From Marinicella sp. (lineage in GTDB: Bacteria > Pseudomonadota > Gammaproteobacteria > Xanthomonadales > Marinicellaceae), in contig OZ246001.1 in the NCBI GenBank assembly GCA_965230295.1, positions 3,232,001 to 3,296,000 on the forward strand: a DNA stretch of 64,000 bases, read 5' to 3'. The translations under genes and the position numbers were made by a program. The notes beneath the pieces were generated by a model. The model saw only the letters and a list, made by a program, of their open reading frames with translations, was not told the DNA's origin and ran no database searches. Positions 1-64,000 of the stretch are shown piece after piece. The first letter of the stretch is position 1. The number at the start of each line of letters is the position of its first letter.

Positions 1-1
1 A

Positions 2-793
2 TTCGATGCCGACATCGTCATTGGCAAGGCAGAAGAGGATTACTACGAAGGATCAATTACGCAAGAACAACTACTCGGAACGGTGATCGCAGCCACTCAC
101 AGTACCTTGACACCTTATTCTCCAGTGGATGCGAATGGTGATGACACAGATGACTCGCCGATATTGCCAGGAGATACCAATGAAGACGGCGAAATAAGTA
201 ATGGTGAAGCATTGGTCATCATTTGGGACGTCATCGCAGAAAACTGGCGCTGGATCTTGAATGACACCTTCAAAAGGACCCGTGAGCAATTCCCGGAAAC
301 CGAGATCTTGATAGATTTTTCGGGCCTGGAAGACAGCAAGGATGTTATCATTGCTACTGCCGATGGTGATTTTTCCGGTGCGGCTCAACATGGCGTAGGG
401 ATACTGGCTAATAAAGTGCCAGGCGGCCGACAAATTAAGGAAAAAGTACTTGAGGGTGTGCAGGCAAATAGGGCACAAGGCAAAGCAGGGGAGCGCGTAA
501 CCGAAGCCAACCTCAAGAAGGAAGGTTCTTTAGCTGGTAAGCAAGTGACCTTTGAGACTTCAACAGGCGACAGGACTGTGATTGATTTTGTGACAGATGT
601 CAAAGGAGGCAAAGGCGTGGTTGAGACCAAGACAGGTAATGCCAGGTTGACTAAAGGTCAAAAACAACTCTTTGATGACATAGAAAAGGGTAAACCAGTC
701 ATACCAAGGGGCCTAAACGCAGATGATGCAGGTCTGACTCCTGGTGTCCCTGTTGTGCTGAAAAGTTGTGAACTTGATAGACCATGTATTTAA
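2..793 (+). CDS. C-terminal part of a probable polymorphic toxin with a PD-(D/E)xK (restriction-endonuclease-like) nuclease tip; 5'-truncated by the window edge
   Basis: Frame is open from position 2 (FDADIVIGKAEED...), so the GTG at 83 is not necessarily the start. The C-terminus has G-x2-GE...VIDFV...VVETKTG..RLTKGQ, typical of REase-fold toxin tips, and is followed by an overlapping small gene. Confidence 0.65.
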   Translation, partial: FDADIVIGKAEEDYYEGSITQEQLLGTVIAATHSTLTPYSPVDANGDDTDDSPILPGDTNEDGEISNGEALVIIWDVIAENWRWILNDTFKRTREQFPETEILIDFSGLEDSKDVIIATADGDFSGAAQHGVGILANKVPGGRQIKEKVLEGVQANRAQGKAGERVTEANLKKEGSLAGKQVTFETSTGDRTVIDFVTDVKGGKGVVETKTGNARLTKGQKQLFDDIEKGKPVIPRGLNADDAGLTPGVPVVLKSCELDRPCI

Positions 794-798
794 TAAAT

Positions 799-1437
799 AT
801 GAAAAGTAAATGTGATGCAGCATTCAAGAAGCAAATTCTGAGTAAATGCTATGATGCCCTAGAAAGCATTGGTTTTACCAGATTCAATAAAAACGGGGTC
901 GATTGGCCTTTGGGTGAGGGGTTTAACTGTTGGGTCGGATTAAATTCTGCATTGCATTCAGATAGGGTCGAGTTGGTTCCTAATATTGGCTTGCATGTGG
1001 AACCTGTGGAGCGGATGATCTTTGAAACAGATCAATCTGGAAATTTCCCAAAGTACAATCGAAAAGTGGCTACTTATGCATTCAATATAGGTACAATCGA
1101 TTCAATCAGTGATGAGCCTGCATTTGCATTCAGCCCCAACCAAAGCAACTCGTTTTTAGAGTCTGAATGTGAGAGGTTAGCCTACCTATATACAAATAAT
1201 GGGCTTGAATATGTAAGAACGTTGGCCTCGTATGATGCTTTAGCACCTTTACTGAAAGAGTATGTCAATTCTCTGGGGGGCAACCCTGAACGGTATGCTG
1301 TTTGTCTATATTTGTTGGGGCTAAAGCATGAATCAATGAACTTCTTAGAAAACTTTCCGGAGCAATACAAGAGCTACATTCAAGGATTTGCGGTTCCTTT
1401 CATAGCTAAGATTCAATCAGAGTTAGGCACGCTTTGA
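799..1437 (+). CDS. Probable cognate immunity protein (DUF4304-like); alternative start at 784
   Basis: Abuts or overlaps the toxin stop. About 212 aa, cytoplasmic, N-terminal 'LESIGFTRFNKNGVDW' resembles DUF4304-type immunity proteins. Confidence 0.55.
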   Translation: MKSKCDAAFKKQILSKCYDALESIGFTRFNKNGVDWPLGEGFNCWVGLNSALHSDRVELVPNIGLHVEPVERMIFETDQSGNFPKYNRKVATYAFNIGTIDSISDEPAFAFSPNQSNSFLESECERLAYLYTNNGLEYVRTLASYDALAPLLKEYVNSLGGNPERYAVCLYLLGLKHESMNFLENFPEQYKSYIQGFAVPFIAKIQSELGTL

Positions 1438-1527
1438 ACCGCGAAATGAACCAGACAGAACTTTTGCTTGCCTCCCTGTTTTTTTGGTCAGTGACCGTAA
1501 TCCACATCATATGTTGGTGTGTAAAAA

Positions 1528-1596
1528 GGACGAAAATGTATAAATGTGGGAAGGGCGGATGTCATTTCAGGACATAAGATGTTAATTTGAGGACAT
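1528..1596 (+). promoter_or_regulatory. Phased direct repeats (GGACAT-like, 21-bp period), candidate AraC-family/HTCS binding site
   Basis: ggacga at 1528, ggaagg at 1549, ggacat at 1570 and ggacat at 1591, upstream of ORF 1660 and the AraC-output hybrid sensor. Confidence 0.4.
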
Positions 1597-1659
1597 GGGT
1601 TTGACGGTTATTTGTGCTTCATATAAAGTACTCAGATTCCAATGAAATGAGAAAAACGT

Positions 1660-1971
1660 ATGAAAAAGCACACTTGTTCTGTCCTCATTATCTTGATGTT
1701 CAGTGTTACCGCAGCTTCTTCAAAACAGAAATATGGCGCAGGCCCTTATGGATGTTTTCATGGTAATATGATTTATGGGTACACCAGCAGTAAAAACATT
1801 GCTACGTGCCCATCCATCCATCAAGTCTTTCAAAATCCATCAAGGTCAGCCCACCCGCATCATGGGGGCAGGCGTTCTGCACACACCCCGTCAATTTCCC
1901 AAAAGCCTGATTTTGCGCATAAACATGATCCGGACACATGTCCTGTTTCAGTCAGATTCATAGGGGATTGA
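1660..1971 (+). CDS. Small hypothetical protein with signal-peptide-like N-terminus
   Basis: MKKHTCSVLIILMFSVTAASS N-terminus; 103 aa; no recognisable domain. Confidence 0.4.
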   Translation: MKKHTCSVLIILMFSVTAASSKQKYGAGPYGCFHGNMIYGYTSSKNIATCPSIHQVFQNPSRSAHPHHGGRRSAHTPSISQKPDFAHKHDPDTCPVSVRFIGD

Positions 1972-2044
1972 CCAGATTCCGTATCAATAGATAGAATGTT
2001 GTCTTTTGTATCTTGAGTGAATGTATTTCTACTGAAATTGAATC

Positions 2045-5000
2045 ATGACATTGCGATTGCTGTTGATTTCTGCATTGTTGCTGGGTATACACGTTGATGG
2101 ACTGTCCACCAATCCGGTCAGATTCAATCATTTGTCTCAGGCCACTGATAACACCACTGTTCAAATCATCAGAGACATCGCCCAAGACAGCAAAGGGTTT
2201 ATATGGATTGTAACGGCTCACCAAGGACTGTTTAAATATGATGGTTACAAGTTAACGCCGGTTTCGATTTTCAATGATTCAAAAAGGTTATTGATCAACT
2301 CATTGGTCATTGATGATCGGGATGTGCTTTGGATAGGTACGGAACAGAATGGTCTGGTTCGCTATGATGGTGGTGACATATCGGTGTTTCGATCGGTATC
2401 AACTGCTGATGCCCAAATAAGTTCTGATCATGTGCAAGCGCTGTTTGTAGATGAAGCTGATCTGTTGTGGGTGGCCACTGACATAGGCATAGATCGAGTT
2501 GATCTGGCCTCCCAAAACATTCAACAGGTTGCATCATTTAAGGAATCGATTGATGTCAAAGACCTGTATATGATCAATAAGAGGTTGTTGATTGGATCAA
2601 CGATTGGCTTGTTTGAGCTTGACCCCAATATCCAGGCAATCATCCGCAGTGAAGTGCCTACAGAGATGAACAATGTGGCAATCAATGCTTTTCATGTTGA
2701 TGAAAAACAACAGCTTTGGATGGGAACTAATCGAGGGTTGTTCGTCAAAAAATCCTACTCCTCCAACATCAAAGCCTTTGAGCCACAAATCATCAGTGGT
2801 CGTGTTTTTGCCATTGAATCAGAAGGCGATACACTTTGGGTTGGTACGCTTTTTGATGGATTGTATAAAGTACACAAGGACAGTTTGGATATCGAGAATT
2901 TCCGTTATGCTGCGACCATCGTTGATGGGATCAGTGACAACAGTATCTTGTCCTTGATGGTTGATGACATGGGCATTTTATGGGTCGGAACATTCAATGA
3001 TGGGATCAACTACATCGACTCGAAAACCAGTCACTTTGGTTTGCAAAATGATTCGCCGGCCAGTTTGTATTGTTCACAAACCAAGGTGTTTTATCACTTT
3101 TACCAGAACCCCTCAGGCTTGTTATGGGTTGCCAGTGAAAAGGGACTGATTAAATTTCATCAACTGCAAAAATCATGTGAGCTGATCGGATTGACTGGTA
3201 ATGAATCCAGTTCATTCTCGCATGAATTGATTTATCATGTCATACCAGATGGTGATTTTGGTTTGTGGGTTTCGACAGCCAGGGGGCTCAATCACTTGAC
3301 AACACAGACGGGTAAAATAAATCAATTGTTGGGGGCTGTTCCGGCAACCAATACATTTTTTACCGTTCAAGAGTCTCCTACCTCATTGCTGCTAGGAACC
3401 AATCAAGGACTGTATCGCTATTATCCTTCGTCGTTGTATTCTGAACCCGTTTCTGAATTGTACCCACCAGCCAGTCCGCTCAACCTTTATCACTATGCGA
3501 TAACTGCCAACAAGCAATATATATTTGCCACGGACCAGGGTGTCTATCAACTCAACGGAGCCGGTCAGCTAGCGCCACATGCCGCCATCCAATCACAATT
3601 GCCTGCTACTGAAATCATGTCATTGCACGTTGATGAACAAGGACATATCTGGGTTGGCACATTCCTGTTTGGTTTGTATCAATTCAATCAAGCAGGGCAT
3701 TTGTTAACTGTTTATGGCCAAGACCATGGTATGAGTAAAGACATGTCTATCAACAGCATCCTCAGTGATGATAACGACCATTTATGGCTGGGTACTGATA
3801 AAGGATTGGTGCGGCTTAACAAATCACAAAAGAACGCCCATGTTTTCCGCCGCAGTGATGGCTTACAGAGTGACACATTCATAAAAATATCAGCGTATAA
3901 ATCTGATACAGGTCAGCTGTATTTTGGTGGTCGTGGTGGGTTCAATGCTTTTGATCCTGACACCATTGAGTTCAATCACAGCCCACCCAACATTGTCATC
4001 ACCCAATTCAATCACTTTGGTGAACAGATTGAACCACATGATGATTCACAACAATTTTCACTGGCCAAACCGATCAATGAAATGGACTCACTGGTACTGA
4101 CGCATAAGGATTATGTGATTGGATTTGAATTTGCTGCCCTGGACTATGCAGACCCATCAAGAAATCAGTATGCTTATACAATGGCTGGTTTGGATCCGGA
4201 CTGGATTTACACCAGTGCCAACGATCGCCGGGTCAATTACACCAATTTAGCGCCAGGAAAATACATATTCAAAGTCAAGGGTGCCAACAAAGATGGGGTC
4301 TGGTCTAGCCAGCCGAAGTCTATTGAGATTCTGGTTTTGTCTCCACCTTGGCTCAGGTGGTGGGCCATTTCTGCTTATGTTGCTGTGATATTTGGTCTCA
4401 TATCCTGGTATTTCAGGAAAAAGCAAAGACGCAATGTGATGATGACCCAATTGTTGAGAGAGGAAGTGGCAAAAAGAACAGAAGAGTTGCAGCTACAAAA
4501 AAAGAAAGTTGAAAATCTGTTGTTCAAAAAAAATGAATTCTTTACTCACATGTCTCATGAGTTCAGGACACCACTGACTTTGATCTTGGGTCCCATCAAT
4601 CAATTGTTGAATCAGTCTCTTCAGGCCAGTGACATGCAATCTTTGCAAATGGTAAAACGCAATGCCAATCGGTTGCTGACCATGATTGAACAGTTGTTAC
4701 AAATGGCAAAAGTATCAGACGAAGAAAAAATAGAATTCAAAGTTGTTCAAGTGCAACAAAAACTCAGCAGCATGGTTGATTCTTTTCAATGTTTGGTCAC
4801 TGATAAGAAAATCAAACTTGAATTAATTGCCAATCCCGAAGTCAGCATCGAAACCACTGATGATGCTTTGGATACTGTCATAGGTAACTTGATTTCAAAT
4901 GCCATCAAGTACACACCTGACGGAGGTCAAGTCAGCATCAATTCTTTTGTTGACGGGCAGCGGTTGTGTATCCAGGTTTCAGATTCAGGAGTCGGCCTCA

Positions 5001-6058
5001 GTCATCAGCAGCAACAAGACATCTTCCAACGTTTTAAGCGCTTGGAAATGCACCAAAACATTGAGGGCACAGGGATGGGTCTGGCCATAGTCAAAGAAGT
5101 CATGAGAATGAATCAGGGAGAGATTGAAATTTCCAGTGTGGTCGGGCAAGGCAGTCAGTTTTCTGTCTATTTCAAATTGGCTGATACCACAGTCATTAAT
5201 GAGCAAGGTCAGGCTGTACATCCTTTGGTCAAACAGTTGTCAACTGATCTACAGGCTGAGCGACTCATTGAACACACAGCTGGTGACCAACAAAATGAAA
5301 CGGTGCTGATCATTGATGACAGTCAAGATATGCGAAAACTGCTGGGGGATATTTTGAAAAATCAATACCATTGTGTTTTTGCTGAACAAGGTAAAACAGG
5401 TATTGCATTGGCTCTTAAACATGTTCCTGATGTCATCATTTGTGATGTGATGATGCCTGAAATGGATGGCTTTCAGGTCAGCCGAATTCTGCGGTCTGAT
5501 ACACGCACATCACACATTCCATTGATTTTGTTGACGGCATTAACTGACCAGGAAAACCGGATCAAAGGCTGGCGTGAACATGTTGATGCCTATTTGACCA
5601 AACCATTTGATGAACAGGAACTGTTGTTGCAAATGAGCAGTGTTCTGGCTGTGCGCAACATCTTGAAGTCAAAAGCCAGTCAGATGATCAGTTCCAATCG
5701 CCAGGATCATACATTTGCCTTACCAGAGAAAGATCAAAAATTCATAGATAAATTAATCGATTTGATTGAACAGAATCATGAAAATGTCAATTACCTGCGA
5801 TCTCATATGGCACATGACATGGCTGTCAGTGAAAGGCAACTGCAACGCAAGCTCAAGGCATTAACTGGTAAAAACCCTGGCGATTTGATACGAGAATACC
5901 GCTTGAAGAAGGCGGGCCAATTATTAAAAGATGGCTATCAAGTGGCTCAAATTGCTGATCAATGTGGATTCAGTTCACCTGCTTATTTCTCGAAATGTTT
6001 CAAAGCTCAATTCGGTATGGCGCCAAAGCACTATCAAGATTTGTGTATGAAGGGTTAG
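2045..6058 (+). CDS. Hybrid two-component sensor/regulator (beta-propeller Reg_prop repeats, Y_Y_Y, TM, HisKA, HATPase, REC, AraC HTH)
   Basis: Signal peptide; many LW(I/V)GT..GL repeats; YTNLAPGKYIFKVKGANKDGVW (Y_Y_Y); SHEFRTPLT; NLISNAIKYT; GTGMGL; DVMMPEMDG; C-terminal GFSSPAYFSKCFK. Confidence 0.95.
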   Translation: MTLRLLLISALLLGIHVDGLSTNPVRFNHLSQATDNTTVQIIRDIAQDSKGFIWIVTAHQGLFKYDGYKLTPVSIFNDSKRLLINSLVIDDRDVLWIGTEQNGLVRYDGGDISVFRSVSTADAQISSDHVQALFVDEADLLWVATDIGIDRVDLASQNIQQVASFKESIDVKDLYMINKRLLIGSTIGLFELDPNIQAIIRSEVPTEMNNVAINAFHVDEKQQLWMGTNRGLFVKKSYSSNIKAFEPQIISGRVFAIESEGDTLWVGTLFDGLYKVHKDSLDIENFRYAATIVDGISDNSILSLMVDDMGILWVGTFNDGINYIDSKTSHFGLQNDSPASLYCSQTKVFYHFYQNPSGLLWVASEKGLIKFHQLQKSCELIGLTGNESSSFSHELIYHVIPDGDFGLWVSTARGLNHLTTQTGKINQLLGAVPATNTFFTVQESPTSLLLGTNQGLYRYYPSSLYSEPVSELYPPASPLNLYHYAITANKQYIFATDQGVYQLNGAGQLAPHAAIQSQLPATEIMSLHVDEQGHIWVGTFLFGLYQFNQAGHLLTVYGQDHGMSKDMSINSILSDDNDHLWLGTDKGLVRLNKSQKNAHVFRRSDGLQSDTFIKISAYKSDTGQLYFGGRGGFNAFDPDTIEFNHSPPNIVITQFNHFGEQIEPHDDSQQFSLAKPINEMDSLVLTHKDYVIGFEFAALDYADPSRNQYAYTMAGLDPDWIYTSANDRRVNYTNLAPGKYIFKVKGANKDGVWSSQPKSIEILVLSPPWLRWWAISAYVAVIFGLISWYFRKKQRRNVMMTQLLREEVAKRTEELQLQKKKVENLLFKKNEFFTHMSHEFRTPLTLILGPINQLLNQSLQASDMQSLQMVKRNANRLLTMIEQLLQMAKVSDEEKIEFKVVQVQQKLSSMVDSFQCLVTDKKIKLELIANPEVSIETTDDALDTVIGNLISNAIKYTPDGGQVSINSFVDGQRLCIQVSDSGVGLSHQQQQDIFQRFKRLEMHQNIEGTGMGLAIVKEVMRMNQGEIEISSVVGQGSQFSVYFKLADTTVINEQGQAVHPLVKQLSTDLQAERLIEHTAGDQQNETVLIIDDSQDMRKLLGDILKNQYHCVFAEQGKTGIALALKHVPDVIICDVMMPEMDGFQVSRILRSDTRTSHIPLILLTALTDQENRIKGWREHVDAYLTKPFDEQELLLQMSSVLAVRNILKSKASQMISSNRQDHTFALPEKDQKFIDKLIDLIEQNHENVNYLRSHMAHDMAVSERQLQRKLKALTGKNPGDLIREYRLKKAGQLLKDGYQVAQIADQCGFSSPAYFSKCFKAQFGMAPKHYQDLCMKG

Positions 6059-6691
6059 TAAGGAATGTTCTTGGGGCTTCATTCTGATTCATGGTCTGAC
6101 AGGTCTTCATATTTGCTGCGCAAATAAACCGACCTTTACAGACTATTGTCTGAGCAGTTGCTTCGCACTGCATGTCTGTTCTAGACAAAAGTGAAAACGA
6201 CTGCTTACATGGATGTAAGTATGCAGCGATAGCAGGCAGGAATTGTTCCCAACAATTCTCTGCATTCACCCCGTCCTGGGGATCGATGCGGTAGCTGCCG
6301 AGGCGAACATGACTTGCTACCTCGCACGCACTACGGTATTCAAATCGGGCTTCTTTATCTTCGATAAAACCGCCCAACTTTCATTACCTGTGCTATAACG
6401 CCATTCACATAAGGTTTCTTGACTTCGTCAAATCACCATATGTTCATTGGCTATTCTCTTCGCCTCTGATTGGCTTACATGGAAGTAAGTCCTCTGAGGA
6501 GGCAGGATGCCGGTATCAGAGGTGACTACATGGATGTAGGTCTGCCGCGATAGCTAGGAGCGATAGCGGCCGCTATAACAAAAGCTCACGGCTAATCAAT
6601 CATTACATCAAGGCTTCTTTGCTTTGCAAAATCGCCATGATTGCATGATTTGCCTAACCGGCTCGACGGGTCAAGCCGCTCAGCAGCTTTC
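6059..6691 (+). repeat. Modular intergenic palindromic element, longest copy (scaffold plus five inserts)
   Basis: Begins TAAGGAATGTTCTTGGGGCT directly after the upstream stop and ends CAGCAGCTTTC. Shares long near-identical blocks with 49050-49494 (inverted) and 52823-53035. Confidence 0.9.
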
Positions 6692-6721
6692 TTCTGATTG
6701 GACTCAAGCCGACTTTTCAGC

Positions 6722-8566
6722 TCAATACAGCTGATACACCCAGGCCAAAATACCAGAAAGCATGACCCAAGTGATGATGGTTAATGGCACACCAACTTTA
6801 ACAAAATCAGCAAATTTATACCCACCGGCATTCATGACCAACAGGTTGGTTTTATAAGCCATTGGAGTGGCAAAACTCAAGTTGGCACCAAACAAAACAC
6901 CCAGCACAAACGGTTCAACTGGCATGCCCAGGCGCTGTGCAATACTCACCGCAATGGGCGTACCTATCACCGCTGCTGCATTGTTGGATAATATATTGGT
7001 CATGACAGCAATGAAGAATATCAAAATGGCCAATAGCCAGGCAGGTGATAACCCATAGGTGAAGACCACAAACAGGTCGGCCAGGTAATCTGCAGCACCG
7101 GTAATGATCAAAGCCATACCCAGAGCCAGGGAAACTACAATAATCAGGATAACTTGTGCACTTAAGGCATGGGTCGCATCCCGCCACCTCAGACAGCCAG
7201 TTGCAATCAGAACAAAACAGCCAACAGTGGCACTTATGGCTATGGGCAAGAAGCCAAATGCAGCCAATCCGACCACCAGCATCATCACCATCAATGCAAT
7301 AGGCGCTTTTGATGTGTGTGGAAGTTCTTCGCCACCATCCAGTACCAGCAGTGATCCCGCATTTTTTACTTTTTTGATGGCATCATTGGAGCCTTGAACC
7401 AGCAGTACATCGCCAGCTCTGAACATCAATTCCTCAATACCTTGGGAATTGGCCATGGTTTCTTTACCATGTGAATGAACAGCCAATAAAACCAGATCAT
7501 ATTTTGATTTTAATCTGGCGTCTGCCACCCTGACCCGGTCCAACAACGAGCCACTGGTGACCACCAACTCAGCAATTGATTGATCTCCAGCGGTTAACGG
7601 GTTGGCTTCATCAACTTCAATTTCACCCGTATAAAGAGAGCCACCCAACTCAATTTCAAATTCTCTTAAGTTTTCCGAGGTGTCGTTGACCAATAAACTA
7701 TCACCGGCTTTGATCTGCACGTCTGGTAATGTGGCGATGGTGAGTTGCTCGTTGCGGACAATTTTTTGAATGGCTATCTTGCCATCTGTATGATCTCTGA
7801 TTTCAGCTACGGTTTTATTGGCTGCAAAGCCGCCTTCGTTGATTTTAATGGCAGCGGTGAAAATGCGTGGTGAGGTGTTCGCCATGGGTGGTTTTCTGTC
7901 AGGCAGGATTCTCGGAGCAATGAGCCATAAATACAAAATAGCAACCACGCTGGTGATCACCACAGGAATGGCAAAATCAAACATACCGAACTTGGGAACC
8001 CCTAAATCTTCAGCGACCTTAACCACCAGTAAGTTCGTTGAGGTACCAATGGTGGTGGCCATCCCACCCAAAAGCGTAGCCAATCCCATCGGTAACAGTG
8101 TACCCGACGTGGATTGGCCGGTTTTTATAGCAACACTGATCAATACGGGTAACAACAGTACCACGATGGGTGTGTTGTTGACAAAAGCACTGAGTACTGC
8201 ACCAGTGATTAAAGTCAACAGTAACGACAGTGACGGGCTGATTTTCCATATTTTAGCCAGCACCCGACCAATGGGTTCCATGGCGCCTGTTCTGACCAGC
8301 GCCTGGCCGGCAATCATTAAGGCACAAACAGCTATCAATGCTTCATTGCCAAACCCATGGAAAAAATTTCTAACCAGAAACAGTGAGCCATCTTTGTTGG
8401 TGAATGGAAACAGGTGGAAGCCAAGCGCCAATAAACACAAGACCAACAAGCTGGAAGTTTCAAGGGGGATTTTATCTCTTGTGAACAAGATCAATGCCAC
8501 CAAAGTCAGTATCAGTACACCGATGGCATGAGGCTGTGGTGAATTTATGATTAATTCAGATTCCAC
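6722..8566 (-). CDS. SLC13/DASS-family permease with TrkA-C domains
   Basis: SAFVNNTPIV, GGMATTIGTSTNL, NILSNNAAA and SFATPMAYKTN motifs; hydrophilic central TrkA-C region. Confidence 0.92.
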   Translation of the reverse strand: MESELIINSPQPHAIGVLILTLVALILFTRDKIPLETSSLLVLCLLALGFHLFPFTNKDGSLFLVRNFFHGFGNEALIAVCALMIAGQALVRTGAMEPIGRVLAKIWKISPSLSLLLTLITGAVLSAFVNNTPIVVLLLPVLISVAIKTGQSTSGTLLPMGLATLLGGMATTIGTSTNLLVVKVAEDLGVPKFGMFDFAIPVVITSVVAILYLWLIAPRILPDRKPPMANTSPRIFTAAIKINEGGFAANKTVAEIRDHTDGKIAIQKIVRNEQLTIATLPDVQIKAGDSLLVNDTSENLREFEIELGGSLYTGEIEVDEANPLTAGDQSIAELVVTSGSLLDRVRVADARLKSKYDLVLLAVHSHGKETMANSQGIEELMFRAGDVLLVQGSNDAIKKVKNAGSLLVLDGGEELPHTSKAPIALMVMMLVVGLAAFGFLPIAISATVGCFVLIATGCLRWRDATHALSAQVILIIVVSLALGMALIITGAADYLADLFVVFTYGLSPAWLLAILIFFIAVMTNILSNNAAAVIGTPIAVSIAQRLGMPVEPFVLGVLFGANLSFATPMAYKTNLLVMNAGGYKFADFVKVGVPLTIITWVMLSGILAWVYQLY

Positions 8567-8999
8567 GTGATTAAGACTTCAAAATATCCATGATAAAAGT
8601 CTATCAAATCAGGGATAAAACTTGTGTAAAAACTGAACAGAGTTGGTTAAAAGCTTTTTTTTCAACAACTTATCAATGACGTAATAATGACATGATAGTT
8701 CGGTTTTTTTGGTAATGGGTAAAGTGTTGGCTGTCTAATTCATCCTGATTGGCAAATTATTCAGAATATTTCTTAGATTTCTGGGTGTAGAACCTTTTTT
8801 TATTCTAAACATGGTCAATGCAACATAAATTGATAAAAATGCCAATTGAGTTCAAACATTCACCACATCAGTCGTGGTATCATCTCTTGGCGAAAATTCT
8901 TACCCCCGAATTAACGCTTTTTACAAGTTTAAACAAGATGCCATTTTGTTCCCCTTATTTATCGTAATTGAATGGTATTTCATTAAGAGGAGAGATATT

Positions 9000-11900
9000 T
9001 TGAAACACAAGAGTAAACTAAGATCCAGCTTGTTGGTTTTGACTTGCTTGTTGGTTTGTCAGGCTGCCATGGCCACAACCACACGAGTGGGTGCAGAGTT
9101 TGTTGGTGAAACGGTTACCCCGGTGACTGTTACGGTTAATTTAGCCAACGGCACCAAGCCGAACCAATGGAAACCAGGTGACCCGGTCAAAGAGATCCCG
9201 ATGCGCTTTCGTCGCCCCAAAGGCTGGGAGCGTCCTGAGGCCTTGCCACGTGGCTATGGTATAGATCCCCTGGCCTTGAAACAGTGGGATGCCACACCCA
9301 GCAATGGTTTTGGTGGTGGTGCGCAGTTTGACACCCCGCTGGTCAATGTTGATGGCTTGGACTTCACAGGAGTCAATCCATCTGACACCAATGGTGATGT
9401 GGGTATTGACCACTACGTCCAATCAATCAACAACAGTGCCAGTTCAGGGATCTTGATTTTGAACAAAGCCGATGGCACCACTGCAGCGCAGTTTGTCCTT
9501 GATGACATTGCGGCAGGTTCAGGTACCGGTTGTGGGGGCGGCAGAGGCGACCCTGTGATCATGTATGACCAATACGTGGACAACGGTCCAGGTAACCCGA
9601 AAGGCCGTTGGGTGTTGACGGAGTTTACCAGCACTTCATTGTGTATTTACATATCGGTCACCGAAAGCCCGATTGGCCCCACCAATGACAGCACCTGGCA
9701 CATTTATGAGTTCAATTCAGCCTCAGGTGGCTTGCCTGATTATCCCAAGTTTGGTGTTTGGCGTGATGCTTATTACATGGGTGCCAATGAGAGCAACCGT
9801 CAGTATGCCTTTGACCGTGACAACATGATCAATGGTGATCCTGCACGTGGATACCAAGTGTTCAGCACGGTTGGTTTGCCCGGTTTTGGGTTCCAACACT
9901 TGATGCCGGCTGATGCCGATGGAGAGACATTACCGCCGGCTGGTGCGCCGGGTATTTTCATGCGACACCGCGATGCACAGTACCACGGTGATCCAGGCAG
10001 TGATGTGTTGGAGATTTGGGAGTTTACCACCGATTTTGACAACCCTGGCAACAGTGCGATCACCGGTCCGATCAACATCGATGTTTCAGATTTTGATACC
10101 AATTTGGGTGGCACCAACTTTGGTGATTTATCGGTACCACAGCCCGATGGTGCGACCAACCTGTTTCCCTTGAAGCAGCCATTGATGTGGCGTGTTCAGC
10201 ACAGGACATTGGATGACAAGCAATATTTGATTGGAAACATGACCACGGATGTGAATGGTAATGATTACCATGGTGTACGTTGGTGGATTTTAGAGCGTCC
10301 GGCGGCGAGTACGGCCGGCGGTTGGATCTTGTCTGATGAGGGCACTTACACATCAGGTGATGGCATCACCACGGGAGATGGTGTACACCGTTGGATGGCG
10401 TCAGCGGCGATGGATGGTTCAGGCAACGTGGCCATTGGTTACAACACTTCATCGGTGGCAGGTAACAACAACTCGGCAGCTGATGTTTATGCGGGTATGC
10501 GTTATGCGGGTCGATTGGCCTCGGATCCTGCTGGGACGATGCCACGTGGTGAGAACTCGATCATTGAGGGTACGGCATCGAACTCCTCGGGTCGTTATGG
10601 TGATTACACCTCATTGAGTGTTGATCCTGTTGATGAGTGTACCTTCTGGTATACGGCCCAGTACAACACGTCGGGAAATTGGTCGACCCGAGTGGCTTCA
10701 TTCAGGTTTGAGCAATGTGGTTGTTTGTTAAGTATTGATCCTGTTACATTGACATCGGTCAATGCCGACAGTGACAACAACATCAATGTGGCTTGGGATG
10801 ATGCCCCTAATGCAGAAATCACCGAGTATCGGATTTACCGATCAACCACACCAGGTGCTGGTTATGTGTTGATTGACACTGTGGTAGACACCTCACCGGG
10901 TGTAGCCAATTCAGGCTTGTATGATTATGATGACAACAGCGTATCAGCTGGAACCACTTATTACTATGTGGTTCGTTCATCAGATGGTGCCGCCTGTTCC
11001 AGTGCCAACTCTGTTGAATTGTCAGCCACTGCGACAGGTTTGTGTACTTTGGCCCCGGATTTCAATGGTGTGGTCAGTGCGTCCAATAATGCCGCAGCAA
11101 CTTGTGGTATTACAGTCGACTGGACTGCGGGCAGCAGTTTATGCCCAGCCGGTTCAGGTGATCTGACTTATTCGGTTTATCGCTCTACAGATCCTGGTTT
11201 TGTCCCTTCATTGGCCAACCAAATTGCCACTGGCTTGGATGTATTGATCTATGATGATCAAGATCCGGGTTTGGTTTCAGACACTGATTATTACTATGTA
11301 GTGAGGGCCACTGATACTGATAACAGCTTGGAAGAAAGCAATGATGAGGTTGTATCAGCCTTCCCAACAGGAAGTATCACTCCGCAAGTGTTCTTGGAAG
11401 ACTTGAATGCTTACGCCGATATCACTGATGCTCAGGCTGCTGGCTGGTCTACTGTTGCTGATCAGGGTGTCAATGATTGGCGCATCGAGATTGGTGATGA
11501 CAATCCCAATGGCCCATCCAACGGCAGTGGCAGTGCATTCGTGTCTACTGATGTGGCAACGGCCGCTGATAAATCATTGATCACTAAATCTTTTTCACCA
11601 TCAGTCACTTCTGTGTTGAGTTTTTATCACAAACACGATTTTGAATTTGATCCAACTCCTTGGGATGGTGGTGTACTTGAGATCACTTTCGATGGAGGCA
11701 ACAACTGGCAAGATTTGGGTGGACAAATTACCCAAGGCGGTTACAACGTAACCTTAAATGGTAGTGGTGGTGCCAACCCATTAGGAGCGGTTCCTGCATG
11801 GGGTGGTTTACAAGCAACATATACACAAGTCTTGGTTGACCTGGGCCCCTATGCCGGGCAGTTGGTTCAAGTCAGGTGGCGCATGGGTACAGATGCCTTT

Positions 11901-12011
11901 GTAGGTGCGGGAGACTGGGAAATCGATGACATTGAAATCACAGATTCTGGTTCTTTTGGTGTGTGTAATTTGCCACCGAGCGATCTTATTTTTGAAAACG
12001 GATTTGATTAA
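9000..12011 (+). CDS. Large secreted protein: uncharacterised N-terminal beta-rich domain, two Fn3 repeats, C-terminal InhA/cleaved-adhesin-like jelly-roll, DLIFENGFD terminus
   Basis: TTG start at 9000 with GAGGAG upstream; signal peptide ending CQAAMA; Fn3 motifs YRIYRS...TYYYVVRS; DGGVLEITFDGG...VRWRMGTD..GDWEIDDIEI. Confidence 0.8.
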   Translation: MKHKSKLRSSLLVLTCLLVCQAAMATTTRVGAEFVGETVTPVTVTVNLANGTKPNQWKPGDPVKEIPMRFRRPKGWERPEALPRGYGIDPLALKQWDATPSNGFGGGAQFDTPLVNVDGLDFTGVNPSDTNGDVGIDHYVQSINNSASSGILILNKADGTTAAQFVLDDIAAGSGTGCGGGRGDPVIMYDQYVDNGPGNPKGRWVLTEFTSTSLCIYISVTESPIGPTNDSTWHIYEFNSASGGLPDYPKFGVWRDAYYMGANESNRQYAFDRDNMINGDPARGYQVFSTVGLPGFGFQHLMPADADGETLPPAGAPGIFMRHRDAQYHGDPGSDVLEIWEFTTDFDNPGNSAITGPINIDVSDFDTNLGGTNFGDLSVPQPDGATNLFPLKQPLMWRVQHRTLDDKQYLIGNMTTDVNGNDYHGVRWWILERPAASTAGGWILSDEGTYTSGDGITTGDGVHRWMASAAMDGSGNVAIGYNTSSVAGNNNSAADVYAGMRYAGRLASDPAGTMPRGENSIIEGTASNSSGRYGDYTSLSVDPVDECTFWYTAQYNTSGNWSTRVASFRFEQCGCLLSIDPVTLTSVNADSDNNINVAWDDAPNAEITEYRIYRSTTPGAGYVLIDTVVDTSPGVANSGLYDYDDNSVSAGTTYYYVVRSSDGAACSSANSVELSATATGLCTLAPDFNGVVSASNNAAATCGITVDWTAGSSLCPAGSGDLTYSVYRSTDPGFVPSLANQIATGLDVLIYDDQDPGLVSDTDYYYVVRATDTDNSLEESNDEVVSAFPTGSITPQVFLEDLNAYADITDAQAAGWSTVADQGVNDWRIEIGDDNPNGPSNGSGSAFVSTDVATAADKSLITKSFSPSVTSVLSFYHKHDFEFDPTPWDGGVLEITFDGGNNWQDLGGQITQGGYNVTLNGSGGANPLGAVPAWGGLQATYTQVLVDLGPYAGQLVQVRWRMGTDAFVGAGDWEIDDIEITDSGSFGVCNLPPSDLIFENGFD

Positions 12012-12034
12012 ATAAACCCACACCAGTCATTAAG

Positions 12035-12071
12035 AAAGGCCAGCGTGATTTGTCATGTTGGTCTTTTTTTT
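12035..12071 (+). terminator. Rho-independent terminator
   Basis: aaggccagcgtga / tcatgttggtctt stem (with G-U pairs) followed by a T run. Confidence 0.75.
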
Positions 12072-12124
12072 CCCAAAAAAGTATCAAAAAAGGGCGCCAT
12101 GGGGGTTTCAGTCAATTATTTGGG

Positions 12125-12152
12125 TGACAGTGAATATCAATAACTTTCGTAT
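12125..12152 (+). promoter_or_regulatory. Candidate ECF sigma promoter (TGACAGT-N16-CGTAT) for the kinase-ECF operon
   Basis: Same motif and same spacing recur at 15458-15485. Confidence 0.65.
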
Positions 12153-12197
12153 AAACTATATAAGCAATCTAATGGAAAGTTAACCCGGTAATAAGAA

Positions 12198-14849
12198 ATG
12201 AATTCAGAACATTGGAAAAAGGCAATGAGTCATTATGATCAACTGATCAAAATGACTGAGACTGAAAGAGCAAAAGAACTGAGCGCCATTCAGGCAAGTG
12301 ACCCTCCATTGGCAGATGTCTTGATTAAAATGTTTGAGTCTGAAAAAAAACCTCAATTCTTACAGCATGCACCTGAGATTTCGATTGAAGAAATATGGAC
12401 GCAAAATATAAAACCAAACTTTGGTCGTTATAACATCATTGAAAAAGTGGCATTGGGTGGCATGGGAAGAATTTATAAGGCCCAATTAGAGGAAAGTGAT
12501 GTCATTATTCACGTGGCCTTAAAAATGATTCGCAGTGAGCTGTTAAGCGATTCAATGTTCAATCGGTTTCAAGCTGAAAAGAATATATTGTCCGGATTGG
12601 ATCATCCGAATATAGCTGCATTGGTTGATGCCGGTGTGGTAGGTGACATACCGTACTTGGCAACAGCATGGTTTGATGGTCAGCCTTTGAACCGTTATAT
12701 CAAGGATCGGGGCCTTGCGATCAATGAAAAACTGAAGTTATTTTTTCAAGTGTGTGAAGCAGTGATTTATGCCCATGGTCGCTTGGTTATTCATCGGGAC
12801 TTGAAACCAGGAAATATACTTGTTAATGAAGAAGGTACAGTAAAACTTTTGGATTTTGGCATTGCCAAGATGTTGAATGAAAGTCAACATGATGCCACCC
12901 ACACCCATGTTTTCACTCCGGACTATGCAGCACCAGAGCAAATCAACGGCCAGCCGTGTACCACTGCCACTGATGTTTACGCTTTAGGTGTGTTGTTGAA
13001 AGAACTGCTGACCGAAAGCAATCGATTTGAATTCGAAGACATTTCAATTGCATCAAAAATCGAACAAATTTTATCCAATGAAGTGATATTGGCCAGCCAG
13101 TTGGCCAAATCCAATGGCAATCTGGTGATGGCTCAGAAATTGACAGGCCCATTGGATAAGATCATTGCTAAGGCCATGCATGTTGACATAGATCGTCGCT
13201 ACCAATCGGTTGCTGAAATGATGGATGATTTGATCAGGTATAAAAAACATTTACCCATCAAGGCCATGGGCGATGGTTGGTTTTATCGGACTCGCATGTT
13301 TTGGAAGCGGAATGCATGGTCTGGCGCATTTTCGATGCTTTTCGTCATGTCTCTGTTGGTCGGAATGACGGTGAGCTTGAAGCAAAGAAATGAAGCGGTC
13401 ATGGCACAACAAGCAACCTTGATTGAAGCGGAGAAAAACCAACAAATCGTCAACTTTTTCAGAACGATGTTCAATCAAGCGGCTCCATTAGAGGGTGGTC
13501 TTGCTAACATCAGTGTGCAAGAAATGCTCCAAAAAGGTTATGAGGACTTTGACTTTAACCTCATTGATAATCCGGAAACCAAAGCCTATGTTGCTTCACA
13601 AATGGGCTTGCTGTTTGCTGAATTCAGCGATTTTGAAAAACAGCATCATTTGTATGATCTGGCAGCTACAGCTGTGGCCGCTGATTTAGATAATTATGGC
13701 AGTATTTATCTACACCATGCAAATTTTGCAGCCAGTGCTTTGAATGACATGGAACAGCCGCAAGCTGCGATTGAATATATTGAAAAAGCATTGGAATTAT
13801 TAGCCGATATTGAAATAGACTCCAGTAAACGAGCCGAATCAAAACTACATATCGGGAGTTTTTACATGGCATTGGGTCAAGAAGAATCGGCCTTGCAAGA
13901 ATTCATGTCTGTGGAATCGTTTTCTAAGCAACATGATCTGGATGAACAATTGGCCAAAAGTTTTTACTATCAGCACATCTTACAACAGGATAAATTAAGT
14001 CCCGCTGAATCCCTGGAGTTGCTGGAGCAAGCCAGGGCACTGATGATCCAACAACCCAAAGAAAACATAAATATGTTGTTTAGCATCAACAACTCTTTGG
14101 CGTTGCGTTATAAAGATCAGGGCAAATTTCGTTCATGCATCGACTTGTTGAGTGAAGTGGACCATGAATACCGCAATATATATGGCGTTTCGAGTGAAGA
14201 TCATTTGATCAATTTAGCTGATGCACATTTTTATGTAGGTGATTTTGAGCAAGTGGTTGATTTAACAACAAGAGCCATTGCTATCATGCAAGACAAACAA
14301 ATCAATACAGGGTTTGTCTATATGGCGGCCTTGATCATTCAAGCCAGGAGCTTAACGGAATTAAGACAATTCATTGCAGCGGAAGCCAATTATCAGGCTG
14401 CATTACAATTTTTTAATGAAAAATTTCCCAAAGACCACATAGCCGTGGTCACCCTGAATGGGTATTGGATTGATTTTATCGTGAAATCCAATCGAGGTGA
14501 CATGCCTGATCAGCAAGCCTTGAGTCAGATCAACACTTCGGCAGAACAACAACTCAATGCATCAGATCGATCAAAACACAGGTATGTGAATGCGAAGGTT
14601 ATTGCTGCAACGGCTCTTTGGCATTCAGGGCATTTAGCAGCAGCAGAGGAGATGCTGATGCAAGCTTTTGACCAGCATCCCATGCCTGAATCATCAGAAG
14701 ATTGGCGGGTGTCATTGATGATTGCTGGAATTGAACAACTTCGTAAGGACCTGGGAAAGCCTTATGATGATCAAATTAAAAAACTTCATGAACAACAATT
14801 ATTTGCCCAAATTGGTCAGGATCACTGGTATCATGACTTTTTCAAATGA
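12198..14849 (+). CDS. Membrane Hanks-type Ser/Thr kinase with C-terminal TPR region (ECF-associated, PknS-like)
   Basis: GGMGRIY, VALK, HRDLKPGNIL, DFGIAK, TPDYAAPEQ; TM around residues 375-393; helical TPR-like C-terminal half. Confidence 0.93.
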   Translation: MNSEHWKKAMSHYDQLIKMTETERAKELSAIQASDPPLADVLIKMFESEKKPQFLQHAPEISIEEIWTQNIKPNFGRYNIIEKVALGGMGRIYKAQLEESDVIIHVALKMIRSELLSDSMFNRFQAEKNILSGLDHPNIAALVDAGVVGDIPYLATAWFDGQPLNRYIKDRGLAINEKLKLFFQVCEAVIYAHGRLVIHRDLKPGNILVNEEGTVKLLDFGIAKMLNESQHDATHTHVFTPDYAAPEQINGQPCTTATDVYALGVLLKELLTESNRFEFEDISIASKIEQILSNEVILASQLAKSNGNLVMAQKLTGPLDKIIAKAMHVDIDRRYQSVAEMMDDLIRYKKHLPIKAMGDGWFYRTRMFWKRNAWSGAFSMLFVMSLLVGMTVSLKQRNEAVMAQQATLIEAEKNQQIVNFFRTMFNQAAPLEGGLANISVQEMLQKGYEDFDFNLIDNPETKAYVASQMGLLFAEFSDFEKQHHLYDLAATAVAADLDNYGSIYLHHANFAASALNDMEQPQAAIEYIEKALELLADIEIDSSKRAESKLHIGSFYMALGQEESALQEFMSVESFSKQHDLDEQLAKSFYYQHILQQDKLSPAESLELLEQARALMIQQPKENINMLFSINNSLALRYKDQGKFRSCIDLLSEVDHEYRNIYGVSSEDHLINLADAHFYVGDFEQVVDLTTRAIAIMQDKQINTGFVYMAALIIQARSLTELRQFIAAEANYQAALQFFNEKFPKDHIAVVTLNGYWIDFIVKSNRGDMPDQQALSQINTSAEQQLNASDRSKHRYVNAKVIAATALWHSGHLAAAEEMLMQAFDQHPMPESSEDWRVSLMIAGIEQLRKDLGKPYDDQIKKLHEQQLFAQIGQDHWYHDFFK

Positions 14850-14863
14850 CTCGATGTTAAATC

Positions 14864-15427
14864 TTGCTTGAAATCAATCAAATCACTCAGTTTTTAAACC
14901 AAAATGACCTTGATGATTCTGCATGGGAGCAAGTGTTGCCTATTGTTTACAAACAACTCAAACATTTGGCCAGAAAAATTAAGGCAGATCACAAAGCCAG
15001 TCCGACATTGAACACAACAGCCCTGGTGCATGATGTTTATTTGAAAATTAAAAAAAGTGGTTCACTGAATATTCAAGGGCGTAAACATTTTTATCGATTA
15101 GCGGCTAAGGCCATGCGCCAAATATTAATTGATGCCGCCAGAGCCAAGCAAACTGGCAAAAGAGCAGGGCATGTTGTTGAATGGGAAGATGATTTAGCCA
15201 TCAGTATCCATGATCATCCCAATTGCTCCAACGATGACTTACTGGTTATTGATCAAGCCCTGATTCAATTGAACTCAATTGACCCTAAAATGGTTGAGCT
15301 TATTGAGTTGCATTTTTTTGCCGGGTATGGATTTGCACAAGTGGCTGAGATCATGGAAACCTCGGAAAGCACCGTTTTTCGGATGTGGAAAAAAGCAAGG
15401 GCGCTTTTGTACGCACATATCTATTAA
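14864..15427 (+). CDS. ECF sigma factor, Ser/Thr-kinase-associated group (ECF43/EcfK-like)
   Basis: LPIVYKQLKHLAR..LNTTALVHDVYLKI...AAKAMRQILIDAAR; region 4 LHFFAGYGFAQVAE...TVFRMWKKARA; lies directly after a kinase. Confidence 0.9.
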   Translation: MLEINQITQFLNQNDLDDSAWEQVLPIVYKQLKHLARKIKADHKASPTLNTTALVHDVYLKIKKSGSLNIQGRKHFYRLAAKAMRQILIDAARAKQTGKRAGHVVEWEDDLAISIHDHPNCSNDDLLVIDQALIQLNSIDPKMVELIELHFFAGYGFAQVAEIMETSESTVFRMWKKARALLYAHIY

Positions 15428-15457
15428 ACAGACACCATCAATTTTTTTACATTTTCT

Positions 15458-15485
15458 TGACAGTTAAATGCAGCCTATCCCGTAT
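15458..15485 (+). promoter_or_regulatory. Candidate ECF sigma promoter (TGACAGT-N16-CGTAT) for the secreted-protein operon
   Basis: Same motif and spacing as 12125-12152; ends 34 bp before the ATG at 15519. Confidence 0.65.
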
Positions 15486-15518
15486 GGGGGAAGACTAAAT
15501 TTAACAAAGGAGAAAATC

Positions 15519-16277
15519 ATGAAAAAAATGATCACAGGTTTGTTGTTGCTTGCCTCATTGAATGTATGGGCCAAACCAGGACAATATCAAATCAATCAGG
15601 CTTGTCTATCTGTAGGTTGTTTCGCTGGTGACAACCCGGCAACCGACACCGTTGAAATCACCCAATCTGCAGGTACATTCATTTTAACCAGCAACCTCAC
15701 TGTTGATTCCAATGGAGCGCCTGCTATTTTGGTAGATAACAGTTTAGGTGCTTCTTCAGTGGTTATTGATTTGAATGGCTTTCGTATCCACCACAGTGGA
15801 ATTGCTGACACGAATACACATGGGATACAGGTTTTAGGCCAAAACAGCATGGTGACCATAAAAAATGGTCAAATTTCTGCCTTTCAAGATGGTGTTCAAG
15901 CACTTGAAGGGGCCGGGTTGTTGGTGCAAAACATGACATTTCGAATCAACAGAGATGATGGCATCTCATTAACCCGCGGTCGCATTGAAAACAGTGTGTT
16001 TCATGCCAATGAATATGGCGTATTTGCTGTTACAGGTCCTGGTGGAGCCGGTTTAGAAGAATTGAGCAAAAAGGTGATGCTTGTTGCTAATTTGTTCTCA
16101 GATGTCACAGTTGATCAAAGGAGTACTGCAGGTTTCTCCAGTGACGGTTATTGTAAAGACAATGTAGTCACTATTCAGGACCCCAATCAGTTTGGTCAAT
16201 GTACTTTGGTAGGAGAAAATCGCTGTGATGGTGCATTATGTAGCGTCAACAGAAGCCACTTTAAAACCGAGGAATGA
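15519..16277 (+). CDS. Secreted protein with probable right-handed parallel beta-helix
   Basis: AAGGAG RBS; signal peptide MKKMITGLLLLASLNVWA; ITQSAGTFILTSNL..VVIDLNGFRI..HGIQV..VTIKNGQISAFQDGV repeat pattern. Confidence 0.75.
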   Translation: MKKMITGLLLLASLNVWAKPGQYQINQACLSVGCFAGDNPATDTVEITQSAGTFILTSNLTVDSNGAPAILVDNSLGASSVVIDLNGFRIHHSGIADTNTHGIQVLGQNSMVTIKNGQISAFQDGVQALEGAGLLVQNMTFRINRDDGISLTRGRIENSVFHANEYGVFAVTGPGGAGLEELSKKVMLVANLFSDVTVDQRSTAGFSSDGYCKDNVVTIQDPNQFGQCTLVGENRCDGALCSVNRSHFKTEE

Positions 16278-17467
16278 CCATGAAGTATCTTATCTTTAGC
16301 TGGTTATTGCTGTGGTCAATAACAGCGCAGGCCACCCCTGAATTGATCTACATGGTTCCTAACGAAACGGTTGAAATATCTGGTGCAGTCGTTAAACCTA
16401 ATCAGGCATTAAAAATAGTCAACATCGACAATGTAACGGGTCGATCTGTCAGGAGTTTTGAGGAGTTTGATATGTTTCCATTGCCTGATGGTGTGAAAAT
16501 TATAGGTTTGAGCCGTGTCAAGGACCCAAGCCGTTGGAGCTTTGTACTGTCATCGGCATTGTCACATCCTGGTGGTTCACCTCCTGCTTCTCGAGCAGGA
16601 GATGTGTTGTTGTGTGCCAGTTTTGAGTTTTGCTTACCCATGTTCAGCGCCCAGGATAATTTGGGATTAAACGCCAACATACAAGTAGATGCCATTGAAT
16701 GGGAATTGGGTCTTGATGGAGAAAATGACTTGTTGGTCTCTTTCAACATGGACTTTGAATACGATGGTGTTGTGTATGACCACAACAACACATATCGGAT
16801 TGATTACCCTCAGAATGGTGATCCCATATCAGGGTTTGTAGATTCCTCTGGTTATGACTTCAACATACAAAATAACATGAACATGACAGCATACAGTTCG
16901 TATGATGCTGATGACCGTTTTTTGTTCTATGTTTCTGATACTGTTTTTTCCAGAGAAACAGGAGCAGTGATCTTTCCTTCAGAATTTTTTGAATTTTCAT
17001 CGTCCTCAGTCACCAATTCTTTTATCAACGAATTCAAGTTGGCAGCACGCGGGATTTCGGCGATGACCATGGCTGATACAGGCTGGGTTCAGTGGAATGA
17101 TTCAGGATCGGTTTATGAGGTCTATGAAAATGAAGGGTCTATAGCCATTCCCATCAGCCGGATAAACGGTGCGGAGTATAACACATCTTTTGTCATCACT
17201 GCCGTAGATGGCAGTGCTGTCAGTGGCATAGATTTTCAACTGAATGACACCTTGAAAAATTGGGCCAATGGAGAAAGTGGAGAAAAATTCGTTACCTTGG
17301 ACGTGTTAAATAACCAAGTTCAGGATGGTACTCGGGAGCTTGAACTGGTTGTCAGTGCCAATACAGGCTATGAATTTTCCCTGGTTGCTTTGAACCAAAC
17401 CAATCGAGTGACAGTGATGATCAGAGATGATGACAGTGACTTGATTTTTTACGATGGATTTCAGTGA
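16274..17467 (+). CDS. Secreted protein with C-terminal Calx-beta domain and DLIFYDGFQ terminus
   Basis: Signal peptide; VYENEGS..ISRING..DGSAVSGIDF..WANGESGEK...VMIRDDD (Calx-beta); ATGA overlap with the upstream gene. Confidence 0.8.
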   Translation: MTMKYLIFSWLLLWSITAQATPELIYMVPNETVEISGAVVKPNQALKIVNIDNVTGRSVRSFEEFDMFPLPDGVKIIGLSRVKDPSRWSFVLSSALSHPGGSPPASRAGDVLLCASFEFCLPMFSAQDNLGLNANIQVDAIEWELGLDGENDLLVSFNMDFEYDGVVYDHNNTYRIDYPQNGDPISGFVDSSGYDFNIQNNMNMTAYSSYDADDRFLFYVSDTVFSRETGAVIFPSEFFEFSSSSVTNSFINEFKLAARGISAMTMADTGWVQWNDSGSVYEVYENEGSIAIPISRINGAEYNTSFVITAVDGSAVSGIDFQLNDTLKNWANGESGEKFVTLDVLNNQVQDGTRELELVVSANTGYEFSLVALNQTNRVTVMIRDDDSDLIFYDGFQ

Positions 17468-17476
17468 TTTGAGGAG

Positions 17477-18166
17477 ATGAACATGAAAACTATAAGCTTA
17501 ATGCTGTTGTGCTTTATGGTTTTGACGGATATCAGCCGTGCTGAAATGCTGGCTGATTATAACTTCAATAACAACTTATCAGGTGGCATGATTGCTGCTC
17601 CTGACTTGAACTTGACATCAGGCAGTACAGCATTTGCCACAGAAAACCCATTTGGGTTCCAAAAGCAAGTCTTGTTGTTTGATGAGTCGCAAGGACTGGC
17701 TTTGGACCTAAGCCAATGGTCATTAGACGATGTGTTCAGTCTGGTGATGTATTTGCGAATTGAGGATGTGAACAGTTACCGGAAAATCATAGATTTCAAT
17801 GAAAGGGCAGGAGATTCCGGTTTGTATGTTAACAGTGGTGCCATCGAACTTGTGCAACCCAATGCTGCGGCAGCCCCCAGTGTGTCAAATAACCAATACT
17901 TTCAACTTGTGGTGACACGTGATGACAGTGACCAGTTGAAAATATATCAAGACGGGGTACTGTTATTAGACATCAATGAATTTCAGTTAACAACTGATCT
18001 TGCTAACACGCCAGTTTTGTATTTTGTGATTGATGATTTATCCACCAATACAGAAAACCCTTCAGGTGCTTTGGCAAGATTGACTGTTTACAATGAAACA
18101 CTGAATCAGTTTCAGGTTGACGGGTTGGGTATTGTGGATGTGATTTTTATTGACGATTTTCAATAA
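17477..18166 (+). CDS. Secreted LamG/concanavalin-A-like protein with DVIFIDDFQ terminus
   Basis: GAGGAG RBS; signal peptide; YNFNNNL, FSLVMY, YFQLVVTRD..LKIYQDG, LTVYNETL are LamG_3-like. Confidence 0.75.
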   Translation: MNMKTISLMLLCFMVLTDISRAEMLADYNFNNNLSGGMIAAPDLNLTSGSTAFATENPFGFQKQVLLFDESQGLALDLSQWSLDDVFSLVMYLRIEDVNSYRKIIDFNERAGDSGLYVNSGAIELVQPNAAAAPSVSNNQYFQLVVTRDDSDQLKIYQDGVLLLDINEFQLTTDLANTPVLYFVIDDLSTNTENPSGALARLTVYNETLNQFQVDGLGIVDVIFIDDFQ

Positions 18167-18288
18167 TGATATGAATCCTGCCATGTAAAATTTGTACATT
18201 CAATAACAGGTATATTACGTTTGATTTCATATGGTTGACAATGTCAACTGATCGCCATCATAATGAATGACTCTGATTGGGTTATTTC

Positions 18289-19815
18289 ATGACACAAAGC
18301 GCCAACCATTACCTTTCTTGGATAGACGTAGACAATGAATTGCATTGTGAGGTATTGAACCCTGAAAAAAAACAATACGCTGTAGGACGATCTGATCAGG
18401 CAGATGTTGAGGTGTTGAACACCAGTGTTTCACGACAACATTTACAGCTTTACTGGCACCAGGGAACCTTGTGGATTAAAGACCTCAATTCCAGTTATGG
18501 CACTTGGGTAGATGGTATCAAGCTTGATGCAGGAGCCACAGCAAAATTACAAGCAGACACTGAAATTAAGTTGGGCAACCTCAGCATGTGGTATGAGTTG
18601 CGGCGAGGCAATGAATCACAGGAGTTGTTTCAAACTTGTTTTCACCCCAAAAATAACACTGAAGAATTCGAATTATCCAGTGAATTCAATGACTTCAGGG
18701 TTAAACTTCTGTTTCTTTTGCAAGATAACTTCGGTGACAACACCCTGAACGTTCAATTGATCAAAAACATTGATGAAGAGTTGTATCAACTCATCAACAC
18801 ACAGGAATTGAGACTGAAAGAACAGCGCATCCTGAATTCCATCAGTCACATCTTGAATCGAAGTTTAACTTTGTCTGAGTTATTGAAAACATCATTGAAT
18901 TTGGTCAGTAAAGTGCTTAATGCAGAACGTGGCTTTGTGGTAGTCCACCATGGGGTTGAAGATGAATATGAAATTTTGGCACTGAGAAACTTCAGTCAAC
19001 TGGAATGGTCTGTAGACAAAGAGTTGCTTCAGGAATACAGCCAAACTCTGGTGGAGCGTTGTTTTCAACAAAACAAAATTTTGATCGTAGGCGATACTGA
19101 ACTCAATAAAACCTTGATCGACATGAAGTCTGTTGAATCAGGGGGTGGGCGCAGTATTGTGACCATTCCATTGGTGCAAGATGATCAGGTTATTGGTGTA
19201 ATTTACTTGGACAACCAAAATAAATCGCACAACTTCAACCCGCAGCAAATACCATTTTTAACCACATTTGCTGCACATACCAGCATCGCACTGCATAACA
19301 CCTTGTTGTATAAGCGTGCCATTACCGATGATTTAACCCAGCTTTTTACCCGACAACACATTGATGAAGTCCTGAATCTTGAGATGCAAAGGGCTTACCG
19401 GTATAAAAATGAATTGTCGTTGTTGATTTTGGACTTAGATCACTTCAAGCACATCAATGACAACTACGGGCACACCACGGGTGATCAGGTGTTACAAGTT
19501 TTTTCAGCCATCATCAAAGACCACATCAGAGAGTGCGACCTGGCAGGTCGCTTTGGCGGTGAAGAATTCATCATCATCCTACCGGACACCAATGAAGCGG
19601 GCGCTTACACGTTTGCTGAACGCATTCGCAAGGCGGTAGAAAAGCACACATTCAGTAAAAACAATGAAAACATCAAGGTCACAGTTAGTATTGGTGCCGC
19701 TGAATACCAGGCCCACCATTATGACAATGCTGTGATGTTATTGGATGATGCTGATAAGGCCCTTTATCAAGCCAAAGAACAAGGTCGCAATCGAACCATC
19801 TTCTTTAAAAATTGA
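18289..19815 (+). CDS. FHA-GAF-GGDEF diguanylate cyclase
   Basis: FHA (VGRS..VSRQH..DLNSSYGTWV); GAF (IPLVQDDQVIGVIYLDN); GGEEF active site with RECD I-site. Confidence 0.93.
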   Translation: MTQSANHYLSWIDVDNELHCEVLNPEKKQYAVGRSDQADVEVLNTSVSRQHLQLYWHQGTLWIKDLNSSYGTWVDGIKLDAGATAKLQADTEIKLGNLSMWYELRRGNESQELFQTCFHPKNNTEEFELSSEFNDFRVKLLFLLQDNFGDNTLNVQLIKNIDEELYQLINTQELRLKEQRILNSISHILNRSLTLSELLKTSLNLVSKVLNAERGFVVVHHGVEDEYEILALRNFSQLEWSVDKELLQEYSQTLVERCFQQNKILIVGDTELNKTLIDMKSVESGGGRSIVTIPLVQDDQVIGVIYLDNQNKSHNFNPQQIPFLTTFAAHTSIALHNTLLYKRAITDDLTQLFTRQHIDEVLNLEMQRAYRYKNELSLLILDLDHFKHINDNYGHTTGDQVLQVFSAIIKDHIRECDLAGRFGGEEFIIILPDTNEAGAYTFAERIRKAVEKHTFSKNNENIKVTVSIGAAEYQAHHYDNAVMLLDDADKALYQAKEQGRNRTIFFKN

Positions 19816-19924
19816 CATCATAATAAACTTAAAATGAATATTGTAGGGTGTTGATTTGACTCTGCTTATGTCCAGTCCATATAATCACATACCATGATTG
19901 TCATGACACCCCAAAGCATTAACC

Positions 19925-22756
19925 ATGGTTAATCAAACGACCATAACTTGTCCCCAATGTTTGAATGAAAACCCGGCCAACTCATCCAAGTGTGAGCTGT
20001 GTGACTGGCCTTTGTCCGATGATCCGGGTGAAGCAACGATCATGCCCAAGTTGGCTCCTGATCCCGATCAAACCATAGCGCCTGAAATGATGGCCGGTTC
20101 ACTTGATAGAAATGAAACGGATCCTTTACAAACCGTGGCGCCTGATCAGCAGTTTACTGATTCCCATTCAATTGCAGAGAAACATGCCTTTCACTTGGCT
20201 GGCGATCTGGCACATTTCGAAGTGCTTGAAATCATTGGGCAAGGCGGTATGGGTGCGGTTTATCACGCCATGGACAAAACCCTACAAAGAGACGTTGCAC
20301 TGAAGTTATTGCGGCCATTGGCTTTTGTTTCTGATGCCAGTACGGATGCTTTATTGGATGAAGCACGCATGGCCAGTAAACTGAATCACCCAAATATCGT
20401 GACCATTTATGATGTGGCTCGAGCTGATGACAGTCATTACATCGTGATGGAGTGGGTTGATGGACAGCCACTGGCCGAACTGATTCCTGAATCAGGAATG
20501 TCATTAGAGCAAGCACTTGGCTATGCTTGCCAAATTGCCGATGGCTTGGTGGCAGCCCACAAAAAATACATGATACATCGAGACATCAAACCTCAAAACA
20601 TCATGCTCACAGCCAACGGCACCATCAAGATATTGGACTTCGGAATTGCAGGCTTGGTCAATCCATTGGATGAAGGTAATGAGGACCATGCTCAAGAACG
20701 ACCAACCAGTGTGGTTGGCACCCCCAGTTACATGTCGCCAGAACAAGCACAAGGTTTCAACTTAGATCAACGGTCCGATATATTTTCCTTTGGAATCTTG
20801 TTGTATGAAATGTTAAGTGGGCAGCGCCCATTCAATGGCAGCGGTTCTGCAGCCATTACCAAAGCGGTGTGCGAAGGCCAATATCAGCCTATTCAAGAAG
20901 TGGTTGCTGATTTACCACCGCAGGTCGTAACTTTACTGGATAAGATGTTGGCCAAGCAGAAAGATGAACGTTGGCAAAGTTCCGCAGAATTGGCTGATGA
21001 ACTACATGGTATACACCATGACCTGACTCACAAAAAAAATTGGTGGCAACGCCAACATTGGTTGACTAAAGCGGCAGTTTTGATTCCCTTTGTCTTGGCT
21101 TTGGGTTGGAGTGTCAAAGAAATTCTATTCCCGGCATCTACTCAAGAATTGATCGAGCAACAATTGGCAGAAGCCACCACTGTGGCGATCTTACCCTTTG
21201 ATAACATCAGTGGAGACCCTTTGTTACAAATGTTCGGTGATGGTCTGGCAGTGAACCTCAGTACTGACCTCACCACGGTGGCCAGTGAAATAGGGGACAC
21301 CTGGATTGTGCCAGCAACAGAAATAGCCCGCATGAAAGAGGTTACACCCAAAACTGTGGCTGATAAGTACGGCGTAGAACTGATCCTCACTGGCAGCATG
21401 CAACACATGGGTTCAACTCGATTGATGGTATTGAATTTACTGGATGCGCAAAGTGGCCAACAACTCAGAACCACTGAACTCAGCATCAATGCTGATGATT
21501 TGTTTGGCGGACACGCGCTGATCCGAGAGCAAGCCATGGAGTTACTGGAATGGCCGATGTCTGAGACATTGATGACCACATTCAACGCGGAAAGACCTCA
21601 ACTTGATGGCGCGTACAAGCAATATGTTGAAGGACGCGGTTATTTGTATCGGTATGACCAGGAAGGGAATCTTGAAGAGGCCATCAATGCATTCAAATCA
21701 GCCCTTGATCTGGATGAATCTTATGAAAACGCCCAAGTTGGACTGGCTGAAGCCTACCTCAATCAATTCACCAAGACCAAGGATAAAGATTGGCTAGACA
21801 AAATGGTTGAGTCCATTGAAAACCTAAAAATAATTAATAAAGACAATACCTTGATTAATTATCTGTCTGCAGAAGCTGAAGTCAACCTTGGCAATTATGA
21901 TCAAGCCATCAAGCTCTATCAATCCAGCATAGCAGATAACCCTAATAATCTAGATGCGCAGATTGGTTTGGCCAATGCGTTCAATAAAGCCGGAAAGTCA
22001 GAATTTGCTGAAGCTACTTATTTAGAAGCCATGAGAATCGCGCCGAATAATTGGAATGTCATTGTAAATCTGGGCGTTTTTTACGCGCAAACTGGTGAAT
22101 ACGAGAAAGCATTGGAACAGTTCCAGGAATTGATAGAAATCAGCCCAAACAATCACATCGGTTATCGCAATGTTGCTGGCATATATTACATAATGAATGA
22201 CATTGACAATGCAATCAAATTCAGTGAGCAAGCCATTTCGATCAAACCTTCAGACAGGGCTTACTCCAATTTAGGCACCATGTACTTTTCTAAGGGTGAA
22301 TATGAAAATGCAAAGAACAATTATTTAAAAGCAATTGAGTTGAACGGCAACTTTTACATCCATTGGGGTAATTTGGCAGATAACTATAAACTAATTGGTG
22401 ACCATCAAGCGTCATTTAATGCCTATAAAGAGGCAGTGAAAATATCACGGGAGATGTTGGTTATTAATCCAAATGATACAAAAGTAAAAGTTGATCTTTC
22501 CTACTACTTATCAAATATTAAATCAGATAAAGAGGCATTAAAACTCGCATCGCAAATAAACCTGGATAGTACCGGTTTAGAAAACTTCATCATTGCCTTA
22601 ACATATGATCAGTTGGGGAAAGTAGATCTTGCTATTCAACACTTGAATTGGGCACTTGACAAAAAATACCCTTTAGAAGAAATTGAAACCACTCCATTTT
22701 TAGAAAATTCAAAATCAACCGAAGATTTTAAGAAATTATTATTAAGTAGACAGTAA
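19925..22756 (+). CDS. Membrane Ser/Thr kinase with N-terminal Zn-ribbon, TolB-N-like domain and TPR array
   Basis: CPQC..CELC; GQGGMGAVY, HRDIKPQN, DFGIA, GTPSYMSPEQ; TM; VAILPFDNISGD; multiple TPRs. Confidence 0.93.
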   Translation: MVNQTTITCPQCLNENPANSSKCELCDWPLSDDPGEATIMPKLAPDPDQTIAPEMMAGSLDRNETDPLQTVAPDQQFTDSHSIAEKHAFHLAGDLAHFEVLEIIGQGGMGAVYHAMDKTLQRDVALKLLRPLAFVSDASTDALLDEARMASKLNHPNIVTIYDVARADDSHYIVMEWVDGQPLAELIPESGMSLEQALGYACQIADGLVAAHKKYMIHRDIKPQNIMLTANGTIKILDFGIAGLVNPLDEGNEDHAQERPTSVVGTPSYMSPEQAQGFNLDQRSDIFSFGILLYEMLSGQRPFNGSGSAAITKAVCEGQYQPIQEVVADLPPQVVTLLDKMLAKQKDERWQSSAELADELHGIHHDLTHKKNWWQRQHWLTKAAVLIPFVLALGWSVKEILFPASTQELIEQQLAEATTVAILPFDNISGDPLLQMFGDGLAVNLSTDLTTVASEIGDTWIVPATEIARMKEVTPKTVADKYGVELILTGSMQHMGSTRLMVLNLLDAQSGQQLRTTELSINADDLFGGHALIREQAMELLEWPMSETLMTTFNAERPQLDGAYKQYVEGRGYLYRYDQEGNLEEAINAFKSALDLDESYENAQVGLAEAYLNQFTKTKDKDWLDKMVESIENLKIINKDNTLINYLSAEAEVNLGNYDQAIKLYQSSIADNPNNLDAQIGLANAFNKAGKSEFAEATYLEAMRIAPNNWNVIVNLGVFYAQTGEYEKALEQFQELIEISPNNHIGYRNVAGIYYIMNDIDNAIKFSEQAISIKPSDRAYSNLGTMYFSKGEYENAKNNYLKAIELNGNFYIHWGNLADNYKLIGDHQASFNAYKEAVKISREMLVINPNDTKVKVDLSYYLSNIKSDKEALKLASQINLDSTGLENFIIALTYDQLGKVDLAIQHLNWALDKKYPLEEIETTPFLENSKSTEDFKKLLLSRQ

Positions 22757-22795
22757 CAAGGCATATGATAATTTCCGATAGGTTCATATGCCTTG
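22757..22795. terminator. Perfect 12-bp inverted repeat between convergent genes (probable bidirectional terminator)
   Basis: caaggcatatga ... tcatatgccttg. Confidence 0.65.
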
Positions 22796-22814
22796 ATGAT
22801 GTAATGACAATAAA

Positions 22815-23183
22815 TCAATCAGGGTCAATAATGATTTGTGGGTCCGTTGAATAGGTTTGGCCGCCAATGGTTAATGTCAGCTCATAAGTGTCAGTGGTTA
22901 CCGTGGCATTTTGTTGTACAGTCAGTGAATGACTGGCTGACTGGGATGGGGGGGTTCTGTTCATGTCAAATGATGTGTTACCACCATCTTCGTCGTTGAA
23001 TGGATCTTGGTCACCACTGTCACTGAAATCCAATGCACATGTGATGCTGTTTGCGCCAGCTGAAGGCCAGGTCACGTTCACATCGAGTTGATGTCCTTCT
23101 TGTACTTCAACACTGTCAGTGACGGTTGGTACAGTTCCAGCATCCAATGAGCTGAGGTTTACATTTATGGTCGGGTTAGGCAT
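22815..23183 (-). CDS. Small acidic beta-rich protein ending in DPQIIIDPD (DP-EP/AidA-PixA-like terminus)
   Basis: 122 aa; AGAGGA RBS; no signal peptide; YELTL...STDPQIIIDP C-terminus. Confidence 0.7.
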   Translation of the reverse strand: MPNPTINVNLSSLDAGTVPTVTDSVEVQEGHQLDVNVTWPSAGANSITCALDFSDSGDQDPFNDEDGGNTSFDMNRTPPSQSASHSLTVQQNATVTTDTYELTLTIGGQTYSTDPQIIIDPD

Positions 23184-23545
23184 AGTTTTTCCTCTTTGAT
23201 ATTATAGATAGTTTGTTATTAATCATGATGAAGTCATGGCATACTTCTTCCCCCTTAAGTACCCATGACTTCACAAGTAAAGCTTTAAGTTCAGAACTTA
23301 ATACACTTAACTTAAAGAAGATGATAACTGACATTACGCAAAAAAGATATTACAAGTTATTACAAAGAATGGTGTATTTTCGCTGCGTCAGAACCGGTGT
23401 TTAAAAACAGTGATTAATCCATCAAATTCATGCCGGCAATCACTTTATTGGCAGCCATGAATCAGGCTTGTGACAAAATTCATCATATAATTTAAAAAAA
23501 TATTTAAGCGTCAATGCATGCTTAAAAATTTGATATGATTTATTC

Positions 23546-24493
23546 ATGGCTAAGCTTTTAAACACCCAAACCAACGAACAGGCTTTGTTAAGAAGTCAGC
23601 ACATATTTGGCCGCCATTCGGCAAGCTCTCATACCATCCTTGAAAACCCAGAAGCTTCCCGGTTGCATGCCTCAATCATGTGGAATGGCACCTTTTGGAT
23701 GTTGCAAGACACCAGCAGCAATGGTACCTATTTAAATGGTGAAGCCTTGATTTCTGGTACGAAAAGTCGCTTGAAACAAGGTGATGTCATCAAGTTTGGT
23801 GCATTGAATGCTTGTGCTTGGGTATTAAAAAATGACGATGAGCCTAAAAGTTTACTTTGTCCAATCAATAAAAACCATGATCCCATTGAACTTGACGGTA
23901 TGGTGGTGTTGCCAGATTCAGACTCTCCTGAACTGACAATTTATCAATTACCCAATGAGGAATGGGTCTGTGAAAATCAATCTGGCCTGATCAAGTTGGC
24001 ATCGGGTACAAAAGTTTCAACACGCACAGACAGTTGGTACTTTGTGGATGCCAATACTTTTGAAAAGACCCAACAAGCCGCCAACAAAGGTCAGATGTCC
24101 TCTGTTCTTATCAAGGTTCATTTCACCGTTAGTCAGAATGAAGAGCATGTTTCTATGTCAGTGACTGTGGGAAACATGCAACTTGACTTAGGAGAGAGGG
24201 CTCACCATTACTTGATGATGTATTTGGCCCGACAAAGACTGGCTGACTTGCAAAAGGGTGTTGAGGACAGTGAGCAAGGCTGGATTGATAAAGATGTGTT
24301 GTGCCAGGAAACTGGTTTGGATGAAAAGCACATCAATTTGCAGATCTACCGATTCAGGAAACAATTGGTTCAATCACAGCCAGCCATCCAAGAACTGATC
24401 CAAATCATTGAACGTCGGCGCGGTGAACTCAGGTTTGCATTCACCTCAATTGAAATCATTGGTGGCAATGATTTACTGAAATCCAAACAATGA
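23546..24493 (+). CDS. FHA-domain protein with probable C-terminal winged-HTH (phospho-Thr-responsive regulator)
   Basis: IFGRH..ASRLHA..QDTSSNGTYLNG (FHA); C-terminal GWIDKDVLCQETGLDEKHINLQIYRFRKQL...IERRRGELRF (OmpR-like wHTH). Confidence 0.8.
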   Translation: MAKLLNTQTNEQALLRSQHIFGRHSASSHTILENPEASRLHASIMWNGTFWMLQDTSSNGTYLNGEALISGTKSRLKQGDVIKFGALNACAWVLKNDDEPKSLLCPINKNHDPIELDGMVVLPDSDSPELTIYQLPNEEWVCENQSGLIKLASGTKVSTRTDSWYFVDANTFEKTQQAANKGQMSSVLIKVHFTVSQNEEHVSMSVTVGNMQLDLGERAHHYLMMYLARQRLADLQKGVEDSEQGWIDKDVLCQETGLDEKHINLQIYRFRKQLVQSQPAIQELIQIIERRRGELRFAFTSIEIIGGNDLLKSKQ

Positions 24494-24547
24494 ACAGGCC
24501 AATTAAATCAATCAATTGACCTGTGTTAATGAACTTATTCCTGTTGA

Positions 24548-25990
24548 CTACTTTTTATCGAGGTCTTTCCCCATTTTCACTGCTTTAGCCAAATCATCTT
24601 TGGTGGCGACAAGTGAACTGTGAGCGGACAAAATCTTCTTGGCTTTTATTTTCTTAGCCTTCAGGTTTTTAGCAAAATCCTGTGTGGCTGGATTGGCAGG
24701 GTTGATGTTACCAGCTGCTTGCAGGCCAAAGTGATCGGCTTCAAACAGGATGCCTTCTTTGGGTAAGTATGCCACCAATAAATGCTCTGAGTGGTTGGTC
24801 GGTCCAACATCAATGACACGCAATTCACGGCCTTTGCTTTTGAAAGTGCGTTTGTCATCGACCGTTTCAATTTTAAGTGCTTTGTTTTCTGTTGCTTCTC
24901 GAATAACGGCTTCATGAGCTGCAGCAGCGATGACAGTGGTGCCTTCATCTGCATAGGCTTGGGCGCCAACAATGTGGTCGTTGTGGTGGTGAGTCATGAT
25001 GCCAAACTTAATGGGTTTGTTAGGTATCACTTCTTTAAGCAGGGCAATGCGATCTGGAATCCCTGCAGTGCCACCCACAGCAATCACATGATCATCCATT
25101 TCAACAAACATCGCATAGGTGCCTGTACCGCCAATCAGATAGACACCCTTGTCAATTTCTTGGCGCTTCAATGGATCTGGCTGGATGGGCGTACCTACAG
25201 TCATGCCTTCATGCACATGGGTGTGCTGATCAACAGGTGGATTGACTCTGGCATGGGTGTTTGTACGTTGCATGTTGTTGTCGCCATTGACAAACAGTTC
25301 AAAACGATCATTGAATGGAATGCCAGAAACTTTTTTGTAATCATGAAAGCGATACCCAACCATGCCAAATGGTGGTAGGTAGCGCTCACTTTTGTTCAAT
25401 AAACGGGTTTCTTGATCAAAATACAGACTGATGGAAGGGCCCACTTCCATCACCAAAGTTATCACATCGTGAGGACGACCATCGACATCAGTCTGGCCCA
25501 GGTAATGTGAGGTTTGTTGCCGTTGCATCAATTGTTTGACCAACAGTGCCGGGGTGACTCGAATGAAAGGTCCAGCTGTGTTCAAGAAATTGGGTTCAGC
25601 GATGGGTGTGGCGCTGTTGGCGCGGAAGTTGAGTTGGTAACTTTGGTCACCATTGATCACGGTGCCATTATTAAAGGCCTGTCTGTCTGTTTCACTTTTG
25701 GCTTGGGTCACGAATTGTTGTTTTTCGAAGTCGACCATGGTGCTGCCAGACAGTTTGTTTTCATCCCAAGGTGGTCCCGGTTTCCTGCTTTGATTGACTG
25801 CTAAATTGGTGGTTTCAAAATCTATCGCCACAGAATTCAGTTGATTCAGTTTATCCCTGCCTCCATAAGCCTCAATCACTTGGTCAATAACAGCACGGGC
25901 TTTATCGACACTTTGTTGAGTGAGGTTTTGAGCAGAAACCAGGCTGCTAAGGGACAGTATTCCTGCCATGATAAGTATTCTATTTTTCAT
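24548..25990 (-). CDS. Secreted MBL-fold metallo-hydrolase
   Basis: Signal peptide MKNRILIMAGILSLSSLVSA; THHHNDH, H, EADH and SAH metal ligands. Confidence 0.85.
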   Translation of the reverse strand: MKNRILIMAGILSLSSLVSAQNLTQQSVDKARAVIDQVIEAYGGRDKLNQLNSVAIDFETTNLAVNQSRKPGPPWDENKLSGSTMVDFEKQQFVTQAKSETDRQAFNNGTVINGDQSYQLNFRANSATPIAEPNFLNTAGPFIRVTPALLVKQLMQRQQTSHYLGQTDVDGRPHDVITLVMEVGPSISLYFDQETRLLNKSERYLPPFGMVGYRFHDYKKVSGIPFNDRFELFVNGDNNMQRTNTHARVNPPVDQHTHVHEGMTVGTPIQPDPLKRQEIDKGVYLIGGTGTYAMFVEMDDHVIAVGGTAGIPDRIALLKEVIPNKPIKFGIMTHHHNDHIVGAQAYADEGTTVIAAAAHEAVIREATENKALKIETVDDKRTFKSKGRELRVIDVGPTNHSEHLLVAYLPKEGILFEADHFGLQAAGNINPANPATQDFAKNLKAKKIKAKKILSAHSSLVATKDDLAKAVKMGKDLDKK

Positions 25991-26232
25991 AATTGGCTCC
26001 ATAATGTTGATCCGAACACACGTACGGACTGTTGCTATTAAATATTCTACGGTGATTATTTTTAGGGTGAAGTGAAATGAGGTGAATGGAATTATCTATG
26101 CGACCAAAGGTGCTTTAATCCAGGCAATTGGTTCAGACTAACCCCTTCATAAGTATTTGATTACGCAACTGACCAATACAAAATTTTGACGTGGCCTGTG
26201 ATAACTTATCAATTTTTGAATATTCTAGGCTC

Positions 26233-26742
26233 ATGACTGAAATGGCATTAAAAAAATCCACCCCGCATCTGGTCATTGGATTAATCGGGTGGTTGATACT
26301 TTGTTTCGGCGCTTCTGCCATTGGTGCTTTGGCCAACTTCAAGGCACAAGCCATGTATGGTCAAATGATTCAACCATCATGGGCGCCACCTGGGTGGTTG
26401 TTTGGGCCGGTATGGACCACTTTGTACACCATGATGGCAGTGGCAGCTTGGCTGATTTGGCGCCGCGGTGGTTTCACTGAAAACCGAGTTGCTTTAACTT
26501 GGTTCATGGTTCAATTGACACTCAATGCGTTGTGGAGCTGGATGTTCTTTGCATGGATGCAAGGGATGTGGTCTTTTGTGAATATCGTTTTATTGTGGAT
26601 AACCATCATAATCACCATTGTTGTTTTTTGGCGAACCCACAAAGTGGCTGGAGCCTTATTGATTCCATACGTCCTTTGGGTCAGTTTTGCGGCGGTTTTG
26701 AATTTGATCATGTGGCAACTGAATCCAGTGCTTTTGGGTTAA
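26233..26742 (+). CDS. tspO: TspO/MBR tryptophan-rich sensory protein (start uncertain, 26233 or 26242)
   Basis: PSWAPPGWLFGPVWTTLY, QLTLNALWSWMFF, LIPYVLWVSFA. Confidence 0.93.
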   Translation: MTEMALKKSTPHLVIGLIGWLILCFGASAIGALANFKAQAMYGQMIQPSWAPPGWLFGPVWTTLYTMMAVAAWLIWRRGGFTENRVALTWFMVQLTLNALWSWMFFAWMQGMWSFVNIVLLWITIIITIVVFWRTHKVAGALLIPYVLWVSFAAVLNLIMWQLNPVLLG

Positions 26743-26903
26743 GGCTTGATATTGAGTTTCCAAGTCTGAAAATCCAAGCTAAGTTTACAGCTAAGTATGT
26801 GGGGTTAATAAAGAACTGAACTGATAGTTATTAAGTTCAGTGGCACAATTCAAAAGAAAAAAGAAAGGTAAAGAGTTTAATGATTTCGAGTGAATTCGAT
26901 TGA

Positions 26904-26940
26904 TAAAAAAACGCCTGCTGAAGAAAATTAACAGCAGGCG
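26904..26940 (-). terminator. Rho-independent terminator of the minus-strand gene ending at 26964
   Basis: cgcctgctg / cagcaggcg stem next to an A run (T run on the minus strand). Confidence 0.75.
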
Positions 26941-26963
26941 CAACGAGGTGATTCAATGATATA

Positions 26964-28400
26964 TCAATCGAAGTTACTTCTGAAGATCCGATCTCCCTTC
27001 CAGCCATATACGGTGGGTGACTGTGCACCACAACCCGTGGCTGCTGAGCAGCTTGATACACTGTACCACCAAATGTCCCAAATGGGGCCAGGTGCAAAAT
27101 GTGTGTAACTGTTACCCACAACATTGATGTTGAATGGTAATCCGACTGAAGGGATGATCAATACGTTGTATGATGTTGCACCTGCCACTGAACTCCAATT
27201 GACGACGATGCGATCATCGAATGTGCCCAGAGAGGCACTCACTGAATTGGGTGGAGCCAATGCGGTGTTGGCAGCCCAGCCTGTGTCCATGGCGCTGTGA
27301 TTGCCGCAACCCCATTGGTTACAAGCCCTGACAGAATACTCATAAGTGACACCAGGAATGGCGACTGTATCATCTGTAGTCGTACCTTGTACAAATGAAT
27401 TCCATAAGGTCCAGGTTGATTGACCTGGATCCCTGCGGTACAAAGCATAAGAAGTGGTGTTAGAAACCGTGGTCCATGTCACTCTGACACGATCGGTAAA
27501 GGTCCCGTCACTGGCAGCCACATTGGTTGGGGTTGTTGGTGGATTTCCGGTGGCAACCCACGTTTCATCAATGGTGAATGCACGCAAGGCTCCTGGAGAA
27601 CTGGTGGTGTTAAAATCAGATGCCGGGAACTGGATGTTTACATTACTCAGTGAGTTCAAGTCCAATACTCGGATACTGCTGTCACTGGCGGCATAATACA
27701 TGTAATGTTGCCCAGCTGGCCATTTGACAATTTCAAAATAGCGGTATTGACCGGGGTTGCTACCAACTTGTTGACTGAATGGGATTTCAACACCCGTGTA
27801 GTTCATGCTTGATTGGACGGGATTGAATTGTTTGAAGGAGCCATCGGCAGCGGCATACCACAAGAAGCCATTGTCATCGACTGCCAACTGTCTTAAGTTA
27901 CCAGGATTGGGTTCACTGTTGCCCCATCTGGTGAATGGAATGGTGTACATATAAGTGTTGTTAACCAAGTTATAGACTTTCACATCGCCTTGAGAAGTGG
28001 ATATGTACAAACGTCTGCTGTTTTCATCAATGGCCAAGGTTCTGATGGCGCCATAAAAACCATCGTTGATGTCATTGATGATGGGCCCAGCGCCACCTGA
28101 TGCCCAATCAATTGAGTGTACATGGTTGTCAGAGGCTGCATACCACATCAAGCCTTCTACACGATCAAATGCGATGTTGCGTCCGGTTGCAGGAGTGGGT
28201 GGGGTACCAAAAAAAGCAAACGGTCCCAATTGAGGGCCTGTGTATGGACCTACCGTCATGTTTTTGCCCATCAAGCTGCCATCTTCAAGAGAATAGAAAA
28301 TCACACCCAATGCATGGGTTTGACTTGTGAACAAAGCGAAAAATAAAAACACCCCAAAGGTGGTTACTGAAAATCTGTTTGTTTTTGCTGTATTTGTCAT
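26964..28400 (-). CDS. Secreted beta-propeller-like protein with two Fn3 domains and DRIFRSNFD terminus
   Basis: Signal peptide ending QTHA; repeated R-x-(L/I)A-x-D...LWYAAxD blades; Fn3 (VRVTWTTV..YEYSVRACN). Confidence 0.78.
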   Translation of the reverse strand: MTNTAKTNRFSVTTFGVFLFFALFTSQTHALGVIFYSLEDGSLMGKNMTVGPYTGPQLGPFAFFGTPPTPATGRNIAFDRVEGLMWYAASDNHVHSIDWASGGAGPIINDINDGFYGAIRTLAIDENSRRLYISTSQGDVKVYNLVNNTYMYTIPFTRWGNSEPNPGNLRQLAVDDNGFLWYAAADGSFKQFNPVQSSMNYTGVEIPFSQQVGSNPGQYRYFEIVKWPAGQHYMYYAASDSSIRVLDLNSLSNVNIQFPASDFNTTSSPGALRAFTIDETWVATGNPPTTPTNVAASDGTFTDRVRVTWTTVSNTTSYALYRRDPGQSTWTLWNSFVQGTTTDDTVAIPGVTYEYSVRACNQWGCGNHSAMDTGWAANTALAPPNSVSASLGTFDDRIVVNWSSVAGATSYNVLIIPSVGLPFNINVVGNSYTHFAPGPIWDIWWYSVSSCSAATGCGAQSPTVYGWKGDRIFRSNFD

Positions 28401-28786
28401 GATAATTCCTGTTTCTTTCAAGCCTAAAAAATAAAGGCGAAGATTGTTGTAAGTTCATATATTCATGCGTCGGCCATGAAAATATGGCGCCAGAAATTAC
28501 TGAGACCCAGTTCTCACTTTTTGAAATAAAACGGTGTTTTTAGCGAATTATTGGCATTTTTTTTCAAAATTTGTCCGTAAGCGCTGGTTGATAGATGATA
28601 TGAGGTTGTCGAATCATGCCTCAACCGACAACATTCTTTTTTCATTCAGGCTCCAAACCAATCTGGTTAACTTGGAAAAAGCACATTATTAGGCGTCAGA
28701 CACATGCAAGCCATCAATGAAGTTAATTTGAATGGTCAACCCACATAAACAGGCAGCTGTTAGAAGATAGGTTGTATACAGTCAAA

Positions 28787-28946
28787 AAGGAATGTCCTTG
28801 GGACTTCATTCACTTTTGTTCTTTACAAAAGTGAAAGCGGCCACGGCGGCCATGGCTTACTACTTCGGGCTTGCACTCTCTGACTCAGCTTGGCTTCGCC
28901 AACCGAGTGCGCCGGTCGAACTGTCCGACAGTTCTCCCAAGTCTGT
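28787..28946 (+). repeat. Short diverged copy of the modular intergenic element
   Basis: AAGGAATGTCCTTGGGACTTCATTCACTTTTGT..ACAAAAGTGAA start; CCAACCGAGTGCG..GAACTGTCCGACAGTTCTC end. Confidence 0.8.
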
Positions 28947-29153
28947 GATGGCTGAATAATAGTTGATGTGGATGGGTACTTAAATGAGTGGGCCTTTATT
29001 AGACAATAATTAACCAACTCTTTTGGGAAATTTGGTTTTTGTTATGAGTTTGATAATAAACCAGATGAACCGACAGATAATTAAGGTGAACTGAAGGAAC
29101 TTGTGGTGATAAACTCTTTATACTTGGACCCATGAATCAAAAATAATCGCTTT

Positions 29154-30221
29154 ATGCTCAAAGAAAAACTACTTAATAACAAAAACTATCAATTTTTTGC
29201 CCTCAATATTGCAGGTTGGGTGGGTTACTGTCTGACCTCGTATGTGGGGCTGTATTATTGGGATAAACCGGCCAAGTATTACTACATGTTATTACTGGGT
29301 TCGGTCATGGGTTTTATCATAACTATCTTCCTGCGGCTGATTTACCGTAAAATTTGGCACCATTCCATCTTCAACATCGTGTTGATGGTGTTGTTGGTCA
29401 GTTACATTTCTTCATTGGTATGGGTGGTGCCCTACAACATTGCCTTTTATGAATGGTTCAAAGGTGGTTGGAAACCAGAACACTGGACCACCTATTTTAT
29501 GGGTGGACCCAATATATTCTATATTTTGTTGTGTTGGAGCTGTTTGTACTTTGGCATCAAGTTTTATCAAGGCATGGAAAAAGCCAGCCAAAAGGCTTTG
29601 AAAGCCACTGCTTTGGCGCATCAGGCCCAACTGAAAATGTTGCGCTATCAATTGAATCCACACTTTTTATTCAACACTTTGAATGCCATTTCTACTTTGA
29701 TTTTGGATAACAGCAACAAAAGAGCGAATGAAATGGTGATTCGTTTGTCTAACTTTTTGCGACACTCATTGGATAATGATCCAATGCAGAAAGTGACCTT
29801 GGAACAAGAGGTGATGACATTGGAATTGTATTTAGGTATTGAAAAGGTCAGATTTGAAGACAATTTAAAGTTGGATTTTGTGATTGAAGAAGAAGCCAAA
29901 GAGGCATTGATTCCCAGTTTGATTTTACAACCGTTGGTTGAAAATTCCATCAAATATGCCATCACCAAATCTGAAAACGGTGGCACCATCAGCTTCAGAG
30001 CCAAAATATTTGGCAATGAATTGTTGATGGAGCTCAAAGATGATGGACCAGGCGTTGATTTGGTTGATGGTGAACTGCCTTGTGGAAGGGGCGTGGGTAT
30101 AGCCAATACCCGAGAACGATTGAATCAACTGTATGAAGATGGACATGCTTTTGCGGTATCCAATGTAGACCCACATGGCTTACAAATCAACATACGTTTG
30201 CCTTTCCAACAAGAACAATAA
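29154..30221 (+). CDS. LytS/AlgZ-type sensor histidine kinase
   Basis: QLNPHFLFNTLNAI, EKVRF, LQPLVENSIKY, GVGIANTRERL; N-terminal TMs. Confidence 0.93.
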   Translation: MLKEKLLNNKNYQFFALNIAGWVGYCLTSYVGLYYWDKPAKYYYMLLLGSVMGFIITIFLRLIYRKIWHHSIFNIVLMVLLVSYISSLVWVVPYNIAFYEWFKGGWKPEHWTTYFMGGPNIFYILLCWSCLYFGIKFYQGMEKASQKALKATALAHQAQLKMLRYQLNPHFLFNTLNAISTLILDNSNKRANEMVIRLSNFLRHSLDNDPMQKVTLEQEVMTLELYLGIEKVRFEDNLKLDFVIEEEAKEALIPSLILQPLVENSIKYAITKSENGGTISFRAKIFGNELLMELKDDGPGVDLVDGELPCGRGVGIANTRERLNQLYEDGHAFAVSNVDPHGLQINIRLPFQQEQ

Positions 30222-30233
30222 ACGGGGATTTGC

Positions 30234-31049
30234 ATGAACGAAAAAATCAGAACACTCATAGTAGATGATGAACTGTTGGCCAGGCGAGGCATGGCTTTGC
30301 GTTTGGATGAATACGAAGACATCGATGTGGTGGCGGAATGTGAAAATGGCCGAGAAGCCTTAGAAAAAATCACTGAACTCACACCGGATTTGGTTTTTCT
30401 AGACATCCAAATGCCTGGTATCAATGGCTTTGAAGTGGTTGAAAAAATGCAAAGTGATGACATGCCTTTGGTGGTTTTTGTCACAGCATTTGATAAGTAT
30501 GCGGTGGAAGCGTTTGAAGTGCATGCTGTTGATTATGTTTTGAAGCCCATTGAAGACAGTCGCTTAGAAGTGGCCATAGAACGGGTCAGAACCCAACTGA
30601 ATCAAAGCGATGCCACCAATCAAAAACAAAGGCTGATTGATTTGATCACCAACATCACCGGTAAAAAGCCTTCACAAATAGATCAGATGCTGGAAAATGG
30701 TCATGACTTGAAGTCGACTTATCCGGAAAAGCTGGCGATCAAGGATGCCGGCAAGACCACTTTAATTCCAGTGGCAGACATCAGCTGGGTGGAAGCTGCC
30801 GGTGATTATATGTGTATCCACAGCAACAACCCCAAACAAGTCAATGTGTTGCGCAGCACCATGAAAGATCTGGAGGAAAAACTCAATCCAGCGTTATTTC
30901 AAAGGGTACATCGATCCACGATTGTGAACATCGACTGTATTCAGAAGATCTGTTCACACATCAATGGTGAATATTTCTTGATTCTGGATGATGAGGCTAA
31001 GATTAAAATGAGCCGTTCCTACCGCAGCAAGATTAAGCACATCATTTGA
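30234..31049 (+). CDS. LytTR-family response regulator
   Basis: VDDE, FLDIQMPG, DYVLKP; FQRVHRSTIVN. Confidence 0.95.
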   Translation: MNEKIRTLIVDDELLARRGMALRLDEYEDIDVVAECENGREALEKITELTPDLVFLDIQMPGINGFEVVEKMQSDDMPLVVFVTAFDKYAVEAFEVHAVDYVLKPIEDSRLEVAIERVRTQLNQSDATNQKQRLIDLITNITGKKPSQIDQMLENGHDLKSTYPEKLAIKDAGKTTLIPVADISWVEAAGDYMCIHSNNPKQVNVLRSTMKDLEEKLNPALFQRVHRSTIVNIDCIQKICSHINGEYFLILDDEAKIKMSRSYRSKIKHII

Positions 31050-31069
31050 CATTTATTCGAAGAACTAAT

Positions 31070-31179
31070 GTCATCCTGAGCGTTGTCGAAGGATCTCCAA
31101 TAGATTTGAGATACCTCCATTACTGAGTTCGATCGATTTGACAAGTATTCGCCATCCCGAGCGCAGTCGAGGGATCTCC
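31070..31179 (+). repeat. Pair of REP-like palindromic units
   Basis: gtcatcctgagcgttgtcgaaggatctcc (31070-31098) and gccatcccgagcgcagtcgagggatctcc (31151-31179). Confidence 0.7.
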
Positions 31180-31409
31180 CAATGACGGTTTGTTTTTCAA
31201 CCTCATCACACCGTTTCAGCACGAGATCACGCAAATTAACCCCTCTCAATCTTTAGAAATGAGTAAATAAACACCCCTGCCAGAAGTCATGAATGGCAAC
31301 ATTTTGATGTTTTTTATCGTATATTTTCGTCACTTAATCGCATTACCCTAGGCTTTCAACCTGGTTTATTAGATCATGTTTCGTATCAAGATTATTGTGG
31401 GCATGACAG

Positions 31410-34400
31410 ATGAAATTAACGACACAAGCACTGAAAAATCCGGCAGCCATTGGCATCGGTATTGTATTTATTGTATTCATGGGCGTGGTCAGTTTATTCA
31501 AACTCCCTGTTCAATTATTTCCTGATATTGAACGTCCCAGAATATCTATTCAAACCAATTGGCGATCGGCATCACCCCAAGAAGTGGAATCTGAAATAGT
31601 TGAACCTCAAGAGCAAATACTCAGGGGCATTCCCGGATTGTCCTCACTCAATGCTTTTGTTAATCGTGGTAATGCTTTTATCAACTTAGAGTTCGGTGTT
31701 GACACCAATATGGAGCAAACGCTGATCGAAGTGATCAGCCGCATGACTCGTTTACCACCACTGCCTGCAGATGCCACACCTCCAAGAATCATGCTCGGTG
31801 GCTTTGGCGGTGGTGGACCCGCGTTGACATGGTTTTTTCTGCAGGCTTTGCCAGAAAATGATCGCCACATTTTTGATTATTTTGAATATGTGGACTCAAC
31901 CATCAGGCCGCGACTAGAAAGTATTCCAGGGGTGTCCAGTGTTCAAACCTTTGATAACAACAATGCTGAAGAAATTCAAATCAGATTCGATCCGGTCAAG
32001 GCGATCGAGTACGGTATCCAAATTCCACAGTTGGTCAATGCCGTTACATTGAGCAATGACGTCACTGGTGGATTTGTAGATGTTGGAAAGCGCCAATATA
32101 CCTTGCGATTCAGCGGCAAATATCCGGTAGAGCAGCTCAACGAACTGACATTGGCTGCTGCCGATGGAACTCGCATTCGTTTGGGTGACATTGCAGTGGT
32201 TGAACGGTATCGCAATGACCGTTTTAATCGTGCCATTCAAAATGGCAATCCAGCTTTCAGTATACGCATTGATAAAGCCAATGGAGCCAATGTTTTGGCT
32301 ACTTTGGAGCGGGTCAAGGCTGAAGTGGACAGAATCAATCAAGACATCCTGGCCGATGAACAATTGGTGATGGTACAGTCATTTGATGCCTCGGTCTTTA
32401 TTTATCGCGCCATCAGTTTAGTGACCAATAATTTATTTGCCGGTGTGATTTTGTCCTTAACGGTGTTGTGGTTGTTTATAAGGCGTGGCAGACCGACCAT
32501 GATCATTGCTGTGGCAATCCCCATTTCATTGCTGGTGACTTTTGTGGTACTCAACGCATTGGGCCGGTCATTGAATGTGATATCGTTGGCAGGTTTGGCC
32601 TTTGCTGTTGGTATGGTGCTGGATGCAGCCATTGTGGTGCTGGAAAATGTACTGCGGTTAAGGGAAGGCGGTCAAAGTAAACAGGAAAGCTCATTACAAG
32701 GGACCCAACAAGTGTGGGGCGCCTTGTTGGCTTCCACAACCACAACGGTGGCCATATTTTTACCGGTGTTCTTTTTGGAAGGTGTGGAAGGTCAGTTATT
32801 CGGTGATTTGGCCTTGACCATTGCCATAGCCGTATCAGTATCGCTGATTGTGGCAGTGGTGCTGTTACCCGTATTGGCTAAGTTGTGGATCAAAGACAAG
32901 AAATTGGATGATAAATTGGCTGATCGATGGCAGAAAATCACACAAATGGTCATGCGCTGGACATCCACCAATAAAAAACGTGTGGGCTTGGCATTTGGTT
33001 TGATGTTTGTTCCGGTGATGATTACATGGGTGGCCATTCCAACCTTAGATTATTTACCTCCAGTTAAGCGAGATGCCGTTGATGCCAACTTGCGCTTTCC
33101 ACCAGGGGCCAATATGGAAACCATTAAACGTGAAGTGGTGGATCCTATAGTAGAACGGTTAAAGCCCCATATGGATGGCAAGAAACAACCGTATTTAAAA
33201 AACTATTACATATTTTATGGTCCTGGCGGTGGTGGCATGGGTATCAGGGCATTGGACCAATCCCGGGTTAATGAATTGTTGGATGTGGTACTCAATGAGG
33301 TGTTGGTTGATTTGCCGGACACCAATGCCTTTGCATCTCAAGGCAATCTATTCGGCGGGTTCAATGGTGGTAGATCGGTATCGATGCACATGCAGTCAAA
33401 AGATGACCGGGCATTGTTAGACGTGGCCAAAGAAGGCATCACCTGGATCGAAGAGGCCATACCAGGTTCACGGGTCCAACCCAACCCCGGGCTGGAATTG
33501 GCCGAGCCTGAATTGCGCCTGACACCCAATGACCGAGAAATATTTGAGCAAGGCTGGACCCGTCGGGATTTGAGTACTGTGGTCAGGACTTTGGGTGATG
33601 GCTTGTATGTGGGTGAGCATTTTGATGGCAGTAAGCGCATCAACATGATCCTCAAATCTGAAGGCTGGAATGATCCGGATAATCTGGGAGATGTCCCGGT
33701 GGTCACCGCAGCTGGTAACATCACTCAAATCAATCAACTTGTAGACATCAGTCGCACAGTAGGTCCCAGTAATTTGCGCAGGTTCAATGGAGAACGAACT
33801 GTCAGTTTGAACATTGTACCGCCCGATGGTTGGTCATTGGAACGAACCATTGCTGTACTTGAAGCCTCAGTAGAACCTAAGATTCGTGGCATATTGCCGG
33901 ATGATGGTGTGATTTTGTATGGTAACAACGTCAGTCAGTTACAGTCTACCATTCAAGTGATGGGACAAAACTTTGCCTTTGCTTTGTTGATACTGTTCTT
34001 GTTGTTGGCAGGTTTGTTCCGCTCGGCCAAAGACAGTTTGTTGGTGTTGGTGACTGTGCCCCTGGCCACTGTAGGTGGTGTTCTGGCCTTACAGTTACTG
34101 AATCGATTTGTGTTCCAGCCATTGGATCTGTTGACCATGATTGGCTTTGTTATTTTACTGGGGTTGGTGGTCAACAATGCCATTTTATTGGTGCACCACA
34201 CCCGCTTGGCAGAAGCCGCCGGAAAATTACGTCGAGAAGCTGTAGAGCAAGCATTGCGTTTGCGACTCAGACCCATTTTTATGAGCACTTTAACCAGTTT
34301 CTTTGGCATGCTGCCCTTGTTACTGGTGCCTGGCGAAGGCAGTGTCATTTATCGAGGCCTGGCCGCAGTCATCGTCGGCGGTTTAGGCATCAGCACTTTG

Positions 34401-34520
34401 TTTACCATTGTATTATTGCCCTGTTTGTTGCAATTCAAACGGACAGAATTTGTTTCATCCATACAGAGAGAAAAGCGTTTGACATCAGCGGTTGCTGATC
34501 CATACAGAGAAGCCCTATGA
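31410..34520 (+). CDS. RND efflux permease (AcrB/MdtB-like)
   Basis: LPVQLFPDIE, GMVLDAAIVVLEN, GLVVNNAILLV, RLRPIFMSTLT; 1036 aa. Confidence 0.95.
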   Translation: MKLTTQALKNPAAIGIGIVFIVFMGVVSLFKLPVQLFPDIERPRISIQTNWRSASPQEVESEIVEPQEQILRGIPGLSSLNAFVNRGNAFINLEFGVDTNMEQTLIEVISRMTRLPPLPADATPPRIMLGGFGGGGPALTWFFLQALPENDRHIFDYFEYVDSTIRPRLESIPGVSSVQTFDNNNAEEIQIRFDPVKAIEYGIQIPQLVNAVTLSNDVTGGFVDVGKRQYTLRFSGKYPVEQLNELTLAAADGTRIRLGDIAVVERYRNDRFNRAIQNGNPAFSIRIDKANGANVLATLERVKAEVDRINQDILADEQLVMVQSFDASVFIYRAISLVTNNLFAGVILSLTVLWLFIRRGRPTMIIAVAIPISLLVTFVVLNALGRSLNVISLAGLAFAVGMVLDAAIVVLENVLRLREGGQSKQESSLQGTQQVWGALLASTTTTVAIFLPVFFLEGVEGQLFGDLALTIAIAVSVSLIVAVVLLPVLAKLWIKDKKLDDKLADRWQKITQMVMRWTSTNKKRVGLAFGLMFVPVMITWVAIPTLDYLPPVKRDAVDANLRFPPGANMETIKREVVDPIVERLKPHMDGKKQPYLKNYYIFYGPGGGGMGIRALDQSRVNELLDVVLNEVLVDLPDTNAFASQGNLFGGFNGGRSVSMHMQSKDDRALLDVAKEGITWIEEAIPGSRVQPNPGLELAEPELRLTPNDREIFEQGWTRRDLSTVVRTLGDGLYVGEHFDGSKRINMILKSEGWNDPDNLGDVPVVTAAGNITQINQLVDISRTVGPSNLRRFNGERTVSLNIVPPDGWSLERTIAVLEASVEPKIRGILPDDGVILYGNNVSQLQSTIQVMGQNFAFALLILFLLLAGLFRSAKDSLLVLVTVPLATVGGVLALQLLNRFVFQPLDLLTMIGFVILLGLVVNNAILLVHHTRLAEAAGKLRREAVEQALRLRLRPIFMSTLTSFFGMLPLLLVPGEGSVIYRGLAAVIVGGLGISTLFTIVLLPCLLQFKRTEFVSSIQREKRLTSAVADPYREAL

Positions 34521-35608
34521 AAACTTTAAAAATCATCATTATCTCATTGATAGTTATCAATTATTTTAGCCCTGTTTATAGTCAGGAAGATGCTCAATTG
34601 GTCAGTACACAAGTGGCAAAAATCGAACAGGTCAGAGCGGTTACCTGGCTGCCTGGCAATGTGGTCAATCGTCTTGATGCCGCCATTTCAGCCGAACAGT
34701 CAGGTCAATTGTTATACATTGTTGAAATGGGTTCACAAGTGGACAAAGGCACGGTGATTGCCAAATTGGATGATCGAGCGCTGAACCTGGAACTCAGTCA
34801 GTTCGAAGCTCAACTCCGTCAAATCAAAGCCAATGTTGATTATTTAAAAGCACAACAAACCAGGATGGAAAAACTGGTTGAAAATTACAGCACTTCAGTG
34901 AGTGAAATTGACCGCAATCGACGCGACTTGAGGGTGGCCAAAGAACAGCAAGCAGCCATGGAGATTCAAATCCAACGCACGAAGTTGGCTTTAGATCAAA
35001 CCCAAATAAAAGCACCATTCAATGGTACAGTGAATGCGCATTTCGTTAACTTGGGAGAGTTGATTTCTGTGAATACACCTTTGATGCAACTGGTTGATAC
35101 TCAGCATTTGGACATCACTGTTGCCACCCCGTTGAACCTCTCTTCTTATGTTACAAAAGTTAAACATGTCCAGGTTAAATGGGGTGATCAATTACATAAT
35201 TTACCCATTAGAAACTGGAGCAGTGCAGGGAACCAAGCATCCAGAACTTTTGATTTACGTGTGGATGCCAGCGGTATTGATTTATTTGCCGGCAGTGCTG
35301 TTTTGGTGTCACTGCCTAAGAGTGAAGAAACGGTGGGTGTGACCATACCGCGTGATGGGTTAATTTTACGCGATAAGGAAAGTTACGTGTTTAAAGTTGA
35401 TGAAGAAAAAGTAGCACATAAAGTCAATGTTGATATTGGATTGGGCATTGATGACTGGGTGGTGGTTAATGGAGACATTCGAGCCGGCGATCAAATCATA
35501 GTTAGAGGTGGTGAACGCTTAGAAGATGGTCAAGCGGTCAGGATCAATAACGCCATAGTCGATCTGATACAAAACAGCTCATTGGAAGGCTTGGCTGATG
35601 CCGGATAA
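34517..35608 (+). CDS. RND periplasmic adaptor (membrane fusion protein)
   Basis: Lipoyl half-motifs (SGQL..VEMGSQVDKGTVIA; IKAPFNGTV..VNLGE); coiled coil; ATGA overlap with the permease. Confidence 0.92.
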   Translation: MKTLKIIIISLIVINYFSPVYSQEDAQLVSTQVAKIEQVRAVTWLPGNVVNRLDAAISAEQSGQLLYIVEMGSQVDKGTVIAKLDDRALNLELSQFEAQLRQIKANVDYLKAQQTRMEKLVENYSTSVSEIDRNRRDLRVAKEQQAAMEIQIQRTKLALDQTQIKAPFNGTVNAHFVNLGELISVNTPLMQLVDTQHLDITVATPLNLSSYVTKVKHVQVKWGDQLHNLPIRNWSSAGNQASRTFDLRVDASGIDLFAGSAVLVSLPKSEETVGVTIPRDGLILRDKESYVFKVDEEKVAHKVNVDIGLGIDDWVVVNGDIRAGDQIIVRGGERLEDGQAVRINNAIVDLIQNSSLEGLADAG

Positions 35609-35838
35609 TGATTGATAGCCAATCCTCGCTGCGGTTGTAGCGTTTTGTAACAGTTGCTTCAATGCCTCAATTAAAATAGATACCATCAATGAGGATGTTA
35701 ATGGTGTCTTGTTTAATTGTTTCTGTTGCCGTGAATTCTGTGCACAAATTGCCTGATTGAGTCTTCACAGTCCCTTCACGAAATTCGTACTACAATGAAC
35801 AAATAGTGAATTTTATACATCAGGTCAGTAAAATCAAC

Positions 35839-36174
35839 ATGTACACTTTGTTCAAAAAACGCCACAACATTTCCCAGATCAGAATATTATCCACCCATGT
35901 GGTCAGGTGTTTTAAGGGACGTTGTTTGATTTCCTCTCATGATGAAAACATTGCAGTTTGGTTGAATAAAAAGGATGTTTCTTATCAAGGTGATTACATC
36001 AAATTCAACATTGAACACAACAAAAGCTATTTCGTGTCTGAATTATACAGAATGTTGGTTGAAGAAGACTATCAGCATGAGGATGAAGAATTCAAAGGAT
36101 CAAAGCTGGTTTCATTGTTCATTGAAGAAAAAGCACCAATGATGCCGGAAGTACAAACTGTGTCTTTGTCTTAA
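35839..36174 (+). CDS. Hypothetical protein
   Basis: 111-122 aa ORF in an otherwise empty region; no motif recognised. Confidence 0.5.
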   Translation: MYTLFKKRHNISQIRILSTHVVRCFKGRCLISSHDENIAVWLNKKDVSYQGDYIKFNIEHNKSYFVSELYRMLVEEDYQHEDEEFKGSKLVSLFIEEKAPMMPEVQTVSLS

Positions 36175-36475
36175 CTCACTGAAAACCATCATAAAAAATC
36201 AAATCCGGTAACAGAAGTGCCAAAATACAATCAAGCGGTTAATGTTGTTAAATAATGATGCTATTGAGTTTTCAACTACAGGCACATGCATGGGGCATCG
36301 AAGTCAGTGATGAATGTGATGAACAAGATTTGGGCAGAAACTATGCCAGTGATTGAACCGATAGGGAAGTTGTGAATGCAGAAGCTTGCCCCTCATTTTA
36401 TTTTCGGTTTATTTAAGGAGCTGGCTTTTGGTGACCCATGAATTCATTGTGTGGGATAGTTTTAAAGACACTGAA

Positions 36476-36500
36476 TACCGGCCTTCGCCGGTACGACGGG
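36476..36500. repeat. Single REP-like hairpin
   Basis: taccggc-cttc-gccggta followed by cgacggg. Confidence 0.45.
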
Positions 36501-36612
36501 ATTCGATTAGGTATTGTCGTTTAATTTAAGAATGAAAGAACATTGAACTGATGATAACTTGTAGTTATCTGGAGCAATTGTAGTTGCATACAAAGTTGAC
36601 CCAATTTACTAA

Positions 36613-39600
36613 TTATTGGCAATCGGTGGTTTTTCGTTCTGCCAAAATACCAGAAACTGTTTGACCGCTGTTTAAAAAGGCACTGGCGGCATCCACATCA
36701 AAAGGCTTGCTGAGCAAGAACCCTTGTACTTCTTCAATGTTGTATGACTCCAATAAATGCAGTTGCTCCATCGTTTCAACCCCTTCAGCCACCACCTCGA
36801 TGTCCAGGTTATGCGCCAAAGTGATGATGGAATCTACCATGCTGGCATCTCTGCTATCTAACACAATGTCCTTGATGAATGACCGGTCTATTTTTAAAGC
36901 ATGTATGGGGAACTGCTTCAAGTAATTGAGTGAAGAAAATCCGGTGCCAAAATCGTCCAATGAGAGTTTGACACCCAGCTTTCTGAGTTCATGTAGGGTT
37001 TTGATGGTGTATTGTAAGTTTTCAATTAAGGTGCTTTCGGTGATTTCCAGTTCCAGTGACTGAGGTGATATCTGGTATTTTTCTAGTACCCTACTGACCA
37101 AAACAACCAATTTTTTATCCATGAATTGCACCGCAGATAAGTTGATGGCTACATGAATATTTTGGTGACCGTTTTGTTGCCACTCATGTAATTGTTTACA
37201 GGCACTTTCAATAACAAATTCGCCTATGGATGCAATCAAGCCAGTTTCTTCAGCAATGGGAATGAAATCATCTGGCGGAATCAAGTCCCGGTCTATTCCT
37301 CGCCATCGGATCAATGCTTCAAATCCTGTGATCTGATCGGTGGCCAAGTTAAATTTTGGTTGATAATGCAACACCAGCTCTTGATTCTTAAGGGCTTTCC
37401 TCAACTTCATTTCAATGTCTACTCGATTCAAAACAGCCTGATTCATCGATTCAGTAAAAAATTGAAAATTATTACGCCCCGTTTTCTTGGCATGGTACAT
37501 GGCTGTGTCTGCTTGCATCAATAAAGTCTCGATATCTATGCCGTCATCGTCTTCATTGTAGGTCGCAATGCCAATACTGGGCGTGATGATCAATTCATGG
37601 TTGGTCAACTGAAAGGGCTTGGCCATTTTTTTCAATACATTTTCTGCAACCCTGATAACGTCGCTGATGTTGTCATAGTCAAGTATGCCAATGGTGAATT
37701 CATCACCGCCAATTCTGGCAACCATGTCTGACTTGCGGATGCAATGGCTTAAGCGGTTGGCTGCAGCAATCAACAACTCATCACCTATGGTGTGTCCAAG
37801 GCTGTCATTGATGTTTTTAAAGTGGTCGAGATCCACAAACATCACAGCCATTTTATTGCCTTTATGTTCTGCCATTTCTAATGATTGTTTCAGTTTAATC
37901 ATCATCAGTGAGCGATTGGGCAGGCCTGTTAAACTGTCATAGTTTGCCAGTTGTTTCAATTCCTCTTCGGTGTGCTTACGATACGTGATGTCGGTGATGG
38001 TGGCAATGTAATGACTGGGTTCTTTTTTGTTGTTATAAATGCAATTGACCCTTAAGTCGATTGGAATGAGCTTGTTATGCACTGTTGTTATGAAAACTTC
38101 ATCATGGTATGAACCGCCATTGATCACGACTTTGCTGATCATTTGGAACAATTCACTGGATTGCATTTCATTGGTGGATATAGGACCAGCACGCCACGGC
38201 ATGAATTTATTGATGATGCGATCATCAAAGCCTGTGATCGCAGTGAACGCAGCATTGATGGAAATGATTTTAAAATCAGCATCTAACACAATGGCGCCAT
38301 CCGATGAACTTTGGAATGCTGAAGCAATGAGCAGGCTGCGCTCTTCTTTTTCTTTGATGGTGTTGATGTTTCTGCTGATGCCATTAACAATCAACGGCTT
38401 GTTATTGAATGAACGTGATGTAACCCGGGCACGATCTTGAATCCAAACCCAATTTCCCTGGTTATTTTTTTGTCGATAAACGGCATCAAACTCATCGCTT
38501 TTTCCGGTCAGAATATCACTGATTTTATGTTGCAATTGTTCGATGTCATCCGGGTGAATTTTGAGGTTGTTACCAGCGAAAGTGCCGGTGAATGTGCGTT
38601 TGCGATCATCTGTCAATTCAGCACTGTTGGTTCTGGTGATTTCTTGCTTTTCGATGTCCCATTCCCACAGTTCATCGCCACTGCCCCAAATGGCTTGTGA
38701 CAATTGTACTTCCCTGTGTTGTAAAGCATATTGGGTTATTAATCGAGATCGATAAAGTCTGAATATCATTAAAGCAATGACTGCTGCAAACAAAAAATAC
38801 AACAATTTTGCCCACCAGGTAAACCATGGTTTGGGAAGTATGTTGAAATTGATGGCAGCTGTGTAATCACTCCACCCAAATCCTGCTTTGGTGGTTTTTA
38901 TTTGCAGTTGATAATCACCGGCTTCCAGATTGGTGAGTGTGAGCTCGTTGTTGTTTTGTAACTCAATCCAATGGTCATCAAGCTGAGGCAATCTGTAAGC
39001 ATAATTTAGGTTCTCTGCATTCAGGTAGTCCAATGCTGCGAACTTAAAATTAATGATCAGGTTGTGATGCGGGAAGGTGAATGTCTCAAGTTTATGAATA
39101 GGGGTTTTGGTGTTTATGGTTTTGTTGTTGTCGATGGTCACGGTCGACAGGTTTGAGTCATTCAAGTGAGTCGCTACTGATAGGTCATTACTATTGATCT
39201 CGGTGATGTATATTTTCACATCCTTTTTTGGGGCCTGAAGTCGGGTGTAATCAAACTTGATGACACCACGGTTGCTACCCATGAATAGCTTACCATCAGT
39301 AGAAATGTATTGAGAGTTCTCATGAAAGGAGATGTTTGACTCAAAGTAGCTGCTGCCATAATTGGTGACTTTTTTATTATTGAAATCAAGGTGGTATAAA
39401 TTCCTTCTGCCAGTAAACCAGACCTCATTCTCATTGAGAGGGAAAATGTTGTAAATACTTTGATCTTTGATGTTAGGGTGGGAGTGGTCCAAATGTAATA
39501 GGCGGTTGACCGTTCCATCTGAATTGAACTCCAATAATGACAAGCCATTGTGAAGTGTCGCAACCCAGTATTGGTTGTTCCAATGTTTTTGTATGGCATA

Positions 39601-41337
39601 AATCCAATCTTTATCAAACAGTGTTTCACCATTGTTGTTTCGCACGGCAGCTATGGTGTTATTTTCTGTGTTAAAAAAGAACAGGCCCGTGGCTGTGCTG
39701 AGCCAAAGGTTGCCATCAATGTTTTCTATGATGTTGGTGAATTCAACGTTGTCATATTGAGCCAGTGTTGTTTGGATTGTCTCAGTATAGTTCTTGATGA
39801 CTTTGTGGTCTTTATCAACCAAATACAAGGCAGAGTTATTGGTGCCTACCCATAGAGACCCGTCAGGCCTTTCATTCAATATCCAAACAGGGTTTTCAAG
39901 CAGGTTTTTGGTGCCTTCGGATAAGGGTGGTTTTTTTGTGTTTTCATGTAAATACAACAGTTGTTTGGTCTGTGTGTCGAATTGAGCCAAACCATTTTCG
40001 GTTCCAACCCATAATAATTCATTACTGATTTTGATGAGGTCCCAAATAGAAGCAAAATTGTTGGGTTCGGAATTTTCATCGCCTAATCCGCTGTAGTAAT
40101 GCTCTATGCTGTTGGTCGCTTTGTCCCAACGATTGAGTCCCTCAGTGGTCCCAAACCAAAAGGCATCATCTGTTTCTTCAATGGCCCAAACCATCTCGCT
40201 GCTCAGAGAATTGATTTGTCCAGGAATGGGTTGGATGCTTTCTACCGGATTGACGGGTTGGTGCAACACGACACCGTTGTAAGTGGCGATCCAAATCAAC
40301 CCCACATCATCAACGAAAACGGCGGTGGTCAAATTACTAGGAATACTTCTGTTGTCACCACGTCTGTGTTGGTGGCGTGTGATGGCTCCATTGGTGTCTA
40401 TCTGGTTGATGCCTTTTCCCCAGCTGGTCAGCCAAACATTGTCATCCTTGTCCAGGGCAATGGTCCACAATTCATCACTTGAAATGCTGTCAGGATTGTC
40501 TGCTTGGTGACGATAAACAGTTATCTTGTGACTTGAGGCTTCCATTTTAATAACTCCATTGAAACTGGTCACTACCCACAGCGCTCCGGTACTGTCGATG
40601 GCTAAATCAGAAACCTCCAAATTATGAAGTTCAGTTTCAGAAAATTCATGCTTGGTGAATGATCCCGACTCAATGTTAAACAGGTATAAGCCTTTCAAGC
40701 CACCAATCCAAAGGTGATTGGCATCCTTTTGGTTGATTACGCTGACATAATTGTCATCCACATTTTTAATGTCTCCGCTGATGTAGAAGTTTTTAAAATC
40801 ATTGCTGTCTGCTTGGTACAGGCTCAACCCCCGGTCTGTTGCGATCCATAATCGGTTTTGACTGTCTTCAAATAAGTGAATGATGTTGTTGCCAGAAATT
40901 GAATTAACGTTACTGGGGGAAAAAAGATATTGTTCAAAACTGATTTCATCGGGCAGCATTCGAGCCAAGCCTGTGGCTGTGCCAGCCCACAATTGTTGTT
41001 TGTGGTCTTCCAGCATCCAATTGACCCAAGAATTGGGCAAGCTGTTCAGATTATTGAGGATTGACTGATGATTGATGAAATCTCTGCCATCATATCGACT
41101 GATGCCCTCTGCGGTGGCCATCCAGATAAAGCCATCTTTCCTTTGTATGATGTGATTGACATAACTGGATGGTAGTTTTTCTATCCCAGGTAAAGGCTTG
41201 AAGTAGGCGGCTTCCGATCCGTAAGCCATTGATGTGTAAAGGGTAACAAAAACCAATGTCCAATTAAAAAGAGAAGCTTGAAATAAATTCCAAACAACAA
41301 CAAGACCACTCTTATTGATTACACACGCCTTCACCAC
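36613..41337 (-). CDS. Beta-propeller/Y_Y_Y sensor-PAS-PAS-GGDEF-EAL c-di-GMP enzyme
   Basis: LW(I/A)(A/G)T repeats; LTNLEAGDYQLQIK; two PAS domains; GGDEF; EALIRW; DDFGTGFSSL. Confidence 0.93.
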   Translation of the reverse strand: MVKACVINKSGLVVVWNLFQASLFNWTLVFVTLYTSMAYGSEAAYFKPLPGIEKLPSSYVNHIIQRKDGFIWMATAEGISRYDGRDFINHQSILNNLNSLPNSWVNWMLEDHKQQLWAGTATGLARMLPDEISFEQYLFSPSNVNSISGNNIIHLFEDSQNRLWIATDRGLSLYQADSNDFKNFYISGDIKNVDDNYVSVINQKDANHLWIGGLKGLYLFNIESGSFTKHEFSETELHNLEVSDLAIDSTGALWVVTSFNGVIKMEASSHKITVYRHQADNPDSISSDELWTIALDKDDNVWLTSWGKGINQIDTNGAITRHQHRRGDNRSIPSNLTTAVFVDDVGLIWIATYNGVVLHQPVNPVESIQPIPGQINSLSSEMVWAIEETDDAFWFGTTEGLNRWDKATNSIEHYYSGLGDENSEPNNFASIWDLIKISNELLWVGTENGLAQFDTQTKQLLYLHENTKKPPLSEGTKNLLENPVWILNERPDGSLWVGTNNSALYLVDKDHKVIKNYTETIQTTLAQYDNVEFTNIIENIDGNLWLSTATGLFFFNTENNTIAAVRNNNGETLFDKDWIYAIQKHWNNQYWVATLHNGLSLLEFNSDGTVNRLLHLDHSHPNIKDQSIYNIFPLNENEVWFTGRRNLYHLDFNNKKVTNYGSSYFESNISFHENSQYISTDGKLFMGSNRGVIKFDYTRLQAPKKDVKIYITEINSNDLSVATHLNDSNLSTVTIDNNKTINTKTPIHKLETFTFPHHNLIINFKFAALDYLNAENLNYAYRLPQLDDHWIELQNNNELTLTNLEAGDYQLQIKTTKAGFGWSDYTAAINFNILPKPWFTWWAKLLYFLFAAVIALMIFRLYRSRLITQYALQHREVQLSQAIWGSGDELWEWDIEKQEITRTNSAELTDDRKRTFTGTFAGNNLKIHPDDIEQLQHKISDILTGKSDEFDAVYRQKNNQGNWVWIQDRARVTSRSFNNKPLIVNGISRNINTIKEKEERSLLIASAFQSSSDGAIVLDADFKIISINAAFTAITGFDDRIINKFMPWRAGPISTNEMQSSELFQMISKVVINGGSYHDEVFITTVHNKLIPIDLRVNCIYNNKKEPSHYIATITDITYRKHTEEELKQLANYDSLTGLPNRSLMMIKLKQSLEMAEHKGNKMAVMFVDLDHFKNINDSLGHTIGDELLIAAANRLSHCIRKSDMVARIGGDEFTIGILDYDNISDVIRVAENVLKKMAKPFQLTNHELIITPSIGIATYNEDDDGIDIETLLMQADTAMYHAKKTGRNNFQFFTESMNQAVLNRVDIEMKLRKALKNQELVLHYQPKFNLATDQITGFEALIRWRGIDRDLIPPDDFIPIAEETGLIASIGEFVIESACKQLHEWQQNGHQNIHVAINLSAVQFMDKKLVVLVSRVLEKYQISPQSLELEITESTLIENLQYTIKTLHELRKLGVKLSLDDFGTGFSSLNYLKQFPIHALKIDRSFIKDIVLDSRDASMVDSIITLAHNLDIEVVAEGVETMEQLHLLESYNIEEVQGFLLSKPFDVDAASAFLNSGQTVSGILAERKTTDCQ

Positions 41338-41515
41338 ACCATTATAATGAAGTAAAAACAGTTAAAAATCAACTGTTTAAGGTGTTAATCTATTATCACA
41401 TGAAATCTGACTGATGTGCTCGTTTTCAAGTATTCTGGTGCACAGTGATGATTCAAATCAATGATTAAATGGAATTTCCTGACCCCGGGATTGGGTTTGT
41501 AAAGTGGATGAATTC

Positions 41516-42232
41516 TCAAGGTCGGGACAGCTTTGATTGGATGTTTTGGGGCCAGAGAGCAACAGCTATCCATTCATTGTCGTGAGATAAACTGATTTCA
41601 TGAGGTAATGAGGTGTTGTTCGACATCAAAATAGGGGGGCCTGGTTTGGTGTAATCTTTGATGTTGAGAGGAGGGCGGTGGATTTTCGCCGAAATTCCAT
41701 TGTCTAAAAGCAGCCTTTGGGCCAATTTTCGAACTTCAGAAGATTGCTGTTTATAACTGGAGGAGTCGTCTATTTTTCTTAAAACAACCTGAACACTGTC
41801 CCAGTCATCTGTTTTCGAACTGATGATCGCCGTGACGTGCACGGCGGCTGGTTGGTGGGATGGTATTTTCTGAGTTATGTGTTCAGAATGATCGGCTGTT
41901 AACCAAGAGATTTTCAGTTGTAATGTAGCCTTGTGATGCTGTAGTGTGCCATGGAAATCTTTGTGGTTTTCATGATTGACCAGCTGGGATAGGCAATTGT
42001 TATCCAAGGTAAATTGTGATGGCGAGAAAAGTAACTGCTTATTCAATTTTTGACAGGCTTTGTAACTGGCTTCTTTGCAGGCCCAGAGACTCCATAAAAA
42101 AGTATTTTCATTCAGCGAGTGATTGAGATATGTTTTTTCCTCAAAGCTTAAAACCCGGTTAATAAACCTTTGGTTCAGGTGTTTTTCCGTGTCAGTGGTT
42201 AGGTCTACCACATCGTTGCCAAGCATGATCAA
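41516..42232 (-). CDS. 4'-phosphopantetheinyl transferase
   Basis: GNDVVD, WACKEASYKA, ISLSHD. Confidence 0.88.
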   Translation of the reverse strand: MIMLGNDVVDLTTDTEKHLNQRFINRVLSFEEKTYLNHSLNENTFLWSLWACKEASYKACQKLNKQLLFSPSQFTLDNNCLSQLVNHENHKDFHGTLQHHKATLQLKISWLTADHSEHITQKIPSHQPAAVHVTAIISSKTDDWDSVQVVLRKIDDSSSYKQQSSEVRKLAQRLLLDNGISAKIHRPPLNIKDYTKPGPPILMSNNTSLPHEISLSHDNEWIAVALWPQNIQSKLSRP

Positions 42233-42966
42233 TCGGCTGCAAAATGTTGTGTTTCTAAATCAACCAATTCATTGATCATATGAGTAGCCACATCTCTCAT
42301 GGCCCTGCGACCATTTTGATCACTGTTGGCAGCAATCAATTTCATATCTATCGTAAATGTTTCACCATTTTTGGGCATTTTACTGGCTGTGGTTTGTGAA
42401 CCACCACGTAAATAGACACACAACAACTGATTCAAGCCACTGTCGATGTGTAGTTTACCTACACCATAAATGAAATTTTCTGTATTGATCCTACCCGTGT
42501 TGCTGCGTGTGCCTTCCGGGAACACCATGACATATTGTCCCTGGTTCAATAAATAACCGGCTTTATCCATGGTTCGTTTTGAAGCTTTGGCATCTTGTTC
42601 AATCAGAATACATTTTCCAAGAAAACAAATCACCCTGTACAGTTTGCTTGCTTTTACATGAGAAGCTTTTGGTAGGTTCCAGCACAAGGTTCTGTATTGG
42701 ATTAAATATGACCAAGGACTGGCAAACGCCCAGATTAAAATCAATGAGTCCAAGAAAGTTAAATGATTGGGGCAAATCAACAATCCTTTGGGAGTGCTTT
42801 GCTTGATCTGTTTAAATTGTTTTCGTATGAGATTCAGGTTTTCAATGCGGTAATTCTTGATGAACCGGAGCCACAGAATGATCAATGGATACAGCACAGG
42901 AAAACACAGCAAAGAAACTCCTTTTTGCACAGTCAACATAATGCGTTCTTTTTTACTGATCATCAT
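42229..42966 (-). CDS. PlsC-type lysophospholipid acyltransferase
   Basis: NHLTFLD (HX4D) and FPEGTRS motifs. Confidence 0.9.
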   Translation of the reverse strand: MMISKKERIMLTVQKGVSLLCFPVLYPLIILWLRFIKNYRIENLNLIRKQFKQIKQSTPKGLLICPNHLTFLDSLILIWAFASPWSYLIQYRTLCWNLPKASHVKASKLYRVICFLGKCILIEQDAKASKRTMDKAGYLLNQGQYVMVFPEGTRSNTGRINTENFIYGVGKLHIDSGLNQLLCVYLRGGSQTTASKMPKNGETFTIDMKLIAANSDQNGRRAMRDVATHMINELVDLETQHFAAD

Positions 42967-43037
42967 GTGATCAAACCTCAGTGCCTTTTGCAGCCATTCC
43001 ACAGAAGGCACTGTTACTTATCATGAAATTGAGGTTG

Positions 43038-43277
43038 TTAAGCTTTGGCATTGATGACCTTAACAGCATCGCCCATGGTGCGAATGGCATCGGCTTCATC
43101 ATCACTGACCTCAATGTCAAACTCATCTTCAAAATCAATCACAATGTCAACCAAACGGGCCGAATTGACTGATAAGTCCTCCAAGAAACTGGTGGCATCT
43201 GTGGCAGCTGCCAAAGCATCTTGGTTTTTACAGTAAGGGGATACGATTTCTTTTACTTTTTCAAATACGTCACTCAT
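43038..43277 (-). CDS. Acyl carrier protein (NSARLVD variant of the DSL motif)
   Basis: 79 aa, acidic; EDLSVNSARLVDIVIDFEDEFDIEV; GAGG RBS. Confidence 0.92.
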   Translation of the reverse strand: MSDVFEKVKEIVSPYCKNQDALAAATDATSFLEDLSVNSARLVDIVIDFEDEFDIEVSDDEADAIRTMGDAVKVINAKA

Positions 43278-43297
43278 TTTATTTTTCCTCGATTAAA

Positions 43298-44581
43298 TTA
43301 ATTGAATTTCTTGAACACAACACATGCGTTCACATCACCAAAACCAAAACTGGCTTTGGCCAAAATCTGAGCATCACTCGCTTGGGTTTTTTGTACGATA
43401 CTGTTTTCAAATGGCATCAGATCAGGGTGGATGTCTTCACAGTTTAATGAACCATGTACGAATCCTTTGTCCAGCTGCAAGACGGAAGCCACACATTCCA
43501 AGCCGCCAGCAGCGCCCAATGCATGACCCACCATGGATTTGGTGGAATTGATCAGTGGCAGATCCTGAGGTGTTATGTTAAGGCCATGTTGCCAGTTCAA
43601 AACTTCATAGGGATCAGCCATGGTGGCCGTTAAGTGCCCATTGATTAAATCGACATCAGAACCACTGATACCAGCACGACTTAAAGCTGTTTGGATACAA
43701 CGCTGAACGCCGGTGGGGTTGGGGAAAGTGGTGCTGCCACCATTTCGTTGTCCGCCACAGTTAACATCCACACCCAAAACCTCGGCATAGATGTAGGCCC
43801 CTCGTGCTTCAGCGCTGCTCAACGATTCAAGCATCATCATACCAGCGCCAGACCCAGGCACAAATCCAGCCGCAGAGGCACTCATGGGCCTTGAGGCTTG
43901 GGCCGGGTTGTCGTTGTATGATCTTGATAACACCCGCATGGCATCGAAACCAGCCCAACTGTACAGCGAAGCACCTTCGGTGCCACCCACCATGACTCGT
44001 TGACTGCGACCTTCCTGAATGGTGTGGTAGCCATTGGCAATGGCTTCTGTACCGGTTGTACAAGCACTTGAATTGGTGGTGACTTGGCCACCAATGCCCA
44101 AAATGCCACCTATATTGGCGCTGCTGGAACTGGCCATGACTTGTTCAACCATGGTTGATCCCAATCTTCTGACTCTGCCGGCATTGGTTAAAGGGACCAG
44201 TTTCTCACCAATGGTGTCTAAACCACTGATGCCGGTACCAATGATGGCGCCAGTATTCCAGTCAACTTCATCACCACGTTCTGGGTCTATTTCAGGCAAT
44301 TTGGCATCTCGCCAACAATCCATGGCAGCAACGGCACCAAATACCATCGCATCATTCATGGCCATGAGGGTTTCTTCAGGCAAGTAGTCGTGTTTAACCT
44401 CATCCATGCCTTCTGGAATGCCGCCCACTTGACAGGCAAATTTATGTGCTGCTAAGTGCTCATGGTGCTTAATGCCTGATACGCCATTCCTCAAAGCCTG
44501 TTCATAGGCAGCCAGACCATGGCCATTGGGCGCAACCACGCCCATGCCGGTGATGACCACCCGTTCTTTTTGTTGACTCAT
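43298..44581 (-). CDS. Beta-ketoacyl-ACP synthase (FabF/FabB type)
   Basis: RVVITGMGVV; SSACTTG (Cys), NGHLTAT (His), KSMVGHALGAAG (His), FGFGD; ATGA overlap with the upstream gene. Confidence 0.93.
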   Translation of the reverse strand: MSQQKERVVITGMGVVAPNGHGLAAYEQALRNGVSGIKHHEHLAAHKFACQVGGIPEGMDEVKHDYLPEETLMAMNDAMVFGAVAAMDCWRDAKLPEIDPERGDEVDWNTGAIIGTGISGLDTIGEKLVPLTNAGRVRRLGSTMVEQVMASSSSANIGGILGIGGQVTTNSSACTTGTEAIANGYHTIQEGRSQRVMVGGTEGASLYSWAGFDAMRVLSRSYNDNPAQASRPMSASAAGFVPGSGAGMMMLESLSSAEARGAYIYAEVLGVDVNCGGQRNGGSTTFPNPTGVQRCIQTALSRAGISGSDVDLINGHLTATMADPYEVLNWQHGLNITPQDLPLINSTKSMVGHALGAAGGLECVASVLQLDKGFVHGSLNCEDIHPDLMPFENSIVQKTQASDAQILAKASFGFGDVNACVVFKKFN

Positions 44582-45042
44582 TGTTTTGCTACTCCCATGC
44601 CAGAAATCACACAACTGGACACCAGCTCTCCCTGGGCGTTGTGCATTTGGACACTGGCTTTTAATTTCATTCTCCGCCAAAAGACCTTTTTAGCGGTTAC
44701 GGTGACAGTCTCACCTGGATAAACAGGTTTGCTGAACTCAACTTCGGCGTCGCTGAATAAAGTGAGCCATTGATCTAATTCTTTGCGCTCGACCTGTAAG
44801 GACAAAAGGTACAAACCATAAGCAACCACACCGGTTTGGGCCATGGTTTCCAATAAAATCACGCCTGGTGTGACAGGTTTGCCAGGGAAGTGACCGGCAT
44901 AAAAACTTTCATCTTCTTTGAAGGTATAAGCCCCAACAATTTCATCTTCGTTCAAAGTGATGATCTCATCAATGAAACGAAAGGGGGCTTGTTGTGGCAC
45001 CAAAGCCAGTATGTCTGAATGGCTCAATGGTTCATGCATCAT
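44578..45042 (-). CDS. FabZ-like 3-hydroxyacyl-ACP dehydratase
   Basis: PQQAPFRFID, GHFPGKPVTPGVILLETMAQ. Confidence 0.9.
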   Translation of the reverse strand: MMHEPLSHSDILALVPQQAPFRFIDEIITLNEDEIVGAYTFKEDESFYAGHFPGKPVTPGVILLETMAQTGVVAYGLYLLSLQVERKELDQWLTLFSDAEVEFSKPVYPGETVTVTAKKVFWRRMKLKASVQMHNAQGELVSSCVISGMGVAKQ

Positions 45043-45632
45043 CCTAAAGTTCCTCCCAATGAATTTTTACTTGCTTGTGGATAGTCCATGTATTGAATGT
45101 CTTTGAAAATGCCTGCTTTGGCATCATTGATGCTATATATCTCTTCATCGTCTACAAACACTTTGGCAGAACCAATGGCAAATGAGGCATCTTGTGCCGC
45201 CATGTGTGAGAAGCGTTTGATGTCCACTTCATATCGAACCACTTTGTTATGGGGTCTGATTTGGCCAAAAAATTCAATGCCTCCGGCCCCCAGAGCCCGC
45301 CCGGCGCCTTTGCCACCACGGATGATGGCGTAAAATCCGATCAATTGCCAAACGGCATCAACCCCTAAGCATCCAGGCTGTACCGGATCTTTGCGAAAGT
45401 GACACTGAAAAAACCAATCGTCCAATGAAATGTCCTGTTCAGCCACAATTCGGCCTCGTTTGCCTTGGTGGGAAATTTCTGTGATTCGGTCAAACATCAA
45501 CATCGGTGGTGACGGCAGCAGCCCGCAGCCTTCAATCGGCGGGTCTTCAACCAGATCGCCCCAAGAATAGGCCAACAGCTCCTGTTTATTGAAAGTGGTT
45601 CTGGCCAAAAAGTCGGCGTATTTAAGTTTCAT
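45039..45632 (-). CDS. fabA: FabA-type dehydratase/isomerase
   Basis: LPSPPMLMFDRI, WFFQCHFRKDPVQPGCLGVDAVWQLIGF, GRALG, FFGQIRP. Confidence 0.88.
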   Translation of the reverse strand: MKLKYADFLARTTFNKQELLAYSWGDLVEDPPIEGCGLLPSPPMLMFDRITEISHQGKRGRIVAEQDISLDDWFFQCHFRKDPVQPGCLGVDAVWQLIGFYAIIRGGKGAGRALGAGGIEFFGQIRPHNKVVRYEVDIKRFSHMAAQDASFAIGSAKVFVDDEEIYSINDAKAGIFKDIQYMDYPQASKNSLGGTLG

Positions 45633-46644
45633 TGCTGGTTCCATTTGTTGATGAATTGGGACGGGTTTCATCCACCGAAATGTGCATGCCGCCCCAGGTT
45701 AATCCTGCACCAACCACGACCAAGGTGATGTGATCTCCTATTTTAAATTGATCCCAGTTTTGTGACAGCACGCTGGGTGCCCCTGCGGCACCACAATTGC
45801 CGTGTTGGTCAACATTGAAAAGGTGATTTTCATCAGGGATTCTTAATTTTTTACAAACCGATTTCAACATGGTTAAGTTGGCTTGGTGGCTGATAAAATA
45901 ATGTTGGTTTAATGACTTACCAGAAAGTTGCTCCAGTGATTTGAATGTTTCAATGGTCTTCTTGATGGCAAATTTTTGTACCGATAACCCTTCTTGGAAA
46001 AAGTGGTGTCCGGTTTTGGTTTGTACTTTTTCCCAAGCGTCGGGGTTTGATGTCATGGTGGTGTGGCCGATCTTCATGGCCGCCACGTGTTTTTTGGACA
46101 CCACCACGGCCGCCGCGCCATCACCAATCAGTACGGCTGTCCGGCGATCACTGTAATCGGTGGTTGTGGTCCAACTCTCTGGGATGACACAAACCACGTA
46201 GTCTGGCATGGCTGATTCATGCATGTTATTCAAAAAATGCATGTGGGCAGCAAAGCTAGAACAAGCCGAGGAGATGTCTACCGAGAAAGCATCTATCCCG
46301 CAAGCTTTGGCAACCACACAGGCATTGGCAGGTAATGAATAGGTTGGGGAACAAGAGGCTGCAATGACCATGCCCACTTCTTCTTTATTTATGCCAGCAC
46401 GAGACAGCGCCATTTCAATGGCTCGGGCGCCCATTTGGGCACTGTCAATTTGAAATTTAATGTCACCCACTTGTTTATTTTGGGTTGTTTTGATGTCGTT
46501 CAGGTCAAGCACCGTGTGGCGTTTTTTGATGCCAACACGCTCCATGATCCATTGATCGGTGGTGTCAATGTTCAAGCTTTCAAGGAAAGCATTGTCAATG
46601 ACATTGGGTGGGTGATAATGGCCTGCGCCATGAATATATAACAT
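45622..46644 (-). CDS. 3-oxoacyl-ACP synthase III (FabH-like)
   Basis: SSACSSF (Cys), HQAN (His), GNCGAA (Asn), GDGAAA, GAGLTWG. Confidence 0.92.
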   Translation of the reverse strand: MLYIHGAGHYHPPNVIDNAFLESLNIDTTDQWIMERVGIKKRHTVLDLNDIKTTQNKQVGDIKFQIDSAQMGARAIEMALSRAGINKEEVGMVIAASCSPTYSLPANACVVAKACGIDAFSVDISSACSSFAAHMHFLNNMHESAMPDYVVCVIPESWTTTTDYSDRRTAVLIGDGAAAVVVSKKHVAAMKIGHTTMTSNPDAWEKVQTKTGHHFFQEGLSVQKFAIKKTIETFKSLEQLSGKSLNQHYFISHQANLTMLKSVCKKLRIPDENHLFNVDQHGNCGAAGAPSVLSQNWDQFKIGDHITLVVVGAGLTWGGMHISVDETRPNSSTNGTSNET

Positions 46645-46657
46645 CTATTTCTCTGGC

Positions 46658-47590
46658 TTAAAATGAGGCAATTTGTTCGCCACCATCGGCACGAATCAAA
46701 GCACCATTGATCCACTGAGCCTCATCCCTACACAACAGTGAAACCACATCTGCCACATCTTCAGGCGTGGTTAAGCGTTTGAATGGGTTTTTGAGTTTGG
46801 CCACTGATTTCATCCGACCGCTGCCTGGAATGGCTTGCAAGGCTTTGGTGTCGGTGACGCCAGCTTGAATGATGTTTGAACGAATGCCTTGTGGCGCAAA
46901 TTCGACCGCAATTGAGCGTGACACAGACTCCAAAGCCACTTTGGCTGCCGATACCGCCGCATAACCACGCCAGGCCACTGTGTTGCCTTCGCTTGTTAAG
47001 CCCAAGACACGTGCATCATCAGCAAACATATGCGCTGTTGAAAGTTTTTGTGTCCAAGTCAGCAAACTGGTACCCATGCTGTAAATGGTGCGAGACATGT
47101 CTTCGTCTTCAATGAGGTTGTCGCTATACTGAGGTGATTCCAAAGGAAACACTTCGTCTGCATTTTCAGTCAATAATTCTGCTACAGCCGCATTGAGTTT
47201 ACTTTCATCAATGCCTAACTTTTTAGCCAATTCGATCACGCCCTTGTTGTTTTCCTTGTGAACCGGTGCAATGGGCTTGAGGTTGCCAAATGCAATGGAG
47301 TGGAGTAGAACGCGAACCTGTCCGGTTTCACCCATTACACTTCTTAAGCCATCAAAAACTTTGTCCATGCCTTTTTCACTCAAAGCATCCACATTGAAAC
47401 TGAGGAATTGGGTGCCGTATGACTTAACAATTTCGAATTCTTGATTGATTGCTTCCATAGCACCACGGCGGTCTCGATGAACGATGCAAACATTCATGCC
47501 TTGTTCACTGAGTTTCTTCGCGCTGGCCAGACCAAAACCGCTGGAGCCGCCAAGTATCAAAGCCCAATGTTTGTTGTTAAATATATTCAC
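46658..47590 (-). CDS. Enoyl-ACP reductase-like SDR (FabL/FabI type)
   Basis: GGSSGFG; catalytic Y-x6-K (YAAVSAAK); AGVTDTKAL; GTG start with GAGG RBS. Confidence 0.8.
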   Translation of the reverse strand: MNIFNNKHWALILGGSSGFGLASAKKLSEQGMNVCIVHRDRRGAMEAINQEFEIVKSYGTQFLSFNVDALSEKGMDKVFDGLRSVMGETGQVRVLLHSIAFGNLKPIAPVHKENNKGVIELAKKLGIDESKLNAAVAELLTENADEVFPLESPQYSDNLIEDEDMSRTIYSMGTSLLTWTQKLSTAHMFADDARVLGLTSEGNTVAWRGYAAVSAAKVALESVSRSIAVEFAPQGIRSNIIQAGVTDTKALQAIPGSGRMKSVAKLKNPFKRLTTPEDVADVVSLLCRDEAQWINGALIRADGGEQIASF

Positions 47591-47624
47591 TCGAAATTCC
47601 TCGGTATCGTTCAATAAGAAAGAA

Positions 47625-48557
47625 TCATGCAAAGGCCTTAAGGGCACTTTTAACATTGATGACTGATGTGATGTTCACTCCAATGGATTTAAAAAATCCT
47701 CGCAGCGGTCGATTTGGGCCCAGTTCTAAAATGCGTAAAGACTTGAATAGATCCATGTTGTTGCGCCACTTAACACTGCCACTGATTTGTTTGGCCAGAC
47801 CGTTGACCAACTGATCTTTATCTGCGGCATAAAAGTCACCCAGATAATTCGAAGCAACCTGCGGTAATCGGTCAACATTCATGTCAGCTTTGAAATCTTG
47901 CAAGAAGTCAAAATAAGTATTCTCAACGGAATCCATCCACCTGGAATGAAATGCTGAACTGACGGTCAGTGGCACGGCTCTGAATACCGTGTTATTGAAA
48001 TGTTGGGTTAATGCTTCAATGGCATTTTCCATGTCATTTTTTAAACCGCTGATCACCACTTGTTGTTGAGAATTGTCATTGGCCACATCGACTTGATGTT
48101 GATTGACAATGTCTGTAACCTCGTCAAAAGGAATCTTTTCCATGATGATCGCTGTCATGGTGCCCTCGGCAGTAGCTTGATTCATCAGTTCACCGCGTTT
48201 GGTTACCATTTTTAAGGCACTTTCAAAACTGAGTACGCCTGCAGCAGTTAAAGCCGAGTACTCTCCCAATGAATGGCCGGCAAAATACTCAGGGCATAAA
48301 TCAAACTCACTTTTTAGGGCTTCAAACATGGCCACTTCTGCCACCAAAATGGCAGGTTGGGTGTAATTGGTTTGATTCAACAGGTCTGTATTTTCATGAC
48401 AAACATGATAAATATCGAATGGTAGCCATTCATTTGCTCTGGAAAAGACATCAGCAGCGGCTGAGTACGTTTCAATGAAATCCTTAGCCATTCCCAGTTT
48501 TTGAGCACCTTGACCTGGAAATACCAAGCCATCGAATTTAGTTTTGGGTGTGTTCAT
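47625..48557 (-). CDS. fabD: Malonyl-CoA:ACP transacylase
   Basis: FPGQGAQ, TQPAI, GHSLGEY, VSSAFHS. Confidence 0.92.
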   Translation of the reverse strand: MNTPKTKFDGLVFPGQGAQKLGMAKDFIETYSAAADVFSRANEWLPFDIYHVCHENTDLLNQTNYTQPAILVAEVAMFEALKSEFDLCPEYFAGHSLGEYSALTAAGVLSFESALKMVTKRGELMNQATAEGTMTAIIMEKIPFDEVTDIVNQHQVDVANDNSQQQVVISGLKNDMENAIEALTQHFNNTVFRAVPLTVSSAFHSRWMDSVENTYFDFLQDFKADMNVDRLPQVASNYLGDFYAADKDQLVNGLAKQISGSVKWRNNMDLFKSLRILELGPNRPLRGFFKSIGVNITSVINVKSALKAFA

Positions 48558-49049
48558 GAAAATTATGGTACTTGTTCATCTGTTGTTCTGAGTGAGCCTC
48601 ATGTGCAGTTGACACTTGGTCTCTCGATTTCGCACATTGTTGATGTTCATAAATACCCGTGTCATCAAAGTTTCTGGTCATGAATGGGTTTTTCTATACA
48701 TAACTGAAATTAGTGATTCAGTTACAGCAAACAAGTGTACGCCGAAAACTCATTGTATGTATGATGAAGTTCTTTTCAAGTGCTTGACTGAAATAATGGA
48801 AACTTTGAAACAAACGTTTGAAAATAACGGCTGCTATGGGTGTGTAACCGTTTTTTGATATTCCGATTAAAACCTGTACATAAAAGCCTTAAACATTGAA
48901 AAAGCTGTTCTCTTTTTTAAGTGAACAAATGTAAGCTTTTATCGAGCGACTTTGACTACGACTTGGTTTGCGTGTTATTCAAGAAAACAAGTCAACATTG
49001 AGTTGGCCTGGGAAGCGGGGCAGCCAGGTACTTTTACAGCTGAATATGG

Positions 49050-49494
49050 GAAAGCTGCTGAGCAGCCTGATCCGCCGAGCCGGTTAGGCAGCGCAGGTGA
49101 TGAAAGGTTGGCGGTTTCATCGAAGATGAAGAAGCCTGCCTAGAATGCCGTAGCGCGTGAATGAAATCATGGTGGTTTGACGAAGTCAAGAAACCTTATG
49201 TGAATGGCGTTATAGCACAGGTAATGAAAGTTGGGCGGTTTTATCGAAGATAAAGAAGCCCGATTTGAATACCGCAGTGCGTGCGAGGTAGCATGTCATG
49301 TTCGTCTCGGCAGCTACCGCATCGATCCCCAGGACGGGGTGAATGCAGAAAATTGTTGGGAACAATTCCTGCCTGCTATCGCTGCATATTTACATCCATG
49401 TAAGCAGTCGCTTTCACTTTTGTCTGGAACAGACATGCAGTGCGAAGCAACTGCTCAGACCATGAACCAGAATGAAGCCCCAAGAACATTCCTT
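49050..49494 (-). repeat. Inverted copy of the modular intergenic element
   Basis: Reverse complement matches 6060-6440 almost exactly (minus a 54-bp nested insert) and carries the same terminal CAGCAGCTTTC. Confidence 0.9.
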
Positions 49495-49544
49495 CATAGC
49501 TATTGGCATGTCCTATACCATCAACACAGGCATTCAAGCCATGT

Positions 49545-50357
49545 TCACCATTTTTTTCGAGGCAAAAAATGTTTGTGCTTTTCAGCTTCGTGGGTTTGGT
49601 TGTAGGCTTTGATTTTGCTGTTTTTACCCAACAGGATTTTCATTTGATAAAAAGTCTCTCTCATCAGTACTGCACCACGCGAACTGAACCAGCCTTTGTT
49701 GTAGAGTTTTTTCACGGCTGCCACTGAATCTGGTGATTGTTGACTCATCTCTTCAGCCATAGACTCAGCCATGGCCATCGGGTCGTCGGTTAAATGGGTG
49801 ATGAGTCCGGCGGCTTGTGCCTCTTTGCCATCGATGATTTTTGCCGTCATGGTCAACTCTTTGGCCACATCCATGCGACAATGCTGCCTCAAAGCCAATA
49901 AACCACCCATATCAGGAATCATGCCCCAGCGACCTTCCATGATGGAAAGTGATGCATCAGGCGTGGCAATGCGAACATCTGCACCCAGGGCGATGTGTAA
50001 TCCGCCACCCCAACAACGCCCATGAATCACAGCAATCACCGGTGCGCCTACCTTCTGCCACTGGGTCGAAACTTTCTGAGCTGTGTTGGCCCGCCAAGGG
50101 TTCAGTTTAAACAGCAGCTTCATAGGACTTTTGATTGATTGCATCATTGACTTAACATCCAAACCCGTACAAAAATCTGGACCTTGGCCAGAAATGATCA
50201 CAGCACGGATGCCTCGGTTCTTACTCAAAGCTTTGGCTGTATCAACAATGGCCTCAAACATGGGCATGTCTAAGGCATTGTGTTTATCAGGACGGGCTAA
50301 GCTCACGTAAGCAATGCTGTGTTTGATTTCTACTTCAACTCTCTTGGGTTTGCTCAT
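49545..50357 (-). CDS. Crotonase/enoyl-CoA hydratase family protein
   Basis: RPDKHNAL, FCTGLDV, HGRCWGGG, EGRWGMIPDMGG. Confidence 0.92.
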   Translation of the reverse strand: MSKPKRVEVEIKHSIAYVSLARPDKHNALDMPMFEAIVDTAKALSKNRGIRAVIISGQGPDFCTGLDVKSMMQSIKSPMKLLFKLNPWRANTAQKVSTQWQKVGAPVIAVIHGRCWGGGLHIALGADVRIATPDASLSIMEGRWGMIPDMGGLLALRQHCRMDVAKELTMTAKIIDGKEAQAAGLITHLTDDPMAMAESMAEEMSQQSPDSVAAVKKLYNKGWFSSRGAVLMRETFYQMKILLGKNSKIKAYNQTHEAEKHKHFLPRKKW

Positions 50358-50672
50358 TGATGTGATTTAATGATTCTCAATTAAATCATTACTTTAACCA
50401 AAGTTGGCTTGGGTGTCTAGACAGCAATTTACGACAATCCTGAGTTCTTGATTTCAAATTACATTCACCCTGCCAGTAGCCCATGGAATAATTTTAGTCA
50501 TTCCTCTTAAGTAAATGACAATACTAGTCTGATTTCTATGATGGTATTTGTTAAATGCTTGTGTTAATGATTTCATATTAAATTCTTTAAGTTGATGAAT
50601 ATATTTTCCATTCATTCTCAAGAAATGAGAAACCGTGCGGCCAAGATGTGGTTTTCACAACAGGAATACAGC

Positions 50673-50924
50673 ATGCAACAACTCGTTATTAAACTCAGTC
50701 CGGAAGTGACGCAGGGTTATTTAAGAATGGCTCAAGATCATAAAGACTCTGCCGAAAAACATGAAAAGGGAGTTTCAAACTTTCAACTGGACATCAATAT
50801 GGCCATGGTTGCTGGCTTATGCTTTGCCGACATAGATGTTAATGGGAAAAACATCAATTCGGACTCAGACACTGAGGACCTAGAGGTTCAGTTGATCGAT
50901 TTCAGTCAGGCGACAACCAGATAA
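50673..50924 (+). CDS. Hypothetical protein
   Basis: CAGGA RBS before the ATG at 50673; 83 aa. Confidence 0.5.
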   Translation: MQQLVIKLSPEVTQGYLRMAQDHKDSAEKHEKGVSNFQLDINMAMVAGLCFADIDVNGKNINSDSDTEDLEVQLIDFSQATTR

Positions 50925-50955
50925 ACCATGATTACAATGACTACAGGAACTCACC

Positions 50956-51246
50956 ATGAAACCAGATTTAAACACCATTCCCAATGACCCAAAGACCACT
51001 GTGCTTTTTGAACAGCAGGGTGTGTTTGATGACATACCTGCTTGTTACCAGGCTTGGCAACACGATGGCATCCGCGGAGAAAGCATTGTTTTTTTGAAAA
51101 AAGATTTGAAAAACCGCAAAGACACCGATTTGATTCACAAAGTCAAAGCATCTAAGTTGGTCAGGTCCAACAGTCAGATCACATTCAGCAGGAACCCACC
51201 TGATTATTTATTCATTAACTTCAACATTCAACTTGACAGTTTATGA
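50956..51246 (+). CDS. Hypothetical protein
   Basis: CAGGA RBS; 96 aa; W.HDGIRGES motif. Confidence 0.65.
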   Translation: MKPDLNTIPNDPKTTVLFEQQGVFDDIPACYQAWQHDGIRGESIVFLKKDLKNRKDTDLIHKVKASKLVRSNSQITFSRNPPDYLFINFNIQLDSL

Positions 51247-51317
51247 CCCACATGGAAGTGGGAAATGCTGACAATTGTCAGGAACAATTACAGTGGACCC
51301 GCATGGAGGTGGGAAAT
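51245..51317. repeat. Free-standing hairpin modules related to inserts of the modular element
   Basis: gacccacatggaagtgggaaat and gacccgcatggaggtgggaaat flank aattgtcaggaacaatt; compare cttacatggatgtaag and aattgttcccaacaatt at 6204-6257. Confidence 0.7.
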
Positions 51318-51329
51318 ATTGAAGTGCAT

Positions 51330-52499
51330 CTACCGTTCAATCGCTTCAATCACCTTTTTAATCAAGGGGTCCATGGCGTCTCTTTTGATCCATCGAGCCA
51401 CCACCACCAGGTCATGTTCCGGATCAACATGAACCATGTTGGTGCCAGCACCCAGATGGGTGATGCTGCTTGTGGAGGCACTGGGAAGGAATTTTTTGTC
51501 ATCGTTTAGAAACCAGTTCATATACCCATAGGATGTGTTTTGTTCAGTGGGTGTTGTTGCCAGTTCATACCACTCTTTTGAGAAAATCTGCTGGTCTTGC
51601 CATTGGCCTTTTCGTAAAGTCAAATAGCCAAACCTGGCCTGATCATAGGCATTGATAAACATGCCGCCACCCCAATGTCCACCTCCACTGACTGATTGCA
51701 CCTTCAATCCATCAATCATGACCCATGAGTTTTCATAACCATGCCAGCGCCAGGTGTCAGATGCCCCTATGGGATCCATCAAATGTTGTTTCAGCACTTG
51801 TGGTAAAGGGCGACGCCACAATTCCAGTAAGGCCAGAGCAAAGGCATTTACCCTGACATCGTTGTATTTCCATTGGGTACCTGCTTTCGGAACTTCACGA
51901 TCAGGCCATGCAAAAGCATCGTCGCCAACTGGACGGTCACCCCAATCGGGTTTGTCCCATAAACTGCCTTCCCAGGCACTGGTCTGACGCAGCATGTGAT
52001 CCCAGGTGATGGTCTTGTTGTGTTCGGATTTAAAATATTTGCTGTCGATGTAGGTCGAAATCGGTTCATTCAAATCCCTGATTAACTGCTGATCATAGGC
52101 CAACGCGGCAACCGAAGACAGGAAGCTCTTTGAAACACTGTGGGTCATGTCTACTTTGTTTGGTAACCCCCAGACAGCAACAATGTAACCATGACGGAGT
52201 ATGATGCCAGTTTGTTCACCACGAATGGTCGTGGGGCCGATGATTTGATTGTAAGGTTCTCGGGCAAACCCAAGCGCGCTGGCCAAGGCCTGATCACGCG
52301 GTCGATCTGATTCCTGGGCTTGTGCATATCTGACAGCTTGTGCGAGTTTGGCTGCTGAGAACCCCACTTGCTCAGGTGCTTTATGTTGCCATTCTGCGTT
52401 GTTTTTGACTGGGTAATAAGGTTCTTCAGCTTGGCTGATCAGGCTGCCAAATAACATGGTGGCCATTAAAAAGTACTTAAACATCAGTGTGCTCCACAT
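51330..52499 (-). CDS. Secreted serine hydrolase (beta-lactamase class C-like)
   Basis: SVSK (SxxK), KYND, ARFGYLTL; signal peptide. Confidence 0.9.
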   Translation of the reverse strand: MWSTLMFKYFLMATMLFGSLISQAEEPYYPVKNNAEWQHKAPEQVGFSAAKLAQAVRYAQAQESDRPRDQALASALGFAREPYNQIIGPTTIRGEQTGIILRHGYIVAVWGLPNKVDMTHSVSKSFLSSVAALAYDQQLIRDLNEPISTYIDSKYFKSEHNKTITWDHMLRQTSAWEGSLWDKPDWGDRPVGDDAFAWPDREVPKAGTQWKYNDVRVNAFALALLELWRRPLPQVLKQHLMDPIGASDTWRWHGYENSWVMIDGLKVQSVSGGGHWGGGMFINAYDQARFGYLTLRKGQWQDQQIFSKEWYELATTPTEQNTSYGYMNWFLNDDKKFLPSASTSSITHLGAGTNMVHVDPEHDLVVVARWIKRDAMDPLIKKVIEAIER

Positions 52500-52515
52500 G
52501 AATCAATTGAGTCTT

Positions 52516-52787
52516 TAAGGAATACTCTAGGGTCTTATGCTTACTGTTCCAGCTCACCCTGTACACTTACATTCATATAGGCGTCATTCAAATTTATTTC
52601 CGACAAATTTGAAAACGACTACAGTCTACGGCATTCATTGATCGCTTCTTTGACTGCGATGAAAACACGCTTGCTTCATCGCCTGACCTGTGAGTATGTC
52701 TTACAATCTCGGGTTTACGCCCTCTGATTCGCTTCGCTCACCAACCGAGTGCGTCGGTTGAGCTGATATCAGCTCTCCTAAGTCAGT
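52516..52787 (+). repeat. Diverged copy of the modular element (first of a tandem pair)
   Basis: TAAGGAATACTCTAGGG start; TTCAAATTT..AAATTTGAAAACGAC hairpin; CTACGGCATTC..GCTTCTTT module; CCAACCGAGTGCG..GAGCTGATATCAGCTCTC end. Confidence 0.75.
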
Positions 52788-52822
52788 AAGGTTAATGCAA
52801 AGGCCGCTTAAGTACAATCAAA

Positions 52823-53035
52823 TAAGGAATGTTCTTGGGGCTCCATTCACTTTTGTTCCAGACAAAAGTGAAAACGACCGCGGCGAACATGACATACTAC
52901 CTCGCACGAATGACGCCATTCACATAAGGTTTCTTGACTTCGTCAAATCACCATATGTTCATTGGCTATTCTCTTCGCCTCTGATTCGCAAAGCTCACCA
53001 ACCGGCTCGGCGGGTCAAGCTGCTCAGCAGCTTTC
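52823..53035 (+). repeat. Minimal scaffold copy of the modular element (second of the tandem pair)
   Basis: Corresponds to the 6059-6691 copy with all five inserts absent. Confidence 0.9.
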
Positions 53036-53048
53036 CATCGACCGAATA

Positions 53049-53096
53049 AGGGTCAGGTATTTGACTTAACATAGGGTCAGGTATTTGATTTAACAT
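53049..53096. repeat. 24-bp tandem duplication spanning the GntR gene stop
   Basis: agggtcaggtatttgacttaacat then agggtcaggtatttgatttaacat (1 mismatch). Confidence 0.85.
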
Positions 53097-53727
53097 CCAG
53101 CCAATTGCATATAACGTCAATACCATGCAAGTTGTTATGGGTCAAGGCGCTGCGAGCTTCTTTGATTTTTCCTTGTTTCAATAAATTAAGGATGTTTTCA
53201 TGTTGTGAACTTGAGTTATTGATGTTTCCGCCGTTCCTAAAAAACATGTTTTCATAACGGTGGGCATCTTCTCTGACGCGAGCAATACAATCCATGAGGT
53301 AATTGTTGTTACATTGAGACAGCAACAACTGGTGCCATTCGTTGTCTAACTCTATGGATTTTTCACCCCTTGATATGGCAAATTTCTTGTTAATTTGTTC
53401 TAGCTTTTTGAATACATCCTCAGGTATTGAAGTTATTGAGGCCAGAGCCGTCTCTTCTAGTTGAGCCAATACAGGGTAAATTTCTCTGACTTTTTTTGAT
53501 GACAGTTCGGTGACAAAAAAGCCACGTCGTGCTTTCGAAAGAACATAACCTTGACCCTCCAAACCCAGCAGGGCTTCACGTATGGGAGTCTGGCTCACCC
53601 CCAATTCTTTGGCAACCGCTGTTTCATTGATTCGTTCACCTGGTGACAGCTCTCCACGCATGATTTTTTCTATCAGGATTTGACGTACTTGGGATCTGGT
53701 AGACATTTGATTAATCATGTCGCTCAT
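53077..53727 (-). CDS. GntR-family (FCD) transcriptional regulator
   Basis: PGERINETAVAKELGVSQTPIREAL; DNEWH and QHENI motifs. Confidence 0.93.
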   Translation of the reverse strand: MSDMINQMSTRSQVRQILIEKIMRGELSPGERINETAVAKELGVSQTPIREALLGLEGQGYVLSKARRGFFVTELSSKKVREIYPVLAQLEETALASITSIPEDVFKKLEQINKKFAISRGEKSIELDNEWHQLLLSQCNNNYLMDCIARVREDAHRYENMFFRNGGNINNSSSQHENILNLLKQGKIKEARSALTHNNLHGIDVICNWLDVKSNT

Positions 53728-53756
53728 TATATACGGTTATCACCATTTAAATAAAC

Positions 53757-53795
53757 TTGACTTAATTCTATATTCTATATAATATAGAATTAAGT
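53757..53795. promoter_or_regulatory. Perfect 15-bp inverted repeat overlapping a sigma70-like promoter (probable GntR operator)
   Basis: acttaattctatatt-ctatat-aatatagaattaagt; TTGACT at 53757 and TATAAT at 53778, between divergent genes. Confidence 0.7.
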
Positions 53796-53839
53796 GTTAC
53801 CATTGCACAATAATCCCAATTCAACCGAGTAAGATCACA

Positions 53840-54862
53840 ATGAATAAATTATTCAAGATAATCACCCAACCACCCATCAAGACAGCATGGATGATACTTG
53901 CCGTCATTTATTTGAGTTCTTTAGGAGCAGCACAGGATTTAAAGAAAGCCGATGCTGAAAAAGCCATTGAATACTTGTCAGATTTATTGGCCAGTTACCC
54001 CATAAAATCAGATGCTGTAAAAATGCGACAACTGATCAAGCAGAAGTTAGCCCATGGTGAATACAATGAGCTAGCAAATCGTCAAGCGTTGGCAAAAACA
54101 TTGACAGCGGACTTAAGGTCCATCAGGCATGATTTTCATCTGGGTGTTCAGTATTCTGCAGAGGCATCAACTGCAGACGCAGCGCATAATTTATCTAATC
54201 CAGAGGTGATCAAAAGACTGAAGAAAACCAACTACGGATTTGCAGAAACGCGCATAATGGAAGGCAATGTGGGCTTCCTCAAAATCACTGCATTAAATAC
54301 TCCAGAAGTGGCAAAAGATCAGGCATTGAACGCATTGGGTTTTTTACAACACACAGATGCATTGATCATTGACTTGCGTGGTAACCTGGGTGGTGAACCA
54401 GAGATGGTGCGTTTAATTTCAAGTGCATTTTTTGCGAAGAAAACCCATCTGAATACCTTGCACTATACAGATGGTCGCGATCGTGCTGTTGAAGAAATAT
54501 GGACTGATCCTGATCTGGTTAATGGCATTAATTTGCATGATAAACCGATTTATATTCTGACTAATTTTTATGTGGCTTCTGGAGCGGAAGACCTGGCGTA
54601 TTCATTACAAGCACAAGGCAGGGCAACAATAGTTGGCAAAAAGACTGCAGGAGCTGCTCACCCCGGAACTTCACATTACCTTGAAGAACTGCAACTCAAT
54701 TTCAGTATGCCACATGGTTATGTTGTGAATCCTGTTACCGGTAAAGATTGGGAGGGAACAGGCATTTCTCCTGATGTCAAAAGCAAAGACGCGCATGCAT
54801 TAGACACTGCACTTTCACTGGCATGGCAAGACATTGGTTACACAGCTAGAGATGTTGAGTGA
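53840..54862 (+). CDS. S41-family peptidase (IRBP-like)
   Basis: LIIDLRGNLGG, ASGAED, IVGKKTAGAAH, WEGTGISPDV. Confidence 0.9.
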   Translation: MNKLFKIITQPPIKTAWMILAVIYLSSLGAAQDLKKADAEKAIEYLSDLLASYPIKSDAVKMRQLIKQKLAHGEYNELANRQALAKTLTADLRSIRHDFHLGVQYSAEASTADAAHNLSNPEVIKRLKKTNYGFAETRIMEGNVGFLKITALNTPEVAKDQALNALGFLQHTDALIIDLRGNLGGEPEMVRLISSAFFAKKTHLNTLHYTDGRDRAVEEIWTDPDLVNGINLHDKPIYILTNFYVASGAEDLAYSLQAQGRATIVGKKTAGAAHPGTSHYLEELQLNFSMPHGYVVNPVTGKDWEGTGISPDVKSKDAHALDTALSLAWQDIGYTARDVE

Positions 54863-56361
54863 AAAAAGTTAACTCAGAATCCCATGTAGGGCATCAAGCA
54901 GGCGGATTGACAGATGAATGGCAGAACGCCATAGTTTCTAGTCGTCTGGGTGTATTGGATTTACTGCGTGGTGTGGCTCTTTTGGGTATATTGCTCGCCA
55001 ATGTGCATCAAATGATGATGCCATTTGAGGTAGCCAATCACCCGATAGATTTTACCGGCAACAAAACATTCACTTTCATCGAATGGTTTGCCATCGAAAG
55101 TTTAGTCAGTTCTAAATTCCTTACGCTTTTTTCATTGTTGTTTGGGGTGGGGTTTGCGATTCAAATTGCTGCGTTGAAATCTAGAAATCAAGGGAGGTAC
55201 CGGTCAGTTTACCTGCGCCGGATTGTTGTTTTGGCTGGTATGGGTATCGGGCATGGCCTGTTCTTGTATGGAGCGGATGTGTTGCTATACTATGCAATCA
55301 CAGCGTTTATGCTTTTGTGGTTATGTGAGCTGCGATCAACGACATTGTTAAAGATCGGGTTGATTTTGATTTTGTGTCATTTGCTGCTTGGCTTTGTGTT
55401 GGAATGGAGTTCATCCAAAAAGGCTTTGGTATTATTGTCTGGTGTGATTTTCATTGTTGTGACAGTTGGCTTCTCCCGTAAAAAAATGCAGCAGCTTTTC
55501 CAAAGAGGCATGGTGGCTTTGTTAGTCGTTGTTTTGGCTTATGCATTGTTGGCACCAACAGAAGCAACCAGCACTTCACAATGGCATGAGCTACAAGCAC
55601 TTGCAGAGAATTCCTGGCAAGCTATTGACCATCAAGCTGAAAGTGTTGTTATCGATGGCAGGACCTACGATGTACCACTTGCTGATGAACTTGCACACCG
55701 CTTGTATCAAGGCTCATTGGATAACGCAGATCGCATCACCTTACAAATGACCGGGTTTCGAGATGGCCCTACTTCTTTGGCTCAGTCACTTCGTAAGGAT
55801 CAATTCATACACATCCAAACCATCTTTGTGTTTTTTTATTTTTGGCGTACTTTAGCCATTTTTTTGATTGGCCTGGGTCTGGTTAAATATGGTGTGTTGA
55901 ATAAAAACAACGATCAAGTCATTCGCTCAATTATCAAAATAGGCGGTCTGGGTGGGGTGTTGTTATCTGTTTTTTCCACATACCTCAAAGCGTTGGCGAT
56001 GACCACAGCGACTCAAGTGAATGCATGGGCATTTTTACTCCATGAAATCAGTGTTTACATGCTTGCATCGGCCCTGGTTGCCCTGGTTGTTATGTGGTCA
56101 AAAACCCAGCGATGGATGCGGGTACAAAACACCCTGAAAAACACTGGGCGCATGGCTTTAACCAATTACCTGGCGCAGTCAGCTGTGATGCTGTTTGTTG
56201 CCAGTAGCTTGGGTTTATATGGTATGTTGACAAGGCCTCAACTGGCTGGGTTGGCCATTGTGGTGTTTGTGGTGTTGGCACTCTTGTCCAGCTTGTGGAT
56301 GGTGCGCTTTAAAAGCGGTCCTGTCGAACGTGTTTGGCGTCTGCTGACATACTTCAGATAA
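54859..56361 (+). CDS. DUF418 (YeiB-like) membrane protein
   Basis: LDLLRGVALLGILLAN, KFLTLFSLLFG, GRMALTNYLAQ, GPVERVWR. Confidence 0.9.
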   Translation: MKKVNSESHVGHQAGGLTDEWQNAIVSSRLGVLDLLRGVALLGILLANVHQMMMPFEVANHPIDFTGNKTFTFIEWFAIESLVSSKFLTLFSLLFGVGFAIQIAALKSRNQGRYRSVYLRRIVVLAGMGIGHGLFLYGADVLLYYAITAFMLLWLCELRSTTLLKIGLILILCHLLLGFVLEWSSSKKALVLLSGVIFIVVTVGFSRKKMQQLFQRGMVALLVVVLAYALLAPTEATSTSQWHELQALAENSWQAIDHQAESVVIDGRTYDVPLADELAHRLYQGSLDNADRITLQMTGFRDGPTSLAQSLRKDQFIHIQTIFVFFYFWRTLAIFLIGLGLVKYGVLNKNNDQVIRSIIKIGGLGGVLLSVFSTYLKALAMTTATQVNAWAFLLHEISVYMLASALVALVVMWSKTQRWMRVQNTLKNTGRMALTNYLAQSAVMLFVASSLGLYGMLTRPQLAGLAIVVFVVLALLSSLWMVRFKSGPVERVWRLLTYFR

Positions 56362-56451
56362 CGTTGTGACAGATTTATTGATGCTTTTATGCCAGGTTGC
56401 ATAACGGTGTTTCAAACTTGGGCGCTGGGTTAAAACAAATTTGTGGCGCCA

Positions 56452-56703
56452 TTATTTAAAATACACCTTGCCTCCAATCATTTTGAAAGCTGGTGTGCCT
56501 CGTACCAGTGTATCCCGAGCAAAAGTTTGTTCACAGCTTGGGCAAACACAAGGAATTCGGGTGAAATCTTTTGCTATGCGTTCCTTGAAACATTTAACCA
56601 AGGTACCTTTGCCACCCTTGCGGTATTTGAACAATTGGGTTTTGCATTGGCTGCAGAAGACATCTACTGTTGCTGTGGGGCCTTTTGTATTGGGTTTCGC
56701 CAT
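56452..56703 (-). CDS. Small basic Cys-rich (zinc-ribbon-like) protein
   Basis: CSQC..LFKYRKGGKGTLVKC...CPSC. Confidence 0.7.
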   Translation of the reverse strand: MAKPNTKGPTATVDVFCSQCKTQLFKYRKGGKGTLVKCFKERIAKDFTRIPCVCPSCEQTFARDTLVRGTPAFKMIGGKVYFK

Positions 56704-56838
56704 GTTTCAATGCATTGAAGAGTTGAACACAATAACAGGAATTGGTGGCTGGTTCAATGTTCAACTCCAGATGTAAAAACATTGCCTGTTGGCCTGTGTT
56801 ATTATAATTAACGCAGTAGATATCCAGTTGAGGTCAAC

Positions 56839-57540
56839 ATGAAAAAATCAGGTGTCTTGAAATTATTAAAAGAAAATCAAAACGATCGTGGTATCGAGAA
56901 TTGGAATGAAATGGAATCAGCAAGTCCATACAAGAGTTTTGGCATTGGCTTAACTGTGTTACGTAAATTGGCCAAACAAGTGGGCAAGGATCATGAGTTG
57001 GCACAAGAACTGTGGGACAGTGACTACTATGACATGAAAGTCATGGCAGTATTGATCGATGACCCCAAGTGCATCACCCCTGAACAAATGGAAGCTCAAG
57101 TCGAAGACGTTGATTTTGGGATGATGGTCCATGTCTATTCGGCTTGTGGGGCTCCTGTTGCAAAGACACCCTTTATCGATGAAATGGCCGATAAGTGGGT
57201 CAAAAGTGATGACCCGGTGCGCCGTCGATGTGCCTATGGCTTTGTTTACGAATTGTCGAAATCCAAAAAGAAAAGTGCACCTGATGATGGTTATTATCAA
57301 AAGTACATTGACCACATCAAAAAAACATTCAAAACCGAGGACAAATCTGTTCATTTGTCCATGGGGGCGGCTTTGATGGGTATCGGTAAAAGAACCCTTG
57401 AATTGAACAAGGCTGCTTTGAAAGTGGCTGAATTCATGGGCCCCATTCCGGTGGAATCTGGCAAAACCCAATGTGACCCGATGGATATAACCAAGCATTT
57501 GACCAGTGATTACTTGGTTAAGAAATTGGCATCTGATTAA
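56839..57540 (+). CDS. DNA alkylation repair protein (AlkD-like HEAT repeat)
   Basis: FGIGLTVLRKLAKQVGKDHELAQELW; GAGG RBS. Confidence 0.85.
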   Translation: MKKSGVLKLLKENQNDRGIENWNEMESASPYKSFGIGLTVLRKLAKQVGKDHELAQELWDSDYYDMKVMAVLIDDPKCITPEQMEAQVEDVDFGMMVHVYSACGAPVAKTPFIDEMADKWVKSDDPVRRRCAYGFVYELSKSKKKSAPDDGYYQKYIDHIKKTFKTEDKSVHLSMGAALMGIGKRTLELNKAALKVAEFMGPIPVESGKTQCDPMDITKHLTSDYLVKKLASD

Positions 57541-57562
57541 GAATCGAGCCAGGGTTTTGGGC

Positions 57563-58249
57563 TCATAGAATCAGCTTTTTCATCCTGGATTGGAATGTTT
57601 CTCCTATAGGAATTTCTATGTCGCCTATCTCAATGTCATTCTTGGTATAAGCTGATATGTGGGACTTGTTAACAATGTAGGAACGGTGTACTTGAATAAA
57701 CCGGGTTGGTAAAGTTTTGATAAAAGACTTCATGGTGTCCTTTGTGACCAAGGTATGTGTGTGGGTGTGAATTTGCAAATAGTCCTTGAGACCCTGGATG
57801 TATAAGATGTCATTCAATTTTATTTTTATTTGTTTTCGATTGACCCTAATGTAGAGGTGGTCAGCTTGGGGAGCTGGTTGTGGCGTTTGCTGTCTTCTGA
57901 AGCGTTCACAAGCTTTAAAAAAACGCGCAAAGGTTATGGGTTTAAGCAAATAATCTATGGCCTCAAGTTCAAAACCATCCACTGCATACTCACGATATGC
58001 AGTGGTAAAAATGGCTTTGGGTCTTTTGCTTAAATTGTGGTAAAAATCAGTGCCATTTAAAACCGGCATTTCGATGTCTAAAAACATCAAGTCAATGTGC
58101 TGTTGGTTGAGTACTTTACTGGCTTCGATAGCACTGGCACAGCTGGCGACCAAATGAAAATCCTTCAATTGTTTCAGGTGTGTGGTGAGTAACTCTCGCC
58201 CAAGCTGTTCGTCATCAACAATCAGGCATTGAATCTTTTTGTCAGTCAT
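57563..58249 (-). CDS. LytTR-family response regulator
   Basis: CLIVDDE, FLDIEMP, DYLLKP, FIQVHRSYIVN. Confidence 0.95.
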   Translation of the reverse strand: MTDKKIQCLIVDDEQLGRELLTTHLKQLKDFHLVASCASAIEASKVLNQQHIDLMFLDIEMPVLNGTDFYHNLSKRPKAIFTTAYREYAVDGFELEAIDYLLKPITFARFFKACERFRRQQTPQPAPQADHLYIRVNRKQIKIKLNDILYIQGLKDYLQIHTHTHTLVTKDTMKSFIKTLPTRFIQVHRSYIVNKSHISAYTKNDIEIGDIEIPIGETFQSRMKKLIL

Positions 58250-59333
58250 TTGCAGGTGTCCTGTTAAGTATGTGCTTGGGGAGTTTCAGGATTACCGAGT
58301 GATTTCTGTCGGTTGAAGAGATTTTAAGGTCATGAGCATCCGGGTAAATCAACTCAAGTTGGCGCTGCAAGTTTCTTAACCCAATAGGCTCATGTGTCAC
58401 ATTTTTTGGTGTGGTATTTGGCTTGCTGTTTTCTATGGTAAAAATAATGTCATCACCCTTGTCGTTGATAACTATATTGATGTGAGCTTGGTCTAACTCT
58501 TGAACCACTCCATGTTTAAAAGCATTTTCAACCAATGTCAAGAACAACAAAGGTGCCACTTGGGTGGTTTCTTTGATGTGGTTTTTTAAACTGACGTGAA
58601 CGCGATCACCATAACGAAGTTCTTCCAGTGCCATATAATTTTCAATCATTTCCACTTCGTCATCTAAGGACACAAAGCGCTCATTACAGCGGTACAACAC
58701 ATAATCAAAAATACCAGAGAGTTTCGCCACGGATTCGGCAGTTTTATCAGATCCATTGATGGCCATGGAATAAATGTTATTCAGGGTGTTAAAAATAAAG
58801 TGTGGGTTGAGTTGGGTCTTGAGGGCGTTCAACTCTGCCGCGTGTTTTTGTTCCTTGTATTCAAGCAGACGTTGTTGTTTTTCATAAAAATTTGCCGCGA
58901 TCAGAATCACTGCCGGAAACAGCAATGTGGGTATTTTAGAAATGATGATGTATCTGATCATGTCTGAAAACCCCAACCTTTCCAGCAGAGAGTAATCACT
59001 TAGGTTGGTGTTGTAGTAAGCACCATAGGTTAGGGGGTAGGTGGGTTCCAAATATAAATAGCTCACGGTGATGAATAATTCCGCAACCATAAATGCCAAT
59101 AGCAATATCAGCATGGTGAATGCAAAGTGGCGTTTTTGATCCAAGAATTTTGGGACTAAAAGGTTTATGCCAATAACAGCAACCAGCCATTGAGATATTG
59201 TTTTTAATCCACCCACCTCCATTGCTTCTTTGAACGAAGCAAAACGATGCCAGTCATAGCCGAGATTAATCATGAAAACCACCATCCAAAATGCCATGAT
59301 TAGGCCTGATTTTTTATTGAGTATAGTTAACAA
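58242..59333 (-). CDS. LytS-type sensor histidine kinase
   Basis: QLNPHFIFNTLNNIY, LVENAFKHG, IGLRNLQRQL. Confidence 0.92.
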   Translation of the reverse strand: MLTILNKKSGLIMAFWMVVFMINLGYDWHRFASFKEAMEVGGLKTISQWLVAVIGINLLVPKFLDQKRHFAFTMLILLLAFMVAELFITVSYLYLEPTYPLTYGAYYNTNLSDYSLLERLGFSDMIRYIIISKIPTLLFPAVILIAANFYEKQQRLLEYKEQKHAAELNALKTQLNPHFIFNTLNNIYSMAINGSDKTAESVAKLSGIFDYVLYRCNERFVSLDDEVEMIENYMALEELRYGDRVHVSLKNHIKETTQVAPLLFLTLVENAFKHGVVQELDQAHINIVINDKGDDIIFTIENSKPNTTPKNVTHEPIGLRNLQRQLELIYPDAHDLKISSTDRNHSVILKLPKHILNRTPAND

Positions 59334-59403
59334 ATTGCTTTGTATTAGGCAGTTGAGTGGGCTTTAGTATAGCTGATTTGAACCTGGGATTTGGCTGGAC
59401 TTG

Positions 59404-59450
59404 TTCAATGAAAGTACTTTAATCGACGAACGATCTGTTTTCGTCGATCA
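59404..59450 (+). promoter_or_regulatory. Candidate LytTR direct-repeat boxes
   Basis: tcaatgaa (59404), tcgacgaa (59423) and tcgatcaa (59443), between the LytS/LytTR pair and the divergent operon. Confidence 0.45.
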
Positions 59451-59569
59451 ACCAGTGATGCAACCGTTTTAACGGGTTCATGCGCAAAATTTCCCGTTTG
59501 GTCTAGTAATGATCTCACCGGCCTGATTCAAAGAATAAGCTGGGCCCTCATTCAAATACTCAGGAATTA

Positions 59570-60571
59570 ATGATGAACACTAAAAAAATCGGGTATGTCA
59601 TGTTTTTCATGCTGTTTGTGACATCAATATCGGGAGTGGTTAATCAAGCCAACGCTTTAGATATGGAATCACACAAAGGTCATGTCATTGGTGCAGGCCG
59701 TGCCGTGTTGGTTACAGGAGCCAGCTCAGGCATTGGTAAACAAATTGCCATCACTTTATCGGAACAGGGTTTTTTTGTTTATGCGGGCGCCAGAAAAACC
59801 AAAGACATTGCGGCACTGAGTGCCATGCCAAATATACAAGGCATTCGTTTGGATGTGACTGTTCAAACTGACATAGATGCTGCAGTCAAGCAAATCGAAG
59901 CAGGTGGGCGGGGTTTATATGGTTTAGTCAATAATGCCGGTGTGTTTCTTTTTGACCCCTTGATCGAAGTGAGTGAGCGAGATATGCAATTCATTATGGA
60001 TGTCAATCTGATGGGACCTTATCGGGTCACCAAAGCGTTTGCACCTATGATCATGCGCCGCAAAGGGCGCATTACCACCATTGGCTCTGTTGCCGGGTTG
60101 TTTTCAGGCCGGTTATTTGGTCCATATGGCATGTCAAAATTTGCGATTGAAGCATACTCAGAAGCTTTGGCCAGTGAAATGAAGAAATTTGGTGTGGCAG
60201 TGGGTGTGATTGAACCAGGTAATTTTCGCTCGAACATCATGCAGAACATGGCAGCACGTATCAAAAAATTAAACGAGGGTGATGACCATACCCTATACAA
60301 GGAGGAAATTGAGCGATTTGCTGGCTTTGCTAAGACTGACCGATCTGATCATGCTGCACCAACTCCCGTGGCTGAAGCTGTGCTGCATTTTATGGTTGAT
60401 GAAAATCCACATTTCAGATATTTGGTCACACCCAACCAGCAAGAAGCAGATTTGACCATTAAAAAATTGATCAGTAAATTGGTGGCTATCAATCGGGGTC
60501 AATCACACCGCATGAGTGATGCAGACTTGTTAAATGCGTTGAAAGTCGCATTAGACAAAGAGCAACCATGA
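59570..60571 (+). CDS. SDR oxidoreductase with signal-peptide-like N-terminus
   Basis: TGASSGIG, NNAG, YGMSK. Confidence 0.92.
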   Translation: MMNTKKIGYVMFFMLFVTSISGVVNQANALDMESHKGHVIGAGRAVLVTGASSGIGKQIAITLSEQGFFVYAGARKTKDIAALSAMPNIQGIRLDVTVQTDIDAAVKQIEAGGRGLYGLVNNAGVFLFDPLIEVSERDMQFIMDVNLMGPYRVTKAFAPMIMRRKGRITTIGSVAGLFSGRLFGPYGMSKFAIEAYSEALASEMKKFGVAVGVIEPGNFRSNIMQNMAARIKKLNEGDDHTLYKEEIERFAGFAKTDRSDHAAPTPVAEAVLHFMVDENPHFRYLVTPNQQEADLTIKKLISKLVAINRGQSHRMSDADLLNALKVALDKEQP

Positions 60572-61920
60572 CGTCGATCAGAGAGAAAATCACCCTGGTT
60601 ACACTGATGAAGCCTGACGAGCAGAAAGCAGCATTGGCTTCCTTTGTTATGGTTTTTATGCTGATGGCCGTTTACTTTATTTTGCGGCCAGTGAGAGATG
60701 CCATGGCCAGTGATTGGACTGACACTGAGGTGAGTTTGCTGTGGAATATTCAATTCTTTTTAAGCACTGGCATTGTCATGCTGTATTGTTTAGCCATCAA
60801 TCACATGCGCTTCAAGCATGTGGTTCCCGCCGTTTATTCCCTATTCGCCGTTTCATTTCTGGCTTTTTACTTCTTGACTCAGCACATCATTGAACTGTTT
60901 TGGATTGAAAAAGCATTTTATCTGTGGGTCACGTCTTTCAGCTTATTAAATATATCTGTGTTTTGGAGCTTTATGAGTGAAACCTTTTCCAAGAGCCAAG
61001 GTAAAAGGTTGTTCCCTTTTATTGGTGCGGGTGCCAGTGCCGGGGCAATAGTGGGGCCTGCAGTCCCGGCTTTATTTGCTGACTTTTTGGGGTTGTCAAG
61101 CTTGATGCTGATAGCGGCAACGGGTTTATTGTTGGTTATTCCCATCATTCTGTATCTACTGAAAAATCAACAGCAAATCCATCCAGAAAAGACACGAATG
61201 ATCGCTGACCACCTAAAAATGCAGGGCCAGTGGTGGAGCGGCTTCCGAGACACCTTCACCCATCCACTGTTGTTGGGTATTGCAGTATTTATTTTGCTCT
61301 ATGTGTTTGTCAGTTCGTTTGTGTACTTTCAGCAGAAGAATTTATTGGCGGAATTCAGTCGCTCTGATCGGGCCCAGATTCTGGGTGCGATTGATTGGTT
61401 GGTTAACGTGTTGACCTTTGTGTTTGCCATCGCGATTACCGGAAGGATGGTTAGGCGATTGGGCATGGGGTTGACTTTGGCATGTGTACCTCTGGCTTTG
61501 GTTTTCGGTTTCATGATATTGGCATTTGCGCCAATGGTGGTGATCTTACTTGGAGTACAAATGGTTCGACGCGTTGGTAATTACGCCATCACTCGACCAG
61601 CCAGAGAAATGTTGTTCATTCAAGTCGACCGGGAACAAAGATTTAAAGCCAAACCGGTGATAGATGTGGCGGTTTATCGAGGAGGGGATGCGGTCAGTGC
61701 ATCTGCATTTGCAGGATTGACTGATGGTTTAGGTGTTGGAATGATTGGCATGTCCCTCATAGGTACAGCTGTTGCTGGTTTTTGGGCAATGGCCGGTTTC
61801 TTCATAGGCAAACGATTTACTGGTATCAAGGGATACAGTAACCAAAGGGCTTTAGTCATACCAAATCTCAAAACAAACTTAAATAATTTAACAACAGGAA
61901 AATCTAATGAAAACTCTTAA
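60568..61920 (+). CDS. NTP/NDP-translocase-like MFS transporter
   Basis: YFILRPVRD, FWSFMSETF..QGKRLF, PAREMLF..RFKAKPVIDV.VYRGGD. Confidence 0.85.
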   Translation: MTSIREKITLVTLMKPDEQKAALASFVMVFMLMAVYFILRPVRDAMASDWTDTEVSLLWNIQFFLSTGIVMLYCLAINHMRFKHVVPAVYSLFAVSFLAFYFLTQHIIELFWIEKAFYLWVTSFSLLNISVFWSFMSETFSKSQGKRLFPFIGAGASAGAIVGPAVPALFADFLGLSSLMLIAATGLLLVIPIILYLLKNQQQIHPEKTRMIADHLKMQGQWWSGFRDTFTHPLLLGIAVFILLYVFVSSFVYFQQKNLLAEFSRSDRAQILGAIDWLVNVLTFVFAIAITGRMVRRLGMGLTLACVPLALVFGFMILAFAPMVVILLGVQMVRRVGNYAITRPAREMLFIQVDREQRFKAKPVIDVAVYRGGDAVSASAFAGLTDGLGVGMIGMSLIGTAVAGFWAMAGFFIGKRFTGIKGYSNQRALVIPNLKTNLNNLTTGKSNENS

Positions 61921-62455
61921 AATGAACAACGGTTTGAAACTCAGCTTATTGGTTGCGGTTACGGTTTTGAATCTATTTTTACCAGTCACACATGCGAAAA
62001 ACAATGTGGTGGAAAGCGATGTGGCCATAAAGTCCGAAGTCAAGCAGTTTTTTGACACTTACTTAAAGACCTATAACCAACGCTTTGGGCGACCTGACAG
62101 AACTGAATCGTTCATCAATTCACTGTCAAACTTGGTTCATCAACCTTTTATCATGTCACCACCAACGGGTGCACCTTTTCAACCTAAGGATCAAGCAGCT
62201 TTTACCCAGGTATTTAACGGGTTTGTTCAACAACTTGAAAAGAAAGGTGCGGTAAAATTGACATGGAAATCGGTTGATTTTGAAATCCTGTCTCCCAATA
62301 AAGTCTTGGCCAATAACATTGGAATTGCCACGAATGTAAAGGGTGATGTGATCTATGAAACCATTTCAGTCTATTTATTGTATCGCAGTGAAGATGGCTG
62401 GAAAATTGTCTTGTTCAGTCCTTATGAACTTGAACGCAGTGTGGTTTTGAATTGA
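61907..62455 (+). CDS. Secreted NTF2-like protein
   Basis: Signal peptide; EVKQFFDTY...YLLYRSEDGWKIV. Confidence 0.65.
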   Translation: MKTLKMNNGLKLSLLVAVTVLNLFLPVTHAKNNVVESDVAIKSEVKQFFDTYLKTYNQRFGRPDRTESFINSLSNLVHQPFIMSPPTGAPFQPKDQAAFTQVFNGFVQQLEKKGAVKLTWKSVDFEILSPNKVLANNIGIATNVKGDVIYETISVYLLYRSEDGWKIVLFSPYELERSVVLN

Positions 62456-62659
62456 TCTTACAAACATTATTTGAGTGGGCCCAAAGAAATGTTCTTTGGG
62501 CTTCATGTTCATCAGGTGAAAGTTTCATTGCTGAGCAAAGCCACGCCATCTGCGGAGAATTGCTCATCAGTTTGACAGTGGAATCGACAAACGTCTGATC
62601 GGTCATGTTGGAGTTGATTCGTTAGTCACATCAGGGCCCATGTTGTGTATTAACAACAA

Positions 62660-63502
62660 TCAGGCCGATAGCCTGACTGAGATCTCTTTCAGGCGGATCA
62701 ATTGTTGGATTTGTAGTGGTAACATGATGATGTTTTCAATGTAATCCAAGACATACATTAATACCGAAAAAACCAGCCCATACTTCAGCACCCCAGCTTC
62801 AATAACGGTTATTGGTGCATAGAGGAATAGGGCAATGGCTGCCAGCCAAATGATCAAATAATTAAATGTTTCCAAATCCGAAAGCTTGATATTCCACAGC
62901 ATCAGACTGTTAAAGTGCCGAGCGATCAAAGCAGGCTCTTTTTTTTCAATCACCAGAACTTGCTTTTCCAGCTGGTTGTTGTATTTTCTATTAAGCGTGA
63001 AGTTCAGTTTGCCAGTGAAAAGATAAACCAGTATGATCACCAACATCAGTGTTAGACAAGCCCAAAAAACATTAAGATTCAGGTTGGCAATGATGATCAA
63101 TATACCTAGTAATGCAATGATTCCGCCAATTGCGGTTGGCATAGAATCTTCTAAAAAATCAATGAACTCTGTTAATAGGCTTGAGCGGGCAGATATTTTT
63201 GAAGTTGAGCTGTTCTTGTGTAATTCATTGTCCACCATTTCAGGTGCAATCTGACAATAGATGCCGGAATAAATTCGGGTGTCATAAAACCGGCGAGCAC
63301 TGCCAAATACCAATGAGGCCAATCCCAGCAAAGCCAAATTGATGATACCATCATATTTTTGTTCGAGTAAGTCATTGATCGCAAGACCAATGAACAGTGG
63401 AAAAAGTACACTTAACAATGATTCGATGACAACCAAAGCCACAGTGAAAGATATCCGCCATTTGAATTGTTTGATGAGTTTTTTGATTGAAATTTTATAC
63501 AT
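62660..63502 (-). CDS. Stand-alone ABC six-transmembrane-domain protein (ABC_membrane_3-like)
   Basis: PLFIGLAINDLL, RRFYDTRIYS, EFIDFLE, LSDLET; no NBD. Confidence 0.8.
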   Translation of the reverse strand: MYKISIKKLIKQFKWRISFTVALVVIESLLSVLFPLFIGLAINDLLEQKYDGIINLALLGLASLVFGSARRFYDTRIYSGIYCQIAPEMVDNELHKNSSTSKISARSSLLTEFIDFLEDSMPTAIGGIIALLGILIIIANLNLNVFWACLTLMLVIILVYLFTGKLNFTLNRKYNNQLEKQVLVIEKKEPALIARHFNSLMLWNIKLSDLETFNYLIIWLAAIALFLYAPITVIEAGVLKYGLVFSVLMYVLDYIENIIMLPLQIQQLIRLKEISVRLSA

Positions 63503-63554
63503 AATTAGTTTTTAGAGAGACTTTTTCAAGAACAAAACCATGCCAGTAAGCGGG

Positions 63555-64000
63555 TTATTTTGGTTTGATTCCTTGATTGAGGGACCTGAATGCATACTCA
63601 GCAACCTCTTCAAAAGAGTTTTGATGTGCTTTCTGTGACACGTATCCGGCATAAAACAAACCTTCTATCATGTTCACAACCCAAGTAGAGGGCAGTGATT
63701 GACAGATGCTGCCTTCGGCTTTGCCCATGTTAACCAGATCCAACATTTCTTTTTCCTGTCGTTCCAAAATAGCCATCACATCTGTGTCTTCTTCTGCCCA
63801 ATGTCCTAAATTCGCTAAAAACTGAAACTCCTGAGTTAATGGCATGGCCAATTTAAACAATAAGCGGATGGCGTCAATGGCTGAGGTGGCCTGTTGATCA
63901 ATCGGCCCGGTGGCTTCATCGAATCGTTCCAGGCAAAAAAAGGCTATCGACCTGATGAGTTTTTCTCGATTGTTGAACAATCGATACAGCGTGGCCCTAC
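63555..64000 (-). CDS. TetR-family regulator, 5'-truncated by the window edge
   Basis: Frame is open to the edge: RATLYRLFNNREKL (TetR HTH). Confidence 0.85.
   Translation of the reverse strand, partial: RATLYRLFNNREKLIRSIAFFCLERFDEATGPIDQQATSAIDAIRLLFKLAMPLTQEFQFLANLGHWAEEDTDVMAILERQEKEMLDLVNMGKAEGSICQSLPSTWVVNMIEGLFYAGYVSQKAHQNSFEEVAEYAFRSLNQGIKPK

Follow-up and report, generated by a model that had tools for sequence, protein, structure and literature searches.

A modular family of structured intergenic repeats in Marinicella and its possible spread as a non-autonomous mobile element

The window, a stretch of 64,000 nucleotides from a 4.0-Mb Marinicella chromosome (G000), carries five copies of a dispersed repeat (Table 1). 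All of the copies listed in the initial annotation are present, and each starts with (T/A)AAGGAAT and closes with a hairpin followed by TCC. Most of the coordinates given there stood, except that two copies end earlier (at 28937 instead of 28946, and at 52778 instead of 52787) and the last one extends to 53036. The terminal stems AAGCTGC/GCAGCTT, GAGCTGA/TCAGCTC and GAACTGT/ACAGTTC, the 5' stems TTCACTTTTGT/ACAAAAGTGAA and TTCAAATTT/AAATTTGAA, and the GC-NNN-GC mini-hairpins were quoted correctly. The 633-nt copy begins immediately 3' of the TAG stop codon of a gene for a 1337-aa sensor kinase/AraC protein and, folded as RNA, has a z-score of -4.2 against 20 shuffles. It amounts to the 149-nt core with blocks added at fixed junctions, as had been described, but block D had been split in two and the other borders lay a few bases off. 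The 445-nt copy is anti-oriented to the replication fork, and its A cassette is shortened through loss of the sequence between GTCTGA direct repeats. The contigs that carry other copies part from the window sequence exactly at 49494 and, for the last copy of the window, at 53034-53036.

Table 1. Copies of the repeat in the window, with their scaffold segments, cassettes and helices
Feature	Position	Strand	Remarks
Full-length copy, 633 nt	6059-6691	+	One of 7 copies this long
Scaffold s1	6059-6084		633-nt copy
Cassette A	6085-6176		633-nt copy
Scaffold s2	6177-6201		633-nt copy
Cassette B	6202-6301		633-nt copy
Scaffold s3	6302-6325		633-nt copy
Cassette C1	6326-6394		633-nt copy
Cassette C2	6395-6455		633-nt copy
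Scaffold s4	6456-6474		633-nt copy
Cassette D	6475-6655		633-nt copy; D1 6475-6525 and D2 6526-6655
Scaffold s5	6656-6691		633-nt copy
Core-size copy, 151 nt, second subfamily	28787-28937	+	Covariance-model score 154.8 bits; P1 ATGTCC/GGCCAT (one mismatch); H1 TTCACTTTTGT/ACAAAAGTGAA; P2 GCACTC/GAGTGC; terminal hairpin GAACTGT-ccg-ACAGTTC, then TCC
445-nt copy	49050-49494	-	Shortened A, then B, C1, C2 and a second C1-like cassette
Diverged copy, 263 nt	52516-52778	+	Read directly; nhmmer match; P1 ATACTC/GAGTAT; H1 TTCAAATTT/AAATTTGAA; distinct insert in the 5' junction; K-type cassette at site B; terminal hairpin GAGCTGA-ta-TCAGCTC, then TCC
213-nt copy	52823-53036	+	Core plus cassette C2 only
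P1	52829-52834/52885-52890		213-nt copy
H1	52846-52856/52862-52872		213-nt copy
P2	52977-52979/53004-53006		213-nt copy
Conserved loop TCTGA	52980-52984		213-nt copy
Conserved loop CCAACC	52998-53003		213-nt copy
Terminal hairpin	53018-53034		213-nt copy; then TCC

With the 213-nt copy as query, BLASTN returned 219 alignments in the genome, and 97 matches to the 5' end were found, 65 of them paired with a 3' end at most 700 nt away; these counts lie far above chance and bear out the earlier description of a multi-copy dispersed element. The chromosome holds about 107-114 loci of the family, with a core element of 149-151 nt and longer copies that reach 633 nt. Discrete length classes are found among the 65 complete copies: 149/150 nt (15 copies), 236 nt (7), 633 nt (7), 356 nt (4) and 420 nt (3). 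Head-to-tail arrays of units without the terminal hairpin occur as well. Relative to their flanking genes, intergenic copies lie sense in 20 cases, antisense in 18, between convergent genes in 18 and between divergent genes in 9, and no gene family recurs beside the elements among the 219 element places examined. No multi-copy IS was found in G000.

The family is non-coding and, so far as searched, limited to Marinicella and one related lineage, with a copy number that ranges across genomes from 0 to more than 100. Plasmids, phages and viral contigs gave no match to the element. The expectation that it belongs to no known Rfam family was borne out, since the window has no match at gathering score and positions 5950-6800 have none even at E up to 5; four copies compared with Rfam gave chance-level matches only (13-19 bits). 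No prior description of the family was found in the literature searched.

As a single strand, the core folds into three domains, two of which are closed by long-range helices (P1 and P2), and not into the one hairpin scaffold described initially. In domain I, the 6-bp helix P1 is followed by an internal loop that is asymmetric and conserved (TTGGGNCTTCA / AAGCGRCCNCGGC) and by the 11-bp hairpin H1; domain II consists of P2, a conserved loop TCTGA / CCAACC and hairpin H3; and domain III of a 7-bp terminal hairpin (H5) with a fixed CTG/CAG centre, followed by TCC. In a 33-sequence alignment, both-sided changes occur in 24 of 36 pairs as against 14.9±1.8 in shuffles, a level reached by 0 of 500 shuffles, and the same alignment contains 126 double-change cells, where shuffles have 33.8 and slid controls 10-25. 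The claim that stems covary while pairing is kept therefore holds, with compensatory changes well above both kinds of control, and the covariation supports P1, P2, H1, H3 and H5. The closing pair of H3 is paired in all 33 sequences (UA in 24, CG in 9), and at least nine Watson-Crick versions of P1 were seen. One-sided changes of the G.U type are scarce, at 10 cells against the 126 double changes. At the P2 pair 117-159, 20 sequences have U.G and 9 a Watson-Crick pair; at the pair 14-60, which extends P1, U.G occurs in 32 and U-A in 8. The mispairs in P1 and H5 (31 G.T and 50 A.C) give no clear strand signal. Among 14 copies of exactly 149 nt, diversity is 0.25 in loops, 0.11 in the linker and 0.033 in stems. 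Folding z-scores of the copies lie between -2.0 and -4.7. The fold is also retained, on different pairs (CCGTTC/GAACGG, TCCCATTTCG/CGAAATGGA and GGCTAG/CTAGCC), by the diverged repeats of G027, a genome from another family. That selection acts on structure, as had been proposed, is upheld in the sense that pairing is kept by selection or by a correcting process.

Hairpin cassettes of four kinds (A, Y, K and b) are held, in many combinations, at four fixed, structurally tolerant sites. One is on the 5' side of H1, a second in the junction that follows this hairpin, a third in the linker joining domains I and II, and the fourth in the loop of H3; the scaffold s1 to s5 carries A, B, C1, C2, D1 and D2. 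Blocks A, B and D are not clean insertions, since each takes the place of a few bases of the core. The proposal that the element accretes other hairpin modules is only partly right, as the cassettes were never found outside the scaffold and hence are not independent mobile hairpins.

Set at any shift against the last 31 nt in reverse complement, the first 30 nt match at no more than 11 of 30 positions, and H1 and H5 are unrelated in sequence, the two end hairpins being unlike each other. Target-site duplication was at its best at k=2, in 9 of 65 copies against 5.75 expected, with 1 of 65 at k=4 and 0 of 65 at k of at least 5. The family thus does not fit a classic MITE, as it lacks terminal inverted repeats, which the initial annotation had argued, and also a target duplication. 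Of the 65 copies, 45 have A at -2; beyond this the left flank is A/T-rich, with no fixed tetranucleotide before the 5' end.

Copy positions are not shared between species. Non-orthologous copies are 95-99% identical between species and their flanking DNA aligns at 68-80%; this identity could reflect function instead of recent spread. In relatives, the genes that flank the copies of the window lie on different contigs from the element matches, and the M. pacifica copy in L054 is missing from G036 and G038, where its flanking genes are present. An exact empty site was not found. Neither BLAST nor the covariance model detected a copy in G003, a Marinicella genome, and G012, which was outside the sample of the covariance model, has none by BLAST. 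Short-read assemblies are broken by these repeats.

The complete copies of G000 are co-oriented with the replication fork in 48 of 65 cases (p 1.5e-4), and the bias rises to 32 of 36 in the size classes with at least three copies (p 2e-6), reaching 15 of 15 in the 149-nt class and 7 of 7 in the 633-nt class. It persists where both flanking genes are anti-oriented (17 vs 5). With local GC skew as a proxy, the bias was not reproduced in other species, where 26 of 48 loci and 15 of 26 core-size copies are co-oriented; in G031 about 10 copies are co-oriented and 9 anti-oriented, and a nearly identical multi-copy subfamily there has 6 of 7 co-oriented, a small number. A mechanism acting on single strands would predict a strand bias such as that in the amplified classes of G000.

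The only Y1_Tnp gene in G000 is RAYT-like and lies between REPs of a separate family (GGAGCGNNGACTTCAGTCNNC, about 26 copies) that bear no relation to the element. Its orthologues occur in 4 of 24 genomes, two of which, G003 and G012, have no element by BLAST, and the Y1_Tnp profile found no match in the element-rich genomes G032 (99% complete), G034, G016 and G027. The suggested link to an HUH/RAYT transposase is consequently not supported, given that the only Y1 gene has other REPs and that Y1 and element do not co-occur. IS110 (PF01548) had 0 matches in G000 with a control that matched in 6 of 14 genomes, and an IS110 bridge-RNA end is therefore not supported. No TnpB or RVT_1 gene was found in G000, and in the search for Y2 (IS91) the control matched nowhere.

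As the best explanation of these data we propose, with about an even chance of being right, that the repeats form a new structure-dependent, non-autonomous mobile family that spreads as DNA. A strand-specific process of copying or insertion would use the folded top strand as its substrate, at times when this strand is exposed as single-stranded lagging-strand template at forks, and would leave no target duplication and need no inverted ends. Variants may arise through recombination between copies and slippage at hairpin bases, and those that keep the three domains would continue to amplify and so give the discrete size classes. The mobiliser would be neither the resident RAYT nor any Y1 transposase. 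A bolder version, which we consider unlikely, is that of a new kind of mobile element, whose entire 150-nt body, a folded single strand with three domains and conserved loops, would be copied into the lagging-strand template by a host or unrecognised enzyme other than Y1, IS110, TnpB or a reverse transcriptase, would grow by cassettes at permissive loops, and would form its head-to-tail arrays by rolling-circle-like read-through. Against mobility, the conserved unpaired blocks, which are spread across all 150 nt, and the long-range helices resemble transposon ends less than they do a functional RNA or a protein-bound ligand.

The strongest rival is a possible though distinctly less probable reading in which the repeat is a cis-acting or free-standing structured RNA whose fold binds a protein or controls mRNA processing or stability, with the cassettes as expansion segments; it is compatible with a mobile origin. 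The covariation of long-range P1 and P2, the loops and junctions conserved across species and in G027, the concentration of variation in loops and linker, and the low folding z-scores all argue for it, as do top-strand G.U positions (117-159 and 14-60) that would be A.C on the opposite strand, and highly expressed genes are also co-oriented with the fork. Yet copies in co-directional gaps show no orientation preference, promoter-like sequence was not seen by eye in the element or the flank logo, and the terminal hairpin is followed by TTTCC only, which makes it a poor intrinsic terminator. The rarity of G.U-type changes, with A.C mispairs at least as common as G.T, and the lack of an Rfam match also speak against an RNA, and some 100 near-identical copies at non-orthologous sites would need a spreading mechanism anyway.

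A host signal on single-stranded or extruded DNA, selected locus by locus as a lagging-strand priming or restart site or as a nucleoid-protein site, would account for the fork-relative bias independent of gene orientation, for the strictly Watson-Crick compensation, and for the conserved unpaired motifs with their high cross-species conservation; BIMEs, for instance, bind IHF and gyrase. We regard it as improbable all the same, as positions are not conserved between species, the bias is not seen in other species, G003 has no copy by BLAST or covariance model, and a copy number from 0 to over 100 is unsuited to an essential signal. Slightly more doubtful still is mobilisation by an HUH enzyme that works on hairpins in single-stranded DNA, whether a RAYT or a Y1 transposase of the IS200/IS605 type. 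The sub-terminal hairpin at each end, without inverted repeats or target duplications, and the presence of a RAYT-like Y1 gene in G000, would fit such an enzyme, and so would the bias of the amplified classes to the lagging-strand template, in the way that PMC3333891 states for IS200/IS605; against it stand the separate REPs of that gene, the lack of its orthologues in element-rich genomes, the four such genomes without a Y1_Tnp match, the dissimilar end hairpins and the variable 5' flank. The proposed spread as DNA through a mobiliser of another kind remains our preferred reading.

Small structured intergenic repeats (REP, BOX, ERIC, Correia) are common, and how most of them move is unknown or disputed. 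The present family is an unusually clean case, in a genome without multi-copy IS, with discrete recently amplified size classes, a covariation-defined fold with long-range helices, a diverged relative in another family and, in this genome, near-complete fork bias of the amplified classes. Should the bias reflect insertion, it would point to a replication-coupled route of mobilisation that needs none of the transposase families searched; should the fold serve as RNA, the repeats would make up a structured RNA of many copies, with expansion segments, that has not been described before.

Among known systems, a role as a transcribed, structured RNA of this protein-binding or mRNA-controlling sort has been reported for ERIC and proposed for BOX. 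BOX of S. pneumoniae and S. suis (boxA-boxB(n)-boxC, with boxD/E/F variants) is, like this family, intergenic and strongly structured, with fixed end modules and variable internal modules that fold alone, so that adding or losing one leaves the overall fold intact. Variation in BOX comes mainly from tandem boxB copies at one site, whereas four sites and four cassette kinds are used here. The sizes are similar (67-637 bp for BOX according to PMC3049150, 149-633 nt here), but BOX as described there has terminal inverted repeats and target duplications, both lacking here. Judged from that description, BOX also belongs to a different phylum and would have no sequence relation to this family, which in addition shows the fork bias in G000.

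The REP/BIME and RAYT system shares with this family hairpin-based intergenic repeats, complementarity kept through base changes, mosaic assembly and a proposed single-strand action at forks (for REP/BIME in the account of PMC3333891). REPs, however, measure 30-40 nt, carry a 5' GTAG and depend on a RAYT gene that has REPs on its flanks; the unit here has 149-151 nt, three domains and long-range helices and so exceeds a REP in length and complexity, as noted initially, and the resident RAYT is flanked by a different REP, so that the family does not fit a REP/BIME. Non-autonomous, palindrome-associated elements derived from IS200/IS605 likewise have sub-terminal hairpins, no inverted repeats or target duplications, and a lagging-strand bias (here in G000 only). 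They differ in having similar hairpins at both ends, insertion 3' of a fixed tetra- or pentanucleotide and a required Y1 transposase; the end hairpins of this family are dissimilar, its flank is loosely A/T-rich with no fixed target oligonucleotide, and Y1 is absent from several element-rich genomes, so that the ends do not support derivation from IS200/IS605. ERIC/IRU elements of enterobacteria are, like this family, intergenic and 100-150 nt long; they are reportedly strongly conserved between genera at non-orthologous sites, and some copies are said to carry insertions at fixed internal sites. As PMC2229807 describes it, ERIC is a single imperfect palindrome with short terminal inverted repeats and a TA duplication, whereas the present element is asymmetric, with three domains and neither feature. 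In the same account, the ERIC transcript folds as a long stem-loop with an orientation-dependent effect on mRNA stability.

All five copies that the initial annotation had named in the window were found in the sequence, each starting with (T/A)AAGGAAT and finishing with a 7-bp hairpin and then TCC. A genome-wide BLASTN search with the 213-nt copy gave 219 alignments in the Marinicella genome under study (G000), a single contig (C1) of 4,008,074 bp and 44% G+C, whose genus is supported by the titles of related loci and by taxonomy; the window spans 3232001-3296000 of this contig. End-specific queries (5', 26 nt; 3', 36 nt) detected 97 5' ends, 66 of which were paired with a 3' end, 65 of those at a distance of no more than 700 nt. 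An nhmmer profile of the core marked 107 clustered places in this genome, and merging with the end pairs gave 114 loci. Copy lengths are discrete (Table). One further place in the window shows a partial, weak resemblance to the 5' end module and is probably a decayed remnant.

Mapping of each complete G000 copy onto the 633-nt window copy resolved scaffold segments s1-s5 and cassette blocks at fixed junctions. Cassette combinations are numerous, e.g., A alone, D2 alone, C2 alone or A with D2, and cassettes A, B and D are not clean insertions but take the place of some few bases of the core. As read from the sequences, B and the heads of D1 and D2 are variants of one unit, a CTTACATGGATGTAAG-type hairpin plus stem, which in some copies carries an extra 49-nt sub-insert, and C1, C2 and the D2 tail are variants of a second unit, a long irregular hairpin around GGCTTCTT-stem-loop-AAACCGCC. 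The A block is nearly unchanged across scaffolds of different subfamilies, which points to exchange between copies. The idea that cassettes are free mobile hairpins was rejected, since all 'A-only' and 'B-only' BLAST clusters sit within scaffolds of other subfamilies; no cassette block was found outside a scaffold in G000.

Table. Modules and length classes of the element, and related or neighbouring features
Feature	Position	Reference	Remark
Scaffold s1	1-26	633-nt copy	
Scaffold s2	119-143	633-nt copy	
Scaffold s3	244-267	633-nt copy	
Scaffold s4	398-416	633-nt copy	
Scaffold s5	598-633	633-nt copy	
Block A	27-118	633-nt copy	
Block B	144-243	633-nt copy	
Block C1	268-336	633-nt copy	
Block C2	337-397	633-nt copy	
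Block D1	417-467	633-nt copy	
Block D2	468-597	633-nt copy	
Length class 149/150 nt		G000	15 of 65 complete copies
Length class 236 nt		G000	7 of 65
Length class 633 nt		G000	7 of 65
Length class 356 nt		G000	4 of 65
Length class 420 nt		G000	3 of 65
Classes with one or two members		G000	29 of 65
Array	1313048-1313525	G000:C1	four 122-nt units
Array		G008 contig C50	155-nt units
Arrays, two		G015 contigs C19 and C12	
Solo 5' ends	2086850, 2122463, 3144787	G000:C1	all - strand
169-bp unit	701205-701373	G000:C1	inverted 26-nt 5' ends at borders
Remnant of 5' end module	62488-62513	window	
Antisense ORF	6000-6377	window	- strand
Y1_Tnp gene	1669261-1669824	G000:C1	L009 1300-1863; outside window
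Duplicated segment	8985-10729	window	second copy at G000:C1:1827740-1829484
ORF of 1045 aa	8874-12011	window	
Tandem repeat	2691506-2698548	G000:C1	period ~783 bp
Tandem repeat	2929350-2931935	G000:C1	period ~258 bp

The fold of the core, comprising domains I (long-range helix P1 and hairpin H1), II (P2 and H3) and III (terminal hairpin H5), was drawn from the sequences and then counted over an alignment of 33 diverse core-size copies, taken from G000 as well as other genomes. Pairs changed on both sides numbered 24 of 36, against 14.9±1.8 after shuffling, and none of 500 shuffles reached the observed value. Double-change cells amounted to 126 as compared with 33.8 in shuffles and 10-25 with slid partners, and 88% of the cells were paired versus 34-45% with slid partners, one-sided changes of the G.U type being rare (10 cells). 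Covariation supports P1, H1, the long-range P2, the closing pair of H3, and H5. P1 exists in at least nine Watson-Crick versions (ATGTTC/GAACAT, ATGTCC/GGACAT, ATGCCC/GGGCAT, ATGCTC/GAGCAT, ATGCCT/AGGCAT, ATGATC/GATCAT, ATTCTC/GAGAAT, GTGTTC/GAACAC and ATGTCT/AGACAT), the three inner pairs of P2 are GC in 21 and CG in 11 copies, CG in 23 and UA in 9, and CG in 25 and UA in 5, and the closing pair of H3, paired in 33/33, is UA in 24 and CG in 9. Between the helices lie the conserved unpaired blocks TTGGGNCTTCA, AAGCGRCCNCGGC, TCTGA, CCAACC and GGCGGGTC. In the 14 copies whose length is exactly 149 nt, loops had a diversity of 0.25, the linker 0.11, junctions 0.06 and stems 0.033. Folding energies were modestly better than those of shuffles on either strand and as RNA or DNA (core z -2.0 to -4.7; 633-nt copy z -4.2).

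A local hairpin ACCG..CGGT upstream of H5 was dropped because its three pairs never covary, and the long-range P2 was put in its place. Also rejected was an RNAalifold proposal of a long helix, 97-130, since the mini-hairpin, and not this helix, compensates for a G-to-A change at position 102. Hammerhead and k-turn motifs were discarded upon a by-eye check against consensus sequences. Over 228 distinct matches, the P1 and H5 cells comprised 1540 Watson-Crick pairs, 31 G.T, 50 A.C and 30 others, mispair counts that single out no strand; two G.U positions on the top strand, P2 pair 117-159 and the P1 extension pair 14-60, hint at the top strand.

The Rfam search revealed no match of the element at the gathering score and, with E relaxed to 5, none that is meaningful. 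One frame of the core is open, starting at an ATG directly after AAGGA; we treat this ORF as spurious because its frame is not kept across cassettes or species: cassette lengths of 64, 65 and 97 are not multiples of three, and the ATG is missing from pacifica-type copies. Fourteen long copies, one of them in the window, share an antisense ORF of 97-128 aa that spans element positions 1-319 and enters different, unrelated flanks. It is probably spurious as well, and could be mis-annotated as a gene family.

Complete G000 copies are intergenic and lie in either orientation to genes, as judged from a crude ORF map. The ends are not inverted repeats, as the initial annotation had stated, and no target duplication was found in the flanks of the complete copies, the only flank signals being A at -2 in 45/65 and G four bases past the final CC in 49/65. 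In eleven of the 65, including the window copy at 6059 (6056-6061), the start lies no more than 3 nt to either side of the stop codon of a co-oriented upstream gene, and the element's own TAA can act as that stop. Such starts may reflect a target preference, or the survival of only those insertions by which the reading frame is closed immediately. Mobility is indicated by syntenic sites in relatives that lack a copy, found by searches with flanking DNA in the genus and five other genomes. The two genes that enclose the copy at M. pacifica locus L054 have no element between them in G036 and G038. In the same search, the element copies of these two genomes showed 95-99% identity to the L054 copy, against 68-80% in the alignments of flanking DNA. 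No base-exact empty site was recovered from contigs of X1-X3 or from the flank searches in the genus and five other genomes, the latter because intergenic DNA is too diverged. The contigs of X1-X3 showed breaks and joints that all derive from other copies, and confirmed the borders at 49494 and 53034-53036.

GC skew places the G000 origin at ~1.71 Mb and the terminus at ~3.82 Mb. Relative to the replication fork, the top strand lies on the lagging-strand template in 48/65 complete copies (p 1.5e-4) and 77/114 loci (p 2e-4), a bias independent of gene orientation (17 vs 5 among copies whose two neighbouring genes are both directed against the fork) and unchanged by shifting origin or terminus by ~0.1 Mb. 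It is carried by the multi-copy classes, with 32/36 co-oriented versus 16/29 in the rest (Fisher p 0.004), the 149-nt (15/15), 633-nt (7/7) and 420-nt (3/3) classes being uniformly oriented. No such bias was found in other species (26/48) by a local-skew proxy that reproduces the G000 bias (47/65). In G031, ~10 copies are co-oriented and 9 anti, with 6/7 for its nearly identical multi-copy subfamily. A single-strand step coupled to the fork, as the introduction of PMC3333891 describes for IS200/IS605, agrees with the strand bias seen in the amplified classes.

The initial annotation had suggested mobilisation by an HUH enzyme of the RAYT or IS200-like type. This was not supported in G000, where the sole Y1_Tnp gene, RAYT-like and of 187 aa, is flanked by its own, different inverted REPs (GGAGCGNNGACTTCAGTCNNC). 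These form a separate family of ~26 members in G000, 4 of them within 400 nt of an element, without fork bias (13/26). Orthologues of this gene occur only in G031, G003 and G012, of which G003 lacks the element by BLAST and covariance model, and G012 by BLAST, this genome lying outside the covariance-model sample. Y1_Tnp is present in 16/24 Marinicella genomes and has no match in the element-rich G032 (99% complete), G034 and G016, nor in G027; the Y1 family, which the strand bias would suggest, fails the co-occurrence test. Searches with working controls found IS110, TnpB and RVT_1 families absent from G000; in the Y2/IS91 search the control itself matched nowhere. There is no multi-copy IS in G000, and no repeat of at least 650 bp resembles one. 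Only one 5'/3' pair was separated by more than 700 nt (1410 nt); it was rejected as an autonomous parent, being two convergent elements that enclose a beta-propeller-like gene, and regions bracketed by inverted copies contain ordinary genes. No gene family recurs next to elements at the 219 places examined, and the gene families and neighbourhoods covered yielded no mobiliser candidate.

A structure-dependent, non-autonomous mobile repeat fits best, with a mechanism that we infer. A function as an RNA or a protein ligand is kept in play by the long-range helices and conserved loops, and may apply as well. Among the closest known kinds are REP/BIME, hairpin mosaics tied to a RAYT in the account of PMC3333891, and ERIC, for which PMC2229807 describes stem-loop transcripts with an orientation-dependent effect on mRNA stability. 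BOX, as presented in PMC3049150, is similarly modular (67-637 bp) but has TIR and TSD, of which the element has neither.

By BLAST, the element was found in 11/18 other Marinicella genomes and in 0/12 genomes that represented eleven further families of the order. A covariance model run over 151 genomes of the order matched in 14, namely G000, 11/12 other Marinicella sampled, G049 of another genus of the family (weak matches) and G027, of a different family that it alone represents in the set (16 matches, best 83.8 bits). In G027, the fold is maintained by other base pairs, and the unpaired blocks are those of the Marinicella element. A 3'-motif scan of one genome per species gave matches in Marinicella records and gammaproteobacterial bins; scattered ones in high-G+C actinobacteria were taken as chance. 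Plasmids and phages gave no match, nor did a pattern search of viral contigs, and none of the listed papers on Marinicella and repeats dealt with repeats of the genome, as judged by title or abstract.

Other forms of the element were as well observed. Head-to-tail arrays of 2-4 units (122-155 nt) in several genomes (Table) contain domains I and II and lack the terminal hairpin. About nine solo 26-nt 5' ends occur in G000, three of which adjoin convergent genes whose TGA stop is thereby located within the repeat. The 169-bp unit has a MITE-like look owing to the inverted 5' ends that bound it, and apparently arose by recombination at the palindromic H1. Internal sequence related to its own is found after the solo 5' ends at 1049394 and 251049 in G000.

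Other repeats were also noted. Two long tandem repeats are presumably inside very large repetitive genes. The 1745-bp duplicated segment of the window is 99.9% identical to its second copy and lies within an ORF with no Pfam match; part of a large gene was recently duplicated here, giving two copies.
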